64,000 bases of DNA, from the NCBI GenBank assembly GCA_964199315.1, contig OZ116709.1, forward strand, positions 5,766,001-5,830,000, given 5' to 3'. This DNA comes from Orbicella franksi. Its lineage: Eukaryota. How positions within the stretch are numbered: the first letter of the stretch is position 1; every line of letters begins with the position of its first letter. Both the position numbers and the translations under genes were made by a program. The notes under the pieces are model-generated. The model made no database searches and was not told where the DNA came from. It worked only from the letters and a program-made list of their open reading frames with translations. Shown one piece after another: positions 1-64,000 of this stretch.

Positions 1-168
1 CTCAGAGGAATATTGGAAAGATCCAACTGGCGACTAACTACCCAGCTATATCAGGGAAAAAGCCAAGAGATCGAAAGATTTTCCGTGGCCGGATAGCATG
101 TCTTCAGATTTACGATCGAGCATTGAATGGGAGACAACTCGGAGCTCTGAAAAAGAAGTGTTTCAGAG
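1..168 (+). CDS. LamG-like domain exon L1 (3' part only)
   Basis: Frame from nt 3: [14 protein letters not shown]...[16 protein letters not shown]...KCFRG; donor ag|gtttg. Confidence 0.85.
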
Positions 169-3100
169 GTTTGTTTTCAGAATTATCGTTAAAAGAAGTT
201 TTCAATTTAATATCGATATCGCGCTATTGATATTGATCTTTTGAAATTTTCTTTGTTCTTCGTCAGCTCGACCCACGCCTACTCGTCCACCACCAGGTAA
301 GACCAACTTTTCTATCTCACTTACCATATTCAATGAAAACTCTTGAGATTTGAAAGTTCGGTAAAAATGTAAATGGTAAGACAATTTTGGCTCGACCGAC
401 CGGAAAATCTTCGAAATAAAAGGAACGTCTTGAAAGGTAGTCAAAAATTTCCAACTGAAATATCCGAGTGGAAAATGTACTTACCATTTGCAATTATTCG
501 CCGCCCTCTTGGAATTATGATCAGGTTTAACTCGTCAGTAGTCTATCTCGGTAAATTAGGGGGTTTGGGGTAGATGGTAAGTGGCCAATCCGAATGAAAG
601 TCACCATCAGGCATTTTTGCTTACCATTTGCACAACCGTTGACGAACCGCTTTCTTCATGTAAATGGCAAACAACCGGCATCTCTTTAGATTTTGACATC
701 CATATTTTCAGCCTCCTTCGTCAGTGTTGACGGCATGTCCGTATTATTTTATCACCTTCTCATACATCTTTTCTCCTTTCAGCTCTTCCACTTCTAGTCG
801 CTGTTTATCCACTGGACAGAATTAATGGCGGCCGTGACATCAGCCCACGAAAATGCCCGACCGCAAGGCGAGTTGGCGTGAGAATCGCCCCAGGTCCAGA
901 CGGACGAAAATACGGATCCACCCAATTCTATGGCAACCGCAACAGCTACGTCGAAATCCCGAACAACGGCAAACTTGACACCGTGGCCTCCATTTCCATT
1001 CTGACCTGGGTTTATCACGAGGGCATCAAAGGTCCTATCGTCAACTACAGACCAGGTCCCGGATGGGGCGTTCACTTGTGGATGGTTGGACCACGCACGT
1101 TATTTGCACGGTTCGTCCGCAGGGATGGAGTGTTTACCAAAGCAGTGGTCGTCACGAGCAGAAAGATACGGTACAGAGCCTGGAATTACATCGGTGCTAC
1201 ATACGACTACAAGAGTGGTGTTGCCAAACTATGGGTGAACTCGAGGTTGCTTGTGGTGAAGAGTATTGGACGATTCCGATTGGCTACGAACTATCCAATC
1301 AGAATTGGTGCGCGTCGTGGTGACAAACGGTACTTCAAGGGAAGGATTTTCTGTGTGCAAATCTACAGTCGTGCGCTAAACCGGAAACAAATTTTGGCGG
1401 CTAGTAAAACGTGCTTCAGGCCGTGTAAGTAGTTGTATGTGTGGCAAGTGCTTATGCGTAACGTAATATCATGGTTGAAAAATTACGCCTTATTTTTGGC
1501 GCGAACTTTCAGCGTTAATTTACAATTTTACGTGAAATACAATAAAATACAATAAGCCAGTCATAAGCCCGCAATCGTAAGCGTAATATGTCACCCACGA
1601 TATTATAAGGTAATCAAATGGTACTGACTCGAGAAATTAGGAAATGATTCCTGTTGCGTTTTGTCAAAATTCTAATTATTTCCTAATTTCACGCGCCACT
1701 ATTTGATTACTTATACTAATTCTGTAAGTGTAGTACGAGCCGAACGTCTCACTACCGTGAAAGCAATTATCCGTGTTTCACAAGAAATTAATTGTAAACG
1801 GATTAATTGTAAACGCTGTTTTGTGTAATGCGAGAAGTAGACGTTACCTTCAATTACCGTAATTGCGCTATGCATATGAAAAAACAATCGTTTACTAATA
1901 ATTTTCGAGAGGCGGCTCCTTCAGTATCTCAGAGATGAGATTCGAGTCAATACCCTTGTCTGCAGGATGGAATGATGAGGTTGCTTAGCAGAAAGACGTC
2001 CGCTTGACCTAACAATAGAATTGAAACTGGAAATAGTGAAAACGCAATTGAGGGCATGTTATGATAGAGCGGTTTTCATTTGAGTGTCGAAAAATAATTG
2101 GTTTTGACGCTACACGATTGGCTTTAAAAAAACTCACGCCACGTTTTCATCCAATCAGATATGCAGAAGTAAAACTAAAAGTAATCGTAACTCGTTTGCA
2201 CCTGTTTTCCCGCGCTTTGTTTCAGCTACATGCAATTACTTCGAGTTTTGATAGGCTCACTGGATTTTCTCCGTCCTCTGTGATTGGCCAGAACGAATAC
2301 TTTGGTTTTGTTTTTATAACACTCAATTGAAAACCGCTCTAGTATCCATTTTGTTGTTTTGTTACAATGAGTGGTGAATTAATCTCACCTAGCGTTTGTT
2401 TTCCTTCAAAGTGCCTACAACTAAACCGATCCCAACCACGACACCAAAACCGATAACGATACCTACAAGGCCGCGAGGTAAGATTAAGATCCAAGACCGA
2501 CTAATTTATGCAAGGGAAGAACTGGTTGAACGGGTAACAGAAGTCCTCTTAACAATTAAGGAGACTTCTGTATCACCAATAGGCTATTTCCGAGCTACCT
2601 TGTGTTTCTGTTTCAAAACGATTCTTCGTGCAAAACCTTTCATGTGAAAATTAGTTTGATTTGCGGAATCGGAACTGACGTATTAAGGTTATTCTCCAGT
2701 ATTGCATTGCGCATCCTTACTGCGCATAATTTCACGCGTGATTAGCGCGCGCGCATTAAAAACAATGGCGGCTTTTTGTTTACAACTGGACCTCGCCATA
2801 GAGGTAAATCGTCATTTTCTTGCAAACGAGTATGGTGACCTATCATTTTTTTTTCTGTTGTTTTGAATTGAGTGATAAATTTCTCTGTGTAAAATAAATA
2901 TGGACCAATTCTCAGTGTAGAACAAAAAGCAATCGTCGGAAACGGGAATTTAGCAACCAATCGTGACTACGATCATGATGCTGTTATAAGGATTTATATG
3001 GGTATAAACGAGGTCTGTTACTCCTAAACGAACATGAGGACCCCTCATTTTTATTTCAGAATTTAAGTTCCCATAATATAAACAATCAATAGGCAAAGTT

Positions 3101-6100
3101 TCACAAAAATCTCAGTGCAGGTTCTATTTCAGTGGAATGACCTTAACAGGTTTTCGTATACACTTACTAAATGTTTTCTTTTTTTTTTTTTAATTTAAGG
3201 ACCATTCAAAGCCTCGGCATTCTACCCTCTCACATCTAAGACAAGAGGGCGAGACCTAAGCGTGTTCCGTAACCCACCAGGAAAGCTGGGATACGTGCGC
3301 TCGGCACCAGGCCCTGACACGTATCCTGGTGGCTCGTACCAGTTCTATGGACGCCGCGACAGTTACATCGAGTTACCAAACCGCGGGAAACTTGACACAA
3401 GAAGATCGATCACTATCATAGCGTGGATTTACCACGAAGGCCGCGCGGGTCCCATCTTTAACTACATGCCAAACGGCTGGGGCGTTCATTTATGGATGGT
3501 GTCGCCGAGAGCGCTGTTTGTACGTTATACGCGTCGCAGAGGACGGAAGATGACGGCGGCGGTTTCCAGTCGTAAGATAAAACCGCGAACGTGGCAGTAC
3601 ATCGCAGCTACCTACGATTACATAACGGGGTACGCGAAGTTGTACCTTGATGGTAAAGTGATAGCGCAAAGGAGAATCGGAAGGATTCGACTTGCCACAA
3701 ATTATCCCGTCAGAATGGGCGCCAGAAGAGGCGACAGGCGGTATTTCCGGGGCCGAATCTCTTGCGTAATGGTGTTTGATGTCGCACTGAATCCCAATCA
3801 GATTGCACGAAGGAAGAAGCGCTGCTTTAGAGGCGAGTTTCTGTGACTGTCTTTATGTCTGTCAATCAGTCAGTCAGTCAGTCAGTCAGTCAGTCGGTCG
3901 TTCATTTATATGTCTGTCTGCCTGCTTGTTTGTCTTGTCTGTCTTTGTGTATGCTTAAAAGTCTCTGTGTTTCTGTCTTGCTGTCTGTCTGTGTCAGTTG
4001 TTAAGTCGATCTGTCTGTCTGTCTGTCTGTCTGCATGTATGTCTGTCTAATTATTGATGGTTCATTTTTTTGCTCTTTGCTTGTTCGTTTGCTTGTTTGT
4101 TTTTCAACTATGTTTTTCTTTTATTTGTCCAAGTAATAAATTATGCTTTACAAATTTCAATTGTGTAATGCATCTCATTGTGACATCTGTTTTGGCGACA
4201 AAAAGGACCCAAACGTTCTTGCAGAGGTACAGATAAGCTTTGACGTAAACAATTAATTAATCAATACTTTCCTTGATTCCATTCCATTGTAGGTGGGCCG
4301 CCTGGACCAAAAGAAACAGGTAAGAGTGAATTGTGTTGGGTTATTATTACTGTTCCATATGCCATCTACAATCGGCGACAAAATGACTTCAGACAGAAAA
4401 ATTCCCCGTAGAGTTCCTTGTTTCCACATGTAGCCGTATCATTGACATTTATGTCTTTCCCTCTTTTTTCAGCTTGCAAACCCAAGATTGACCTCACATT
4501 TGTAATTGACGCTTGCAGCGAAAACGATCGTTTCACCAAAGCTAACTTCGTCCGAGTCAAGAACTTCTTGATTCATTTAATCGGCGAGTTCAGTATCTCG
4601 GTTAAACGAGTGCGAGTAAGCTTGATATTGTACGCGCAGTACCCCAAACTCCTAATTAGCTTCAGCGCCCGAAAACCCTACATCGTCAGAGTCATTAACA
4701 ACATGAAGCTAGTGTGCGGTGCGCGCTACACCGGGGCAGCGCTGAAGTACTCTTACACTAAAATCATACGGCGGACCTCGAGGAAAAGCGTCCTGGTTTT
4801 GATGACGACCGGAGCGTCCAGAGACGACGTACGTGGAGCCACCGCGTTGCTGCAGCGGTCGAGAGTAGAACGTTTTAGTGTGGGTATCGGAAGGCGTTAT
4901 AGCTTTAGTGAACTGCAGTACATCGCTAGCGATCGACGCCATGTATACACCGCCGCCTACAGGAATCTAGAGTCCATTGTCACTCTGGTCAAAAAGAAGA
5001 TCTGTAAATCAGGTTTGCAACAGTCTTTACTTGATTAGATATGTTGTTAAAAATTTAAACTATTTGAGTCTATCTTGAATCTGTTGTTACTCTGGTGAAA
5101 AAAGACGATCTGTAAATCAGGTTTGCAACAGTCTTAACTCTATGAGATATGCCTTTAAAAATTTTAACTATTTCCTGAAATATTTACTCACTTATTTAAT
5201 TCACTCGTGTAAAGCTCGACAATAGTTATGCAGGGAGGCGAAGCCAGTAAACAATATTCAGTTTCCCCGAAAAAAGTATCGACACAAATCACGCTTTCGT
5301 GTAGATCATTTTGGTAATTAAAGGAACAGTCTTAGAATTTTTTTTTTTGTAAGACGTAATTTTCAAAGGAGCTAACCTCGTACTCAAGTCATTCCTTTCG
5401 CATTTGCCTCAGTTATTCTCATGCTTTTCGGGTTAACTGTAATTTGTGTTGGCTAGCAAGTAACGAAACTGAAGGTCTTCTTACCAATATACTTTTTTGA
5501 AAATTGAAAATTGAAATTAATAAAAAGGATAAAAAGTACTAGTTTTGACGATAGCACACATCCGTACGTTAAGTCTTGTTTACTTCTAAACTTGTTTGTT
5601 GTCGTTTTTTTTTTCAGATAAATATGTACCACCTGTGAAACCAATCATACCCTATCCCAGGCCCCCGACGCGTCCGCCTACCCGTCGTCCTCCTAAGCCC
5701 GGTAAGAGACCTCTTTTAACCGTGCACAGGAGTTCTTCAACCATCAATATACATGGGTTATTGACCAAGCGTAAGGTCAAGATGGCTGGATATTGGCCAA
5801 AAAGGAACGAGGCTTATATTCAACCATGTTGACCTAACAAATTTGGTCAATAAAGGATATGTTGTATGGACTTTGATGAACCTGCCTCGGCTTAGGGGAA
5901 ACTTTTTCTTGCCAGACACAGCGCGTAATCTCGAGCAGGCAACATAGCGCCATCTTTTCCGCTCGGGTATATGTAGCCAATAGCGCTGGATTTGGTTCAT
6001 CTTGCGTGCTCACAGAGCTAGGCATATAAGTAACAATCAGACTCATAGCCCGCAAGGGCTACGGGTCAATAGCCCATGAGGCGGAGCCGAATGGGCTATT

Positions 6101-6426
6101 GACCCGTGGTCCTTGAGGGCGAAGGGTCTAATTGTTTTAGTATCACCCAACTAGTCGGACAGAAAAGGCAATACTAAAGTTAGCAAACGCAAGATGAAGA
6201 AATATTAATTTGGGAATAAAACGAAAGAAAGCGTCACGCTCGATTGCGCCAATTTCGCTACTCGAGGACTATTACAAATAGTCCTCTAGTAGCGAAGCCA
6301 ATTAAAATGCAGGATTTGCATTAGTCCACTAGTTGTGTGATACTAATAATGTTTATTCCCACTCAGATTAATTTAGTTAACCTGTCGTATTGTTATCGCC
6401 GGTATTTCCATTTGTTTGTTATTTTG

Positions 6427-6458
<32 letters not shown>

Positions 6459-9400
6459 CACAGCTCACATACAGATGACGCTCGCAATCAACTGTTCTTC
6501 ACTGCAACAAAACTTGCAAACGAGACGTTCAGGCTGATCATGACACGCTGCTTAAGGAACCTTTTTTTTTTCTGGTTTATTTCGTACTGCAGGACCAGCC
6601 CGTGCCTTGGCGATTTATCCCCTTCAATCTCGCACCAGAGGAAAAGACGTTGGTCTCTATGGCAACCCACCAGGTATCCTAGGTTACGTAAGGCCAGCGG
6701 TGGGCCCTGATGGACGACCTAGGACATCCTACCAGTTCTATGGCCGTAGAAACAGCTACATCCGCTTTCCAAATCGCGGTCGTTTGGATGCGCAAAATGC
6801 AATCACGTTACTTGCATGGCTTTACCCAGAGGGCCCGGGACCAATCTTCAGATACGGTGTTGATTTCTCCGTCGGTAGGGGGCGTAGTTTGTCGCTGCAA
6901 ATCTTCCCGCGTGGATCGCAAAACACCATAATTCGCCCCCTGACTGCGCGCGGCGTTCTGCGATATCGCACGTGGCAGTTTGTAGGCGCTAGCTATGAAA
7001 AAAGAACTGGGCAAACGAAGATTTACGTGAACGGAAGGCTTGTTTCTCGTAACCGGCTGAGAAGGGTTCGTCTTGGGACCAATATTCCTGCAACAATGGG
7101 GGCTGGAGGTGGTAGATATTTCCGCGGTAGAATCTCCTGTATGCAGGTTTATGGACGTGTCTTGACAAGATGGCAGATCATCAAGCGAAAGAGAAGGTGC
7201 TTTAAAGGTGAATGAAGTCGTTATTTCTATGAATTAAAGCCAGTTGTTTGTTACTCCTTTTTTCTGATAGGGTAATAAGGAAATTAATTAACAAAAATAG
7301 TTTTTAATCCAGCGTGGCAGCGCTGCCAGGATTCAGCGTGGCCGAATGGTTAGGGCGCCGGACTTGAAATCCGGAGGTCGCAGGTAAGTCCCCTTAGGAC
7401 CACTAGCTGGTGGTGTTCTCAGTAGTCCCGAGTTATGCCCCTCGGCCACGCTTGTAAATAGCCAACTAATCCACCTCCTGCCAGTTGAGATTTTTAACCA
7501 CGTTATGTTCATTTACATTGTATTTGTTTTATCATTTGTTTCCATTGGCCCTGAAAAACCCCATTTGGGGAGTGGTCAATTAGGATATTAATTTTTATTA
7601 ATTTTAATCCACGTGAGTTTGCATCGGGCGTTCAGGTATTTTTTACCTAGAACTTATTGCTGAATGTAACGGTACCCATGCCCTGAAAGAAATTCAAAAC
7701 ATTTTCTGCTTGCATTCCTGTACACACCACATACCTTTACTCACATTGCATTGTAATGTAAAAGTTTTATCTTTTACTTTAGTTTTATTTACGTTTAATT
7801 TTCTTCTTAAGCAGGACTCCTGCTTATATATTGCGGCGATTATTGTTATTGTTACATCGAATTTGAACTGCTTTCCCGTTTTGCCCAAAAGCTCAGCTCT
7901 TTTGTCCTTTGTATTTCACTTGTGTATAATGACAATTGTATATTGCATTGTAGGAGTTCGCCCACTTCCTGCTCGGCCGAGACCACGGCCATCACCACGC
8001 CCAACACGACCTCGGCTCCCCCCAGTACGACCAGGTGAGGAAATTACTTTGGACAAAGTCAAATGACTTTTATAGGCACCCTGAAGCAACCAACGAGAAT
8101 ACAATATCTTGCCTTCGGTTGAAAGAATATTTGTTTTTAGTGGCGAGTACATTCAAATTTTTCTCTCGCTCTTGTACTTTTTTTTTCAATGGCTCTCATC
8201 TATCGTTAGTAGACATCTGTTTTGGATGTCTCGATATCAAATCCTGTCGATGTCAAATGCTTTTTTACACTCCAGCTTTCTATTGTTATGGTATCCCCTT
8301 TCTTACTCAACTATAGCAATCTAAATTAATAGCTTAGTCCTTTACATAATATACAATTTCAGTACAAATCAACTTAGTAAAGCAGATTTACCACAAGTCT
8401 GTTTTACATTATATTTTTAGTTGTTCGTCCCGCACGAGCCCAAGCCGTGTACCCACTTACCTTAAATACACATGGTCGCGACATCAGTTTATACAGCAAT
8501 CCCGCGGGAATCCCGCGAAGGATCAGGTACGTGCGAGGCCCTGATGGAAGACCGAATACTGCGGCGCGATTCCTTGGAAGTCCAAACAGCTACATTGAGT
8601 TCCCTAACCGTGGTAAACTGGACACTAAACGCTCCATCACCCTCTTGGCTTGGATCTTTCACGAGGGACGTGCAGGACCCATCTTCAACTACATGCCAAA
8701 CGGCTGGGGCGTGCACTTTTGGATGATTACGCCGACGACGCTGTTTGTACGGTTTACGCGTCGCAGAGGTCGGCGTTTTACCGCAGCTGTGACGAGTAGA
8801 AGGGTGTTGCACCGTCGATGGCAATTTGTAGGAGCCACGTACGATGGAAGGACTGGAATTGCTAAGCTGTTTGTCAACAGGCGTTTCGTAGCAAGAAGAC
8901 GCATAGGAAGAATACGATTGGCCACTAACTATCCTGTCAGAATGGGAACTCGTGTTGGAGATAACCGCTACTTCCTCGGTCGAATCTCGTGTATGCAAGT
9001 ATATGATCAGCCCTTGACATCATCACAGATCCTTCGACGAAAAAAGAGATGTTTCACACGAGGTAACATGCAGATAACGTTCTCGAGAAATAAATTTACT
9101 CCGCTACTTTTATTTCTCCACTAAATGTGCTTCCAAAGTAACCGAAGTTCTCATGCTAATCTGGAAATTTTCACAAGTGTTCGTTATTTAGAAAGATAAA
9201 TTTATTCATTATAGAAAACTGAGTTGAATTAATTGTTATTGACGAGTTTTATTCAGCAAGCTTGTTTTTCTTTTCTTTTGGTTTTCTTTTTGTTGGTTAT
9301 TTTTGGAGAAAAAGATCAGATTTACAAAGTTAGCATTTTGTTCTCATTGTTGTTGTTTCAGGCCCTGTGATTGTGCCAACCGTCATTCGCCCAGCCGGAC

Positions 9401-12400
9401 CAGGTGATTACTCCTTTTTCTCTCTCTTTCACTTACTTTACTGCGCTTACTGGGATCCGCCCAAATTATGTTCTCACTTTAAAAGAAACCCAATACACTT
9501 CTAAAGAACGGGATCTTTCTACTCCCAAAACTTCATCACCATCCACTCCGCTACAACTGTAGGTTTACTTTAAATTTTACTGAACCTCTGGGACTGCTTT
9601 GTCACGAATGCTTATTGTTTTTTTTTTTTTTCTCTATAGTTTGCCAAGGCAAGATTGACCTGGCGTTTGTTATCGACGCTTCCGGAAGCATCGAGGCCTC
9701 AGGCAGAGGAAACTTTAAGCGGTGCCTCAATTTCGTTAAGAGATTGGTCGCCTCCTTCAAAATCTCGAGGAAGTACACGCGCGTGGGAGTTGTCGTGTAT
9801 TCCAGCAGGGCGCAAAAAGTGTTTGGCTTCAACAGATACAGCAACAAACGTCTCCTCATGAAAGCTATTGACCGTATCCCGTACTTTCGGAGAGGCACAA
9901 GAACAGGCTACGCTTTGTCCTTCGCTCAGCGGTATCTGTTTAGAGGCAGGCGCAGAAGACGTAAGAAGGTTTTGATCGTGATGACTGACGGGAGATCCGG
10001 TGACCGCGTGCGCGGTCGAGCCCTGGCACTACATCGCTCAGGAATTGAGACCTTTGCTGTTGGTATTGGTAAAAATTACGATATCAGACAGCTCATACAG
10101 ATAGCCTCCACCAAGAGACACGTTTATGTAGCGAGATTCAGAAACCTGCCGAACATTGTGCGTGTTATAAAGTCGAAAGCCTGCAAAGGTACGTTAGTTG
10201 TAAACTTGTTTTAGGTCAGTTTGGTACCACTATTTCACTGACAATTCAAGAGTGGTTTAAGCAGTCGTTCGACCTTTTCCATGCCATGCGAAGTTATGAA
10301 GAGTTTATGTAAATGTGGAAAAATCATTAGATGGAGTAGAATACACATTCCTATCAAGCATCTGTTTTACATTTGTCTTCCCCTTGTTTTATTGTTTTGT
10401 TTTGTTTGTTTGTTTTTTTTCTCTTGTTTATTTTGTTTGTTTGTTCTGGTTTGTCTCTTTAAAGGTACACCTGCGATAAACTACCTTAATATTCATACGG
10501 TTGCAACTTGCTTATAAATAAAATCTTGCTATAACTCATCAATTTTCTTGAAAATATCCTCAACATTAACAACAATTGACTACATCGTGAGACAAACGAT
10601 AATACACTTTATTATAACATTAATATACCTTGATATTGACTTTTCAGCTGTTCGACCTCCTGTCAGGCCCCCCATAAGGCCTCCAATTCGACCTACAGCC
10701 CGGCCTCCAGTCAGACCTCGTAAGTTTGACCAAGTGTTTTGTACAACACTAATGTATACTTTAAACATAGAGTATTTGACGTTGACGTTCCGTTTTCCCG
10801 CCGTTTTCAGGTCCTGTTCGTGCCTCTGCTGTGTACCCTCTGACGTCAAGAACACGTGGACGTGATATCAGTCTGTTTGGAAATCCCCCGGGGATCCCTA
10901 GGAACGTTCGATTTGCCCCAGGCCCCGATAGAAAACCCTACGGTTCCTATCAGTTCTTTGGTCGATCCAACAGTTACATTGAATTTCCAAATCGGGGCAA
11001 GATAGACACCAAGCGATCAATCACTTTGTTGGCTTGGATTTACCACGAAGGCCGCGACGGACCCATCTTCAACTACATGCCGAACGGCTGGGGCGTGCAC
11101 TTTTGGATGATTTCACCGAGGACCCTTTTTGTACGGTTTACGCGCCGTAGAGGACGTCGATTCACCAAAGCAGTGATAAGCAGGCGAGTTGTGCCGAGGC
11201 GATGGCAGTTTGTTGGTGCGACTTACAACCAACGGACAGGACGAGCGAAGTTGTTTGTCAATCGAAGGTTTACTGCTAGTAAATATATCGGTAGGATACG
11301 ACTCGCGACTAACTACCCGGTGAGAATGGGCGCCCGTATCGGTGACAGGAGGTATTTCCGAGGACGAATCTCGTGCATGCAGGTGTATGATCGGGCCCTC
11401 ACAGCGAGACAGATCTTGCGTAGGAAAAGGAGATGCTTTAGAAAAGGTATTCATCGATAACTAATTATATGAACATACTGATAAAGCAGTTATTTACTAA
11501 TTGTACAATTTTAGGACATTTCGCGACATAGTGGACGAGGTAAATTGAGCCATACGGACGGTTCGTATCATGGCCCAGAAGTCGTACGTACGAGACGTGC
11601 GTGCCTCAGTACCACGACAGCCGCGTTTTTGGCGCGAAAACTTTACTTTTTGGGAGACGTCATTCCAGTCAAAAATATTGCCCATGTTTGTTTTCCCAAA
11701 ATGTTCATGAAGTTATACAAACTCATCATAGCGGACTGGCTAGCCTACCTTGTTTTTTATAAATTCAAGGATTAAAACTTTACCATGTTTAAGTAAAACC
11801 AATTCATTCCATCGCCCTCATCTTCGCTTCAGGTCCAGTCATCGTTCCTGGCGTTCCAAGTGGTCCAATTCGGCCAGCTGGAAAAGGTATGTTTTTAGTC
11901 TTATGATTGTTTGTTTCTTAATGAGGAGTTTATAAGAAAGAAGGCATTCTTAATAACCTTTTTTTTGTGAAATCTATGCGCTCCGATTGGCTCCCTAAAC
12001 GTTTAAACCGGCTTACTTTTCCGCTGGTTTAATACTAGCTTACAGAAAAATTAGTTTTTTTACCGAACTGAAGATGAGAGCCTCTATTTAATGCTTGCAG
12101 CCGTAATCATAGCTTGCGAGAGCAGACGTATTTCCGGCTGTCGCTTGTTTCCGTCTCGGTGGAGAGCAGCGACAGCCGAAAATACGTCTGCGGTCGTAGG
12201 CTAACGAAGTTGGCGAATTTCAGGATGCGATAGATTCTTCTAGAAGTTCAACTTGTTTTTTCCGTGGCCCTATACCCACATAGGGTTATGGTCGAAGAAG
12301 AAGAAAAGTGGAATATTTGTTTGTAGCATGCTTTCTTCTGTCTATCGTGGTGTAAAAACTACTTTTTAGTGACTAGAAAGTTACAATTCAAGTAGCTACG

Positions 12401-15400
12401 AAAGTATTGCTACAAAAAGAAATAGTTTACGTTACAAAACGTCTTTCTACATGGGGTAGCAGCTAAAATGAGTGTTGTTGTTTCTGTTTTCTGTTTTTTT
12501 GGTTTGTTTGTTTGTTTGTTTGTTGCTGTTTGCAAAACTTTCCTTCCTTCTAACTTACCGCCTATCGTTTAGAATTATCTTTTGCTTTACAGTTTGCCAA
12601 GCTAAGCTCGACATCGCTTTCGTCATCGATGGTTCCGGAAGCATCGAGGCCTACGGCAGAGGAAACTTCAAACGCTGTCTCGACTTTGTGAAACGATTGG
12701 TCGTTTCCTTCAAAATCGCCAGGAGATTTACTCGTGTCGGTGTAGTGCTGTTCTCGTACCGTCCCCGTCTGATATTTAGGTTCAGTACCTACAGCAGGAA
12801 GCGAGATATCCTCAGAGCCATCGACAGCATCAAATACCCAAGAGGAGGTACCAAAACAGGGCTAGCGATGTATTATGCGCAGCGGGTTCTGTTTAGGCGC
12901 AGGCGCGGTAGCCGAAAGTCGGTGATGATCGTGATGACGGATGGTCGTTCCCAGGACCGCGTGAGCGGAGCCGCCCGTACGCTCAAGAGGAAGCGTGTGA
13001 CGATATTTGCTGTCGGTATTGGCAAACGGTACAATATCAACCAACTGTTCCAGATAGCGACGTCGAGAAGACATGTTTACACGGCTGGATTTAGGAATTT
13101 GCCGTCAATTGTCAGGGTTATCAAGACAAAGGCTTGTGCAGGTAAAGGAATTTTGTTGTAAGCAGTTTGTGTGTTTTTTTTGTGTGTGTTTGTTTTTTCC
13201 TTTTTTTATGTTCAAACCTTTTCGAATTCTAATTGGTGTCATAACAAAGCTGATACCAGCTCAGGTAAAATGTCCAGTATTTCAGTCCGTCTATACCGAT
13301 CATTGTAACAAAAAAAATTAGGGATCATCATCATCATCACCATCCTCGTTTCCTTTTCTCCGAGGAAATAAAGCATGGGAAAGAGTATTATCATCGATGG
13401 TATGAGTGAGGAGACATAGTTTCACAGTTGATGACAGTCGAGAATAGGGGCGCAACTTGCGATTTTGCTCCATTACGGATATAAATTGTCATCATTATGG
13501 TAATCATAAATTATGTTCAACGATTGGTTTAAACCGTTGCCTAGATCCAGGGTGATTGACACCCAATTTCTCGTCACCATGTCCGTACATTGTTGAGCAG
13601 AAATGTGATCAGTATAAACAAATCATCAACTTGAGAATATAGTGTTGTAACTTAAATTCTTCGTGGTAATGAAACGTAGAAATTTTGAAATGAGATTTGA
13701 CATTTTGTTCTGATCGTTTCTCTTAAGGTGCTGTCAAACCAGGAAAACCTTCTCGTCCAGCACGTAAGTGGTAGAACTTTCTAAAACTTTAACATCAAAC
13801 TTGTCTTACACAAAGCTATTCCTCCTGTATGGTGCTTAATGCACAACAGGAACTTCATGATCGGCCGCGCTCGTTTTTCTTATTCAACTATACCCGGGTT
13901 AATTCTCTCCCTTGAGGGCAATCGTCACTGCTCACAAATACAAGGGATAAGTCTCTAGAAAAAGTTCAATAACGAGGCGCGCGAAGTCTAAAAATAGAAT
14001 GCAAATTATTGGAACCCCGCGAAATTCAGATAACATAAGCGTGTTTCGAGAGAAACAAGAGGAAAATGAGCGCCAAATTTTCGTTTTAAAAGTCGTTGTA
14101 GAAACACTTGTTTATGCGCTTGAAAAAGCTTTAAATCTTCCACCATTCCGTTTTGTTTCTCTAAGTTTGTCTGAGTTATAACGTCACTCGCGCACTTCGC
14201 TATTCAAGGTTCTTTTTTAAATATGCATGATTGCTTCTCCAACCCTTTACTAACTATCGTAAGATATTGATTTGTATTATTATCAGTGACGTGCCATCTC
14301 TTTATCTATGCATTAGTCTTAGGGATTCAATTCCAGACTAAGCTATTCGCAAAACTTAACGACTTCCCGGATTATAATCTCGATTTAAGTAATCGAATCG
14401 TATAAATTGAAGTGAATTGTTCGTTTCCAAAGGTTATGTGCGCGCCATGGCTCTGTACCCGCTGTCATACCGAACTAAAGGAAGAGACATTGGTGTGTTC
14501 TCCAATCCATCTGGAAGACTTAGCAATGTTAGACAGGCCACTGGTCCGGACGGACGACCGAACACTGCAACGCAGTTCTTTGGAAAACCAAACAGCTACA
14601 TAGAGTTCCCTAACAACGGAAAGCTAGACACGAAGCGATCTATCACCCTTTTGGCTTGGATCTACAATCAGGGAAGCGCTGGTCCTATTTTTAACTACAT
14701 GCCGAACGGCTGGGGTGTACACTTCTGGATGACGTCCCCTATTACGCTCTTCGTTCGTTTCACGCGTCGACGAAGACGGCGCTTCACTCCTCACCTTCAG
14801 TACCGTGGCGTTAAGCGCAGACGGTGGCAATATGTTGGCGCCACGTACAACGGAAGGACAGGTGTGGCCAAATTGTATTTGAACAGCAGAATGGTTGCAA
14901 GAAAACGCATTGGAATGTTCAGGTTGGCAACGAATTATCCGGTTAGAATGGGAGCAAGGGTTGGTGACAGCCGCTTCTTCCGGGGAAAGATTTCTTGTAT
15001 GCAGGTATACGGTATGGCTTTGAATTCTAGGCAGATTGCAGCTCGAAAGAGGAGGTGTTTCCTGAAAGGTAAATCTTGACAAACAAATAATTCTGCGTGT
15101 TGTTTTAATTGCCATGAATGTTTACAGAGACTTGTTTTAATGCCACTACATGAGTACAGCAGCAAGATGTCGACTTTTATCAACTTTCAATATCATGGAT
15201 GACAAAATATTCCTTAATTTTGGCGCGAAATTTTAGCATTAATTTATAATTTCACATGTGAAATTACAAAATTGCCTTGGCAACGTTTGGCGCGAAATTT
15301 TTCGATACCATAAACAAGTCAAAACCCCGCGATTGTATGAGTAATTTGTCACCCGCGATATTAGAAGGTAATCAAATGGTTTACTCGTGAAATTAAGAAG

Positions 15401-18400
15401 TAATTTAACTTACGTTTTGTCAATATTCCTATAGTTAGAATTTTGACAAAACACACGCGAAATTATATACTAATTGCACTTCTCACCATTTAATTACCCA
15501 TAGTTATTAAATTTCTTTGCTATAGAATGTATGACTCGTACACCGTTGAGTAGTTGTAATTTACTGCATTGAATAGTTTAATCAAACCCTCCCATGCAAC
15601 GCATGTCATAGTAGTCAGACGAAGCAGACGAACGCGAGCCATCAACAGTATTGTCGGCTTCATTATACCGCTAAACGTAAAAGTAAAGGGTGATTTCATA
15701 GCTCTGTTATAATTGTTTATGTTTTGTAGGTCCAGTCACACCTGGTCGACCAGTCGTTCCAGGCGGAGTACCATTCCGTCCAGGAAAACCGAGTAAGTAT
15801 CAAGATTCATTCTTTGATCATTACAGTTGACTCTAGTGACGGACATGCTATCTCGTGTTGCTCCTCATATTGAAGTTGGAATTGTTGCTCGCATTTAAAA
15901 AATATATTGCACACTAGCACTTTGCCGTTTTTGTTTGGATCAATTAGCTCAGAACAGCCAACTTAACTCAAAACAAAATTCAGTTACAACTAAAATAACA
16001 CGCAAACTTCTCCTCACTTCTTGGTTTTCCTTACGACGTACGCAGACGCTATAAGAGGTTGATAATCAGCACCTTTTGGTTGGAAAATGTACTAACAAAA
16101 GGTGCTACTTAGCAGCGCTCCACGGCGTGTATGTTGCGTGTATGCTTATGCTTGTGCACATGCTCTAGTGAAAACCAACCTACTATTATTCTTGTTCATG
16201 CACTTCCATTTCTCCTCAGTGTGCAAAGCTAAGGTGGATATCGGCTTCCTCGTGGACGCTTCTGGCAGCATCGAGATGTACGGTCGAGGGAACTACCAGC
16301 GCGTCAAAGACTTCGTCAAGGAAGTGGCGGGAAGCTTCCTTATCTCCAGGCGCGGAACACACGTCGGTGTGGTTGTATTCGCCAGCAGACCAGAGCCGGT
16401 TTTCCAGTTCAACACCTACTACACGCGGCGTGAAGTCATGAACGCTGTTCAAAAGATCCCCTACATCAACGGTGGAACCCGAATCGGCTTAGCAATCCGA
16501 AGGGCTACGCGGTACTTATTCAAATCTCGTCACCACCCCGGACGAAAGAAGGTTTTAGTTGTCTTGACCGATGGTATTTCGTACGATGACGTCATAGTCC
16601 CCGCCAGGAGGCTTCGTCGCACGGGTGTTTCCATATATGCTCTCGGAATGGGTCTTAAATACAGTCGACGACAGCTGGGCAAGATTGCGGGAACTCCCAG
16701 ACATGTTTTCACCTCTAAGTTTGCGACTCTACGAACTGCCGCTCGTAAAATCGTAAGCCGGATATGCTCAGGTAAGTAAATTGGAAGAATTCCTTGACTT
16801 CGTAGACCATGTCCCGGCTCTTCAAAGTTGAAAGAACTACTAAAAACACAAAACAGCTACTGACAGTACTTCTGTACCTTACTTACAATACAATATCAAT
16901 TTTTAACAATTTTTGATTTTTAAAGGAACTTTACTTTCGTAACAACAATATGTACCTTTTAAAAAAGAATGCATATCCTTGTATTAGTGTACAGAAGGAG
17001 TATAAGTACTGTAAAGTTAAAGCAAACATTGCAAAATAATTTTTAAAAAAAGGAAACAGAGGAACAAAACATTACCAAGGTTATATTTCCGTTGTATTCC
17101 AATTTTTTACCAAATGGCGAGTTTTTCTTGTCCTATCTCAGTTATGGCGTAAAGATTTTCCAGCGTTTATATTTGTTATACGGCTGTTGTCTTATTATAC
17201 TTGTCCCATCCAGAACCAGGAGCCAAACCTGTTAAACCAGTTGGCCCTCGACCTGTGCGACCACGCCAACCAGGTAAACATGACCATTTATCAGTTAGAG
17301 CGGCTTTCAATTGAGTGTCGAAAGTTATCAGGCGATTACTTTGGTTTTGGTTTTGGTTTTACTACACTTAATTGAAAACGGCTCTATCGGAAGTGAAATA
17401 AAATGAAAAGAAACGGGAAAACAAAACCAGACAACTCATATCAGAGGAAATTTCTCCAAAGCTCTATACAATACTGAACCACTAGATTCTTAAAACTAGA
17501 AGATTTTCATATTTGTATTCGCAATCTGACGAAACCTACCTTTGCTGCCTTTGTAATTACATCTGCAAATGGTTAGACGCTCAGGTCTTCTCAAATAAGG
17601 ACTATAAACCGTGGGCCCCTTGTCCCGCATCTTCAGTGTTACACGGTTAGCAGGGGACGTTGTAGAACCCACACACTTATCGAAAAGAGTGGGTAGTTCC
17701 CGGTGTTGTGGTCTGGCCTTGTCGTAAGGGTTGATGCTTTACATAGGGTTAACCTCATTGCACCTTTCCCCCTTGGAAAGAATTACTATGACTACTATGA
17801 CTATGACTACGACTACGACTACCATATTACCATATTATCTCTCACACGCAGTGCGTGCCGTGGCAATTTATCCCCTGAATGGAGGAATGCAAGGTCGCGA
17901 CATCAGCTTGAGTAGGAATCCAGCGGCTATCTTAGGCAAAGTCAGGACCGCGCCAGGACCTGACAGAACACGTGATGGCTCGTACCAGTTCCTGGGTAAA
18001 TCCAGCAGTTATATCCAATTTCCAAACCACGGAAAGCTGGACACAAGACGGTCCATCACTCTTATGGCGTGGATCTTTCACCAAGGTCGCGCAGGACCCA
18101 TCTTCAACTACATGCCAAACGGCTGGGGCGTGCACTTCTGGATGATTTCACCGAGGACGCTGTTTGTACGGTTTACGCGTCGAAGGAGACGCCGCCTCAC
18201 CAAGGCGGTGATGAGCAGGAGTGTCACGCCTAATCGATGGCAGCTTGTTGCTGCGACGTACGACGGAAGGTCGGGACAAGCCAAGCTGTTTGTGCAAAAT
18301 CGGTTTGTGACGCAAACGTTCATTGGAAGAATACGATTGGCTACAAACTATCCAGTCAGAATGGGAGCGCGTCTTGGTGATAATCGTTTCTTCCTTGGGC

Positions 18401-21400
18401 GCATCTCCTGTATGCAGATTTATCCAATGGCACTAACGAGAAGACAGATACTTGCACGCAAAAGCAGATGTTTCAGGAAAGGTCAGGCAAATTACCAACC
18501 TTGTTATCGTGTTACACGTTGATTGCTGACTCGAGCTCGAAATTTTATGGCACTTTTTCACCAATAAAAAAAAGTACGAAGCTTTTTTTTATGTTCCTAG
18601 TGAGCAACATCATTGGCCAGGCTGAGTTGCGTGTGGACATTTATGCCATGTATGACTGCTTGTCATGATCAGAAGTTTTTCTAGCTTTTTCCACCGACAC
18701 CTAGGAGCGTGGGCCACGACATTATCGTTAAATCTCGTGGTAAATGATGACGGCCAATGTGTTTTTTTTTTCGCCACAATCTTACTAAACATGCGTTCTC
18801 TTTTAGTTTTCGTAAATTTCGTATTCATAGCTCTACCTACATTGAAAAACAATGTTACAGCTGAATCTCTTTCAGCAATCGATCGAGCCACTTTGTACTG
18901 CTCTTGTTAAGTTTTTCTTTTGTGCTTTATTCAATGTAACTAAGACTTATCTTTTTCAGTTGTTCGACCTCGTCCCAGACCTCGACCAAAACCTAGGCCG
19001 AAGCCACCGATTCCAGGCCTGCCTGGTGGTCGAGGTAAGAATGTTTCTCAGACGCTACAGGCACGGTTTTAGTTATCAACCTGAATATATTTAAAGACAA
19101 TATAGTTCTTCATGGCTGATAACAGCATTTATTACAATTTAGGGACTAATATGTCTTAATAATAAATGGCAAAAAAAGAAACAAATAAAATGGCAATAAC
19201 AGTAATAATGAGACTAAAGTTCTAAATAAAGCGATGAGGATGGTCCGTGAAAAGGTTAGAACCCCGCACAAGACAGACCACCTATAAATTAAATATGAAA
19301 CCCATTGAATAAATGCAACGTTAATTTCCTTACAAAGTCGCTCTCACCGGTCTTAAAAACGCGCACATTCGAACCTCGCGGTTTCCTGCTAAAATAATTT
19401 GTTCTCTATTCGCCACATAGGTTTAGCTACATGTATGTGGAAGTTTCTGCTGAATAATCAATGTGCAATTACCTTTTTAGTTTGTCGCGCCAGAATTGAC
19501 GTTGTATTCGTCGTCGATGGCTCGGGCAGCATCGAAGCTTCTGGTAGAGGTAACTTCAGGCGATGTCTCCGCTTCGTCAAGAACATGGTTCGTTCGTTCA
19601 CAATATCAAGAAGTTACGTACGGGTTGGTATCGTGTTGTATTCATCTCGTACACGACTGATACTTACCTTCAATCAAAACCGTGGAGTTAACAGCATACT
19701 CCGAACTATTGACAGAATACAATACCCTAGGCGTGGCACTAGAACAGGCGCAGCCATTTCCTTTGCCCTCTCCCGCCTGTTCTCTGCCTCCAGGAGAGGG
19801 AGGTCGAAGGTCCTGATTGTCATGACTGATGGCCGGTCACAGGATAATGTAAGGGGTCCTTCCAGCACACTGCGCAAGCGCGGTGTAAGGATATTCTGTC
19901 TTGGTATTGGTAAACGCTACAATATGCAACAGTTGTTACAGATGGCTGGTAGTCGTCGAAACGTCTTCACGGCTGACTTCCGTAACCTTGGCTCTGTGGT
20001 ACGAGCTATTAAGCAGAAGGCTTGTAAAGGTAAGAGATGTAAGGAAGATGTCTTGTTTTATAATTAGTTTTTAAAAGCATAAGACATAAGTAGCATCACG
20101 TTGTATTAAACGGAAATCTGAAAGTGCTCGTACAAAAATGAAGAATTCCTTTAGCAAAGAATCCACAACAATACAGTAGGTAGCTTGCACTGCAGGCTAT
20201 GCTCAAGCCCGAACGATTTGCAGAAGCATAAGCGTAAGAAAACTCTTGTGTGAAGGTACGTAAGATAAGCAAAAGAAAAAGACGCTTTTTTGCCTTTTCA
20301 TGTGCTGTGCACATTTCACTAATGTAAACCGGCTTGAGATAAGCACAAGCAGAAATAATAATGATGATGATGATGATGATGATGATGATAGATATGATCC
20401 AATAAATATGATCTAATAATCATAGATATGATCCTCCTCGTCCGCCGTCTCCTCCGATGCTACTGGGCTTGCGTATATCTCGTTTTGTTATGTCTATATC
20501 ACGTGTATGAACTTCCAAGGTTTATGCTTGTGCTTATCGCACAGTGTGAACCAAGCTCTAGCTTTATAGTTATTTTGATTCCAGTTATCTGCCTTACGCA
20601 GCTGCAAGTTCGTTATTTACTCAACATGAAACGCATTGTGACCTTTTTTCTTTCTGTATCGCCTCTGTACCTGACCCTTGGACCATCAATTGAAACCGGT
20701 GTTGGGAGTTGAAAGGAATTTACTTTTAACGCTGTTATGCTCAACAGTAAAAAATTAACCAATATTTTATCGCACTTTCAAACGTACTGTAGTGAGTGCT
20801 TATCATTTGGATTTGATGTTGTTTGTTGGTTTAATGAAAGCTCCTTTTCTTTTTCCCGCAGCTGCCAAACCGACTAGACCAAAGAGACCAGGAAAACCTG
20901 CAGGTGTGTGTTTGCCTAAAGAGCAAAAATATTACGTTTATTTTGACATTTTTTTAACATTTCTCCTGTTGTTTAGTTTTCTTTTAGTACTCTTGGTATC
21001 AAACAAAGCTTAGTAGAGAAATCGTTTGTATACTTCCTAAATTTTGTATTTCAATTCTATTTTGTCCGACAGCCGTTGGCCGCGCAGGCGCAGTTTACCC
21101 GCTCAGTTCCTCCACACGAGGTAAAGACGTCAGCACCAACGGCAACCCACCAGGAAGACGCAGCTACGTCAGAAACACGCGTGGCCCCGATGGCGTGCCA
21201 GGGACGGCAACGTTTTTTTACGGCCGTGCTAACAGTTACATTCAGTTCCCGAACCGCGGTAGACTAGACACGAGGCGATCCATCACCCTCTTGGCGTGGA
21301 TCAAACACCTGGGACGCGCGGGACCCATCTTCAACTACATGCCGAATGGCTGGGGCGTGCACCTCTGGATGGTCACACCAAGAACGCTGTTTGTACGCTT

Positions 21401-24400
21401 CACACGTCGAAGAGGACGGCGTTTCACACCCGCGGTGACTAGTCGCACAGTTCGGTATCGAACTTGGGAGTACGTCGGTGCTGAGTACGATTATCGAACT
21501 GGAATCGCTCGGCTGTTTGTTAGAAATAGATTTGTTGCTTCGCGACGTATTGGACGCATAAGACTGGCCACTAATTACCCAGTTAGAATGGGCGCCAGGA
21601 TTACAGACAGGAGGTACTTCCGTGGTAGCATTTCCTGTATGCAGGTATACAAGAAGGCTTTGTCTGCCAGACAGATCCTTGCTAGGCGAACGAGGTGCTT
21701 TAAGAGAGGTAGGGCGTTTTTGTTTTCACGGTATTCTTATATATAATGTATGTTGTCGTCTCTTGTGTTTTTGTTTATCTATTTCTGTTGCATGTAGAGA
21801 AAAGGCAACCATAAAAAGGTTTACAAGTACAACATTGTGACATTGGACATTGAAATTAAATACTTGTTTATCTCATTATATACGCTTCCGTTTTTCTTCA
21901 GCTGTTAAGTAATGCTCTTCTCAAGGTGACACAATTGAAACAAGTAGATACGAGAAAAATTGAAAGAAAATCACGATGTATTCTTTTTGTCACTTTTTTT
22001 TATTATTCTTTCACCATTCCTCTGATGCCTTACAGTTCCACGACCGCATCCTCCACGACCCAGACCGCCTCGACCAAGACCCAGACCTAGGCCCTACCCT
22101 GGTGGAAAAGGTATTTCTTGATTGGCGTACCTTCAAAATCCGTTTTTGAATCAAAGTTCATTGATTTTTTTGGTTTTCGGTATTCGTGTCGACAATCGTT
22201 GAGTTCAATTCTGAGCCATTTTATTTACGTGATGTTCTCAAAAGTCCATCGCTTTGGCTCTTGACGCTTTTAGAACACTCCAGAAAGACCTTTCTTTCAT
22301 GATTAGCGGTGAAATGTAGCCTCAAATCCTGGTTTAATCGTCAAGCTCTGCTAGTGGTTGACGGAAACAAACTTCCACCCTTGATATAGGTCAAATGACA
22401 GTTACGGATGACGTCTACTCAGGCGCGCCATCTTGTATACATGTTCGTCTATCACTAATTTTATACCAATATTTCTTTGATCTTCAGTTTGCCGAGCCAG
22501 AATCGATCTTGCTTTCCTAATCGACGCCTCCGGAAGTGTTGGGCGTGCAAACTTCCGCCGCTGCTTAGCTTTTGTCAAAAACATGGCGCGTGTGTTCACC
22601 ATCTCCAGAAGCTTCACCCGATTCGCAATCGTTCTTTACTCGTCGCGACCTTCCTTGATGTTCGGGTTTAACCGTTACACCAATCGACGGTCACTGCTAC
22701 GAGCGATTGGTCGCATACGGTACACAGGTGGAGGTACCAAAACGGGCTTCGCGCTTACGTACACTTATCAGAGGGTCCTTCGCTTTAGCAGGCGAAGAGG
22801 CAAGGTCTTGATTGTCATGACCGATGGTCGATCTTATGATAATGTGTTACGTCCTGCTGTAAGGATTCGGGGCAGAGGTATACGAATACTATCCTTCGGA
22901 GTTGGTAAACGGTTCAGTATGGGACAACTACTGCAGATGTCAGCCAACAGGCGAAATGTGTTTACTGCTGATTTCAAGAACTTGGGGTCTGCGGTCAGAA
23001 GTCTGAAAAGGAGGGCCTGTGCAGGTAACCCACAAATATAACTACAATAGATATCAGTTATCATTAGATGTTTTGACGACGCAGTATACAGACAGATCTA
23101 GACTCCCGCCTACTGGTTCTTTTGTTTCACAACAAAAGAAATAGTAAACTAATGCACTCTATCTCAAAAAACAGTTATTTACAGCGATAATGAGTGCTAA
23201 AATGTCAAACTAGAGCCGCTGACGTTTCCGACGTTTTCAGTTTCACAGTAGTTCGTTCTCAAACTGAAGTGTTTGGATCCCCTTTGAAACAGTGCGGGGT
23301 TTTCGGACTAAGTAGAGTCATAACTTAGCTAACCGCACTCTTCGAACTCAATTTTCATGCTCTACCAAGAGGAGTTAATATATAGATTTAGCCAAGCCTA
23401 AAAGAGGAGCTCCGCCATAAAAATCAACTAAGAACTGCTTAAAATGAAATCGCTCGTATCATTTTTTAAGTCAATTTTTGCACGCTCCCTTTTTCTGTTT
23501 CAGCTGCAAAACCTCGACCTCCTCGACCCGTCCAACCACCAAAACCAGTGGGTAAGTGTACGGAATAACAAGTACTGATGTTTTGGTTGAAGCAATGAGA
23601 TTTCATAGGGCTTACGCTTATTCCTAGTGAATACGCCCTTTTTTGGCCAATCAGATACAAAACAAAAGACGTTGTTGACTTAGTGCGACACCCCCCGCCC
23701 CTCCCTCTAAGAATTTTAACAATACAAGTAACGGGTTTGGTTAAGGGGGTCGCCGTCGATTTTTTTATTGGCCTGTCTTTTTAAATTTTTGGTTAATCAG
23801 ATACAAAACAAAAAGCGGTGTTGACTTAGTGCGACTCTCCCCGCCCCTCCCTTCTAAGAATTTTAATTATACAAGTAACTGGTGTGGTTAAGAGGGTTGC
23901 CGTGGATTTTTTGATAGGGCTGGCTCCTTAAATTTGCACCCTTTCCCAGACCTACACTGGACTGGTTTCCGTTTGGGTAAAACATAGGAACGCTTCATAT
24001 CAAATGCAACAACTCGTTAGGGATTTATTTGTCTCTCGTTCTTTTAAAGATAAATATTTTTCTACTGTGTCATTTAATTATCTAAGGCAATTCTCTATTT
24101 TAGCTCAAAGACAAAGTCTGGAGTATATTTTCAGATCTAAACAACTCAAATTCTACATCAAAGGAATTGGGGTTGTCACGATCATATTTAGCCTGAAACG
24201 AATTAAATCCCCCCACCCCAACCTCTTTTCCCTGATTTGTTTTTCGACAACAATTAGAGAGAAACTCACATATATTTAGTATTCTAGCGGACTTGCCTGT
24301 ATCGAGCTACTGGCCAGCGCCAAATGTTCGCACAGGCTGTTTTTTCCGCCTGCATATTACACTTTACCATATGTGGTTGACTATCAACATGGCATTGAAG

Positions 24401-26614
24401 AGTAACATCTGTTTTGGGTATAATTTTCCCTTTAGCTATAAGACGAGCCGTCGCTGTTTATCCGCTGAACCGTTACACCCAAGGAAGAGACATCAGCTTC
24501 TCAAGGAATCCCCGCGGAACATTCGGCCGAGTCAGATACGCCCCTGGTCCTGATAATTCACCGGGTGGCGCAATAGAATTCTACGGTCGCAAATACAGCT
24601 ACGTTGAATTCCCTAACCGAGGTAAAATCGACACGAAACGTTCCATAACTCTTCTGGCATGGATCTATCACACTGGTCAAGCTGGACCCATCTTTAACTA
24701 CATGCCGAACGGCTGGGGCGTGCACTTCTGGATGGTTTCTCATAGAAACTTGTTTGCACGGTTCACGCGTCGAACAGGGAGGCGTTTCAGTCGTGCTGTG
24801 TACAGTCCAAGCGTGCTACCGCGAAAATGGCAGTTCGTGGGAACAACGTACAGCTACAAAACCGGTATAGCCCGTTTGTTCGTGAACTCGAGGTTTGTGG
24901 CGTCTAAGCGTGTTGGACGATTCAGGCTGGCGACCAACTACCCGGTCAGAATGGGAGCCCGCGTTGGAGACAGACGATACTTTAAAGGACGAATCTCTTG
25001 TATGCAGGTCTTCGGTCAAGCGTTGAACAGGAACCAGATTCTGGTTCGGCAGAAGAGATGTTTCAAACCAGGTAATAATCCCAGGATTTTGAAATCTGGG
25101 CAATCACTTTGAAACGACCAAACTGTTCATTGTGCATGACCTTTGCCATTTTGACCAATATAAGTTGTCGTGCCATTGTCAAAGTTTTCTTTGTTTTATT
25201 TTTTTCTTTATTCGTAGTCCCAGTAAGACCCAAGCCAAGACCAGTCAGACCAGTGAGACCAACCAGGCCTAGAGGTAAGTGCTGTCGTTTGTTCTTTCTT
25301 CCCTTCATTTTCTCGTTGCCTCGTTTTTTCTTCCCTCGTTGCCTTGTTGCCTCGTCCCTGCGTTCCTGCGTTCTCTTGTTGCCTCGTTCCTGCGTTCTCT
25401 GCTTGTCTCGTTCTCTCGTCTTTGCGTTCTCTTGTTACCTCGTTACCTCGTTGCCTCGTTGCCTCGTTCCTGCGTTCCTGCGTTCCTGCGTTCCTGCGTT
25501 CCTGCGTTCCTGCGTTCTCTTGTTGCCTCGTTCCTGTTTTCTCTGCTTGCCTCGTTCTCTCGTTCCTGCGTTCTCTTGTTGCCATGTTGCGTTGTTACCT
25601 CTTTCTCTCGTTTCCTTGTTCTTCCCTTCGTCCCCGGGTCCGTTGTTATTTTTCTCCTTCGTAGTCACCGTTCTCTCCTTCGTTTCTCCGTTTCTCGCTC
25701 TTTTTTCTTGCAGTTTTGCCTTCGTTCGTTTCTTTGTTTTCCTTTGTTCACTAATTGGTGACTGAACGTTCTTTAGCCTGTATAGTTGACCGGCCTCTCG
25801 GTTTATTCAACTACGATTTCTGTAATTCTTGGCATCCCGATTCTTCCCCTTAGCACGGATTGAGTGACGAAAAGGAACAAATACACATAGCAAAACATGC
25901 GACTGGCGGCGTTATCTGTATATTTTTTTCTCTTTTTAGTTAAAACTCAAGCGGTTGCCATTTTCCCGCTGAATGGCGGCACGAAGGGAAAAGATATAAG
26001 CACACGTAACAATGCACGGGGGATACTTGGTTACGTCCGACCCGCGCCTGGACCAGACGGAACACCATACGGCTCGTACCAGTTCTACGGAAGAAGCAAC
26101 AGCTACATTCTCTTCCCCAACCAAGGTGGCTTAGACACCAAACGTTCTATCACTCTCTTAGCGTGGATCTTACACCAAGGACGTGCAGGACCAATCTTCA
26201 ACTACATGCCAAACGGCTGGGGCGTGCACTTTTGGATGATTACACCGAGAACGCTGTTTGTACGGTTTACGCGACGTAGAAGACGCCGTTTCACAGCCGC
26301 GGTCTCAAGCAGGAGTATCACACCTGGACGATGGCAGTTTGTTGGTGCAAGTTACAATGGACGAACAGGCCAAGCGAAGCTGTTTGTTAATAGAAGGTTT
26401 ACAGCGAGGAAGTACATCGGGAGAATACGGTTGGCCACTAACTCCCCGGTGAGAATGGGAGCTCGTATCGGTGACGGGAGATATTTCCGAGGACGAATCT
26501 CGTGTATGCAGGTGTACAATGGGGCTCTTTCCTTGCGACAAATCATCTCCAAGAAACGAAGATGTTTTAGGAGAAGTAAGTTGTGGTAAAGTTGTTGTTC
26601 TCTTTTTGATGTTT

Positions 26615-26645
<31 letters not shown>

Positions 26646-29600
26646 CAGACTGTTGAAAAAAAATATATTATTATTTGAGGTTTGAAGAAGTGTTTGGGAA
26701 ACCTCGAACTCGGTCTCAAACTCGAAGTTTGGTTTTTGGTTGAATATTGTCATCCTTAATAACTAAGTATACGGTGTGTTCGTATACTTCAAAGAAATAT
26801 CTGTTGTGATTTATTCATTGGCCCCTTGGTGATATTCTTGAATCCGGTCATTTTTTTTAAGAAACTCGTCCCTGGCCTCGACCGCGACCAAGACCTGGCC
26901 CCAGGCCGCGACCGAAACCATTGCCAAGACCGAAACCTCGACCCAGACCTAAACCTGGACCAGGTGAGAATATTACAACACTGTAAAATGCTATGCCACG
27001 GGCTTGAGGTCGTAACTCGTAGCTGGTTTCACCAGTATCAAACAACTTAATCTGCTAAGAGGAAAAGCATCGAAAAGAACGTAACGATTGAGAAGTATGA
27101 AGGTGAAAAGAAAACAATGTTGACTAAATTCAGTTTTAGTCGATCTTTAAAGTCAATTCTCTTAGTAGAATAAAGTAACTAAGATGGCGAACCTCCAGAT
27201 ACTATGAATTTAGAGCGATCTTGCTGTTAGTAAGTAAGTGTGGCAAACATGACGTAACATCCAAGAAGACCTTCTCTTTGAAAGAAATTAAATCTAGTCA
27301 GTTTATATGACTGTGTAACAAGAGTTGTGTCGAGGCCATTATAGACTTTTGTTAAACGTTGTCACTTTCCAGTGTATCCGGTTGGAAGCCGATCAGTTTC
27401 GACCCGTTCGTGTTAGCACTTGGCGCTTTAACTAAATTTCGCATACTCTTTTAAAATAATCTCTTGGTTTCATCGCGTGTATTTAGTGGGCTTAGCTTGG
27501 GAACGAAATTATGGCAAAAATATTTTCTCACGCACCACTGTTGTAGCCATGTCAAGCTGACCGCCGCCGCCTGACCTGTATTGCAAAATCAAAGCTAAGA
27601 CAAGTAAAATTACGGTAAAGACGGAAATAACGAAAAACGTTCAAGGCTTGTACATTACACTGGTATAGTGTAAAAACTTAAAATCTTTGGGTGGGTGAGC
27701 AGGAAAGTCGGCAATGGTGGACGCGACAAAAACAACTACTCGCCTCACAGGTCACATGACCTATACCCATGCCCCAGCGGTGCGTGTGAAAAACAATTTT
27801 CACTTCTTTCGTTTCACTCAGTCAGTAGGACATGTCTCATGTTTAGAAAATGTAAAGCCTAGTTAGAAAACATCTTACAATTGTTACATGTGCTCACACA
27901 TGGATCTGTGTGACAGTGTCGTCTACAGCTGAAGTTGTATTTTTTTTTTTCTCAGTGTGTACAGCCAAACTCGATCTTGCCTTCCTCATCGATGGTTCTG
28001 GTAGCGTGGGCTCGGTAAACTTCCGCCGTTGCCTCTCATTTATCAAAAACGTAATCCGTGGATTCAGAATCTCACCACGATATGCTCGCGTCGCGGCTGA
28101 AGTTTACTCTTCCACTCCCCGCAGGATTTTCACGTTTACTCAATCCAGAAACGCGTATCAAGTTCTCAGAGCTATAGGATCAATACGGTACCCGAGCGGG
28201 GGCACCAACACTGGAAAGGCTCTCTGGGATGTCCTGAGATACATGTTCGGCGGTAGAACCAACCGGAAAAGGGTCCTCCTTGTCCTGACCGACGGACGAT
28301 CCCAGGACCACGTGCTGAAACCCGCACGGGCGCTAAAACGCGCCAATGTTGAAATTTTCTCCGTGGGCGTCGGTCGGGGTTACAGTATGACGCAACTGAA
28401 TGAGATGGCGACTGACCGTAGTCACGTGTTCACTGTCGATTTCCGAAATCTCAATTCTATCATAAAAGCTATCAAAATGAAGGTTTGTAAAGGTAAGTGC
28501 GCTTTTAATACCGAGGTTGTTACATCGCAAACTGTGTATTGATATGCTTTTCGTAAAACCCTTTTATGGTATTTTCAATCAAAGTAAAAATTATTCTTAA
28601 TGTTAGGCTTAAAGATGCGCAAAATTGTCGGGTTTTGTCCTGTAATCCTGTCTACTTTGTCTACTAAAATAATTGGACTACTCGCCCTCGTTTTTTCTGA
28701 GCGAAAACTCTGACTCGTAGTCTAATTGTTAATTGAACTTTCACTGAGCTTTGATTGTAACTACACTACATTTCTCTTTCTTTACTCAAAGGGGGACGAA
28801 AGCCGCCATCACCTCACAGACCATCAGGTATTTACTGAGTTTTTCTCTTCTTGTTTCATTTTCGTTTCCGTTTAGTTGTTTTTGTTGTTTTTGTTGTTGT
28901 TGTTGTTGATGATTTTCGATCTTCGCATTCATTTCTTTGTTATCTTGTCATTCGCACCCTTGGACACCTGATGTCAACTGTTCTCTGACTGGGCAAGAAT
29001 TATATTTGCAAGTGATAATTGTAGAAACGACGTTCTAGTACATCCGACTATTTCAAGTAAAATCTGATGAGTTTATAATCCGTTTATTATTTTAAGGAAC
29101 GCTTCGAGCCGTTGCTGTGTATCCATTAAATGCGCGCACAAAAGCACGAGACATCAGCTTCAGCAGAAATGCACCGGGTATGATGTCAAATGTCCGACTA
29201 GCGACGGGTCCCGACGGAAGGCGCGGAACCAGCTACGAGTTCCTGGGGCGAAAAAACAGCTACATCCAGTTCCCTAATCTCGGCAAACTGGACACGAAGA
29301 AGTCGATCACCATTCTCGCTTGGATTTACCACCAGGGTAGAGCGGGGCCCATTTTTAACTACCATCCGAGCGCTTGGGGTGTCCACTTATGGATGGTTGG
29401 ACGCCGCGCTCTATTTGTTCGTTTTACGAAACGCAGGACTAAAGACTTTACCGCCGCTTTGGTGAGCAGAACTGTCAAGCCTAGCCGCTGGCAGTATGTG
29501 GGCGCATCTTATGACCACACAACCGGAACTGCCAAGTTGTTTGTTGGAGGAAGAATGGTTGCGCGAAAGCGGATTGGAAGAATAAGGCTGGCTACAAATT

Positions 29601-32600
29601 ATCCCGTGAGGATGGGAGTGCGGGTAGGCGATGGAAGATATTTCCGTGGAAGGATATCTTGTCTTCAAGTGTACAACGTTGCCTTAAATACACGACAAAT
29701 AGCAGCACGAGCAAAGAGATGTTTTGTACCAGGTATGCTCCTCTAATTCCATTCGCGCCTTGTTTTCATCTATACCAGATGCCTAATGTAGTTATCCTAT
29801 GACTGTTGTACAGGAATAACTAGGTTCTGTATTTTGTTGTTGGGAAATTGTTTTGATAGCCCCGTAGGTTTAGATTTGTTTAGTTTAAGTTGTTTGTTTC
29901 CAGATTAAGGATAGCTATGCCAAACATATAAGTCATTCCGGGGCTGCGTTTGCCTCAATTATAAGAGAGGCTTGATGAAAAACCTTTCGTCAGTTTATAT
30001 AGGGATAAATTTGACTTTTAACATTTGCAGAAGGTGAGGAAATTATTTTTCTGTTGAAAGATTTAACACTGAGATGACCTCAGCGTGTCATTTTGAGATG
30101 GAGTCAAAAGACAACTCGCAGACGGTCTCTGTGGGTGTTAGAGTATATCTGGTTTAAAGAATACAACGAGAGAGCGTGTACCGTTTTTACCAATTTCTGT
30201 AATATTCAGTCACTGTTGTAGAGAATATCAGCTTTGATGCTAGAATGACACTTAGCCAACAAAATAAATGTTAAAAGGTTAATAGAGGTGCCTCGTATTG
30301 GAAGATGAAATCTAACAACTACTTAGTGGACGTGAATTAATCAAGTATCTATCAATCAAACTTTCCCAGGACTTCCCAAGCCCCGTCCACCTCCGCGCCC
30401 AACAGGAAGACTGTTCAAACGCAGGGGTTGCTACAGAGACACATCCCGCCGAGCCATGGGCAGGCTTCTCGGCAATCTACGAAGAAGGAGAGACGCTGTC
30501 ATGCGATGTTTCCTCTTGGCGACCAGAAGAGGGTACCGAGCATTTGGTGTCCAGGATGGAGGCGAATGCTTCTCTGGACCGCTGGCGCATCGCACCTTCA
30601 GAAGATATGGCCGCACAAACAGATGCAAGAATGGGAGGGGAGGACCTTGGGCTAATGACGTTTATATCATTATCAGAAGAAGTAAGTTAATCAGGTGTTT
30701 GAAATGGTCAAGTGGCTTGAATTAATCCAACTCTTTTTTTGAAAGTATGTATTAGTGTCGTAGTATTGATCTGTTTTGTTGTAAGAACGACTATCTTGTG
30801 GAGGTCTGCTAAAGAGAAAGGCAAGCAAAACTTGGATATTTATTAACCTGAACAGAAACCTTGGTTGTACTCATTGGCTGTACGATGTTGTTCTTCCATT
30901 TTAAACGGTCGAGAAGCTTGAATTCATTCAACCTTTTTTTCCTAAAAGCAAGTATTGGTGTCCTAGTATCGATCCTTCTGTTGCAACAAATCATCTTAAC
31001 GACCATTTTACATAGAGCGGATTTTAACTGAGTGTTGAAAGCAATCAGGCAATTACTTAGGTTTGGTTTTACTATGGTTTGAGACTGGCTTTGTCTTAAT
31101 GGTAAGTAATTGGTTTGGGTTTGGTTTTACGACACTCAATTGAAAACTGCTCCGAACTTGGAGACAGTGGAAGGTGAGCAAAGAGAAAAGCATAGATGGT
31201 TATGGATCTGAACAGAAAAACTGCTGTTCGTTCTTTGGTACTGATTGGCTGTAAGGACGACATTTTCTTTCTCTATCTTTGCGCTCAGCGATGTCGAAAT
31301 TGAAGTGAAAACTTTATGTTAACTACAGAAGCTTGCATTGCTATTAGAATGTAAATCTTGTTTGGTTACCATTGTAGAGCCTATCCCCCGTCCACCTCCT
31401 CGCCCCAGACCTCGACCACGACCAGCATTGCCAGGTGAGACGGAGAGCAACAGCTTCAAACCTAACTTGAGCTTTTCACCATTGGTTACACGTCGTTAGA
31501 ATAAGATTGCAAAACCTTTTAATTCTTGTTTCACTTACGTTTTACAGTCTGCAAGGTCCGTGTGGACCTGGGATTCATTGTGGATAGCTCAGGAAGTGTT
31601 GGTCGTGCCAACTTCATCAGAAGCCTGAACTTCATCAAGAATCTGGTCAGTTCGTTTGTGCTATCTCCTCGAAATTCCAGAGTGGGAATCTTGGTGTACT
31701 CTCATCGTGTCGTCCCAGTGTTCTCCTTCGGTCAATACAAAGGTCTGCGCAGAGTACTCCGAGCCATCGATAGAGTCAAGTACATTGGCGGGGGAACCAA
31801 GACAGGTCGGGCTCTCTCTTACTCCAGGAGGTACCTGTTTGCAAGGAGTAACCGGCGAAAGGTCTTGATCCTGTTGACAGACGGGAAGTCATACGACCGA
31901 GTTGGAAAGCCAGCTGCAGTGTTACGCAATATGGGTGTGCAAGTTTTCGCCGTGGGTGTTGGCAAACGAATAAGCATGAAACAACTCATTCAGATTGCAA
32001 GCAATCGACGGCATATTTTCACAGCGGACTTCAGAAACCTGGGTTCGTTTGTGAGAGCGATTAAGCAAAAGGCTTGCAAAGGTAAGTATAATAATGTTCC
32101 AATGTAATGAAAAAGTTCTTTTTAGCAAAAAGAGTCTATTTTACCTGCCTGTTAAGTAAATTCTCAGTTAATAATCAAAACCTGTTGAGAACAACTGATT
32201 AAGTTTCCCACGCGAGACGATTCGCAGTCCAGTTTTCTTCATATCGGATTGTAGGACATGAGCCTAATCAATCAATCCTTTATGTAGCCACCTAACGTCT
32301 ATGAGTCAAAAGCTCGTTCAAAATACGCACGTGCTAACTAAAGATAAACAGAATGTAAATGGAAAATCGCAAGTATTGCCTCATTGCAATTTCAGTTAAG
32401 AGTTCTTGCCTTTGTTTCAGGTATTACCAAAAGACCAACAAAACCACGTAAGTGCATCAATTTTATTTTGTTTCTATGTGAGATGCTAAAGTACTTATTC
32501 TGGATATGTCTTCTGATATTACTTAAACTGTGATAAGGTTGCTCTTTCCATTCCTACCTCCGTCCGTGTTTTTATACACCACTGTGAGTGAGGCACTAGA

Positions 32601-35600
32601 AGAGGAGACATATGCGATGGATAAATCTCTATCGAAGAGATAAAATGCATCGGTTGCACATATCAGATGATTGTCCTCCTCTGGATAGCAATTCGTCTAC
32701 TGGATAAAGATTTCCTTTTTGATCAGCTGGGGCAAGGACTAGCCTTATTGACGCCAGTTGAAAATGAAATAAGTGTTGAAACAAACCCGTCCAAACTCAA
32801 TACAGTTTCTTTGCAAACATTAATTAATTTCAAAGATTTAACTTTGTTCTTGTCTTGTTTACAGACGCCATGTCAGCTGTCGCTATCTTCCCCTTCAGTA
32901 AAGCTTCCAGAGGAAGGGAACTTCGCAACAGGAGCCCGCCGGCACGTTACTCGAACGTCGTGTATACCCCGGGTCCTGACGGTCTACCATACGGTTCATA
33001 CTACTTCCGCGGACGACCAAGCAGCTATGTTGAGATCCCTAACCGGGGGACACTGGATGTGCGGAGCTGCGTGACAATCTTAGCTTGGATCTATCACCAA
33101 GGACACGCTGGACCCATCGTGAACTACAAACGCAACGGCTGGGGAGTCCACTTCTGGATGGTAAACCCGAAGACACTGTTTGTACGCTACACGCAGCGTA
33201 TTGGACGCCGTTTCACCCACGCTTTGGCGTACCGAGGCGTCAAACCGCATACATGGCAGTTCGTGGGAACATCATACAATAAAAACACTGGTGTTGCCAA
33301 ACTTTATATTAACGGCAAGATGGTGGCGCGCCGCAAGATTGGAAAGATTTCATTGGCTACAAATTACGAGATTAGAGTTGGAGCACGGCAGGGTGACCGT
33401 CGCTACTTCCGTGGACGAATTGCCTGCTTGCAGTTTTACAGCGCTGCTTTGACCACCAACATGATCCGTCGACGAATGAAGGCTTGCTTCAGAAGAGGTA
33501 AATGTGAGCCTTAGGCGCGCTGTTATCAAGCAATAGCACAAAAAACATTATTTTCAGGAAATTTCACTTTCATCCAAAAAAATAATATATAGATTTAGCC
33601 AAGCCTAAAAAAGCGAAGCTCCTTGGCCGCTTTCTTAAAAACCCGATTAAGGTAACCCTGGATAAGTGATAATTTTGATTTGAGTTTTGTAAATTAACGG
33701 TAAGGTTTTCTGTTTATATTTTTGGCCTTCTGTTTTGATTTTGAATAATCTCAAGCCCTGATCCTAAAGTAGTGAAAAACACTTGTATACACTTTAAATT
33801 TATACTTCGGTTAACTTTTAATCCTGGGTTAACCCAATTTCCGAACAACCCGGCCCTAATTACAACAAATTAACCTGACAAGAGCCTGGAATCCAATCCA
33901 AAACAAGTACTTAGCCAGCGGTCAAATTTAAAAAAACGCATGACCTCGATGAGCTATAAACCTGAGCCCGCATTAAAATCACATGATACTGGTTAGCGGA
34001 TACCTTGTTTTGACAGATGTCTATTCAACCTAACATGGATGTCAAATATCAAAGGCGTACGCTGTAAACCAAGACTTGGTATAAGCTGGAGTATGGCCGC
34101 CATGTTGCGCGACGTCGTCGTCGTCGTTGGGCGTACGCGCCCGCGATCCATGCCCCTAGTCATGATGACCGAGAAAAAAGAGTTGCCTGGGTTTTTATTT
34201 CTATGCATGCATGTCATTCTGTTCCTATAGTTATGGTGCTCCACTTGGCGGCCCTTCGGGCCGCCAAAACTCCGCTAATATAGCCGCCATCTTGAAACGA
34301 AGTCCAACATCTCAGATCTTATGTCGTTTTTCTTAGAACTTTGCTAGTCTTTGTCTCTATATTGAGACGGTTTACCCTTACCTGGAACTTCATCTCTTGA
34401 TAGTCCAAACATGTCGGCCATGTTGGTCTAATATGGCCGTCATCTTGAAACAAAGTGTAAATTTTCTGGTCTAATAACTTTTTATGTAGTAGCTTAGTGG
34501 TTTTTGTGTGGATATCAAGATGTAAAACTGTAACGTAAAACTTCATCTCTCGATGGTAGAATCCCATCTCTTCAACGGGTCAAAAAGAGAATGATGTCAA
34601 ACATCCGCCATGTTATTCTAATATGACCCTCATCTTGAAACAAAGACCAACATCTTAGGTCTAATAACTTTTTTCCAAGTACCTTGCCAGTTGTTGTCTT
34701 GACATTAATATAGTCTTCTCTCGCCTGCAACTTTATTTCTCGATATTGTAATCCGATCTCTTTTACGGGTTGAAAAGAGGATTAAGTCAAAAAACAGTCA
34801 TGTGAGCCTAATATTGCCGCCATTTTAAAACGAAGTGCAGCTTTTCTGGTCTAAAAAATTTTTATTTAGTACCTTGGTACTTTTTGTGTGGATATCAAGA
34901 TATAAAACTGTAACGTAAAACTTCATTTCTCGATGGTAGAATCCCATCTCTTCAACGGGTGAAAAAGAGAATCATATCAAACATCCGCCATGTTAATCTA
35001 ATATGGCCGCAATCTTGAAACGAGGTGTAACGTTTGTGGTCTAAGAGCGTTTTTCGTAGTACCTTGCTATTTTTTTCTTTACATCAAGACAGTCTACTGT
35101 CGCCTACAACTTTATCTCTCGATATTAGAAACCCATCTCTTTATGGGTTGAAAAGGAGATGATGTGAAACAGCAGCCATGTAAGTCTAATGTGGCCGCCA
35201 TTGTGAAACGAAGTGCAGCTTTTCTGGTCTAATAACTTTTTATGTAGTACCTTGGAAGTTTTTGTGTCAATATCAAGATATGAAACTGTCACCTAAAACT
35301 TTATCTCACGATGAAACGAAATCTGACATCTCAGGTCTAATAACATTTGTCTTAGTAGTTCGGTAGTTTTTGTCTTTACATCAAGACAGTCTACTGTTGC
35401 CTGGAATTTATCTGTTAGTGTTAGAATCTCATCTCTTTCACGGGTTAAAAAGAAGATCATCATTTCAACGGGTGGAAAAGAGAATGATGTGAAGCTTTCG
35501 CCATGTTAGTCTAATGTGGCCGCCATCTTGAAACAAAGCCCAACATCTCAGGTCTATTGTTTTTATTAGAACTTTGCTCGTCTTCATCTCTATATCGAGA

Positions 35601-38600
35601 TAATCTACTTTCGACTGGAACTTCATCTATTGATATTAGAATCCCTTCTCTTCAACGGGTTGAAAAGAGGATATTGTCCAAACAACGGCCGATGTTTTAC
35701 ATCATCCTCTTTTCAATGTTGATCTCATATGACCGTCATTATGAAACGAAACCTAACTTCTCAAATCTAATAACATTTGTCTTAGTAGTTTGGTAGTTTT
35801 TGTCTTTACATTAACTGAAGACAGTCTACTGTCACCTGGAATTTTATCTCTTGATATTAGAATCCCATCTCTTTCACGGGTTAAAAAGAGGATGAAGTCC
35901 AAACAACGGCCAAGTTAGTCTAATATGGCCGTCATCTTGAAACGAAGTGTAAATTTTCTGGTCAAATAACTTTTTATGTAGTAGCTTGGTAATTTTTGTG
36001 TGGATATCAAAATATAAATATGTCACACAAAACTTCATCTCTCGATGGTAGAATCTCATCTCTTCAACGGGCGAAAAAGATAATGATGTCAAACATGTGC
36101 CAAGTTACTCCAATATGGCCGCCATCTTAAAACGTAGTCCAACATCTCAGGTCTAGCAACGTTTTTCCTAATACCTTGCCAGTTTTTGTCTTTCCATCAA
36201 GACGTAAAACTTCATCTCTCGATAATAGAATCCCATCTCTTCAACGGGTGAAAAAGAGAATGATGTCAAACATCGGCCATGTCAGTCTGATATGGCCGCC
36301 ATCTCGAAACGAAGTCTAACATGTCAGGTCTAATAACGTTTTTGTTAGTACCTTGCTAGTTTTTCTCTTTACATCAAGACAGTCTACTTTTGCCTGGAAC
36401 TTAATCTCTCGACATTAGGCTCCATCTTTTTCACGGGTTAAAAAGAAGATGATGTCAAACAACGGCCATATTAGTGTAATATGGCCGCCATCTTAAAACG
36501 AAGTTCAACTATTCTGGTCTTATAACTCTTTTATTAGTAGCTTGGTAGTTTTTGTATGAATATCAAGATATAAAACTGTCACTGAAAACTGTATCCCTCG
36601 ATGTTAGAATCACATCTCTTTAACGAGTGGAAGATAGTATGATGAGAAACATCGGCCATGTTAGTGTAATATGGCCGCCATCTTGAAACGAAGTCCAGCA
36701 TCTCAGGCCTTTTGTCATTTTTCTCCGAACCTTGCTAGTCTCTGTCTCTATATCAAGACGGTCTACTCTCGCCTTAGAATCACATCTCCTGAACGTGTTG
36801 AAAAGAGGATGAAGTCCAAACAACAACCAATGTTTCACATCATCCTCTTTTCCCTGTTGATCTAATGTGGCTGTCATCATGAAAGGAAACCTAACTTCTT
36901 CTTTTTTTGTTGTTTTAATTAATTAACAACTGGCGTTTTCTTGTTGTAGGTCCGATGCCTGTTCCTATTCCGAGGCCGGGACCTGGTGGAAGAGGTGAGT
37001 ATCGGGAGGCAACTAATTAAGACTTTTCATGGCGCCTGTTTTTTTTTTCAACAAACTGTAACTCAGCCAGCAAGGCACTGGATCCGTTGCTCTCTGTTGT
37101 CGTTTAGAGCGCGCCTCTTGTGTCCATAAAGTTACCTTTTGCTACAGTCTTCTTCACAGTTCACTGTTTAAGGGTTTGAAATAATTAATTTCTCAGTGAT
37201 CTCCACATAAAGAAATTTCGATTTACTTAATTACTTTAAAATGAACTAATGCCACATTTCTTGTCATTCCTTGAAACAAGTACTGATTCACAGTACTTTC
37301 AACTTCTTTACCGAATTGTTTCAGTTTGCAAAACACGACTCGACCTTGGTTTCATCATCGATGGCTCAGGAAGCGTTGGTCTGTCCAACTTCAAACGCTG
37401 CCTTCAATTCATTAGGAACATGGTTCGTACCTTTGTCATCTCGCGTCGCTTCACGCGAGTCGGTGCCGTCCTTTATAACACGAGAGCCTTCAAAGTATTT
37501 GGTTTCAATCGGTACGGTAACAAGAACCAAGTCCTGCTCGCAGTAAGGCGTATAAGCTATCCTAAAGGAGGCACCATGACGGGACGGGCCATCAATTATG
37601 CGTACCGCTATCTCTTCCGTCGAAGTAGAAGACGAAAGGTGTGTATTATCATGACAGACGGACGATCGTACGACAGTGTGGTGGGTCCTGCACGAAGCAT
37701 GCGCAAGGCAGGGGTGGAAATCATTACGCTTGGCTTGGGATTGCGGTACAATATAAGGCAGTTGAGGAAGATGGCTTCCAATCGTCGACTGGTGTTCACA
37801 GCACGATTTAGAAATCTGAATTCTGTTGTCAGGGTTATTAAAAGGAAAGCATGTGGTGCGACAGGTTAGTAAAAGGAAGAATGTGAAATTCAGGCATTTT
37901 AATCCCAAGATTGCTAAATTTAAAATTAAGAAAAAAGAAAGGAAAATCTGTTTGGTACAGTAAAATGTTAATTAACGAACGGCACAACAACAAAGTTCTG
38001 ATAAATAGCTTTAATTTAAACGGTCACTCCTCAAAGTTTTAAAGCCACCAGCATGATAAACAGTAACACCTCATAAAAGTACTACTCAACAGCTTTTATT
38101 GGAATGGTCACACAGTAGGGTTTCATCCTACACATCATATTAAATAGAGTTTCATCCACGTGGCAGTTGTAATGGTTCCAACCACGGATAAGATAGGGTC
38201 TTCTACACACGGTAATGATTTTGTTCCATTAGAGAACAGTCGAGTTAATCCTGTTCCCTTCTGTCAGTTGTATTTAAAAGTTATGACTTCATTTCTCCAA
38301 GGTGTTAAACCAAAGCCTCGCCCTAGTCCCAAGCCTCCACGTCCTGGTCAAGCTACATACTTCTGGGAAGGCTGTTACAATGACAAAAGAAGACGAGCCA
38401 TAAGGTACAGACTTGGAAACTTCCACAGACGAAAAGACCCAGTGAGCGCATGTGCTGCAGCAGCCTTGAGACGTCGTTTCAAAGTATTTGCAGTAGAGAA
38501 TGGTGGAGAATGTTACTCTGGCCGCTCGGCTCATCGAACATACAACCGTTACGGACCCACCAATCGTTGCAGGCGAGGCAGAGGAGGCCCGTGGGCAATG

Positions 38601-41600
38601 GACGTGTACAAGTTTGGACAACGTATGTCTTACGTTGAATTGTGTTTATAATCGCAGTAAAGGTCACAAACAATTCAAGCAGCCCAAAATGATGCGTAAA
38701 CAGCGTGCTTTGCTCCAAAGTGTGGCTGTTTGTGCGTGAGGGTTGCGCTTGACTTTTTGAGATTGATGCTTCCCGTTTTGCATTCCTCTCATCGTGCCCC
38801 TCGCTCGCTTTTTGCGAAAAAAAAGACAAAAAAAGAAACAAAAACAAAAACAAAAAAACAAATGTAATGGCACCTTGCGATAAGGCTGGTTGAAACAAGA
38901 AACAAATATGCACATTTCTCGCTTGATAATAACACGTAAATACAGGCAATGTGTAGATTTTCCTTTTTTTTTTTTACTGACAAAATGCCAAGGGGATAAA
39001 ATTTATCCTACCATTCTAAACAGTATTCGAATAAAATGTGTGCCTATTACTATTAATGTGAACGTGGAATGAACGAGGAATGAACGAGGAATGAATAAAT
39101 GCATAATAATGAATATTAACGTGAATCCCAGTCGAGGTGACTGTAGCATAACAAAAGTCTAAGCTATCGCATTGGAATGACTTTGTGTAAATGTTAACAC
39201 GTGTGTGTACACACAAAGTTAATTACTTCAGCCGAAGAAGTATAACGTCTTGTTGTTTAGCAATCAAAATAGAAAGCTTAGTCAACTGTCGCAGACAAGT
39301 CGCCATCTTTGCTGGAACAGTGAGCATAATTGTTGGAAATTACATTTAACCTCTCAAGTGAGAGGAGCACCTTTATTTTGCACTACTGATGAAATTATCT
39401 CTTAACACTCAACTTTGCCATGATTCTAACATTCCAAAAGTTACAACTTTAACTTCCATAAAATACGTTTTCATTACAGCTCGTGGTTGGACCAATGTTT
39501 ACATCCGAAGTATCGGCTGCTTCAAAGACAAGCCTAGACGTGCTGCCGGTAGCATGGTCGCCAACTTAAGGGGATTGAAGTTTGCCGTCCGAGATTGCGC
39601 GCGACAGGCCCGAAAACGAGGCTACAGGCTATTTGCGGTGCAAAATGGTGGCGAGTGCTTTATGGGTCCCAGAGCTAAAATTACGTACAAGAAATATGGT
39701 CCTTCCAAGCGGTGCCGAGGAGGCAAAGGCGGTCCCTGGGCGAATAATGTCTATATTATAGTTGTGAAAGGTAGGTTTTTAGATTTTGTGGGAATTATTT
39801 TAAGTAAGCTGTTTGGTTCCACCTATTTTTCAATTCAGTACCTTGGCTCCTCAAGAATACTAAGAAAAAAGGGGATGAATTCCAACTCCCCCAGATAAGA
39901 ACTGAGAGATGCAAAAGCTTGTTTATGAACAGGTTTGCTTTTAAACCTCTGTAGATTTTAAATTGTACACATCTTATTTTCATTCAGGATTTGATTGTGA
40001 AGACTCACGTCTGCTGCTCATGTCTGACGTTTCTCAATAGCAAATAAAGATTTCATTCATTTATTCATTCATTCATCCATTTATGCATTCATTCATTCAT
40101 GGTTCTTATCAATGAACGTGTGTCATATAGTTAACTAATTCATTCATGTATTTTCTGTTGTCATACTTCCTCCAAAAGCTTGACCCTCTACTCCACTCTA
40201 CCAACACACATACAACCCACCAGTCCCCGCTGTGCTCCGACGAAGGGCTAACGGTCAAAACATCAACCTCGTTGACCGACAAGAGCGATTAATTTACCTT
40301 AATCGACCTAAAGTTGATACTCGTCACTCGTCACTCATCATACTCGTATTGCACCACGTCATGTTTCCTTTTGTAAAATAAAGTTATTAGACGTTTTTTG
40401 CCTGACTGGTCGGTGAACGCGCAAGTTTGCTAGCCTGAAAGAAGCATACTCCGCGAACCTTTGTTCAGTTCTTGTTGGATTATTCCTGCAGTCCATGCAC
40501 ATTTTTTCATTGCTATTGCTCTATCTTTTAATGCTTATGAAAGTTTCAAACTCTCTGTTTAGGTCGAGTGAGACCCAAGCCAAAGCCTGTGAGGCCAGTT
40601 AGACCAGTTAGGCCTAGAGGTTAGTGACCTTTTTTATATAACTATTTCTGATGTTTTTATTAACTTTGTTTGAGGTCTTTCTTCTTGATTCGTTTTAAGA
40701 CTTTACCCAAATTCTGAGGCCAATTAAATGATTCCCATTTACTTCAGTTCATAAATTTCTCTTTTACGATAAATTGATTATATAATTCTTTCCGTCTAGT
40801 GAAAACTCGAGCTGTGGCTATTTTCCCGCTTAATGGAGGCACAAAGGGAAAAGATATAAGTTCCAACAGAAACGTACGCGGAGTACTCAGTTACGTCCGC
40901 CCCGCGCCTGGACCAGACGGAACACGTGACGACTCGTACCAGTTCTACGGAAGAAGCAACAGCTACATTCTCTTCCCCAACCGAGGTGGCCTAGATACCA
41001 AACGTTCTATCACTCTCCTAGCGTGGATCTTCCACCAAGGACGTGCAGGACCCATCTTCAACTACATGCCAAACGGCTGGGGCGTGCACTTTTGGATGAT
41101 AACACCGACAACGCTGTTTGTGCGGTTTACGCGTCGAAGAGGACGGCGTTTCACAACCGCGGTCGTAAGCAGGAGTATCACACCTGGACGATGGCAGTTT
41201 GTTGGTGCAAGTTACAACGGACGAACAGGCCAAGCGAAGCTCTTTGTCAATAGAAGATTCACAGCGAGGAAATACATCGGGAGAATACGGTTGGCGACTA
41301 ACTACCCGGTGAGAATGGGAGCTCGTATCGGTGACGGGAGATATTTCCGAGGACGAATCTCGTGTATGCAGGTGTACAATGGTGCTCTTTCCCTGCGACA
41401 AATCATCTCCAAGAAACGAAGATGTTTTAGAAGAGGTAAGCTGAGATTATATAGTTACATGTCCCGCTTTTAGTAGGAGAGGACAATTGAGTTTGCCGTC
41501 ATGATTTTTCGTGGTCTTTGCATTGACAAACAGAGAGGAGAGGTATAGAAAGAAAATCATTAGGTTGGGCAATGTCTGGTTGATCTACCATCAAAATAAT

Positions 41601-44600
41601 CTCAGAATCGTAATTGCAGTAAATCTTGGAAATCCAAATTAAAAGTATACCTTCCGTTTTGATGTGCGACAGAACGTTAAATAGGAGCTATGTTATGCCT
41701 TTAGGGAGTTTTCTCAATTACAAGTTGCTTGCTTGAAATAACATAGAACTATCAATTAATAATAAGAAAGCCAAGTCCTAGTGTAACACTACTCAAAGTA
41801 GATAATTCGCTTTGTAATAACTTCGCCAATCCTTTCTAAACATTCTATTTTTTTAAAAGCACTCTTGTATTTTTTAAACATTTTATTCCATTAGTTCCAG
41901 TTAGACCAAGACCAAGACCCAGGCCTGCTGGCCGAGGTATGTTCTTACAATAAGTATACAAGTTTGAATCTTTGCCCTGTTACTATTTCAAAAGTCTCTC
42001 TTGCTTGATATAGCGTTATATTTCAGGCGTGCACTAATTATTGTTTCCATTACGTAGTTGCTAGCATATACTATTGAAAAATTGATTTGACGAGAAAAGT
42101 TCAGACAAGTTTCCCATCTTTGGTAATAACTTTCCTTTTATTTTTGTTTTAGTTTGCACGAAGCGTCTTGACCTTGTGTTCCTGATTGACGGATCAGGAA
42201 GTATCGAAGCAGCCGGTCGCGGTAACTTCCGACGTTGTATTGAATTTGTCAAGACCATGGTGTCTTCATTCAGTGTGTCACCACAGCGCACGCGTGTGGG
42301 TGTGGTATTGTTCTCTTCCCGCACCTGGTTGATACTGGACTTTCACCAAAGCAGAAGCAAGGCTACCGTGCTCCGGCGCATTGATAGCATGAGATACCCA
42401 CGCGGAGGTACCAAGATTGGAAGAGCCTTGAACTTCGTGCTACATCGATTGTTTAGACGAAGCAGGAGGGCGCTCAAGGTAATGGGAAAAACGGATAACT
42501 ATGATCATTGTGTAATTTCTTCTTACAGTATCTTAAAATGCGCTGTCAAGTGGCACAATCTTTAACGGAAATGAAATTAATCCGCGACTTTTCGTAATTT
42601 CTTTTGACCAATTTTTGTAGCACCTTATCTCAGAAGTCCTCTTTTTGTCAAAGAACTTGCACTTGTCCCTTATTTTCGCGCTTACTTTGTTGTCAAACAT
42701 GTTATAATAATCATATCTGACAGCTGATTGGCTGATTTCGAAGAAAAGTTTAATTAATATGGCTCTAACTTAGTATTGTTTCATTTCTACAAATGGTAAG
42801 TACCTCTCATAACAAGTTAATCAGCAGCAGGAAATTGAGCGTATACGAGCCGTAACGTATTATAAAACACGATCGTTCGTTTTATTTTATTACGAACCGT
42901 GAATCTTTTGCGCACACTTTTATTGGACCAATCTGTATTTTCTCCTTTTTTCAGGCGCTATTAGTCATGACGGATGGCATCTCGCAAGACCGTGTGCGGA
43001 GACCTGCACTAGCTTTGAGAGGCCACGGAGTGTGGGTATTTGCTTTGGGGATCGGTCGGCGATATCGAAGACGCCAGCTTCAGCAAATAGCTACAAATGG
43101 ACGATTCGTGTTCACTACAAACTTTAGAAGTCTGAATAGGGTCGCTCGACGCATCTCAAGCAAAATATGTCGATGTAAGTACATTGCCCAGTGCGCTGCT
43201 AAAGGCTAAAGTCGCGGGGCTGGCCTCGAAAAAACGCTAGCCGTGGACTTGTGTTCCAGTAATATAATAATAAGAATACTTTACTTATATAGCGCTATTT
43301 TTATCATTATCCAATAGCGCTTTACTATGATTTTAAAAATGTTTCACCAATAAAATTAATTGAAGAAAAAAACCTAGGAATATCTAAAACATGAGCAAAA
43401 TAAACTAACCAATAAAATAACAAAGCTGTAAAAATCAGAATAAAAACTAATAATAACGAAACCTTATAATAAAAACTTACTAACTGACTAACAGTAAACC
43501 CCTTAGCGCCGAATAGATGACTCCAGCTGTAGTGCAGAATGGTCTTTTATTTTACCTTTACTGTTATCTCGTTAACTTTTCACAAAGTTCTCCTTCAACT
43601 CTTAAATTCCAGCGGGTCGCCTACGGTAATTGTGCATTTTGCTATATTTTATTCGGCTAATTTTCATTTTATTTTCTTGATTACGTTCTTTTTAACTGTT
43701 TTTTAACGTTTTCTTGTTGCCTTTCTGTTTAGTGAGACCCAAAAGAAGACCTGTGCGACCAGTTAGACCATACAGGCCTAGAGGTAAGTGACGTGTTTGT
43801 TTCATTTTCATTTTCATTTACCTTGTTTGTGGCGGTAGGGGTTCTGGTAAAAATTGCTTTGACAACGTGTTGATTCCTTTTCATGAAGCCCATAAACCTT
43901 ATATCCTTGCTAAATAAACGAAAGCTACAAATTTTCTCCATCTCGGCCTAGGCAATATCTCTGTTTCTTTATTAACCTTGGATGTCGTAACAAAAGCACA
44001 GCGCAAATTTTACGTGTTATGTTGCTAACTAGAATATGAAATTAATAGGATCAACGTATTGTTTTAATTGATTTTGTTCTTTTTCGCTAGTTAAAACTCG
44101 AGCTGTAGCCATTTTCCCGCTGAATGGACGCACGGCGGGCAGAGATATAAGTTCCAGTAGAAACGCGCGCGGAATACTTAGTTACGTCCGTGCCGCGCCT
44201 GGGCCAGATGGATCACGTGACGGCTCTTACCAGTTCTACGGAAGAAGCAACAGCTACATCCTTATCCCAAACCGAGGAAACTTAGACACCAAACGTTCTA
44301 TCACTCTGTTAGCGTGGATCTTCCACCAGGGACGTGCAGGACCCATCTTCAACTACATGCCAAACGGCTGGGGCGTGCACTTTTGGATGATTACACCGAG
44401 AACGCTGTTTGTACGGTTTACGCGTCGAAGAGGACGGCGTTTCACGGCTGCGGTTGTAAGCAGGAGCGTCACACCTGGACGATGGCAGTTTGTTGGTGCA
44501 AGTTACAACGGACGAACAGGCCAAGCGAAACTGTTTGTCAATAGAAGGTTTACTGCCAGGAAATATATCGGGAGAATACGGTTGGCGACTAACTACCCGG

Positions 44601-47600
44601 TGAGAATGGGTGCTCGTATCGGTGACGGGAGATATTACCGAGGACGAATCTCGTGTATGCAGGTTTACAATGGTGCCCTTTCCCTGCGACAAATTATCTC
44701 GAAGAAACGGAGGTGTTTTAGAAGAGGTGAGTATGTTGGCGCTTTTAAAAATATTTCTAAGTCTTAAGCTCCTAACTTGGAATCTAGAAGCGCAAAGCAA
44801 GTATTAATAGATTGGGCTAGTACGCACTCTCATAATTTCGCCCGTTTTCGTCAAGCAAGGGTAAAGTGAAACTATTGCATTTAAATTGTCGTTATATGAA
44901 AGGAACATTAAGCTTTGTGAATTGTTTCTTATGAGAAACTTCAGGAATATTTACACTTTTTTATCCCATTAACAGTTCCAGTAAGACCAAGACCAGGACC
45001 CAGTCCTACTGGCCGAGGTATGTGGAAAATACAATTGCGCAAGTTAAGCAATAAAAATATTTCAGATGTTAGTATTAACTTAAATATCTTCCAGGTAAAC
45101 CCTAATTATTGTCATTTTTATTTTATTTTAGTGTGCAATAGACGTCTGGATCTCGTGTTCTTAGTTGACGGATCCGGGAGTATCGAAGCAGCCGGTCGCG
45201 GTAACTTCAAACGTTGTATAGAATTTGTCAAGACCATGGTGTCTTCATTCAGTGTGTCACCACAGCGCACGCGTGTGGGTGTGGCATTGTTCTCTTCCCG
45301 CACCTGGTTGATACTGGACTTTCACCAAAGCAGAAGCAAGGCTACCGTGCTCCGTCGCATTGGTAGCATGAGATACCCACGCGGAGGTACCAAGATTGGA
45401 AGAGCCTTAAACTTCGTCCTACATCGATTGTTTAGACGAAGCAGGAGAGCGCTCAAGGTAATGAGAAAAACGGATAGCTCTTAAGATTATGTAATCTTTC
45501 CTTACAATATCCTGAAATGCGCTGTCAAGTGGAACAGTCTTTATGAGGAGCTTACTATTGGACCACAATAATGCGGAAATTTAATTAATCCGCAACTTTT
45601 CGTAATTTCTTTTGCACAAGTTTTGAAGCACCTTATCTCAGAAGTTCTCATTTTCTTTTCTTAAAATTACACCTTTTTTTTTCTTCCGCGCTTACTTTGT
45701 TGTCAAGGTAGATGTTATACGGATCATCTCTGACAGCTGATTGGCTGATTTCGAAGAAACGTTTAGTTAATATTATTCTAACTTGGTGTTGTTTTATTTC
45801 TGCAACTGGTAAGCACCTCGTATAAGAAGTTAATCAGCGAATGGAAATTGAGCGTATACAAGCCGTAACGTATTATTAAACACGTTCGTTCGTTTTATGG
45901 TTTTACGATCCGTGAATCGTTTGCGCGCAGTTTCAGACGAGCAATCTGTATTTTCCCTTCTTTTCAGGCCCTAGTAGTCATGACGGATGGCATCTCGCAA
46001 GATCGTGTGCGGAGACCTGCACTGGCTTTGCGAAACCAGGGAGTGCGGGTATTTGCTTTGGGGATTGGTCGGCGATATCGAAGACACCAACTTCTGCAAA
46101 TAGCTACAAATGGACGATTCGTGTTCACTGCCAACTTTAGAAGTCTGAATAGAGTCGCTCGACGAATCTCAAGGAAAATATGCCGATGTAAGTCCTTTGC
46201 CCAAAATACGCTGCTAAGCGGGCTTAATTCGTCTAGCCTCGAGGAAGCGCTAGCCGTGGAGTTTTGTTGCAGTAGGCCGCTTAGTGCTAGATGGATGACT
46301 GCTTCTGTAGTGTAGAATGTTTGTTTTTTGTTTTGTTTTTCTCTTTGCCTTACTGTTATCTCGTCATTTTTTATGAAGTTCTCCTTCAACTCTTTATTTC
46401 CAACGGGTCACCTATAGAAAATGTGCATTTTGTTATATTTTCTTTAGCTGAATTTCATTTTATTTTCTCGATTGTGTTCTTTTTAACTGTTTTCTAACGT
46501 TTTGCTGTCGCTTCTCTCTTTAGTGAGACCGAATCGAAGACCTGTGCGACCAGTTAAACCGTACAGGCCGAGCGGTAAGTGACGTTTTTATGTTTCATTA
46601 TCATTTTCATTGAGCTGTTTGGGCCGGAAGGGGTGCTAGTAGAAATTACTTTGGTAATGTGGTGATTCCTTTTGTTGAAGCCCGTAAACCTGATATCCTT
46701 ACTTAATAAACGAAAGCTATAGATTTTCTCTATCTCGGTTGAGACAATACCCTGTTTCTCTACTAACTTTGGATGTCTTAACAGAAGCCGGCACAGCAGA
46801 AATTTTCTGTGTAATTTTGTAACTTATTGTCTAATTGATTTTGTTCTTTTTCGCTAGGTAAAACTCGAGCTGTAGCCATTTTCCCGCTGAATGGACGCAC
46901 GGCGGGCAGAGATATAAGTTCCAGTAGAAACGCGCGCGGAATACTTAGTTACGTCCGTGCCGCGCCTGGGCCAGATGGATCACGTGACGGCTCTTACCAG
47001 TTCTACGGAAGAAGCAACAGCTACATCCTCATCCCCAACCGAGGAAACCTAGACACCAAACGTTCTATCACTCTGTTAGCGTGGATCTTCCACCAAGGAC
47101 GTGCAGGACCCATCTTCAACTACATGCCAAACGGCTGGGGCGTGCACTTTTGGATGATTACACCGAGAACGCTGTTTGTACGGTTTACGCGTCGAAGAGG
47201 ACGGCGTTTCACGGCTGCGGTCGTAAGCAGGAGTATCACACCTGGTCGATGGCAGTTTGTTGGTGCAAGTTACAACGGACGAACAGGCCAAGCGAAGCTC
47301 TTTGTCAATAGAAGGTTTACAGCGAGGAAATACATCGGGAGAATACGGTTGGCGACTAACTACCCGGTGAGAATGGGTGCTCGTATTGGTGACAGGAGAT
47401 ATTTCCGAGGACGAATCTCGTGTATGCAGGTGTACAATGGTGCTCTTTCCCTGCGACAAATCATTTCCAAGAAACGAAGATGCTTTAGGAGAGGTAAGCA
47501 TGTTGGCGCTTTTAAAGATATTTCTCTGTCTTAAGCTCCTAACTTGGAATCTAGAAGCGCAAAGCAAGTATTAATAGATTGGGCTGAAACTATGGCATTT

Positions 47601-50600
47601 GAATTGTCGTTATGTGAATTGAACATTAAGCTTTGTGAATTGTTTCTAATGAGAAACTTCAGAAATCTTTATTCTTTCTATCCCGTTAACAGTTCCAGTT
47701 AGACCAAGACCGGGACCCAGGCCCACTGGCCGAGGTATGTGGACAATACAATTGCGCAAGTTGAGCAATAAAAACAATATTTCAAATTTTAGTATTTATT
47801 TTAGTATCTTGCAGGTACACACTAATCATTTTCATTTCTTAATTTATCTATACTAATGTTTTTATTTTTGTTTCAGTGTGCAATAGACGTCTCGACCTCG
47901 CGTTCTTAGTTGACGGATCCGGGAGTATCGAAACAGCCGGTCGTGGTAACTTCAAGCGTTGTATTGAATTTGTCAAGACCATGGTGTCTTCATTCAGTGT
48001 CTCACCACAGCGCACGCGTGTGGGCGTGGTATTGTTCGCTTCCCGCGCGTGGCTGATTCTAGACTTTTACCGAAGCAGGAACAAAGCAGGCGTGCTCAAT
48101 ACCATTGCTAGGATGAGATACCCACGCGGAGGTACCAGGATTGGAAAAGCTTTAAAACTTGTCCTACATCGATTGTTTAGAAGAAATAGGAGAGTACTGA
48201 AGGTAATGGAAACAAGAGCCGGTCACTTTGAATTCTTCTCGCCCCTCTAATAAACAAAAAAGTAACTCAATCTAGGCCTCAAACGTATTCAATAACAGAT
48301 TTATCTATTTTCTTTGAAGGCTCTAGTAGTCATGACGGATGGCATCTCGCAAGACCGTGTGCGGAGGCCTGCACTAGCTTTGAGAAGCCGCGGAGTGTGG
48401 GTGTATGCTTTGGGGATCGGTCGGCGATATCGAAGACGCCAACTGGAGCAAATAGCTACAAATGGACGATACGTATTCACTGCCAACTTTAGAAGTCTGA
48501 ATAGAGTCGCTCGACGCATCTCGAGCAAAATATGCCGAAGTGAGTAAAGGGTTTTATATTTTAAGAGCGCAGACATTCGCATACGCCTTCTGACTAGAGA
48601 TGCGTAATAGAAACTACTGCTTGTAGGATATTTTGAGAGGCACGTAGAAAATAACAGTAATGATTAGAACAATAACGGATTACAAACAACTTTGCTTCAT
48701 TTCAAATAACGAAAGAGAACTACCCGCCTGAATTATGAACTGAACTGCAGAGATGGGTTATTGTTGGTCCGAAACAGTTTATTTCCCTTTTTAAAATAAT
48801 GTCAAAGGTTTCATGCTAACTGGAGACACTGAACCGCAACCACATCAGCAAATAAACTAACAGTCGCAATTGTTTGCTTCAGGTCACCCGCTCCGTCCCA
48901 GGCCATTCCGTCCAGGACCTCACATAAGACCAAGTGGCAAAGGTTTGTCCTCGGCGTTATGATGAAGACGCTTGAAAAATGTCTTTATTATTTTATTTTT
49001 TAGCTATTTTACTTCTTTGTTTATTTGTTTGTTTCATTTCCTCTCATTGCTAACTGAAAAAGTTCTTCAACTTTCTTTTGCTGTAATTGACTTTTTAAAG
49101 ATCGGTTATTTGGTACTGTGGAGGGCATTATCCTCTAAAGAAGCGCCTTACGCTAGATTGTTCTAGTTCCTTGCTATAGCAATGCAAGACCTTTATGTTG
49201 ATTATTCTTTATTTGCTGTTGCCATAGTGTGCCGCAAACGTCTCGACTTGGCCTTGTTGATCGACGGCTCTGGCAGTATCAATGCTTACGGCCGAGGGAA
49301 CTTCGGGCGCTGTCTCGACTTCGTCAAACGATTGGTGGCTTCATTCAGTATCTCCCCCACACAGACTCGTGTTGGTATCGTTCTGTTTTCAACTCGCGCA
49401 TGGCTCATCGCTAACTTCAGGGGACACAGAAACAAGCAAAGCTTGTTACGTGCGATTAGTCGCATTAGATATCCCAGAGGTGGCACGAAAATTGGACGAG
49501 CGCTGAGATTTGCCAGATATCGGTTGTTTAGAAGAAGGACTAATCGGCGTAAGGTAAGTGCGTGGATGGAGGTTTCTTTTAAAGTGTCCCACTCAATCGA
49601 TTTGCAGCCTATTGGCAGTCATTATCTGGACGCCCAAACAGACGCCGCGCGAAGGTGCAATGTTTGGCTTTACTCACTATGTTTTTAAAGTTCCTGCTTG
49701 GAAATGCTCAAGCTTATGTAAAAGTGTGCTCGCAAATCTCTGACTCCTAGCACTTGCGTTGTCCGATGATGAAAGATAGAGTTGTAGGATTATGGCAATA
49801 GCAAACGGAAGCAATGAAAACTGGTTGATGGGGGCTGTTCAACCATCTCTCAATGAAACAATTGGAACAAGGATTCAAAAACTTGAGTGGTGTATTATCA
49901 GTCAACATCAAGTCCACTATTATTTCAATATTATGTACACAGATGTAGCGGTTGGATCGTTAGTTTTGAGATCAGTTTAACAACTTTTTTGAAAGTTTTT
50001 GCTTTCTTCACTTGTTAGTTTTGATCAGCTTTTTGTCACACCAGGTAGTGTAGTCAGTGCTTTCCTTGATGTTTAGGTTTAAACTTTTTGTTTACTTTCC
50101 TTCAGGTACTGCTTGTCATGACTGATGGTATTTCACAAGACTCGGTCCTGAAATCGTCACGTGCTCTCCGAAATGCGGGCGTGCGTATTTTGGCGCTCGG
50201 AATCGGCAGAAAATTCAGACGAGCTCAACTTAACCAGATCACGGCAAACCCAAGATACGTGTTCAACAGTGGCTTCCGAAACCTTCACCGTGTAGTGAGG
50301 TCAATCAAACGAACGGTGTGCAAAGGTAAGTAGCAGTACTTCAATAAATGGGTTTGAACAAACTACGCAACACTATACTAAGAGGTTCTCTATTATTCCT
50401 AGCAGTAAAAACGATGCATTAATGTGTGCAGCCATTTGAGTGTGAAGAAGGGTGCACGGGTTCCAGTTATCTTTACCGTGATCGTGCTGTTTGTTGGCAA
50501 CCAAGGCGCGTTGTTTAATTCCCTTCCTCGCCGGAGAAATTTGAAATGGGAGGTTTCACCCTGAAAACGCATCAAATGTTTTCCGTCCACACTACTCCGG

Positions 50601-53600
50601 AGAAATATTAAAACGCAACAATCAGTGGTTCATTTTGGATTTGTGTTTGAGGAAAACTTGGTCAGGAAAATCACATGATTACCGTGACGCCATCGTTTTC
50701 GGAAAGCTCTGTTTTCAAAATGTTTTAAGCCCACACGAAAACCAAAACCCGGCGTTTTCAAATTCCTCTGATTTGAAGAACGTTTTCGAAAAGCTCCGTT
50801 TTCGTGACGGATTACTTTGGACGGTAGCTGCGTTTTCAAACTCCTCCCGCGTAGTGTGGACGGAGCCTTAATGGCCGCGATTGCGTCATAAACGCCTCAT
50901 TCCAAAAAGATCAGGCTAACTTTTTCAGGTTCGTCCTTCCCACTCCGTCTTATTTTAATTTCGAAACCAGACAGCCATACCAAATTAAACAAAATGGCCT
51001 AACTTGTTTGTTCCGCCGTGTATGTTTGTCATACCACATTTCTAATGTAAAGGTGTTCTTCAGGTCGCCCGATACGTCCCAGACCAATACGGCCAAGACT
51101 TCCAGTGCGACCTAGTGGCAAAGGTAAGACTAGGGCTGAGCAAGCTTAGATCAGAATAGGGGTGTTTTCCATTTGTATGGAAAAACTGGGTTTTCTGGTG
51201 GGAAACCAAATGAAACGGGTCTTTCCAATGAAAATACAGAGCTGAAATACAGAAATTCAGAGGTACAGTAATAGCCCACGTATAAGAACCTGGGTTTTAA
51301 GAACCTGTTAGGCTAAAATTTTCATTTTAAGCCCCCTCCACATAAGAACCTATTAAGGCTAACATTTTAAGTTAGGTTCTTATCAGTGGGGTTGCTGTAA
51401 AATTGTATAGGTAGAAACTGCTGAATTAAGATCACCATCTATTTAAAAGTAACTTGACATAACTTTTTTTTTCTTTCAAGCTTAAGTACCATGTTGTATG
51501 TCTACTGTGTTTGCCATTCAGATAATTCCCCAAGTATTTGCAAGTACTGCACTCTACCACAGTATCAAAGAAAGCTTTCTGACCATCTCCATCTCTGTGC
51601 GAATCACAAAATATTAAAAGTAAAATATCAAAATATATCCCAATGAAATAAATAACTGCAAAATATCAAAACAACGTAAGCTCCCAATGGGCAATGCCTC
51701 AGCTTCTCAACGTGAGTTTCTTTGCTATGTTTTGTTAAGGACATATACTGTACCTACACTGAACTGCCTATAGGCATTGCTCTATGGTACAAATAAATGA
51801 TTTATACAGTGTACTGTATTATGAGATGATATTTATCTTATATATAATATATTCAGATGAAATTCATATGAAAATATAAGAACCTATTTTAAGAACCTTG
51901 GTAGCCTAAATTTGCTTTAAGTACCATTTATATAAGAACCTATTTAGGCTAAATTGAAAAATTCAGGTTCTTATACGTGGGCTATTACTGTATTTCCCTT
52001 TTCTCGTTTTTACGGAATGATCGTAAAATCGCTGTACTATGTTGCTTTTTCACACTAATTCCATGCTCCTTGATGAAATACGCATTCGTTTCAGTGGGAA
52101 ATGAAATGGAATAGTCCTTTCCACTAGAAAGATTTTGACTGCTGTCAAATGGTACACACTCGACCCGTCTCATTTTATTTGTTGAAAATTTCTGCTGTTT
52201 CATTTGGCGGAAATTTTCACCGTTTTTTTTTCACCCGAACAGAAAGAGCTCTACGTTAAACTAATTCGTTCTTTTTTGTGGGTCATTTTATTTTGCAAGC
52301 AAAAAAGTACATTAGAAAACTGGTCAAAATGATATTACTGGAGAAAACTTACTTTTTAGTGGTATTGTTTTTAATTTTAACGAGTGTTCAAACCTGTAAT
52401 ACTATGCAATTTCCTAAAGGAATATTTTCTATTTCACGGAGAACACTGGGAGATTTTAAGGACGGTGCCTACTAAATACAAAGGTTTTCGCGCCAGGTTA
52501 GGACCACGCGGAAAAAGTAGATCTTTGCAAGGGCTATTGGAATCCAGCAAGAAAAATAGGGGAAGCCACGCATTTTTTCGAGATAATTAGCCTTGAATCT
52601 CAAAAAATGCTGACATCAGCATTTTTCTGAAAAAAACAAGGAAAGCGTATTTTCTTCACAGATTTCCTTACAATTCGCCTTTACATACAGAAAAGCAAAC
52701 ACATTTAAAAAGATCTTTAAACTACATGGCAAATGGTAACATGAAAACCCTTTTTGGTATGTTTTTAATAACAAAATCGTTGCAACAGCACTTTTAGTGT
52801 CTCTGACAACCTTCCTCTGGTTCAGCTAAAATACGGTCTAAATACCTTTTGCTCACAACCAGAAACTAATCACGTGTTGAATAGTCTTGCCACTTCCATT
52901 TCATAACATAAAATGTGGGGGTAACCACGCGTTTTTTTTAACTTATTCATCTCTTTTGAAAACTTTTACTGTGCCCGTTACATTTTTTCCTGTCACCTCC
53001 CCAATAAGTAAGACATTTGCGTATCTCGCACTTTTCTTGCGCGCGCACTACGCCATCTGCAGGTACATGTTTACAGTTGAATTTCAGTATAATTTTCGAC
53101 AGATAACAGCTAGGTTTTCAGCTTGAGGACGTTAAGAGTTAGTGGTTAGCGATATGCTACTATTCTAGTGTCCCTGGTTTAAGTACAGGTTCATTAAACT
53201 TGATTTGGTCACAGTGAGAATTTTGCTTTTAAGAGGAACATTTGAAAGGTTCCAGAGTTAGTTGTTTAAATTGTAACCTCCTTTCATACCATACCAGCTT
53301 TCTGATTGGTTTGCGTTATTTTCCATTGCTGTGTGCCTGAGAGAAAGAAACGTTGGACACTTTCCAAAAGTAATATTCTGTATATTCTTGTTTAATTCTT
53401 TTTCTTGTTAAATAATGTCTTTGCCTTCATATACACAGGCATGTTTAGGCTTAAGTCATTGGTAACTATTATTTACAGGTTCTACTCAAGTACATTACAT
53501 TAATCTTCGCTTTCCTGGTTAGCCAATGACACGAAATAAATCAAATTTGTATTGACGAGTTGCCCAAACAAATGTTTTTGTTTTCTTTTAGTCTGCCGCA

Positions 53601-56600
53601 AACGTCTCGATTTGGCCTTCTTGATTGACGGCTCTGGCAGTATCAATGCTTACGGCCGAGGGAACTTCCGGCGATGTCTCAACTTCGTCAAACGATTGGT
53701 GGCTTCATTCAGTATCTCCCCCACACAGACTCGTGTTGGTATCGTTCTATTTTCAACTCGTGCATGGCTCATCGCTAACTTCAGGAGATACAGAAACAAG
53801 CAAAGCTTGTTACGTGCTATTAGTCGCATTAGATATCCCCGAGGTGGTACGAAAATTGGACGAGCGATGAGATTTGCCAAATATCAGTTGTTTAGAAGGA
53901 GAACCAATCGGCGAAAGGTGAGTGTAGGGATGGAAGGTTCTACCCTGTTCTCTTCAATATATTAATGACTATTTAAAAAGTGCACCTTTTTGCCTTCTTT
54001 ACTTGAAGTCTTGTGGCTCTATCAGTGTCTATCCTTTTTTCCAATCTAGGCCATACTGAAATTCATTATAACGCGTTTTGACTTTCTTAGAGGTGGTACA
54101 ACAAGCGATTATGATGTTTCAGTGCGTCCTTTTTATCTAAGAAATACATGCTGTGTCTCTGTCTCTTTATATAGTGTAAGAATAGATTATAAATGAAATA
54201 GAAAATTGCATAAATGTTTTCTGACAATTTCGCTGGCTACCCTTGAAGTCTGGCTGGCGGACTAAGTGGGCATCTGATATCGATCGATAGGAGGCTAGTG
54301 CTACAAAGCGCACGCTCGTGGTTTTCATAGGTCATGGCCAATTCGTCAATGATCACAGTCGATGTTCTAGATATGGTAAAACGGTGCTTACCAAAACGGT
54401 GTTTACCAACTTTGATAGTTAACTATCAATGTCTAATTGCCAGTTGAGGTACTGCCTTTATCACTGAGATAGCGTTAGCCCAACTCCATTTCACATTTTG
54501 TCATTTGTTCTCCAGGTACTGCTCGTCATGACAGATGGTATTTCCCAAGACTCGCTCGGGAGATCCTCACGTGACCTCCGAAATGCGGGCGTGCGTATTT
54601 TGGCGCTTGGAATCGGCAGAAAATTCAGACTAGCTCAGCTTAACCAAATGGCAGCAAACCCAAGATACGTGTTCAAGGCCGGCTTTAGAAGCCTTCATCG
54701 TGTGGTGAGGTCAATCAAAAGAACTGCTTGTGGAGGTATCTATCTTAAATTAAATTAAACAGAGATAAAGTACTTACAAGAGAAGATGAAGGGTAGCAGA
54801 AGTAATCCCCCATGTAGACCTTATTCTTAAGGTGATCCCGCTAAAGTTATTTTTAGATATGGCATCCAGTCCTCACGCGGATAATGTGACCGCGCGGGTT
54901 GCGTGGATGTTTTCTTGTAGGATAAAAATGTGTATGAAGCTGCTTGGGCTAGCCACGGAGATAAAATTCGTGTCAGAGGATTGGCTATTTCTAGACCCTC
55001 CTGGAATTTATAAAGCCGCAGATGATGTAAAAATAATTTGAGCGGTAAGCAAGGCGACGAAGGATGAACTCTTACCCTTTATCCTCTCCTAGTACTTAAA
55101 GTTACATTGCGCAATCCCGCAAGTCAGATATTATCATTATTATTATTATTATCATTATTATTATTATTATTTATTATTTATTATATTATTTTTTTCACTT
55201 AAATTCCTCATTTAGCATTTCCCTCAAGTCAGTTTTAAACACAGGTCTGTCCAGTACCAGGGTAGAAACGCTCGACCAAACACTGTATGAGATCAAAAAT
55301 CATCTCGTGCTAAAAGCAGAACATGGCGATTGATCAACCAATCAATGCTGCTTTTGACCTTAAAACAGGTTTTCACTAGAATCACAAGCATAATCGCGAG
55401 TACGATTCTCGCGTGCAAATACAAAGATACGCAAGGGAAAGCACGTAGATTGAATCATTGATTCTTGTGCTTGATTGTGCTTGCATTTCACAGTGTCTCG
55501 TTAGTCTGTTAAGCCCTGTTCAAACGGGAAATGTTTGGCGACCAAACACGATCAAACATTGTTTGGTGACCAAACAACACCTTGTTTGATCGCGTTGAAT
55601 AAAATTTGAACGTCAACAAACATTTGATCAAATACTATAAAATTTACTCGTTTGGACGATGAACAAATATGTTTGATACCGTTCGGCCATTTTGTTCAAT
55701 ATCACCTGTTTGGTCCTGTTTGGTCGCCAAACATTTCCTGTTTGGACAGGGCTTTATATTTGCGTTTATGCGTGCGTCGCTAATGAACATCAGGCTTTGC
55801 GATACTGACAGTATTTTGTGTTACATATTTTGTAGCGCGTCGTGACCAGGCACGCAGAACAAAGTGGAAGCGTAAAACTAAAACACGTCGTTTTCAGTGG
55901 AGAAGAAGGCGGCGGCTAAGGAGAACGCGAGGACGCAGGCGAAAGAGGAGAATGCGTACGTAAAAACTGGTCTTGTATACCCAACTTAAAGGAGCTCAGT
56001 CACAATTTGCGCCTCTTGAAAAATTTAGCCTAAATGTTTCAAGTTCGTCGTTTGTAATCCGTGTCAATCTTCGCATCCTTGACCATCCTTGTTCCTTTAT
56101 GGTTTATTATTATCTCTTTGATGTTTTTCTATCTTAGTAAACTATTATTTTCAGGTTTCCTTCCATTTAAAGGAGATTTTGTACGTGGCCAAAAAAAAGA
56201 CGAAACACCGTGATTGAGCTCCTTTAAAAGTTTATTCGAGATTCTTTTGGAATATTTTCCGGATTCTTTCGGGGTTTCTCTTTTGAAGTATTTAATTCTC
56301 GTTACCCTGGTTCTCAACACACACCGGTTTTGATGTGACGGAGAGGACGTTAGGCGTGGTTCTCCCTTCACTCTCTGTCAGTATGAGTTGAATTATAAGT
56401 CTGAATTATTTAAGATTTTTCAAGTTCTAAACCACCTATTATGAAACAGCATGCTATGCTACCTGGAAATGGACACCATTTATCATTTCATCGATTTGTT
56501 AATGCATTGCACATATCGCCGATTTAGATGCAATGTATAGAGTAAATTTTTTTACGCAGGCCTCCGCGCATCTCTTATTTAAAGACAAAACATTAGCAAG

Positions 56601-58716
56601 AATATGATTATTTTATCATTCTCGGTTTCATTCTCTTTGCAGCGTGGGGAAAGAAAAGAGATGTAGTGATCGTCAAACCTGACAATTTCAACGAAAAAGA
56701 TGACGATAACCACAGTGGCGCTGATGATGATGGCGATGGCGAATCATCACGTGATTCAAAGCAAGTACGGGGAAGTCAACGAAGCGAAATAGCTCAATTG
56801 GAGACTAAAGGTTAGTGTGTTAAGTTGCAAAACGACAACAAGTTCTGTTTTAGATTAACTGCAAAGACTGTAGAAAGCAAAATACGAGGGCAAAAGACTG
56901 CGAGAAGCGAAAGACGCTAGGGTGCACTGACAAATACGACTTTATTTCCTGCCCTGGGAACTGGCGTTTTGCCAGCATTTCACAGTGTGCAATGCCAGAT
57001 ACCGTGTTCGACATCCGTTAAAAGTTGTTTGAATTCTTCTTTACAATCATTCATACCAAGTAAATGAAGAGCACAGTTTGAAGTACTGTTTCTGTCATTC
57101 TACAGTTAACAAACCAGACCTGACCCCAAGCTATTTATGGCGTTTTGGATCATCTGGAAACAACTCCGTCGCCCTAGATGAAGTGCACGGTCACGTGGTG
57201 CATCTTGAGGGAGGAGCCTCCATCTCAAACACCACCGAGAGAGGCCTGGTGGCTGACACCAATGGCGGATGGCTATCACTCAAAGAAACCAACAGTGAGT
57301 AACTGTGCAATGATCTTGCTTCGCGATGACATGCGAGGGTCATATTTATTGGTGGTTTGTAACCAGTCCCTAGAGATTCACTTGACAAACTCGTAGTGGC
57401 CATGTTGGCGGCAATTATGAAAGAAGCCATCGCAAAGAGAAATTTGTTTTTAACATTTACCAACATGGTGGCTATGACGCCACATGCAAACCGAGAATTG
57501 AAATAAAGCTCTCTTTTGATATGTTGTTGTTGTAAACGCTCTTTAAAGCTGTAGAACAACCTTGTGGTCACCCAAATAGTTTGGGTGATGACCAGCTACT
57601 GTGTGTATGATTAATTTCTCTATTAATTTATAAATTTTTGCAAATTACAGTACAAATAAACGTTATCCATATCTTGTCTTGTGAGTCGCCTCTACGCTAA
57701 TCAATATATGCAGATGGATCCGTGTCCTCGTAAACAGTTGTTCAATTTATTGTCATACTAAAAATTCTAAACAGCGTACTCACAAATATACTGATGTACT
57801 TTTGTTGTTGTTGTTTCCTCTTGTATGTTTGTTTGTTTGTTTGTTTGTTGGTTGGTTGGTTGGTTGTTTGTTCTTTTTTACCTTTAGTGAGATAATCCTA
57901 AGCTTGTTAGAGATAACAGAGGCAATTTTTGAAAGTTCTGAATTCGTTTTCCTCAGATACCTGCTTCAGTGATCCTGGGCATTGCTCAGAGAACGGTATG
58001 ACGGTGATGTCTTGGATCAAACTCAACAAGACGTCTCTCAGTGACAAGACCAGCTCGTACATAATGTCTAGTGGCGGCCAGTCCACCGCATCTCGCGGTT
58101 TCGCCATGCTGTACATGCCTAAGAGGTACATCGTGATTCTAAGCACCAAAAACAAGCAGTGGAAACTGGACACGCCTGTTTTGCCAAGCGGATGGTTCAA
58201 TCTCGCTTTCACTTGGCGGGAATCCAACCAGCTCAAGTTATTTGTGAATGGAACCTACGTGACCTCCAGTAATCCTGCTTTGGTTTCCAGGCCCCACGAT
58301 TCGTTTACGACGTTTGATGTTGGTCGACCAAACAATTCGGATAAGCTAATGTACAGATTCCCATTGAGGATAAGCGATTTAGCTCTCTGGGAGAGAGAAC
58401 TTTCTGAGCAGGAATTAAAATCAGGTCTGTAACTTACACCCTGTTATTTTAATTGATAGAGCAACTGGTCAATCTTCGCGCAATTAAATTATCGCCTGCC
58501 TCTTAACAAGTATTTGATGAATGGCAAATTAGAATATATACCGTAAAATACTGGTTATAAGCCAGAGAGTTATATGACTTAACAAAGGAATTTAGGGTGG
58601 GAATACTACGAGGGGAGCTTAGTCTCTTGTTAGCATCTCCCCGAGGTCGGGAAGATGCTTACAAGCGGTATGAAAAAAAACTTTGGGACTTGAAGGCTCC
58701 GATAAAAACTGGATTA

Positions 58717-58761
<45 letters not shown>

Positions 58762-58792
58762 AGCTTACAGATATAACAAGTGCGGCCTATAA
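1..58792 (+). CDS. Giant multi-exon gene (5'-truncated) encoding a highly cationic modular protein: 16 LamG/pentraxin-like + 14 VWA + 3 WSC-like domains, Pro/Arg linkers, poly-Arg tail, acidic spacer, terminal LamG
   Basis: About 72 exons traced by AG/GT sites. Every phase 1-1 exon has a length divisible by 3 and the spliced frame stays open for about 6,900 aa. Domain calls rest on motifs (VWA DxSxS/TDG; LamG SITxxAWI...WxxVxxTY...G..KLYVNG...F.G.I; WSC GCYxD...F.VQ.GGEC). The last exons are less certain. Confidence 0.85.
267..296 (+). CDS. Linker micro-exon (A)RPTPTRPPP
   Basis: cag|...ag|gtaag, 30 nt, phase 1-1. Confidence 0.8.
350..676. mobile_element. Truncated MITE-like interspersed repeat
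   Basis: Repeated gtaaatggtaag/cttaccatttg motifs, ending gtaaatggcaaacaacc; resembles a recalled coral MITE family. Confidence 0.4.
783..1424 (+). CDS. LamG-like domain exon L2
   Basis: tttcag| acceptor, |gtaagt donor, 642 nt; overlaps ORF 878..1432. Confidence 0.9.
1490..1720. repeat. Palindromic interspersed repeat, copy 1
   Basis: Shares ttttggcgcgaa..., tgtcaccc.cgatatta.aaggtaatcaaatgg with 15215..15505. Confidence 0.6.
2065..2341. mobile_element. MITE with 23-bp TIRs, TA-bounded
   Basis: tagagcggttttcatttgagtgt ... acactcaattgaaaaccgctcta (1 mismatch). Confidence 0.8.
2412..2477 (+). CDS. Linker micro-exon [21 protein letters not shown] (Thr/Pro, mucin-like)
   Basis: aag|...ag|gtaag, 66 nt. 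Confidence 0.8.
3200..3832 (+). CDS. LamG-like domain exon L3 (GC donor)
   Basis: taag| acceptor; ends CFRG at ag|gcgagt, 633 nt. Confidence 0.88.
3848..4050. repeat. Compound microsatellite (CAGT)n/(GTCT)n
   Basis: Seen directly. Confidence 0.85.
4293..4319 (+). CDS. Linker micro-exon GPPGPKET
   Basis: tgtag|...cag|gtaag, 27 nt. Confidence 0.75.
4473..5012 (+). CDS. VWA domain exon V1 (degenerate MIDAS)
   Basis: 540 nt; [12 protein letters not shown]...VLVLMTTG...FSVGIG. Confidence 0.88.
5089..5173 (+). repeat. Diverged tandem copy of the V1 exon end and donor site
   Basis: actctggtgaaaaagacgatctgtaaatcaggtttgcaacagtctt... matches 4982..5065. Confidence 0.85.
5618..5701 (+). CDS. Linker micro-exon [27 protein letters not shown]
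   Basis: ttttcag|...|gtaag, 84 nt. Confidence 0.85.
5749..6300. mobile_element. Two adjacent hairpin-rich interspersed repeats
   Basis: Perfect 17-bp stem 6061-6077/6091-6107 and 10-bp stem 6264-6273/6277-6286; the 5749-6030 part resembles a recalled coral repeat. Confidence 0.5.
6593..7207 (+). CDS. LamG-like domain exon L4 (divergent)
   Basis: tgcag|...ag|gtgaat, 615 nt; ORF 6607..7215. Confidence 0.9.
7312..7601 (+). mobile_element. tRNA-derived SINE with target-site duplication
   Basis: A-box gtggccgaatggttagg; anticodon-like stem ccgga-cttgaaa-tccgg; degraded B-box; SINE body and AT tail; TSD ttttaatcca at 7302-7311 and 7602-7611. Confidence 0.8.
7954..8034 (+). CDS. Linker micro-exon [26 protein letters not shown]
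   Basis: tgtag|...ag|gtgag, 81 nt. Confidence 0.85.
8421..9062 (+). CDS. LamG-like domain exon L5
   Basis: ttttag|...ag|gtaac, 642 nt. Confidence 0.9.
9362..9403 (+). CDS. Linker micro-exon [13 protein letters not shown]
   Basis: tttcag|...ag|gtgat, 42 nt. Confidence 0.8.
9640..10188 (+). CDS. VWA domain exon V2
   Basis: 549 nt; DASGS, MTDG. Confidence 0.92.
10648..10719 (+). CDS. Linker micro-exon [23 protein letters not shown]
   Basis: tttcag|...|gtaag, 72 nt. Confidence 0.85.
10811..11446 (+). CDS. LamG-like domain exon L6
   Basis: tttcag|...ag|gtatt, 636 nt. Confidence 0.9.
11833..11886 (+). CDS. Linker micro-exon [17 protein letters not shown]
   Basis: ttcag|...ag|gtatg, 54 nt. Confidence 0.85.
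12110..12203. mobile_element. Short foldback MITE
   Basis: gcagacgtatttccggctgtcgct ... agcgacagccgaaaatacgtctgc (24-bp IR, 1 mismatch); tagc...gcta ends. Confidence 0.7.
12593..13141 (+). CDS. VWA domain exon V3
   Basis: 549 nt; DGSGS, MTDG. Confidence 0.92.
13728..13763 (+). CDS. Linker micro-exon [11 protein letters not shown]
   Basis: ttaag|...|gtaagt, 36 nt. Confidence 0.8.
14433..15068 (+). CDS. LamG-like domain exon L7
   Basis: caaag|...ag|gtaaa, 636 nt. Confidence 0.9.
15215..15505. repeat. Palindromic interspersed repeat, copy 2
   Basis: Similar to 1490..1720; internal inverted repeat gttttgtcaa...ttgacaaaac. Confidence 0.6.
15730..15792 (+). CDS. Linker micro-exon [20 protein letters not shown]
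   Basis: tgtag|...|gtaagt, 63 nt. Confidence 0.85.
16220..16771 (+). CDS. VWA domain exon V4
   Basis: 552 nt; DASGS, LTDG. Confidence 0.92.
17214..17273 (+). CDS. Linker micro-exon [19 protein letters not shown]
   Basis: ccag|...ag|gtaaa, 60 nt. Confidence 0.82.
17296..17386. mobile_element. Internally deleted copy of the 2065..2341 MITE family
   Basis: tagagcggctttcaattgagtgtcg ... acacttaattgaaaacggctcta. Confidence 0.7.
17543..17825 (+). mobile_element. 5'-truncated SINE with Deu/Nin-domain-like core and (GACTAY)n tail
   Basis: aataaggactataaaccgt...gggacgttgtagaacccacacacttatcgaaaagagt...cccggtgttgtgg resembles the recalled Deu/Nin SINE core; simple-repeat 3' tail. Confidence 0.55.
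17852..18481 (+). CDS. LamG-like domain exon L8
   Basis: cgcag|...ag|gtcag, 630 nt. Confidence 0.9.
18960..19034 (+). CDS. Linker micro-exon [24 protein letters not shown]
   Basis: tttcag|...ag|gtaag, 75 nt. Confidence 0.85.
19481..20029 (+). CDS. VWA domain exon V5
   Basis: 549 nt; DGSGS, MTDG. Confidence 0.92.
20862..20903 (+). CDS. Linker micro-exon [13 protein letters not shown]
   Basis: cgcag|...ag|gtgtg, 42 nt. Confidence 0.82.
21073..21708 (+). CDS. LamG-like domain exon L9
   Basis: gacag|...ag|gtagg, 636 nt. Confidence 0.9.
22036..22110 (+). CDS. Linker micro-exon [24 protein letters not shown]
   Basis: tacag|...ag|gtatt, 75 nt. Confidence 0.85.
22488..23024 (+). CDS. VWA domain exon V6
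   Basis: 537 nt; DASGS, MTDG. Confidence 0.92.
23377..23412 (+). mobile_element. 5'-end fragment of the HINE-like element family seen at 33585
   Basis: atatatagatttagccaagcctaaaag.ggagctcc shared with 33585..33622. Confidence 0.6.
23504..23551 (+). CDS. Linker micro-exon [15 protein letters not shown]
   Basis: tttcag|...|gtaagt, 48 nt. Confidence 0.85.
23649..23935. repeat. Two-copy tandem duplication, period about 146 bp
   Basis: aatcagatacaaaacaaaa...gttgacttagtgcgac...ctaagaattttaa starts at 23649 and 23795. Confidence 0.85.
24436..25071 (+). CDS. LamG-like domain exon L10
   Basis: tttag|...ag|gtaat, 636 nt. Confidence 0.9.
25218..25274 (+). CDS. Linker micro-exon [18 protein letters not shown]
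   Basis: cgtag|...ag|gtaag, 57 nt. Confidence 0.85.
25290..25745. repeat. Pyrimidine-rich minisatellite based on CGTTCCTG/CCTCGTTG
   Basis: Seen directly; pure core 25465-25515; almost no A on the + strand. Confidence 0.85.
25940..26575 (+). CDS. LamG-like domain exon L11
   Basis: ttttag|...|gtaagt, 636 nt. Confidence 0.9.
26862..26963 (+). CDS. Linker exon [33 protein letters not shown]
   Basis: ttaag|...ag|gtgag, 102 nt. Confidence 0.85.
27956..28492 (+). CDS. VWA domain exon V7
   Basis: 537 nt; DGSGS, LTDG. Confidence 0.92.
28792..28827 (+). CDS. Linker micro-exon [11 protein letters not shown]
   Basis: caaag|...ag|gtatt, 36 nt. Confidence 0.72.
29097..29732 (+). CDS. LamG-like domain exon L12
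   Basis: ttaag|...ag|gtatg, 636 nt. Confidence 0.9.
30370..30681 (+). CDS. Pro linker + WSC-like domain exon W1
   Basis: 312 nt; [11 protein letters not shown]...CFLLA...[12 protein letters not shown]...RYG...C...GGPWANDVY. Confidence 0.85.
31013..31152. mobile_element. Internally deleted copy of the 2065..2341 MITE family
   Basis: tagagcggattttaactgagtgttg ... acactcaattgaaaactgctc. Confidence 0.65.
31378..31434 (+). CDS. Linker micro-exon [18 protein letters not shown]
   Basis: tgtag|...ag|gtgag, 57 nt. Confidence 0.85.
31548..32081 (+). CDS. VWA domain exon V8
   Basis: 534 nt; DSSGS, LTDG. Confidence 0.92.
32421..32447 (+). CDS. Linker micro-exon ITKRPTKP
   Basis: tttcag|...|gtaagt, 27 nt. 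Confidence 0.78.
32865..33497 (+). CDS. LamG-like domain exon L13
   Basis: tacag|...ag|gtaaa, 633 nt. Confidence 0.9.
33585..34277 (+). mobile_element. Non-autonomous Helentron/HINE-like element
   Basis: Subterminal IR aagcgaagctcc (33611-22) / ggtgctccactt (34235-46; 9/12 match), immediately followed by the perfect stem-loop ggcggccc-ttc-gggccgcc (34247-65). Confidence 0.6.
34278..36895. repeat. Intronic satellite, about 14 units of about 190 bp, A/B alternating
   Basis: atatggccgccatcttgaaacgaagt recurs at about 34279, 34431, 34621, 34811, 35001, 35190, 35512, 35728, 35922, 36112, 36290, 36480, 36669 and 36865. Confidence 0.9.
36950..36994 (+). CDS. Linker micro-exon [14 protein letters not shown]
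   Basis: tgtag|...ag|gtgagt, 45 nt. Confidence 0.85.
37325..37864 (+). CDS. VWA domain exon V9
   Basis: 540 nt; DGSGS, MTDG. Confidence 0.92.
38302..38622 (+). CDS. Pro linker + WSC-like domain exon W2
   Basis: 321 nt; [11 protein letters not shown]...CAAAA...[12 protein letters not shown]...GGPWAMDVY. Confidence 0.85.
39480..39770 (+). CDS. WSC-like domain exon W3
   Basis: 291 nt; [11 protein letters not shown]...[12 protein letters not shown]...GGPWANNVY. Confidence 0.85.
40563..40619 (+). CDS. Linker micro-exon [18 protein letters not shown]
   Basis: tttag|...ag|gttag, 57 nt. Confidence 0.85.
40800..41435 (+). CDS. LamG-like domain exon L14
   Basis: tctag|...ag|gtaag, 636 nt. Confidence 0.9.
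41895..41936 (+). CDS. Linker micro-exon [13 protein letters not shown]
   Basis: attag|...ag|gtatg, 42 nt. Confidence 0.85.
42153..42478 (+). CDS. VWA V10, first half
   Basis: 326 nt, phase 1-0; DGSGS; ends AAG|gtaat. Confidence 0.9.
42955..43174 (+). CDS. VWA V10, second half
   Basis: 220 nt, phase 0-1; ALLVMTDG...ICR. Confidence 0.9.
43733..43783 (+). CDS. Linker micro-exon [16 protein letters not shown]
   Basis: tttag|...ag|gtaag, 51 nt. Confidence 0.85.
44091..44726 (+). CDS. LamG-like domain exon L15
   Basis: gctag|...ag|gtgagt, 636 nt. Confidence 0.9.
44976..45017 (+). CDS. Linker micro-exon [13 protein letters not shown]
   Basis: aacag|...ag|gtatg, 42 nt. Confidence 0.85.
45132..45457 (+). 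CDS. VWA V11, first half
   Basis: 326 nt, phase 1-0. Confidence 0.9.
45968..46187 (+). CDS. VWA V11, second half
   Basis: 220 nt, phase 0-1. Confidence 0.9.
46524..46574 (+). CDS. Linker micro-exon [16 protein letters not shown]
   Basis: tttag|...|gtaagt, 51 nt. Confidence 0.85.
46858..47493 (+). CDS. LamG-like domain exon L16
   Basis: gctag|...ag|gtaag, 636 nt. Confidence 0.9.
47693..47734 (+). CDS. Linker micro-exon [13 protein letters not shown]
   Basis: aacag|...ag|gtatg, 42 nt. Confidence 0.85.
47877..48202 (+). CDS. VWA V12, first half
   Basis: 326 nt, phase 1-0. Confidence 0.9.
48320..48539 (+). CDS. VWA V12, second half
   Basis: 220 nt, phase 0-1. Confidence 0.9.
48883..48942 (+). 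CDS. Linker micro-exon [19 protein letters not shown]
   Basis: ttcag|...ag|gtttg, 60 nt; paralog of 51064..51123. Confidence 0.82.
49228..49553 (+). CDS. VWA V13, first half
   Basis: 326 nt, phase 1-0. Confidence 0.9.
50106..50325 (+). CDS. VWA V13, second half
   Basis: 220 nt, phase 0-1. Confidence 0.9.
50529..50870. mobile_element. PIF/Harbinger-like MITE (left end eroded)
   Basis: cgccggagaaatttgaaa ... ttttcaaactcctcccgcgtagtgtggacggagcctta; internal gtccacactactccggagaaat repeat. Confidence 0.6.
51064..51123 (+). CDS. Linker micro-exon [19 protein letters not shown]
   Basis: ttcag|...ag|gtaag, 60 nt. Confidence 0.85.
51159..52250. mobile_element. Older MITE-like host element split by a nested insertion
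   Basis: ggggtgttttccatttgtatggaaaaactgg ... degenerate inverted end; sequence reads through across the insertion TA (gaggta|tttcc). Confidence 0.45.
51264..51992. mobile_element. Tc1/mariner-type MITE, perfect 27-bp TIRs, TA TSD
   Basis: ta-cagtaatagcccacgtataagaacctg ... caggttcttatacgtgggctattactg-ta; internal tataagaacct repeats. Confidence 0.9.
53592..53917 (+). CDS. VWA V14, first half
   Basis: 326 nt, phase 1-0. Confidence 0.9.
54516..54735 (+). CDS. VWA V14, second half
   Basis: 220 nt, phase 0-1; donor ag|gtatc. Confidence 0.88.
55511..55754. mobile_element. MITE with 38-bp TIRs (2 mismatches), PIF/Harbinger-like
   Basis: aagccctgttcaaacgggaaatgtttggcgaccaaaca ... tgtttggtcgccaaacatttcctgtttggacagggctt. 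Confidence 0.8.
55836..55955 (+). CDS. Protamine-like poly-Arg exon (A)[39 protein letters not shown]
   Basis: ttttgtag| acceptor, c|gtacgt donor, 120 nt, phase 1-1. Absent from the supplied ORF track. Confidence 0.7.
56643..56810 (+). CDS. Exon (P)[55 protein letters not shown]: dibasic site + acidic spacer
   Basis: ctctttgcag|...ag|gttag, 168 nt, phase 1-1, open frame. Confidence 0.72.
57106..57294 (+). CDS. N-terminal part of the divergent terminal LamG-like domain
   Basis: ctacag|...|gtgagt, 189 nt; PSYLWRF...LEGGASI...[13 protein letters not shown]. Confidence 0.75.
57957..58424 (+). CDS. C-terminal part of the divergent terminal LamG-like domain
   Basis: cctcag|...ag|gtctg, 468 nt; [16 protein letters not shown]...WFNLAFTW...LKLFVNG...[16 protein letters not shown]. 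Confidence 0.85.
58718..58761. repeat. (GTT)n microsatellite
   Basis: Seen directly; similar tracts at about 6425-6458 and 26616-26644. Confidence 0.9.
58764..58792 (+). CDS. Probable terminal coding exon (A)YRYNKCGL* (alternative acceptor at 58771 gives DITSAAYK*)
   Basis: Two AGs 7 nt apart after a (GTT)n tract; both give a short phase-1 tail and a stop. Confidence 0.4.
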
Positions 58793-60304
58793 ATAGCTCA
58801 TGGCAAATATATTTGTAAGCTCCTTTCTGACTTTGTGGTTATTTCTCGGGGACGATGTAGAGAATATTGACGAGAATTATGATGCAAGGTTAGGGGTGGC
58901 TTTAAGTTATAAGGCAGCTAAGCCTTCTACGAATGTGGAAAATGAAATGAAAATGGTTTTTTTGAATGTTTCAGCGATGTATATGCAGTTAAGCCGTCAC
59001 AGTGAACCACTGAAGAAGAACAATGAAATTTAAGGTAATACATTATTTCATTATTTGTACTATATTGAATACATTACTCGCGCTCTGATCATGAATACTG
59101 AATACACAGACGAAAAAACGGTCCTGACGTTACTCCACTTTTGCCTTAAAGTTTAAAAAAAAAAACCTGCCGTTTCTTGGGCCAGTGAACGCGTGCATCT
59201 ACGCAATTCTCGCGTCTCGTTGACGAATATCGCGTATTTTCTGCCATCACTTAGAATAGACGACAGCGGACAAACCATGGCATACTGAATTTTAATGTTG
59301 TGTTTATTTAAGAGAACTTTCCTTAAACAGCTACCCTATAGACTGAAAACGGCCTTGTTAACAACGGACATGGCTAGGCGAAAACCAGAAGGGTTGAACA
59401 ACGTTCCCGCTGCTATATTTTTTTGTGTCGTGTTTTGCCTCTTGATTGTCAATTGTCTGAAGTTGTGGTTATTATTTTGCAGATGTGACATTACTATAGC
59501 AACGCGTGAAGGTTCAAGAGATGCTCTGAGGCAACGCTGTTTTCTTAGAGTCAGCAAAATTTGCTGAGTAGTGCATGTGTTATTAGGCTGTGTTGTTTGT
59601 GCATTTATTATTGTGCCACTTGAACAAATAAATTTATTACCGTGAATTAGTTTCTCGTCTCCTTCTTTGGAGAGTGTTGACGAAACGGATGATATATCCG
59701 TGGAGCATATACGCGAACTCACAGTGAGAGCACGGGGGAAAATAGAACGATGTTGTTGTTACATGTACGAAGGTGAAAGCGCGGGTTGGTTATCGCGCAG
59801 GGACCAGGGTCATCCCAACTGCATGGGTGTTGCCTATAGTTTGATTTTAGACAGCATGGTTAAGACAAGGTTAAGGTTTAGGATAAACGTAGAAAGACGG
59901 AACGCACAAGGAACACGGAATAACGCAGTAGAAACACACGCGGGAAAGAAAAGAACGAAAGAAACGCGGGAAAAGCACTAGGAATCTCGAGAATGCCATG
60001 GGAAAAGTACAGCAGAATGTAAGGGGATGGGAACTCCTTCCCCGCCTCCAAAAAAAGCGTCAGTAGTCAGCTCAGACTCAATTTTGAGAATGATGCTAGG
60101 GCGAAGGAGTATTTTAAAATAAACTTCAGCGTTACATGTACAGTGAGGGTTACTAAAAACCGAGGGGCTTCAGCGGAACATGCTAGGGAACGCACGGATC
60201 CCATAGTGAAAGAACCAGGGACGCAGAAATGGAACGCCATTCACAGGTAAATGCATGGGATACCTAAGGGAACTCATAGGGAATATAATATACGGGGAGC
60301 GTAC

Positions 60305-60776
60305 TACCGTAAACTTCCGAGAGTAACGATCCGCATTACTTTCGGAATTAGCAAGCTTTGGAACCCGCCACTTTCGGGGGGGTCACCACGTTACTTTAGG
60401 GAAGCAAAAAACGTTATATAAAGTTGGTGCGACTTAGCTCTTTTGATGAAACAAACTTGAAAGAAAGAAATTCTTAAAAAAAAAAAATCTTAAAACATGG
60501 CCTGTCCCGTTCCTTCTACTGGTTTTGTTTTTAAACGGCGCAACATGAACAGTTGAAGCAACTTTTCACGCTTCGTGGCATAAGCGATACCTTCCCTTAT
60601 TGTACCGTACGTAACTTTCACTTGGCTATTGCATGGCTGGAAAAATTAATATCCTTTGAACCTTGGTCTCTCGATTTTCGGGGGTGGGATTAGGGTGGGT
60701 TGGCTACTTTCGGGGGCCTCGTTACTTTCGGGGGCTCGTTACTCTCGGGGGTGCTTACTTTGGGAAGTTTACGGTA
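60305..60776. mobile_element. TA-flanked MITE with subterminal ttactttcgggg repeats
   Basis: taccgtaaacttcc ... ggaagtttacggta perfect 14-bp IR. Confidence 0.75.
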
Positions 60777-61677
60777 GCATAGTAAGAAAGCGCGCGAAAG
60801 AACGTCCGGGGTAACGGAGGGATAAGTGCATGAAGAATCCACAGAAGACTTAGGAAGGAGAACACCTGGTCCACGGGCGCGGGTTGGGTGCCACCACAGT
60901 GTTGAATGTAAGCCAAGATTGGGTGGTGGTCAAAGTTGGTTGTCGTACAACCTCAGATGTCGTTACTTGTAGAGGTGAGGCCGTAAAGTCATTGTTAGAG
61001 TTAAAACTAAGGGTTAGGGAGGAAACGAGGGAACGGGTAACGTAGAGACTGCACCAAGAAAGCACGAAGGAACTAATGAGGGGAAGCGCTAGACAATTGT
61101 GAGAGGAGAACGAAATGGAACGCAAGAGGGTAAACTATTGGATTGTTACTCAATTAAGGGAACACATACTTATGTACTCAACCAGTCTAAGGCCTGGGTC
61201 AGGAATTTAAAGTAGAATTATTGTTGAGCAGCTATATCTCTTGTTAAGGTGAAATTTTCACTGATTATATAAAACTCGGCGTCCTCCCTTGCCTTAACAT
61301 ATCATTTTGATCACGTGACGTAACGTGATCATTTTGTTAAAAATTGATAAATCGGAGAATTGTTGGCGAATGTTCCTTCTATTCATCAAATTTAAATTAT
61401 CTACCTTGCTACGTTTGAAATGACCTTCCTTGATTTCGTTTTTAGAAGATATAAATGATCAAAAGTCGAATTTTGTTGAAAAAACGACCTTTGACTCTAT
61501 AAAATTTTTGTGCGAAAAGAGGGACGGTCATTCCAAATGTGAGAGGATGGAAATAATTGACCTGCATGTAAAACGCGTTTTTGTTTGATGATATGACTAA
61601 AATCCAGCAATTCCTCAAATAAAGGATATTTTCCGTTAAACGTCACGTGACATGTCACGTGACCTGTCAGAAGCACC

Positions 61678-61833
61678 AATGGGCCATTTCCGAGTTGTCT
61701 TTTGCCTCTGTGTCAAAACGAGTCTGCGATCGTGTGAAACCATTCATATGAAAATGAGTTCCGCCTGCAGGTTCATTTTCATGAGAATCAAACCTAGTTT
61801 TGCACGAAGAAGGTAACTCGGAAACGGTCTATT
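61678..61833. mobile_element. Short MITE
   Basis: aatgggccatttccgagtt ... taactcggaaacggtctatt inverted ends; related fragment at about 2578-2660. Confidence 0.55.
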
Positions 61834-61847
61834 CTGCTTTAAAATGT

Positions 61848-62083
61848 CCAGGGGCCCGTTTCTTGAAAGCCCCGGAAACTTTTCGGGCCCGTAAAGCCAT
61901 TTTTAGTTCATCTGTATCTAAAATCGGAGAAGTGTATACGCCTGAAACTTCTTGTATGAAGGGAACCTCTGTTCATGTTAAGAATATGTGAATAAAACAG
62001 CTCTGTAATCGTAAGGTTCGAGATTCTGCTATGGCTTTCCGGGCCCGAAAAGTTTCCGGAGCTTTCGAGAAACGGGCCCCTGG
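61848..62083. mobile_element. MITE with about 43-bp TIRs
   Basis: ccaggggcccgtttcttgaaagccccggaaacttttcgggccc ... gggcccgaaaagtttccggagctttcgagaaacgggcccctgg. Confidence 0.8.
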
Positions 62084-64000
62084 ACGTTAAAACGTAATTG
62101 TGTGCTGAATTTGGTTCCATTGCCATTTATGCCTTCAGAAACATAACTAATGAATTATTTTTACCAGTGAAAGCCTTTGACCCAGACCTAAAACTACTTG
62201 AGTTGGAAATACATGGGAAACGCGTGACGGAAAGTAAGAGAAAATCTACGGAGAAAGAGAGCGGGGGAACGCAGCGAGAACTGACGGGGACAAACGGGGA
62301 AGAAGGGGAAAGGGGCGAGACAACAGACGCACGAGCAAACGTACGGCGAAAAAGTTGAAAATGTCTAAAGAAAGGGGAACTTGGTAACCGTATGGTAGAA
62401 TCAACAGGAAACGCAATTTTTATACGGAATTCGAGATTTTTCCTATCAAAAACACTTCGCACAAGTTTTGTTTGGGGGCCAGTGTGAATGGTCCCCTCAG
62501 TGTGGAGCTTCTAAAGGAGCCGCGAGGGTAAAGGAGAAATATCCCACAATTCCTATCGATCGTTCAACTTGAGAATTTTTGTGTGTGCGAAGCTCACATT
62601 AAGTTGGCAGCAAAAGTTTATCTGTTTACCAGAATCACGTGATCGAAAGGAATTCTACCAATCCTATAGATTCGAAGATTGGGTGTTAGTTGGCTTGTGC
62701 GAGTGGATTTTCTGCCTCCTTCGTGTTGGCCGTTTCGCTGTTGTGTACCATTTATTGGTTGTAAGATACTTCATTTTTTTTTTTTATTTTCCCAGCTTTC
62801 AGTTATCTAGGTAGGTTTCTCTAAAGGTCTTTTACAACTGAACATATTTCTCGTCAAAAAAAGGCGCAACACTGTGACAACGGTACAGAGTGACGAAATA
62901 GCGGCGCTAACGGACTCACGTGAGCAGACTACCTATTGTCTAAACACGCTAGCAGCGTTGCAGGCGTAAACGGGGAAGGGGTAGGAATAGGGAGGCAAAA
63001 AAAGCAAAACGCGAGAAAGAAAGAGAACAGCACCCTGTCCCGATAAAGACGCCCGTTTCCAATAAGCATCGCAGTTTAATTTCCTCAACCCGTAAAATTC
63101 AAACAAGCAAAAAGGACGCTACGCACGCACAAGTACGCAGTGCTGACCTATTTTTTTCCACGTGCTGGCGTCGAACGAAAGAGAAAGAACGTGAGACTAT
63201 GTTTTTCAACTTCTTGGTTAGTAAATAAGCTTTTTTATCCCATTTTTCGAAGACTTTATTAGCATATGCAAGGCATATTGTAATTTGGTGACTCTTTCTC
63301 AATTCTAGGTCACAGAAAAAGAACGGAAATTAGGAATGTATCGGAAAGCCGAGGTCGAAGCCGCCATATTGTTTATAAGCTTACATTAAGCTTAAGGTGG
63401 GTTGTCTTCTAATTATTTGATGGGCAAAGATTCTAAGTTTGATCGAACAGTTAGCCGCGATCAGGTAATTTGAATTTTGCATATTTTGGCAGCGAAATGG
63501 CAGCAAATTTACAGTAAAACCCAGTTGTAACAAGTAGTTTTCATATTGTCTTCATGAATCTTGGATATGCATATACCTCACTATTTGGAAACTATCCGTC
63601 AAATTTAAGGTAATTCCTCTGAAATTGAAGTGACAATAGATTTTTGTTCAAACTTTGTCCACTGAATATTTGTCATATGATTAAAACGGGGGGTGCCCAT
63701 GCTCATTAAGGAGCAGTGAGGCATTGAAAATGCTCCATTTTGGCATTTAATTTAATGCTTATTATAAGAACGCATTCCCAGTAATTGTAAAATCTTTGTG
63801 AGCCCAGACTCATAAGAACACGCATTAAACTACAGTCAATACATTGTGTTGGACACAAATAAACATTCTAAGTTTGATTCAGACAGAAAGCTAAATCCTT
63901 GATTAAAAATTTGAATTAAATTTCTGAAATAAAATGCCCAAAGCAAGGTGGTTTCCCATTAAACTTCTAAGATCCCGACCTTTTTACATTGCAGGATTGC

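Follow-up and report, generated by a model that had tools for sequence, protein, structure and literature searches.

Collagen VI alpha-3, the matrilins, the vWF A domains and the mussel byssal protein PTMP1 share a tandem VWA subclass with a MIDAS and a terminal cysteine pair, and all are extracellular and structural. VWA domains of the collagen VI alpha-3, PTMP1 and vWF type are matrix VWA domains, several of which bind collagen. SVEP1/Polydom is a large secreted protein in which VWA occurs together with a pentraxin jelly roll of the ConA-like type, and its family is expanded in cnidarians (PMC12549020). Metazoan mosaic proteins of Ptychodera, Branchiostoma, Lingula and Nematostella are the best named relatives of the LamG exon described below, which they match over its full length at 345–598 bits. 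Some of these mosaics are named 'sperm receptor for egg jelly-like' or PKD-like, and some carry WSC, C-type lectin or VWA domains.

We analysed a window of 64 kb of Orbicella franksi DNA (contig OZ116709.1; zero N, GC ~42%), in which long open frames lie mainly on the + strand. The protein encoded there differs from each of these systems. In contrast to the VWA-array matrix proteins, it has no collagen triple helix, its VWA domains alternate with LamG-like domains, its domains are all strongly cationic, and it is several times longer. Unlike SVEP1/Polydom, it shows no Sushi, EGF, HYR or CUB domain, its jelly roll is Laminin_G_3 and not pentraxin, and its domains occur in repeated arrays, not as single copies. 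The metazoan LamG mosaics are acidic or neutral and carry the module in 1–5 copies mixed with other domains, and none has an alternating VWA array.

Positions 1–59,033 of the + strand form the 3′ part of a single very large, expressed and conserved coral gene. An all-versus-all comparison of stop-to-stop frames gave families of 20, 16 and 3 pieces, which Pfam identified as VWA, Laminin_G_3 and WSC, respectively. The spliced model has 72 coding exons and encodes 6,937 aa (~793 kDa), with 16 Laminin_G_3, 14 VWA and 3 WSC-like domains, after which come one basic and one acidic exon and a final LamG. An earlier sequence-only reading of this DNA had proposed about 72 exons in one frame, a protein of roughly 7,000 aa or longer, and a domain order ending in a basic tail, an acidic spacer and a final LamG. 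We recovered the single frame with its sole stop at the end, and Pfam, frame clustering and exon borders gave the identical domain order. The gene was also said to continue upstream, and it does extend beyond base 1, because both the Acropora digitifera locus and a long-read assembly of a related coral have further L and V exons 5′ of the region that matches the window start. One boundary had to be moved: the feature was placed as ending at 58,792, whereas the CDS reaches 59,033 and a 3′UTR exon lies near 59,481–59,625 in spliced contig L007. The exons, all on the + strand, were as follows.

1–168 (+): L0, 3′ part of LamG-like exon, cut by window edge, phase-1 donor; orthologous to XP_015766254.1 (P0218) residues ~1990–2030
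267–296 (+): Pro/Arg linker mini-exon; splice sites, in Gnomon model XP_015766254.1 (P0218)
783–1424 (+): L1 LamG-like (Laminin_G_3) exon; Pfam, splice borders, 80% aa to A. digitifera
2412–2477 (+): Pro/Thr/Arg linker mini-exon; splice sites, XP_015766254.1
3200–3832 (+): L2 LamG-like exon, GC donor; splice borders, donor in independent contigs
4293–4319 (+): short linker mini-exon; splice sites, XP_015766254.1
4473–5012 (+): V1 VWA exon, MIDAS degenerate (DACSEN); Pfam, splice borders, MIDAS alignment
5618–5701 (+): Pro/Arg linker mini-exon; splice sites, counterpart in A. digitifera
6593–7207 (+): L3 LamG-like exon; splice borders, A. digitifera match
7954–8034 (+): Pro/Arg linker mini-exon; splice sites
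8421–9062 (+): L4 LamG-like exon; Pfam, splice borders, contig L012
9362–9403 (+): linker mini-exon; splice sites, contig L012
9640–10188 (+): V2 VWA exon; splice borders, MIDAS, contig L012
10648–10719 (+): Pro/Arg linker mini-exon; splice sites, contig L012
10811–11446 (+): L5 LamG-like exon, modelled fold pLDDT 92; splice borders, contig L012
11833–11886 (+): linker mini-exon; splice sites, contig L012
12593–13141 (+): V3 VWA exon; Pfam, splice borders, MIDAS, contig L012
13728–13763 (+): linker mini-exon; splice sites, contig L012
14433–15068 (+): L6 LamG-like exon; splice borders, contig L012
15730–15792 (+): linker mini-exon; splice sites, contig L012
16220–16771 (+): V4 VWA exon; splice borders, MIDAS, contig L012
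17214–17273 (+): linker mini-exon; splice sites, contig L012
17852–18481 (+): L7 LamG-like exon; splice borders, contig L012
18960–19034 (+): Pro/Arg linker mini-exon; splice sites, contig L012
19481–20029 (+): V5 VWA exon; splice borders, MIDAS, contig L012
20862–20903 (+): linker mini-exon; splice sites, contig L012
21073–21708 (+): L8 LamG-like exon; splice borders, contig L012
22036–22110 (+): Pro/Arg linker mini-exon; splice sites, contig L012
22488–23024 (+): V6 VWA exon; splice borders, MIDAS, contig L012
23504–23551 (+): linker mini-exon; splice sites, contig L012
24436–25071 (+): L9 LamG-like exon, final exon in L012; splice borders, contig L012
25218–25274 (+): Pro/Arg linker mini-exon; splice logic only
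25940–26575 (+): L10 LamG-like exon; splice borders
26862–26963 (+): longest Pro/Arg linker mini-exon (33 aa); splice sites
27956–28492 (+): V7 VWA exon; splice borders, MIDAS
28792–28827 (+): linker mini-exon; splice sites
29097–29732 (+): L11 LamG-like exon; splice borders
30370–30681 (+): W1, Pro/Arg linker fused to WSC-like domain, under Pfam cut-off; Pfam, splice borders
31378–31434 (+): Pro/Arg linker mini-exon; splice sites
31548–32081 (+): V8 VWA exon; splice borders, MIDAS
32421–32447 (+): short linker mini-exon, tentative; splice sites
32865–33497 (+): L12 LamG-like exon; splice borders
36950–36994 (+): linker mini-exon, 3′ of a 3.45-kb satellite-bearing intron; splice sites, kept in relative L049
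37325–37864 (+): V9 VWA exon; splice borders, MIDAS
38302–38622 (+): W2, linker fused to WSC domain; Pfam, splice borders
39480–39770 (+): W3 WSC domain exon, acceptor 39480 or 39441; Pfam, splice borders
40563–40619 (+): Pro/Arg linker mini-exon; splice sites
40800–41435 (+): L13 LamG-like exon, opens three tandem L-k-V-k units; splice borders
41895–41936 (+): linker mini-exon; splice sites
42153–42478 (+): V10a, first half of split VWA, phase-0 donor; splice borders
42955–43174 (+): V10b, second half of split VWA; splice borders
43733–43783 (+): Pro/Arg linker mini-exon; splice sites
44091–44726 (+): L14 LamG-like exon; splice borders, tandem unit
44976–45017 (+): linker mini-exon; splice sites
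45132–45457 (+): V11a, start of contig L022 match; splice borders, L022
45968–46187 (+): V11b; splice borders, contig L022
46524–46574 (+): Pro/Arg linker mini-exon; splice sites, contig L022
46858–47493 (+): L15 LamG-like exon; splice borders, contig L022
47693–47734 (+): linker mini-exon; splice sites, contig L022
47877–48202 (+): V12a; splice borders, contig L022
48320–48539 (+): V12b; splice borders, contig L022
48883–48942 (+): linker mini-exon; splice sites, long-read relative, contig L022
49228–49553 (+): V13a; splice borders, contig L022
50106–50325 (+): V13b; splice borders, contig L022
51064–51123 (+): Pro/Arg linker mini-exon; splice sites, contig L022
53592–53917 (+): V14a; splice borders, contigs L007 and L022
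54516–54735 (+): V14b; splice borders, contigs L007 and L022
55836–55955 (+): poly-Arg/Lys 'basic tail' exon, net +24 in 39 aa; contig L007
56643–56810 (+): exon opening (P)WGKKRD, then Asp-rich acidic spacer; splice borders, contig L007
57106–57294 (+): L16a, N-terminal part of terminal non-basic LamG; splice borders, contig L007
57957–58424 (+): L16b, main part of terminal LamG, phase-1 donor 58424/58425; Pfam, contig L007
58975–59033 (+): last coding exon AMYMQLSRHSEPLKKNNEI, stop 59031–59033; contig L007, ORF matches
59481–59625 (+): 3′UTR exon, borders approximate; blastn of L007 nt 1318–1458, 73.5% identity

The LamG, VWA and WSC domain exons each began after an AG acceptor rich in pyrimidines and ended at a GT donor, in phase 1-1. 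The sole exception was a GC donor after L2 at 3833 (AGAG/GCGAGT), which was reproduced in independent contigs of the same species and is GT in other relatives. Nearly every gap between domains contained one short Pro/Arg-rich exon, also in phase 1-1 and with good splice sites. The same search used as a control found 25 such mini-exons in phase 1-1 on the + strand versus 0 in phases 0/2 and 0 on the − strand; thus, the pattern exceeded chance. Each of VWA10–14 is cut at an identical position by a phase-0 intron and occupies two exons. A 2.77-kb L-k-V-k unit has been duplicated in tandem in the 3′ part of the array, which grew in this way.

Searching proteins with the terminal LamG retrieved ORFs that continue beyond the stop at 58,430 into a frame 550 bp downstream. 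Contig L007 (JGI 3300008029, 1,458 nt, ~91% nucleotide identity) aligned to the window in eight intron-less blocks: V14a, V14b, the basic exon, the acidic exon, L16a, L16b to 58,424, the 58,975–59,033 exon and the 3′UTR. A gene end at the 58,430 stop was ruled out by the phase-1 donor at 58,424/58,425 and by the additional coding exon in this spliced contig.

Pfam on the raw open frames placed the LamG exons in Laminin_G_3 (PF13385), with E values of 4e-16 to 8e-15 and 53.9–60 bits (cut-off 27.6), and the VWA exons in PF00092, with E values of 1e-25 to 3e-43 and scores of 90.8 (V1) and 148.4 bits (V3; cut-off 23.8). All 14 VWA copies aligned as one family. The end-clamping cysteines were present in all of them. 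The MIDAS was kept in 13 of the 14, with a DxSxS motif, the D of TDG and the conserved T in GGT (RGT in V2 and V5); the V1 MIDAS was degenerate (DACSEN, MTTG). Their closest PDB sequence matches were collagen VI alpha-3 (summed E 7e-120), PTMP1 (3e-38) and the vWF A domains. No run of at least six G-x-y triplets occurred in the 6,937 aa, and the part of the protein within the window is not a collagen VI. Against the WSC profile (PF01822; cut-off 27.8 bits), W2 scored 29.6, W3 28.7 and W1 21.6 over profile positions 2–68 of 82; each WSC-like exon has four cysteines, and no PDB sequence relative was found for these domains.

The repeated jelly-roll unit had been described beforehand as LamG/pentraxin-like, and only the first half of that label stood. 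No Pentaxin (PF00354) match at E ≤ 0.01 was found on the window's LamG exons, the pentraxin signature H-x-C-x-S/T-W-x-S/T was absent across all 6,937 aa, and the same profile gave the A. digitifera ortholog a weak summed match with no single stretch passing. The likeness to pentraxins is therefore one of fold. An AF2 model of a LamG exon (pLDDT 92.1, pTM 0.90) was a nearly all-beta, ConA-like jelly roll, and Foldseek matched it to ConA-like domains with probability 1.0 and TM 0.7–0.8. The matches included the HCN subdomain of clostridial neurotoxins (Toxin_R_bind_N) and the TSPN domains of collagens XI/XV, which were the best, as well as the mollusc shell-matrix proteins P86860 and H2A0M0 and PTX3. 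HCN and TSPN share only 11–18% sequence identity with the model, and the coral protein has no other toxin part; a functional link to the neurotoxin was rejected in favour of a general likeness of ConA-like folds.

The composition of the protein is extreme (pI 11.9; Arg 16.2%, Lys 5.0%, Asp 2.8%, Glu 1.0%). The first 6,643 aa carry a net charge of +1,214, each folded domain contributing +20 to +41 and the 499 aa of linkers +144. This charge is the protein's most striking feature, and the earlier reading had given it little weight. This cationic body held a single N-x-S/T sequon versus ~31 expected, whereas the last 294 aa had a net charge of −1 and seven sequons; the terminal LamG is neutral and more strongly conserved. 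The same LamG module has a pI of 4.4–8.0 in the Ptychodera, Branchiostoma, Lingula and Nematostella proteins versus 11.3 in the A. digitifera ortholog. Because the proteins of other phyla carry the module in acidic or neutral form and A. digitifera carries it in basic form, the cationic state appears, within the taxa sampled, to be a derived coral feature. Ordinary adhesion domains have thus been driven to extreme positive charge and nearly stripped of N-glycosylation sites in a protein whose mass is at least 793 kDa and probably close to double that figure, and the array can serve to test how folded domains withstand a net charge of +35.

We infer that the product is a secreted, multivalent scaffold, structural or adhesive, that binds polyanions and/or collagen and is neither an enzyme nor a receptor. 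This reading draws on the kinds of domain present, on their arrangement as disulfide-clamped beads joined by stiff Pro/Arg spacers, and on the missing membrane anchor, no TM-like stretch being present within the window's 6,937 aa. Secretion is suggested by the domain types, the N-terminal end of the protein being encoded 5′ of base 1. MIDAS motifs coordinate ligand carboxylates through a divalent cation. Cationic domains, MIDAS and lectin-type folds might jointly bind and cross-link ligands in a multivalent manner, and likely ligands would be sulfated glycans, poly-carboxylates and acidic matrix proteins (polyanions) and/or collagen. The junction between the basic exon and the KKR motif (RRRKRRM-PWGKKR/D) is a plausible proprotein-convertase site that could release the C-terminal LamG; it is not specific, since R-x-K/R-R motifs occur 38 times in the chain. 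Candidate sites of action are the mesoglea, the mucus or surface coat, the calicoblastic or settlement matrix, and the cnidocyst. Taken as a whole, one large conserved gene for such a scaffold is probably the best explanation of the data.

Several more specific readings of the function were weighed. The protein could be a mesogleal or basement-membrane microfibril component like collagen VI or the matrilins, in which the VWA domains bind collagen and charge is secondary. The kinship of its VWA domains to collagen VI alpha-3, PTMP1 and vWF A3 agrees with this, as do the TSPN matches of the LamG fold. However, the missing Gly-X-Y repeat argues against it, and so do the sequon depletion and the +30 to +40 carried by each domain, neither of which, to our knowledge, is characteristic of known VWA matrix proteins. 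In addition, such a protein was not mentioned in the part of the Nematostella matrisome paper that was available (PMC12549020). We consider this reading rather unlikely.

A cnidocyst role, in which a nematocyst or spirocyst cargo or structural protein would neutralise and condense the poly-anionic matrix of the capsule, seemed unlikely. The extreme cationic charge, the carboxylate-binding MIDAS and the few N-glycan sites would suit dense packing of poly-carboxylates, but the window's protein contains no minicollagen-type Cys-rich domain, and the link to cnidocysts is purely analogical. Equally doubtful was a role at the surface, in mucus or in the skeletal matrix, where the polycation would coacervate with acidic proteins of the skeleton or acidic mucins, or act as an antimicrobial. 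The LamG fold does match the two mollusc shell-matrix proteins, and proteins with VWA and Laminin_G_3 recur in shell proteome papers. On the other hand, no such protein was mentioned in the available part of the Acropora digitifera skeletal proteome paper (PMC4890752), and tryptic digestion should reveal the protein if it is abundant, because ~59% of its residues fall in tryptic peptides of 7–30 aa. The idea that the protein is invisible to tryptic proteomics was dropped on the same figure.

A bolder form of the scaffold reading adds ~7,000 aa upstream and gives a ~14,000-aa protein of >1.5 MDa with >2,000 net positive charges, a new class of folded-domain polycation that would condense a biological polyanion. 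Its target might be the poly-carboxylate matrix of the cnidocyst or the acidic organic matrix at a calcifying or settlement interface, its binding would combine electrostatics with MIDAS–carboxylate coordination, and corals would have derived its cationic state from an ancestral module that was acidic or neutral. We regard this proposal as speculative and improbable; if true, the protein would rank among the largest of animals. Few structural matrix proteins of corals have been characterised, and the secreted scaffold favoured here offers a handle on unstudied coral material, be it matrix, adhesive, mucus or cnidocyst content.

Rather than one gene with a giant mRNA, the array might be a cluster of separate genes, or one locus whose internal promoters and polyA sites yield mostly shorter products. 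All exons are phase 1-1, and therefore continuity of the frame alone cannot separate one gene from several. We scanned JGI metagenome records with the LamG profile, which gave 80 loci, most of them DNA with introns from the same coral or its relatives. Among the loci screened, only L012 and L022 were intron-less; L007 came from the separate terminal-LamG look-up. All three come from related corals, and because they lack introns we took them as transcript assemblies. L012 (6,772 nt of the 16,425-nt JGI contig Ga0099821_1127641) has a 2,231-aa open frame that aligned in one piece, at 84% identity, to residues 1,068–3,258 of the first spliced model (L4 to L9); it spans 11 domains and 10 linkers and crosses 20 predicted junctions, with indels confined to linker exons. 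L022 has a 1,382-aa frame from V11 to the C-terminus that crosses 16 predicted junctions, and L007 an unbroken frame over seven, from V14 into the 3′UTR. Pfam found five VWA and five Laminin_G_3 domains in the L012 frame, and four and two, respectively, in that of L022. At the 5′ end, the Gnomon model XP_015766254.1 joins L0-k-L1-k-L2-k-V1, our predicted linkers included.

Junctions from L9 to V11 (25–45 kb, including all three WSC exons) were modelled from splice logic alone, and the gap in transcript-type contigs over this interval leaves room for separate genes, as does the annotation by NCBI of several adjacent genes in A. digitifera. Against these points stand the long single frames of L012 and L022 and the nature of the A. 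digitifera breaks, which are a frameshift and a likely mis-chosen acceptor and not gene ends. Transcripts that end at internal polyA sites and restart at internal ATG or signal-peptide exons had been named at the outset as a sign that would betray a gene cluster. We found no start exon, signal exon or internal in-frame stop among the 72 coding exons. These comparisons of sequence support one gene rather than several, and we consider a cluster or a set of mostly shorter products very unlikely. Decay of the array into a non-functional tandem repeat of pseudogenised domain copies might be read from the 84–90% identity of the tandem units, introns included, from the lost V1 MIDAS and from the A. 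digitifera frameshift, but it is largely refuted and extremely improbable given a spliced CDS of 20.8 kb without internal stop, a dN/dS of 0.09 against A. digitifera (dN 0.167, saturated dS of ~1.8; 1,581 codons), orthology domain by domain across corals, and intron-less contigs in public assemblies.

The single large gene is conserved in scleractinian corals, in keeping with the cnidarian origin proposed for it. On A. digitifera scaffold DF970692.1 the domains were collinear and the exons 70–84% identical at the amino acid level, and DNA similarity between O. franksi and A. digitifera ended at the exon borders. The long-read coral assembly (ENA ERZ25073780) had the identical domain order, with 53.5 kb from the L3 ortholog to the terminal LamG versus 51.8 kb here. 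The A. digitifera protein XP_015766254.1 (LOC107345043, 'uncharacterized protein', 2,691 aa) is an ortholog with eight Laminin_G_3 and five VWA domains, the same Pro/Arg linkers and a pI of 11.3, and its C-terminus corresponds to L0-L1-L2-V1 of the window; it differs in being known from fragmentary, uncharacterised models and in its much shorter introns.

That automated annotation would fragment such a gene had been anticipated, and it has done so in A. digitifera, where the locus is divided among at least four adjacent same-strand 'uncharacterized' models (940, 1412, 2691 and 1984 aa). A frameshift within a LamG exon accounts for one break; another is likely a linker-exon acceptor chosen a base or two off, so that the model runs into a stop. 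The terminal LamG was annotated as a separate 120-aa 'gene' (LOC107356248) on DF971361.1, a scaffold on which V and L exons are found as well. Giant genes are routinely split in this way and therefore drop out of proteomic and single-cell analyses; the corrected model can be used to re-map RNA-seq, single-cell and proteome data now divided among 'uncharacterized' genes.

The architecture had been put forward as having no characterised counterpart, and our literature and protein searches, both of limited reach, found no published account of the gene or of its architecture. A word-index protein search with the whole ortholog and with the last 702 aa returned only collagens, one Porites and one Ptychodera protein, because the clusters that contain long coral models have short ORF calls as their representatives. 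In cluster look-ups the only coral member with a name was that of A. digitifera, the remaining coral matches being single-exon ORF calls (ENA, Logan), and a search of the ESM Atlas gave generic Laminin_G_3 clusters only. We class the domains themselves as ordinary and the NCBI fragments as known but 'uncharacterized', and as new the undescribed architecture and the extreme, lineage-specific charge on a giant modular matrix protein.

Lastly, the tail between V14 and the terminal LamG varied among relatives. The basic and acidic exons were present in the spliced contig L007 and were not detected in the genome of a more distant relative (L003), and L022 had 135 additional residues in this region; the tail is thus evolutionarily labile.

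The 3.45-kb intron that leads from the LamG-like exon L12 to the next Pro/Arg linker mini-exon consists mostly of a satellite-like tandem repeat with a 190-bp unit. The repeat occupies window positions 34417–36707 in two arrays, each of ~4.6 copies with 71–73% matches. In the intron-containing contig of a related coral (L049), the matching intron spans only ~350 bp, which suggests that the satellite was inserted or expanded in the lineage of the window. Two smaller repeats were observed in other introns. A 147-bp tandem duplication (23640–23935; two copies, 86% matches) lies in the intron that runs from the linker at 23,504 to LamG-like exon L9. The last of the coding introns, which separates the main part of the terminal LamG (L16b) from the final coding exon, holds a (GTT)n microsatellite (58740–58782).

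The donor of LamG-like exon L2 reads AGAG/GCGAGT at window position 3833, and the intron that follows is thus of the GC-AG type. Independent contigs, both from the same species and from close relatives, carry the same base, and the position is GT in other relatives.

Three tandem units, each consisting of a LamG-like exon, a linker, a VWA exon and a second linker, were observed at 40800–48540. The units are ~2.77 kb long and are 84–90% identical, introns included. LamG-like exons L10 (at 25,940) and L14 are 88% identical. The number of repeats in this part of the gene may vary between coral species.

The intron-less contig L022 of a related coral (JGI Ga0099820_1518579) carries ~135 additional residues after the basic exon and before the acidic one (open-frame residues ~907–1040), and neither the window nor the intron-less contig L007 has a counterpart to them.

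The 3' untranslated region is read as spliced because an intron appears to start just past the stop codon (59034–59480, donor TAAG/GTAATA), its borders being set solely by a 73.5% identical alignment. Past the gene's end (59650–64000), GC skew climbs to +0.09 to +0.14, and several frames of 60–110 amino acids occur on both strands. In the long-read assembly of a more distant coral relative (L003/L004), an open frame of 1,296 amino acids, with no Pfam match on record, lies on the strand opposite to the gene and ~6 kb downstream of it (16858–20462, minus strand).

At the other end, two metagenome contigs of the same species as the window (99.5–99.7% identity) reach 1.8–1.9 kb upstream of its first base (L024, 1–1798; L059, 1–1948), and these stretches could serve to read the exons that precede the window.

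Follow-up and report, generated by a model that had tools for sequence, protein, structure and literature searches.

A supercharged array of LamG_3, VWA and WSC domains in a stony coral, encoding a probable giant polycation

Analysis of a window of 64,000 nucleotides from the stony coral Orbicella franksi (contig OZ116709.1, positions 5,766,001 to 5,830,000) revealed a long array of exons for globular domains of three folds, all of them strongly cationic. On balance, and with the joining of the exons predicted, we take 55 kb or more of the window to belong to a giant gene of stony corals, or possibly to several genes in tandem. Sequence comparison indicates that ordinary, neutral LamG_3/VWA/WSC proteins were supercharged once and that the charge was then kept by purifying selection. 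The surface was recoated: polar or acidic residues, mostly in loops, gave way to arginine and some lysine, leaving approximately +35 per bead and approximately 1.5 charges per kDa on a retained framework of hydrophobic core, disulfide cysteines and MIDAS. The likeliest product is a multivalent polycation, secreted and able to bind polyanions or adhere to surfaces, and we are inclined to view the whole as a giant extracellular-type, beads-on-a-string supercharged protein serving as an adhesive or cohesive polycation.

The array lies on the + strand, from position 1 to approximately 55 kb of the window, where a six-frame phmmer map places 16 Laminin_G_3, 14 VWA and 3 WSC domains, all on that strand, as are all features given below. 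Each bead is encoded by one phase 1-1 exon, save for the last five VWA domains, which are each interrupted by one intron, and all domain exons (38 of 38) are open. The first Laminin_G_3 domain is truncated by the window start, its exon 1 giving the C-terminal part (6-170, net +13); exons 2 to 16 follow at 803-1420 (net +31), 3223-3831 (+33), 6613-7206 (+33), 8447-9121 (+35), 10831-11448 (+40), 14453-15073 (+36), 17866-18489 (+32), 21093-21734 (+39), 24456-25079 (+33), 25960-26580 (+36), 29117-29737 (+32), 32885-33505 (+33), 40820-41452 (+35), 44111-44737 (+34) and 46878-47501 (+37). VWA exons 1 to 9 occupy 4463-5020 (+24), 9615-10211 (+36), 12580-13146 (+35), 16201-16773 (+25), 19477-20034 (+32), 22484-23029 (+33), 27937-28509 (+22), 31532-32086 (+32) and 37318-37863 (+35). 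The split domains, VWA 10 to 14, span 42131-43179 (exons 42131-42481 and 42952-43179; +32), 45113-46186 (45113-45460 and 45965-46186; +33), 47861-48541 (47861-48205 and 48317-48541; +34), 49209-50327 (49209-49556 and 50103-50327; +37) and 53576-54740 (53576-53929 and 54513-54740; +37), the last with a GT donor at its end. The WSC exons are found at 30375-30689 (+24, with 23.8% arginine), 38160-38648 (+20) and 39515-39760 (+17).

Net charge thus ranges from +31 to +40 for full Laminin_G_3 domains, from +22 to +37 for VWA and from +17 to +24 for WSC (+17 to +40 across the domain exons, pI 10.4-12.0). Summed without linkers, the domains amount to 6,178 aa and ~709 kDa with a net charge of +1,040, the pooled composition being 15.6% R, 4.8% K, 2.8% D and 0.8% E. 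The residue counts of the initial annotation proved exact, both for Laminin_G_3 exon 6 (8 K and 40 R, i.e. 48, against 6 D and 2 E, i.e. 8) and for VWA exon 2 (15 K and 29 R, i.e. 44, against the same 6 D and 2 E); of the two runs that it reported as recurring, FTRRRGRRF occurs six times (nine to ten with close variants) and the other, of ten residues, once only. Naturally supercharged proteins are those whose net positive charge per kDa far exceeds that of typical proteins, with a threshold of approximately 0.75, and the array, at 1.47 per kDa pooled and 1.57-1.96 for single domains, falls within this class. Engineered GFP(+36), at approximately 1.3 charges per kDa, likewise had surface residues swapped with the fold kept; this protein and the naturally supercharged ones have a charge density comparable to or lower than the 1.47-1.96 of the coral array. 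Known supercharged proteins are, however, engineered or small nucleic-acid binders, whereas the array is natural, of extracellular type and at least 700 kDa, with three folds supercharged.

The bias extends, as had been proposed, from the three folds to the linkers, which are short, stiff and acid-free Arg-Pro segments between the beads. These are encoded by 16 predicted phase 1-1 micro-exons, together 318 aa with 41% proline, zero D/E and a net charge of +94; proline is the next residue after 80 of their 94 basic residues. Two other corals, represented by contigs L001 and L003 (the latter a Tara Pacific coral metagenome scaffold), conserve linkers both in where they lie and in what they encode. 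Conserved in L001 are a Pro/Arg linker (5618-5701), an Arg-Pro linker (7954-8034) and a VRPP-repeat linker (10648-10719); in both contigs, the linkers at 17214-17273 and, of Arg-Pro type, 18960-19034; and in L003, those at 23504-23551 and 36950-36994, the Arg-Pro linker at 31378-31434 and the longest, a 33-aa (Arg-Pro)n linker at 26862-26963. An Arg-Pro linker at 25218-25274, also conserved in L003, lies between two LamG exons and argues that the gene continues across that point. The others are predicted: Pro/Arg (267-296), Thr/Pro/Lys (2412-2477), Pro/Gly/Arg (15730-15792) and Arg-Pro (43733-43783, 46524-46574 and 51064-51123).

Pfam profiles identify Laminin_G_3 (PF13385) at 54-61 bits against a gathering cut-off of 27.6 and VWA (PF00092) at 144.8 and 90.8 bits against 23.8, while WSC (PF01822), the family of cysteine-rich carbohydrate-binding modules, scores 29.7 and 28.8 bits, barely over its cut-off of 27.8, the third copy being detected only via a paralogue. 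Despite the charge, the folds are confidently predicted: the AF2 model of Laminin_G_3 exon 6 is all-beta with a pLDDT of 96.6, and that of VWA exon 2 has six strands alternating with helices at a pLDDT of 92.0. In Foldseek the former matches PDB jelly-roll subdomains at a TM of ~0.7 and 14-18% identity, a likeness at fold level only. Of the 14 VWA domains, 13 carry a complete MIDAS motif (DxSxS ... T ... D), VWA exon 2 included, and only the copy at 4463-5020 has a degenerate one. Every LamG domain has two invariant cysteines and the VWA domains bear end cysteines; these cysteine pairs and the kinds of domain present are compatible with a secreted extracellular matrix protein, the N-terminus of which, and with it any signal peptide, lies beyond the window. 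No domain type other than these three was found in the array by Pfam, the phmmer map or inspection of open segments. Polydom (SVEP1) combines VWA with Sushi/CCP, EGF, HYR and pentraxin domains (PMC12549020), and this identity was rejected since only LamG_3, VWA and WSC are present.

The positive charge is derived, and far exceeds what chance or the general composition of the family would give. LamG_3 homologues from Ptychodera, Branchiostoma, Hydra, Nematostella and Exaiptasia are neutral or acidic (net -19 to +10), which speaks against the possibility, left open by the initial annotation, that such domains are generally as basic. The relatives, all uncharacterised, include XP_078610005.1, XP_070543443.1, XP_065639357.1, EDO41679.1 and KXJ12773.1, neutral LamG_3/VWA/WSC proteins of the same LamG_3 subfamily at 38-52% identity; some of these multidomain proteins of amphioxus, a hemichordate, Hydra and sea anemones likewise combine LamG_3 with VWA (net -9) and WSC (-5 to 0). 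Per domain, their -19 to +10 compares with +22 to +40 in the coral array. In the tree, the basic domains form a single clade (SH-aLRT 98), beside which the Exaiptasia protein branches, and the clade is not rejected when K/R/D/E are masked (p-AU 0.77); shared composition could still have aided this topology. Only 2 of 206 LamG columns are basic in at least 90% of members, and another 90 are basic in 10-90%. The gained basic columns are for the most part (84%) polar or small in the neutral relatives, and 19 of 24 lie outside strands. With basic residues scattered over some 90 of 206 columns in place of polar loop residues, "resurfacing" is a fair term. The earlier suggestion that the remaining acids are largely structural is roughly half correct: LamG keeps five acidic columns, of which three are shared with neutral relatives, and VWA keeps the MIDAS Asp in 13 of 14 copies.

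Comparison with L001 and L003 indicates that the array is a real gene under purifying selection, with its charge retained between coral species. Both contigs are collinear with the window exon for exon, linkers included, and their introns are unalignable with it; one difference is that VWA exon 9, a single exon here, is intron-split in L003. Wherever a pair of orthologous domains gave a finite estimate, dN/dS is 0.04-0.19 (0.09 for Laminin_G_3 exon 3 against L001, 0.04 for Laminin_G_3 exon 6 and for WSC exon 1), values that are rough because dS, at 0.8 or more, is saturated. The summed net charge of orthologous domains is 361 against 358 and 368 against 383, and VWA exon 4, at +25, has two orthologues at 24 and 25. 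The cationic character of all three folds and the linkers, the neutrality of the relatives, the retention of charge at such dS, the low dN/dS and the absence of fixed sites for basic residues together support the proposal of selection on whole-protein charge. Among paralogues, net-charge variation is not below the independent-column prediction and thus gives no sign of active compensation. Furthermore, lysine is as frequent as arginine in some relatives, so the conserved property is charge and not arginine as such. The array would show that three unrelated extracellular folds can become supercharged jointly in evolution and keep their charge between coral lineages at saturated synonymous divergence.

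These data also bear on whether the charge is a mutational or compositional by-product, or the array a decaying repeat instead of a working gene. Such a reading could appeal to the lack of a gene model in the public protein sets searched and to the last units (40.8-48.5 kb), which are recent tandem copies, but it sits poorly with the fully open domain exons, the use of all six Arg codons, the ordinary GC of the window, the presence, 3 kb downstream within the window, of a neutral LamG_3 exon and predicted folds with pLDDT above 90. The dN/dS values and the collinearity, with introns diverged past alignment, largely refute it, and we regard it as very improbable.

The nearest solved relatives of the VWA domains are matrix proteins. 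The top match is the N-terminal VWA array of collagen VI alpha-3 (PDB 9han; E 1e-115 summed over many stretches), which, like the coral array, strings many VWA beads in tandem, there within an extracellular filament. The coral VWA domains, however, alternate with LamG_3 and WSC and no triple-helix segment was seen, and to our knowledge extreme positive charge is not a feature of collagen VI. A collagen VI-type filament protein, with a Gly-X-Y triple-helical segment flanked by VWA arrays, was rejected for the part within the window, which excludes the N-terminal half: the open segments of the + strand between 1 and 55 kb contain no such segment. One doubtful 10-aa micro-exon with GPPGPK is the sole collagen-like trace in the array region. 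Second (E 4e-40) is proximal thread matrix protein 1 (PTMP1) of the mussel byssus (PDB 4cn8), a secreted marine holdfast protein of VWA domains which, unlike the coral array, has two VWA only and neither LamG nor WSC. Sandcastle-worm cement and mussel foot proteins are secreted cationic underwater adhesives that pair with polyanions or anionic surfaces, and are short low-complexity chains rich in Lys, His or DOPA; in the coral array the charge is on folded domains and Arg is dominant. Arginine-coated globular folds are shared with eosinophil major basic protein and eosinophil cationic protein, which have pI values near 11, take up eosin, bind polyanions of the heparin type and reside in secretory granules, the former being made with an acidic pro-piece. 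These membrane-toxic proteins are small single vertebrate domains of other folds (C-type lectin and RNase A). The literature searched yielded no named protein or paper describing such a supercharged giant, nor any description of a natural protein so large with approximately +35 on every folded domain, and the protein libraries searched contained, for basic members, neither a spliced two-domain ORF nor a gene model that was named or long.

As a very large multivalent polycation, the product would bind sulfated glycans, acid-rich proteins, poly-carboxylates and negatively charged surfaces through surface-wide charge density and not through a single site, with MIDAS sites and lectin-like folds contributing specific contacts. 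Its role would therefore be that of an extracellular material, adhesive or cohesive. A preference for arginine may reflect the short-range bidentate and cation-pi bonds of this residue, which outlast charge screening in seawater. Natural templates for salt-tolerant polycationic binders may thus be available to biomaterials research.

As a tentative and less probable reading, the supercharged giant could be the eosin-staining adhesive of spirocyst tubules, or another dedicated polycationic glue of corals. In the first case it would form the microfibrillae packed in the tubule of these sticky hexacoral capsules, be discharged, spread and glue to negatively charged prey or substrate. The tubule content of Lophelia, a stony coral, is 'highly eosinophilic', i.e. 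it binds an anionic dye, is deposited in fragments during development and, once everted, feathers out and adheres to glass (PMC5363355), and a beads-on-a-string giant with approximately +1,000 charges would suit such a material. In Nematostella, cnidocyte types each express their own vWFA-domain proteins (PMC12549020). Sea anemones also bear spirocysts, yet their closest named relatives of the array are neutral; the window showed neither minicollagen-like nor other cnida-type motifs, and other eosinophilic cells exist, such as granular gland cells. No paper on the protein composition of the spirocyst adhesive was found in the literature searched. Either glue would be a natural adhesive of folded, arginine-coated domains and not of disordered chains.

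A role in the skeleton is rather unlikely, though the protein would be a concrete molecular candidate there too, as for the spirocyst filling. Here calcifying cells would secrete it as the cationic partner of the acid-rich skeletal matrix, in a dense phase with acid-rich proteins, sulfated glycans, or carbonate and bicarbonate that shapes aragonite deposition or tethers tissue to the skeleton. MIDAS sites take carboxylate ligands, and those of the array are intact; the array is found in stony corals and Tara Pacific coral metagenome scaffolds. VWA and laminin-G proteins do occur in skeletal proteomes, but the latter are of a different, neurexin-like type with EGF (PMC4890752), and the skeletal proteome literature searched reports no protein of the present kind; the family also shows no sign of restriction to calcifying species. 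With an arginine every 5-6 residues, its tryptic peptides would be too short for detection, which, together with the missing gene model, may have hidden it from tryptic proteomics and suggests why it was missed.

Finally, a polycation that defends mucus or epithelial surfaces, agglutinating or damaging microbes via the anionic envelope in the manner of small cationic host-defence proteins, would draw on the high charge density and on the lectin-like LamG and WSC folds, which could bind microbial glycans. We consider this quite unlikely: known membrane-active proteins resemble it neither in its huge size nor in its rigid beads, no segment stood out as amphipathic, and a domain order strictly kept across deep divergence, with low dN/dS, is unlike fast-evolving immune effectors.

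Beyond the last VWA domain, a probable next exon, predicted at 55834-55958 from AG and GT bounds judged by eye, is protamine-like, with Arg/Lys runs. An acidic stretch also follows the array, and is too short to neutralise a charge of +1,000.

The window is of ordinary composition (GC 0.38-0.46), and its + strand carries a long run of ~200-aa open segments, to which Pfam assigns Laminin_G_3 (LamG; 54-61 bits), VWA (up to 144.8 bits) and WSC domains (28.8-29.7 bits, barely over the cut-off). A six-frame phmmer map locates 16 LamG, 14 VWA and three WSC copies, all on the + strand within 1-54,740; the first LamG copy is truncated by the window start, and each of the last five VWA copies is interrupted by one intron. 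The net charge per domain amounts to +31 to +40 for the full LamG copies, +22 to +37 for VWA and +17 to +24 for WSC, with a pI of 10.4-12.0 and arginine, for which all six codons are in use, making up 11-24% of residues. Summed over all domains (6,178 aa, ~709 kDa), the net charge is +1,040, or 1.47 charges per kDa. The initial annotation had proposed an arginine resurfacing of globular domains from hand counts in the sixth LamG exon (L6, 10831-11448; 48 K/R versus 8 D/E) and the second VWA exon (9615-10211; 44 versus 8), and both counts proved exact. Of the two sequence motifs that it described as recurrent, FTRRRGRRF indeed occurs six times (nine to ten times with variants), while the second, a 10-residue motif, is found only once. 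On the - strand, ORFs of 127-169 aa overlie several LamG exons (8489-8998, 14624-15115, 41018-41401, 44309-44800 and 47076-47567); these most likely arise incidentally from the many Arg codons of the sense frame and do not represent genes.

Between the domain exons lie predicted linker micro-exons of 27-102 nt, AG...GT-bounded and of phase 1-1; the peptides they specify are Pro/Arg repeats, for example VRPP and (RP)n. The 16 linkers comprise 318 aa, of which 41% are Pro and none Asp or Glu, with a net charge of +94 and with Pro as the next residue after 80 of the 94 basic positions. A possible 10-aa collagen-like micro-exon (4293-4325), predicted from the splice-site pattern alone, is situated just 5' of the first VWA exon.

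Two contigs from other corals match the array. The first, L001 from another assembly, is collinear with the window from 3.2 to 20 kb, exon for exon, and the second, L003, a Tara Pacific coral metagenome scaffold, is collinear from 16.2 to 38.5 kb. DNA identity to these contigs is 72-83% in the exons, and the introns could not be aligned at the thresholds applied. Across the orthologous domain exons compared (11 for L001 and 12 for L003), dN is 0.05-0.19 and dS ranges from 0.8 to more than 2 (saturated), giving a dN/dS of 0.04-0.19 where dS could be estimated; the ratio is undefined in two of the 12 L003 pairs. The summed net charge of the window domains is 361 against 358 in L001, and 368 against 383 in L003. 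Furthermore, the linker micro-exons of both contigs occupy identical intron positions and encode recognisably similar peptides. The collinearity, the low dN/dS and the retained linker positions show, at the level of sequence comparison, that the domain and linker segments of the window are exons with coding function, on which purifying selection has acted strongly. The individual domains stand in an old order, and a non-functional array is largely excluded.

The three LamG-VWA units at 40.8-48.5 kb (LamG at 40820, 44111 and 46878) hardly differ from one another (tip branches 0.008-0.04); they are recent tandem copies, while the remaining array is old, with conservation at each position. The ninth VWA occupies one exon in the window (37318-37863) and is split in L003 by an intron of ~1.1 kb (18557-18888 and 20045-20282), which looks like an intron gain or loss inside an orthologous exon. 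The last five VWA copies of the window are interrupted at about the same place.

At the junction between 25.0 and 26.0 kb, a LamG exon is followed by a donor site and then by a phase-1 linker exon. A second gene start at 25897, where an ATG precedes a signal-like hydrophobic run, was rejected because this run is the translated polypyrimidine tract of an acceptor that shares its frame with the phase-1 linker exon before it, and because conservation with L003, in which the linker exon is also kept, starts only at ~25933. The intron between the two LamG exons contains a pyrimidine-rich tandem repeat (25280-25720), with units such as CCTGCGTT and CTCGTTGC, which opens extended but spurious reading frames on either strand and has the strongest AT skew of the window (-0.23).

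An exhaustive HMMER search with L6, followed by a charge count on every matched LamG stretch, revealed two humps of net charge. The basic hump holds ~57 representatives (+20 to +44), all of them unnamed single-exon ORF calls from ENA, Logan and JGI; the neutral to acidic hump holds ~87 (-19 to +10), including named proteins of Ptychodera, Branchiostoma, Hydra, Nematostella and Exaiptasia. The charge is therefore not a habit of the family, as it would be if homologues at large were equally basic. Several of the neutral relatives also possess VWA (net -9) and WSC (net -5 to 0) domains, which implies that the domain combination is old and the charge new. VWA homologues down to ~45% identity are also basic (median +35), and one at 44% identity has a net charge of +5. 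A tree of 149 LamG domains unites 56 basic rows and a single intermediate one in one clade (SH-aLRT 98), which is adjoined by an Exaiptasia protein and a few intermediate sequences (+8 to +14). When all K, R, D and E were masked, a tree keeping the basic rows together was not rejected and, indeed, beat the free quick search (p-AU 0.77). On these comparisons, a single origin of the basic charge, followed by long retention, is the simplest reading.

Word-index and exhaustive HMMER searches of the protein libraries returned relatives of the basic kind only as single-exon ORF calls on ENA, Logan and JGI contigs, with no named gene model or spliced two-domain ORF among them; cluster look-ups gave names for neutral relatives only, and the ESM Atlas generic LamG clusters only. 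Literature searches yielded no account of an arginine-rich LamG/VWA/WSC coral protein. On a coral-like ENA contig, L002 (897-10942), four VWA exons precede a LamG exon whose net charge is just +8, and a SUEL-lectin ORF and an M14 carboxypeptidase come next; a related array, with its charge fading, may end here.

Per 206 aligned LamG columns, members of the basic clade contain 40.5 K+R and 8.3 D+E, versus 16.8 and 19.1, respectively, in the neutral relatives. Arg is raised by 8.5 percentage points and Lys by 2.9, at the expense of Asp, Glu, Ala, Asn, Ser, Gln and His but not of hydrophobic residues. The 24 columns that turned mostly basic are polar or small in the neutral relatives (84%), and 19 of them fall outside the model strands. 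Columns in which 90% or more of the members have a basic residue number only two, with 35 more basic in 50-90% and 55 in 10-50%; hence, the charge is diffuse and shifting and does not mark a site. Since Lys is as frequent as Arg in some deep members, it is the charge that is the conserved quantity. Net charge varies among the 56 basic domains as much as independent columns would predict (variance 23.9, expected 25.0), which gives no signal for or against stabilising selection and no evidence of compensation.

The AlphaFold2 predictions are of high confidence (pLDDT 96.6 for LamG and 92.0 for VWA). Two cysteines, spaced by 20 residues, are retained in every LamG, and the MIDAS metal-ion site is intact in 13 of the 14 VWA domains. 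The first VWA (4463-5020) is without it, having DACSEN for DxSxS and MTTG for TDG, and, at +24, belongs to the least basic VWA copies. Among solved structures, the VWA domain comes nearest to two matrix proteins, collagen VI alpha-3 and PTMP1 of the mussel byssus. A Foldseek search of the PDB with the LamG model retrieved only the generic jelly-roll of bacterial neurotoxin binding domains (14-18% identity), from which no functional meaning is drawn.

This anatomy makes it moderately probable that the product is a secreted, multivalent polycation binding polyanions or anionic surfaces, since it combines disulfide-bonded, extracellular-type beads, metal-dependent carboxylate-binding sites and lectin-like folds with Arg-Pro spacers and an unlocalised charge. 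The spacers are stiff and acid-free, and should resist trypsin-like cleavage. Among specific settings, we rate the content of the spirocyst tubule highest. In one stony coral this content stains strongly with eosin; it is loaded into the tubule as the capsule develops and, once discharged, spreads out and adheres to glass (PMC5363355); our literature searches returned nothing on its composition. The rival candidates, both ranked below the spirocyst, are a cationic counterpart of the acidic skeletal matrix and a defence protein of mucus or epithelia.

Beyond the last VWA exon, a probable exon bounded by AG and GT (55834-55958) is nearly all Arg/Lys and protamine-like, and a further exon (56643-56812) opens with WGKKRD, a dibasic site, before an Asp/Glu/Gly run; a convertase site followed by an acidic tail is possible. 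Another Laminin_G_3 domain (54 bits; 57033-57299 and 57917-58429), 3 kb downstream and likewise on the + strand, belongs either to the same gene, as its tail, or to a neighbouring one. With a net charge of +6 and a pI of 9.3, it serves as an internal control for composition.

Follow-up and report, generated by a model that had tools for sequence, protein, structure and literature searches.

Gene structure at the locus

The analyzed window comprises 64,000 nt of the Orbicella franksi genome (assembly GCA_964199315.1, contig OZ116709.1, positions 5,766,001-5,830,000, forward strand), and all coordinates given here are numbered within it. The gene in question exceeds 100 kb and encodes a very large, arginine-saturated Laminin_G_3/VWA/WSC repeat protein, in which dozens of VWA (PF00092, E=3.2e-43 on a sister exon) and LamG_3 repeats are accompanied by WSC domains. 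The charge per domain ORF was about +38 to +43, and the domain exons within the window alone summed to about +800. The gene probably starts about 56 kb before the window, where a candidate signal peptide, MLSSSLLRALLFLLVTSHVSA, was located, which makes the product a candidate secreted protein.

No coral protein combining VWA, laminin G and WSC domains was found in a literature search, and the main text of the Acropora skeletal proteome (PMC4890752) describes no protein with such an architecture.

Between the last VWA domain and a different, near-neutral C-terminal LamG domain, two exons, designated A and B, encode a conserved three-part hinge (Table 1). Its parts are a polybasic tract without predicted structure, the motif x-G-[KR][KR]-R-x-[VEDN]-[VI]-[IL], and a poorly conserved spacer that is acidic in this lineage. 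Both exons had been missed by the ORF track and were put forward in the original prediction; they proved to be real, as the proposed frame translates, they are spliced in polyA RNA and they are conserved. With them, the true 3' end of the gene is fixed.

Table 1. Exons and sequence features at the 3' end of the gene (window coordinates).
Feature	Position	Strand	Remarks
Last VWA domain, first exon, 3' part	53685..53917	+	ORF with VWA signature; Pfam VWA match on sister exon
Last VWA domain, second exon	54516..54735	+	ends ...SIKRTACG, one base G carried over (phase 1)
Exon A, polybasic	55836..55955	+	120 nt, phase 1-1, AG acceptor, GTACGT donor
Exon B	56643..56810	+	168 nt, phase 1-1; junction codon Pro, motif, acidic tract, conserved 11-residue tail
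WGKKR motif	56645..56659	+	candidate convertase and amidation-type site; G-[KR][KR]-R kept in orthologues and paralogues
Acidic low-complexity tract in exon B	56690..56743	+	9 acids in 18 residues; length and sequence vary between relatives
Exon C, first of C-terminal Laminin_G_3 domain	57106..57294	+	RNA joint 57294>57957; L010 transcript
Exon D, C-terminal Laminin_G_3 core	57957..58424	+	PF13385; RNA joints; spliced homologues P0006, P0011
Exon E, last coding exon (...KS/AMYMQLSRHSEPLKKNNEI)	58975..59033	+	stop TAA 59031-59033

The Laminin_G_3 domain encoded by exons C, D and E comprises 237 residues and matches PF13385 with E=2.9e-14; the score of 53.9 bits exceeds the curated threshold of 27.6, and the match takes in positions 10-150 of the 151 in the profile. 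The whole sequence after KKR amounts to 288 residues, with a net charge of -4 and a pI of about 6. The acidic stretch of exon B had been taken for a C-terminal propiece, which it is not, since a folded domain comes next.

Splicing of the terminal exons

Two of the three proposed junctions were found as GT..AG joints in the polyA metatranscriptome contigs of run X2, namely 54735>55836 (depth 29, short side 30 nt) and 55955>56643 (depth 31, 76 nt). The third, 56810>57106, was not seen in the RNA runs examined but was recovered from another coral, a relative, whose transcript contig L010 carries the VWA domain, exons A and B and three more exons in one open frame. The X2 contigs end at 56718 and resume at 57095, which is 11 nt inside the intron. 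RNA support of near-identical sequence thus comes from one run (X2), and the 56810>57106 joint from the relative's transcript only. Exons A and B, both of phase 1-1, could be skipped without loss of frame. The raw-read runs X23 and X24 covered no exon and contained only intronic repeats, and run X1 was largely unspliced (pre-mRNA or DNA).

Upstream of the hinge, an X2 contig spans 53685-53915 and is joined to 54514 (GT..AG, cut +2). Identity to relatives amounts to 91-92% for the second exon of this VWA domain and to 91-96% for exon C. Exon D ends with the donor G/GTCTGT; the in-frame TAA at 58430 was rejected as the stop, as transcripts splice 58424>58975. An alternative acceptor at 57077 was also rejected, since its phase does not fit the donor of exon B. 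Exon E is followed by an intron in the 3' UTR that reaches about 59483.

Composition and evolution of the polybasic tract

Translation of exon A confirmed the 20 Arg and 5 Lys claimed for its 40 codons; together with a single Asp, these give a net charge of +24. All six Arg codons are used among the 20 Arg, so the exon is not a simple triplet repeat. No Pfam family matched exon A or exon B, and the linker was without predicted structure in a low-confidence model of a relative's linker and LamG domain (mean pLDDT 48.8).

Genomic DNA spanning exons A and B was available from three other lineages, and all splice AG/GT dinucleotides are kept in them. The lengths of exon A in the four lineages are 120, 123, 117 and 114 nt and those of exon B 168, 168, 165 and 177 nt, changing only in multiples of three. 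The Arg count of exon A stays at 19-23 in all four, while its sequence evolves rapidly (dN 0.21-0.28, with a dN/dS of 1.1 in one pair).

The length of the tract is variable, ranging from 38 to about 250 residues in orthologues. The value of about 250 was obtained from transcript L011, and the tract is shorter in genome L014, which carries a 90-nt repeat in a different copy number. In a paralogue from the same genome, the tract extends over 351 codons with a dN/dS of 0.19, indicating purifying selection.

The Gly-basic motif and the acidic tract

Exon B encodes the junction Pro, 15 residues opening with WGKKRD, the 18-residue acidic tract and a further 22 residues. In orthologues and the paralogue, the exon following the polybasic exon always opens with x-G-[KR][KR]-R-x-[VEDN]-[VI]-[IL], and within the linker, constraint is strongest on the Gly and the three basic residues. 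Over the 14 codons of WGKKR..PD, each pair of lineages differs by 0-1 non-synonymous versus 2-4 synonymous changes (dN/dS 0-0.06).

At the equivalent exon start, a more distant orthologue has YGRRRSEVI (transcript L011, genome L014), L012 has LGKKRNEVI, and the paralogue has AGKKRG[DEN]I[ILF], both in the same genome (L026) and in spliced transcripts P0055 and P0057. A small secreted homologue, P0060, carries RGRKRD between its signal peptide and LamG domain, without a polybasic tract. The Gly before the basic residues did not vary in any of the orthologues, paralogues or small homologues compared. A search with exon B against its own genome returned only itself; the paralogue is too diverged for this search and was found through the LamG exon, the LamG domains being about 52% identical.

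Conservation of WGKKR and of the acidic tract had been named as a check, and it held for G-basic-basic-R but not for the rest. Relatives have W, Y, L or A in front of the Gly, and the Pro is likewise not conserved. Constraint within the linker is weakest on the acidic tract (dN/dS 0.5-1.5, dN 0.22-0.36); it is absent in the paralogue and L012 and almost gone in the orthologue represented by L011/L014. The net charge of the acidic part of exon B is -7.

These rates bear on the possibility that the hinge is merely a neutral, low-complexity linker, a fast-evolving charged spacer whose conservation reflects short divergence. The rapid change of exon A and of the acidic tract is what such a spacer would show, as are the missing Pfam families and the lack of modeled structure. 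The motif, however, is kept in paralogues whose LamG domains have diverged to the extent noted above, the low dN/dS values of the motif block and of the 351-codon paralogue tract point to selection, and frame and splice sites are kept throughout. Neutrality was therefore considered highly improbable.

Proposed processing of the hinge

The favored reading, with chances judged evenly balanced from the sequence features, is that the linker acts as a proprotein-convertase hinge from which the LamG fragment is released and a Gly-capped polyarginine tail is left. A proprotein convertase in the secretory pathway would cut behind GKKR, with additional cuts in the polyarginine also possible, parting the near-neutral spacer and LamG fragment from the giant polycation. 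A carboxypeptidase would then trim the exposed basic residues and halt at the conserved Gly, which might be amidated. The polyarginine tract would in this way become the capped C-terminal tail of the giant protein. That relatives keep so large a polybasic tract under selection suggests a working polycation beyond a cutting site.

The recurrence of the Gly-basic motif at the equivalent exon start fits the predicted convertase and amidation signal, with the conserved Gly standing directly before the basic residues. Furin-type R-X-[KR]-R matches are also frequent: six overlapping ones were counted in exon A plus PWGKKR (46 linker residues), five within exon A and the sixth extending into exon B, versus 31 in 5203 domain residues, and those of the linker lie in a region left unstructured, and hence accessible, by the low-confidence model. 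Such counting is of low specificity because folded domains of the same protein also carry R-X-R-R. Matches to G[KR][KR]R number one in the 5203 domain-ORF residues versus two in the 97-residue linker (RGRRR and WGKKR). The genome contains at least 10 loci with convertase P-domains, as well as exons of a PHM-type copper monooxygenase.

Several observations argue against the convertase hinge. WGKKR is not a canonical furin site, as Gly replaces Arg at P4, and the 250-350 basic residues of the longer tracts far exceed the need of a cutting site. The aliphatic residues conserved behind the motif might serve some other function, for example by forming a strand or binding a partner. Furin is inhibited by polyarginine peptides (PMC4482483), so processing might be resisted or even blocked by a long Arg tract.

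The same inhibition (PMC4482483) is compatible with an uncleaved electrostatic tether, in which the polybasic tract would serve as a flexible, polyanion-binding segment of the intact protein. Its targets could be sulfated glycans, acidic matrix proteins, mucus or microbial surfaces, and GKKR with its aliphatic residues would be the conserved end of the segment or a docking motif for LamG. A tether would agree with a composition that is kept while sequence and length change fast, with the purifying selection on the long paralogue tract, and with the polycationic nature of the remaining protein. It leaves unexplained why Gly and exactly three basic residues persist at the same exon start in paralogues while their neighbors diverge, and why the motif lies between signal peptide and LamG in P0060, where there is no polybasic tract. 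On this evidence, a tether is a doubtful but still serious reading.

The original prediction went further than the convertase hinge, with an acidic mask that acts up to the point of secretion, a Trp-amide produced by cutting at KKR and by carboxypeptidase and PAM, and possibly a free cationic peptide, which would be of antimicrobial type. It was partly supported: G-basic-basic-R is conserved, the internal R-X-[KR]-R sites of exon A could free short Arg/Trp-rich peptides, convertase and PHM-like genes are present in the genome, and Gly with basic residues is a recognized cnidarian amidation signal (PMC7523074).

The remaining elements of that model did not hold. The acidic part cannot mask the protein, because its net charge does not balance exon A, let alone about +800. 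The tract is also poorly conserved. A specific C-terminal Trp-amide is not selected for, because Trp is replaced by Y, L or A in relatives. The piece cut off would consist mostly of the folded LamG domain and would not be a propiece. As a whole, the model was thus regarded as improbable.

These paralogous giant coral polycations have a conserved module in common, in which a polyarginine tract is followed by G-K-K-R and a LamG domain. Should the motif truly be processed, as in the convertase hinge, the matrix proteins would be made as precursors, and the free LamG fragment would have a role separate from that of the giant with its polyarginine tail, which would provide handles on the function of undescribed arginine-saturated coral proteins. 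Gly-plus-basic processing, a feature of small neuropeptide precursors, would then extend to matrix proteins of very large size in an animal that branched early.

Comparison with known systems

The secreted mollusc nacre matrix precursor Pif/BMSP, in the account given in PMC11291548 (citing Suzuki et al. 2009), has one or more VWA domains on the N-terminal side and a basic cleavage site, RMKR, at which it is divided into two proteins; the C-terminal product contains Asp/Lys/Arg-rich low-complexity sequence and laminin G domains (PMC11291548). As far as that account goes, the order of VWA, basic site (predicted in the coral) and laminin G is common to both, whereas the coral gene is cationic throughout and has dozens of VWA/LamG_3 repeats as well as WSC domains. 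None of the 33 genome matches to CBM_14, the chitin-binding domain of Pif/BMSP, fell in the gene span of 5.71-5.83 Mb, and membership of the Pif/BMSP family was rejected on this ground.

Profibrillin-1 is likewise a giant of the extracellular matrix in which a multibasic site closely precedes the C-terminal fragment, although release of the fragment is only predicted in the coral. C-terminal furin processing of profibrillin-1 releases asprosin at a canonical R-X-K-R-R site without polyarginine. Its domains are different, and it has neither a Gly/amidation-type signal nor a polyarginine tract.

In cnidarian neuropeptide preprohormones, Gly followed by KR, RR or KKR forms a combined convertase and amidation signal, and Trp-amide peptides such as RWamide and GLWamide occur in anthozoans (PMC7523074). 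These precursors are small, with at least three processing sites and at least three similar peptide copies (PMC7523074). The coral protein, in contrast, is a giant matrix protein with one conserved site, or two counting RGRRR, and a variable residue before Gly. Fewer than the three G-KR/G-RR/G-R sites of a preprohormone were thus present in the linker, with two G[KR][KR]R there and one in the domain residues, and no repeated peptide unit before the sites was found in the window. Identity as a neuropeptide precursor was rejected on the criteria of PMC7523074.

As in the precursors of arminin and damicornin, cationic and acidic segments adjoin a basic processing site, a putative one in the coral gene. 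Order and scale differ, the acidic part is not conserved in the coral gene, and its cationic counterpart forms the tail of a protein of many thousand residues. Hydra arminin and coral damicornin are cationic antimicrobial peptides made from precursors with an anionic propiece, and C-terminal amidation is common in such peptides.

In composition, the tract resembles protamines and synthetic polyarginine, about half of it being Arg with almost no acidic residues. Protamines are small nuclear sperm proteins, whereas the coral tract would be an internal segment of a secreted multidomain protein.

A broader, coral-wide reading is unlikely on the sequences at hand. Giant secreted polycations would carry an extracellular protamine-like module ending in an amidation-type G-K-K-R; the LamG domain would be released by convertase, carboxypeptidase and PAM, and the Gly-capped, amidated polyarginine tail, left in place or shed, would be the active end, for example binding polyanionic matrix or mucus or killing microbes. 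Amidating the end of so large a matrix protein would put neuropeptide-processing machinery to a new use.

The proposed protamine-like module delimited in this way ranges from 40 to about 350 residues and reaches a charge of up to about +140.

Exon structure and splicing

With the reading frame taken from the end of the last VWA exon (...TACG|G, 54735), the polybasic exon A is followed by exon B, containing the WGKKR stretch and an acidic tract. The coordinates, AG/GT borders and residue counts proposed for the two exons, including nine acids in 18 residues, all match the translation, and both exons are confirmed as originally observed. Exon A is not a simple triplet repeat, because its Arg residues use all six Arg codons. 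In RNA run X2, AA was replaced by TG at 55875-55876 in exon A, changing Lys to Met; since the frame is kept, this is an allelic variant or a difference between close species.

Features of the giant gene and its paralogue (window coordinates unless a sequence is named)
Feature	Position	Strand	Content
Laminin_G_3 exons	window array	+	PF13385, E=1.9e-16
VWA exons	window array	+	PF00092, E=3.2e-43
WSC exons, a few	window array	+	PF01822
WSC-type exons among the LamG_3/VWA array	30336-30722, 38148-38648, 39362-39895	+	two Pfam-scanned, third by eye
Exon A	55836-55955	+	20 Arg, 5 Lys, 1 Asp in 40 codons (translation)
Exon B	56643-56810	+	junction codon Pro, WGKKR stretch, acidic 18-residue tract, tail
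Exon C	57106-57294	+	Laminin_G_3 domain
Exon D	57957-58424	+	Laminin_G_3 domain
Exon E	58975-59033	+	Laminin_G_3 domain; stop 59031-59033
Paralogue polybasic exon	L026:4653-5705 (L026 = G000:C12:2712500-2722400)		single exon, 351 codons

Assembled contigs of X2, a polyA metatranscriptome run, contained the GT..AG joints 53917>54516, 54735>55836 (depth 29, short side 30 nt), 55955>56643 (depth 31, short side 76 nt) and 57294>57957, and none of them read through the 54735 donor. Parts of the introns were covered by unspliced X2 contigs at lower depth. Run X1 was mostly unspliced, and two raw-read RNA runs gave coverage on intronic repeats only.

The remaining predicted junction, 56810>57106, was absent from X2, whose contigs end at 56718 and resume at 57095, and was found in a transcript of a relative. 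This 1458-nt JGI metatranscriptome contig from a related coral (L010) closes the gap: its single open frame takes in the second half of the VWA domain plus exons A, B, C, D and E before reaching a stop, and the contig's blastn block ends fall on the window positions of each proposed junction.

Exons A, B and C are all of phase 1-1, as the domain exons probably are too (window 54516-58424), which fits exon shuffling and makes A and/or B skippable in frame. No exon-skipping joints across A/B were seen in the limited RNA data.

Extent of the gene

The two exons had been placed at the C-terminus of the protein, but exons C, D and E follow them and encode a 237-residue Laminin_G_3 domain (Pfam, 53.9 bits, profile positions 10-150 of 151). 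An in-frame TAA at 58430 was rejected as the stop, being bypassed via the donor G|GTCTGT. A 3' UTR intron (59034-~59483, donor TAAG|GTAATA) lies directly after the stop, and the relative's transcript resumes past it at 59481-59625.

The window is DNA of a stony coral, the runs containing it bearing coral-sample labels, and its plus strand carries a long exon array with one domain per exon. Of the two WSC-type exons that were scanned, one passed the PF01822 cut-off (E=8.2e-07) and the other fell short of it (E=2.5e-4). Same-strand LamG_3 exons span G000:C12:5,718,785 to 5,813,486, counted along the source contig, and the gene is very large. A candidate first exon with a signal-peptide-like sequence, MLSSSLLRALLFLLVTSHVSA, lies at L027:~800-958 (G000:C12:~5710300) and lacks an RNA link; downstream of it come exons encoding WSC, a Thr/Pro-rich acidic segment, VWA and LamG_3.

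Conservation in orthologues

When exon B was used as the query of a full HMMER scan, four ORFs on unspliced contigs of related corals were returned, and exons A, B and C were all present in the corresponding DNA (L002 to L009), each AG and GT being kept. Exon A measured 120, 123, 117 or 114 nt and exon B 168, 168, 165 or 177 nt, so that all differences in length are divisible by three. The Arg count of exon A in orthologues was 19-23.

Pairwise codon counts were small and are read qualitatively only: the 14 codons of WGKKR..PD showed 0-1 non-synonymous vs 2-4 synonymous changes (dN/dS 0-0.06), the acidic tract had a dN/dS of 0.5-1.5 and varied in length, and exon A evolved fast at synonymous and non-synonymous sites (dN 0.21-0.28). 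The 11-residue tail of exon B was well kept. Three lineages have Pro as the junction codon and two have Arg, and further exon B copies (P0047, P0049) retained a 13-residue WGKKR stretch. In the exon C orthologue at L002:3574-3758, a one-base deletion breaks the frame; on this long-read contig with 2x coverage, the most likely cause is an assembly error, not decay into a pseudogene.

A more distant orthologue, represented by a transcript (L011) and a genomic sequence (L014) that are 97-99% identical, has the same exon chain. In the transcript, exon A has expanded to about 250 Arg-rich residues, derived in part from a 90-nt (30-codon) tandem repeat with fewer copies in the genome (L011:27-~750 / L014:2975-3508). 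Its exon B opens with YGRRRSEVINKP; the Asp run is absent, and the spacer's net charge comes to roughly -2 by our own count.

Paralogues and the conserved element

A search with the LamG exon identified a paralogue with 52% identity at a distance of 3.05 Mb on this contig, in which VWA and WSC exons are followed by a polybasic exon, a small exon and a LamG domain. The polybasic exon (119 Arg, 25 Lys, 0 Asp, 2 Glu) is Arg/Leu/Ala/Gln-rich and helix-like, and the small exon after it begins (A)GKKRGDIL. In another coral, its counterpart (L013) is 352 codons long and shows a dN/dS of 0.19 relative to the copy in this genome, a ratio by which the paralogue polybasic exon is judged to be under purifying selection. 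That the linker is a neutral spacer appears highly improbable.

Two spliced transcript ORFs (P0055, P0057) read ...RMRRMR-AGKKRG... and continue into a LamG domain. In a third lineage (L012), the closest match to a model from Acropora digitifera that is labelled simply "uncharacterized protein", an exon opening (L)GKKRNEVIT precedes the LamG exons. A small stand-alone secreted homologue of 279 aa on a Logan contig (P0060) has a signal peptide, then AVRGRKRDETEKG, a short stretch whose end reads RGRKR|D, and then a LamG_3 domain of the same type.

Read from the orthologue and paralogue exon starts, the conserved element is x-G-[KR][KR]-R-x-[VEDN]-[VI]-[IL], which opens the exon that follows the polybasic one. 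Within the giant gene, G[KR][KR]R occurred once in 5203 domain residues vs twice in the linker. Conservation had been expected of both WGKKR and the acidic tract: G-[KR][KR]-R is kept across relatives, while Trp, Pro and the acidic tract fall outside the element.

Charge and proposed processing

Net charge was +24 for exon A, -7 for exon B after KKR, +3 for exons C-E and -4 for all 288 residues after KKR (pI about 6.0). The 24 domain ORFs in the window (5203 residues) sum to +803. The original prediction held that the acidic tract masks the charge of the cationic protein as a C-terminal propiece, that PWGKKRD yields a Trp-amide and that a poly-Arg peptide might be released. A charge of -7 is too small to mask +803 and does not balance the +24 of exon A either, and the Trp to be amidated is not part of the conserved element; this full model is improbable.

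Exons A and B form a conserved, extremely basic hinge, predicted to be unstructured, with a constrained Gly-plus-three-basic motif before a distinct terminal domain. The giant protein is probably secreted. A convertase would cut after the motif, removal of the basic residues would halt at Gly, which may be amidated, and the near-neutral LamG fragment would be set free. Exon A plus the motif contains six R-X-[KR]-R matches, and convertase P-domain loci are numerous in the genome, which also holds PHM-like exons. An invariant Gly is expected from an amidation or trimming-stop signal and is unnecessary for cleavage alone.

Counting against such processing, WGKKR is without a P4 Arg, and furin is inhibited by polyarginines (PMC4482483). 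Both the size of the polybasic tracts and the purifying selection on them suggest that they function in their own right as polycations. Weighed against the motif evidence, these points leave the processing hinge with about an even chance and make an uncleaved tether that binds polyanions a possible but rather unlikely explanation. The original interpretation is thus partly supported: the processing motif in exon B is upheld by its constraint and its recurrence in relatives, from which we infer cleavage itself. We class exons A and B as a putative hinge for processing at basic residues within a matrix precursor, together with an unusual conserved polyarginine module.

Comparison with known systems

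The closest architectural analogue is Pif/BMSP of mollusc nacre, for which PMC11291548 describes VWA domain(s) and a cleavage site, RMKR, after which laminin G domains accompany a charged low-complexity region. Unlike Pif/BMSP, the coral gene is without a chitin-binding domain, and membership was therefore ruled out. Identity as a cnidarian preprohormone was also rejected, the published minima being three sites and three peptide copies (PMC7523074), which the gene does not reach. A literature search combining coral, VWA, laminin G and WSC found no paper, and the text of the Acropora skeletal proteome paper (PMC4890752) mentions no protein of this kind.

Intronic repeats

The intron preceding exon A contains a MITE-like element (55511-55754) whose terminal inverted repeats are 48 nt long and 92% complementary. 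The element exists in multiple copies and is transcribed elsewhere; RNA contig depth over it is 138-206 vs 5-30 around it. A second MITE-like element, with 18-nt inverted ends, lies between exons A and B (55986-56227); its extreme summed RNA-contig depth, about 30,000-55,000, marks it as a very abundant repeat among coral transcripts.
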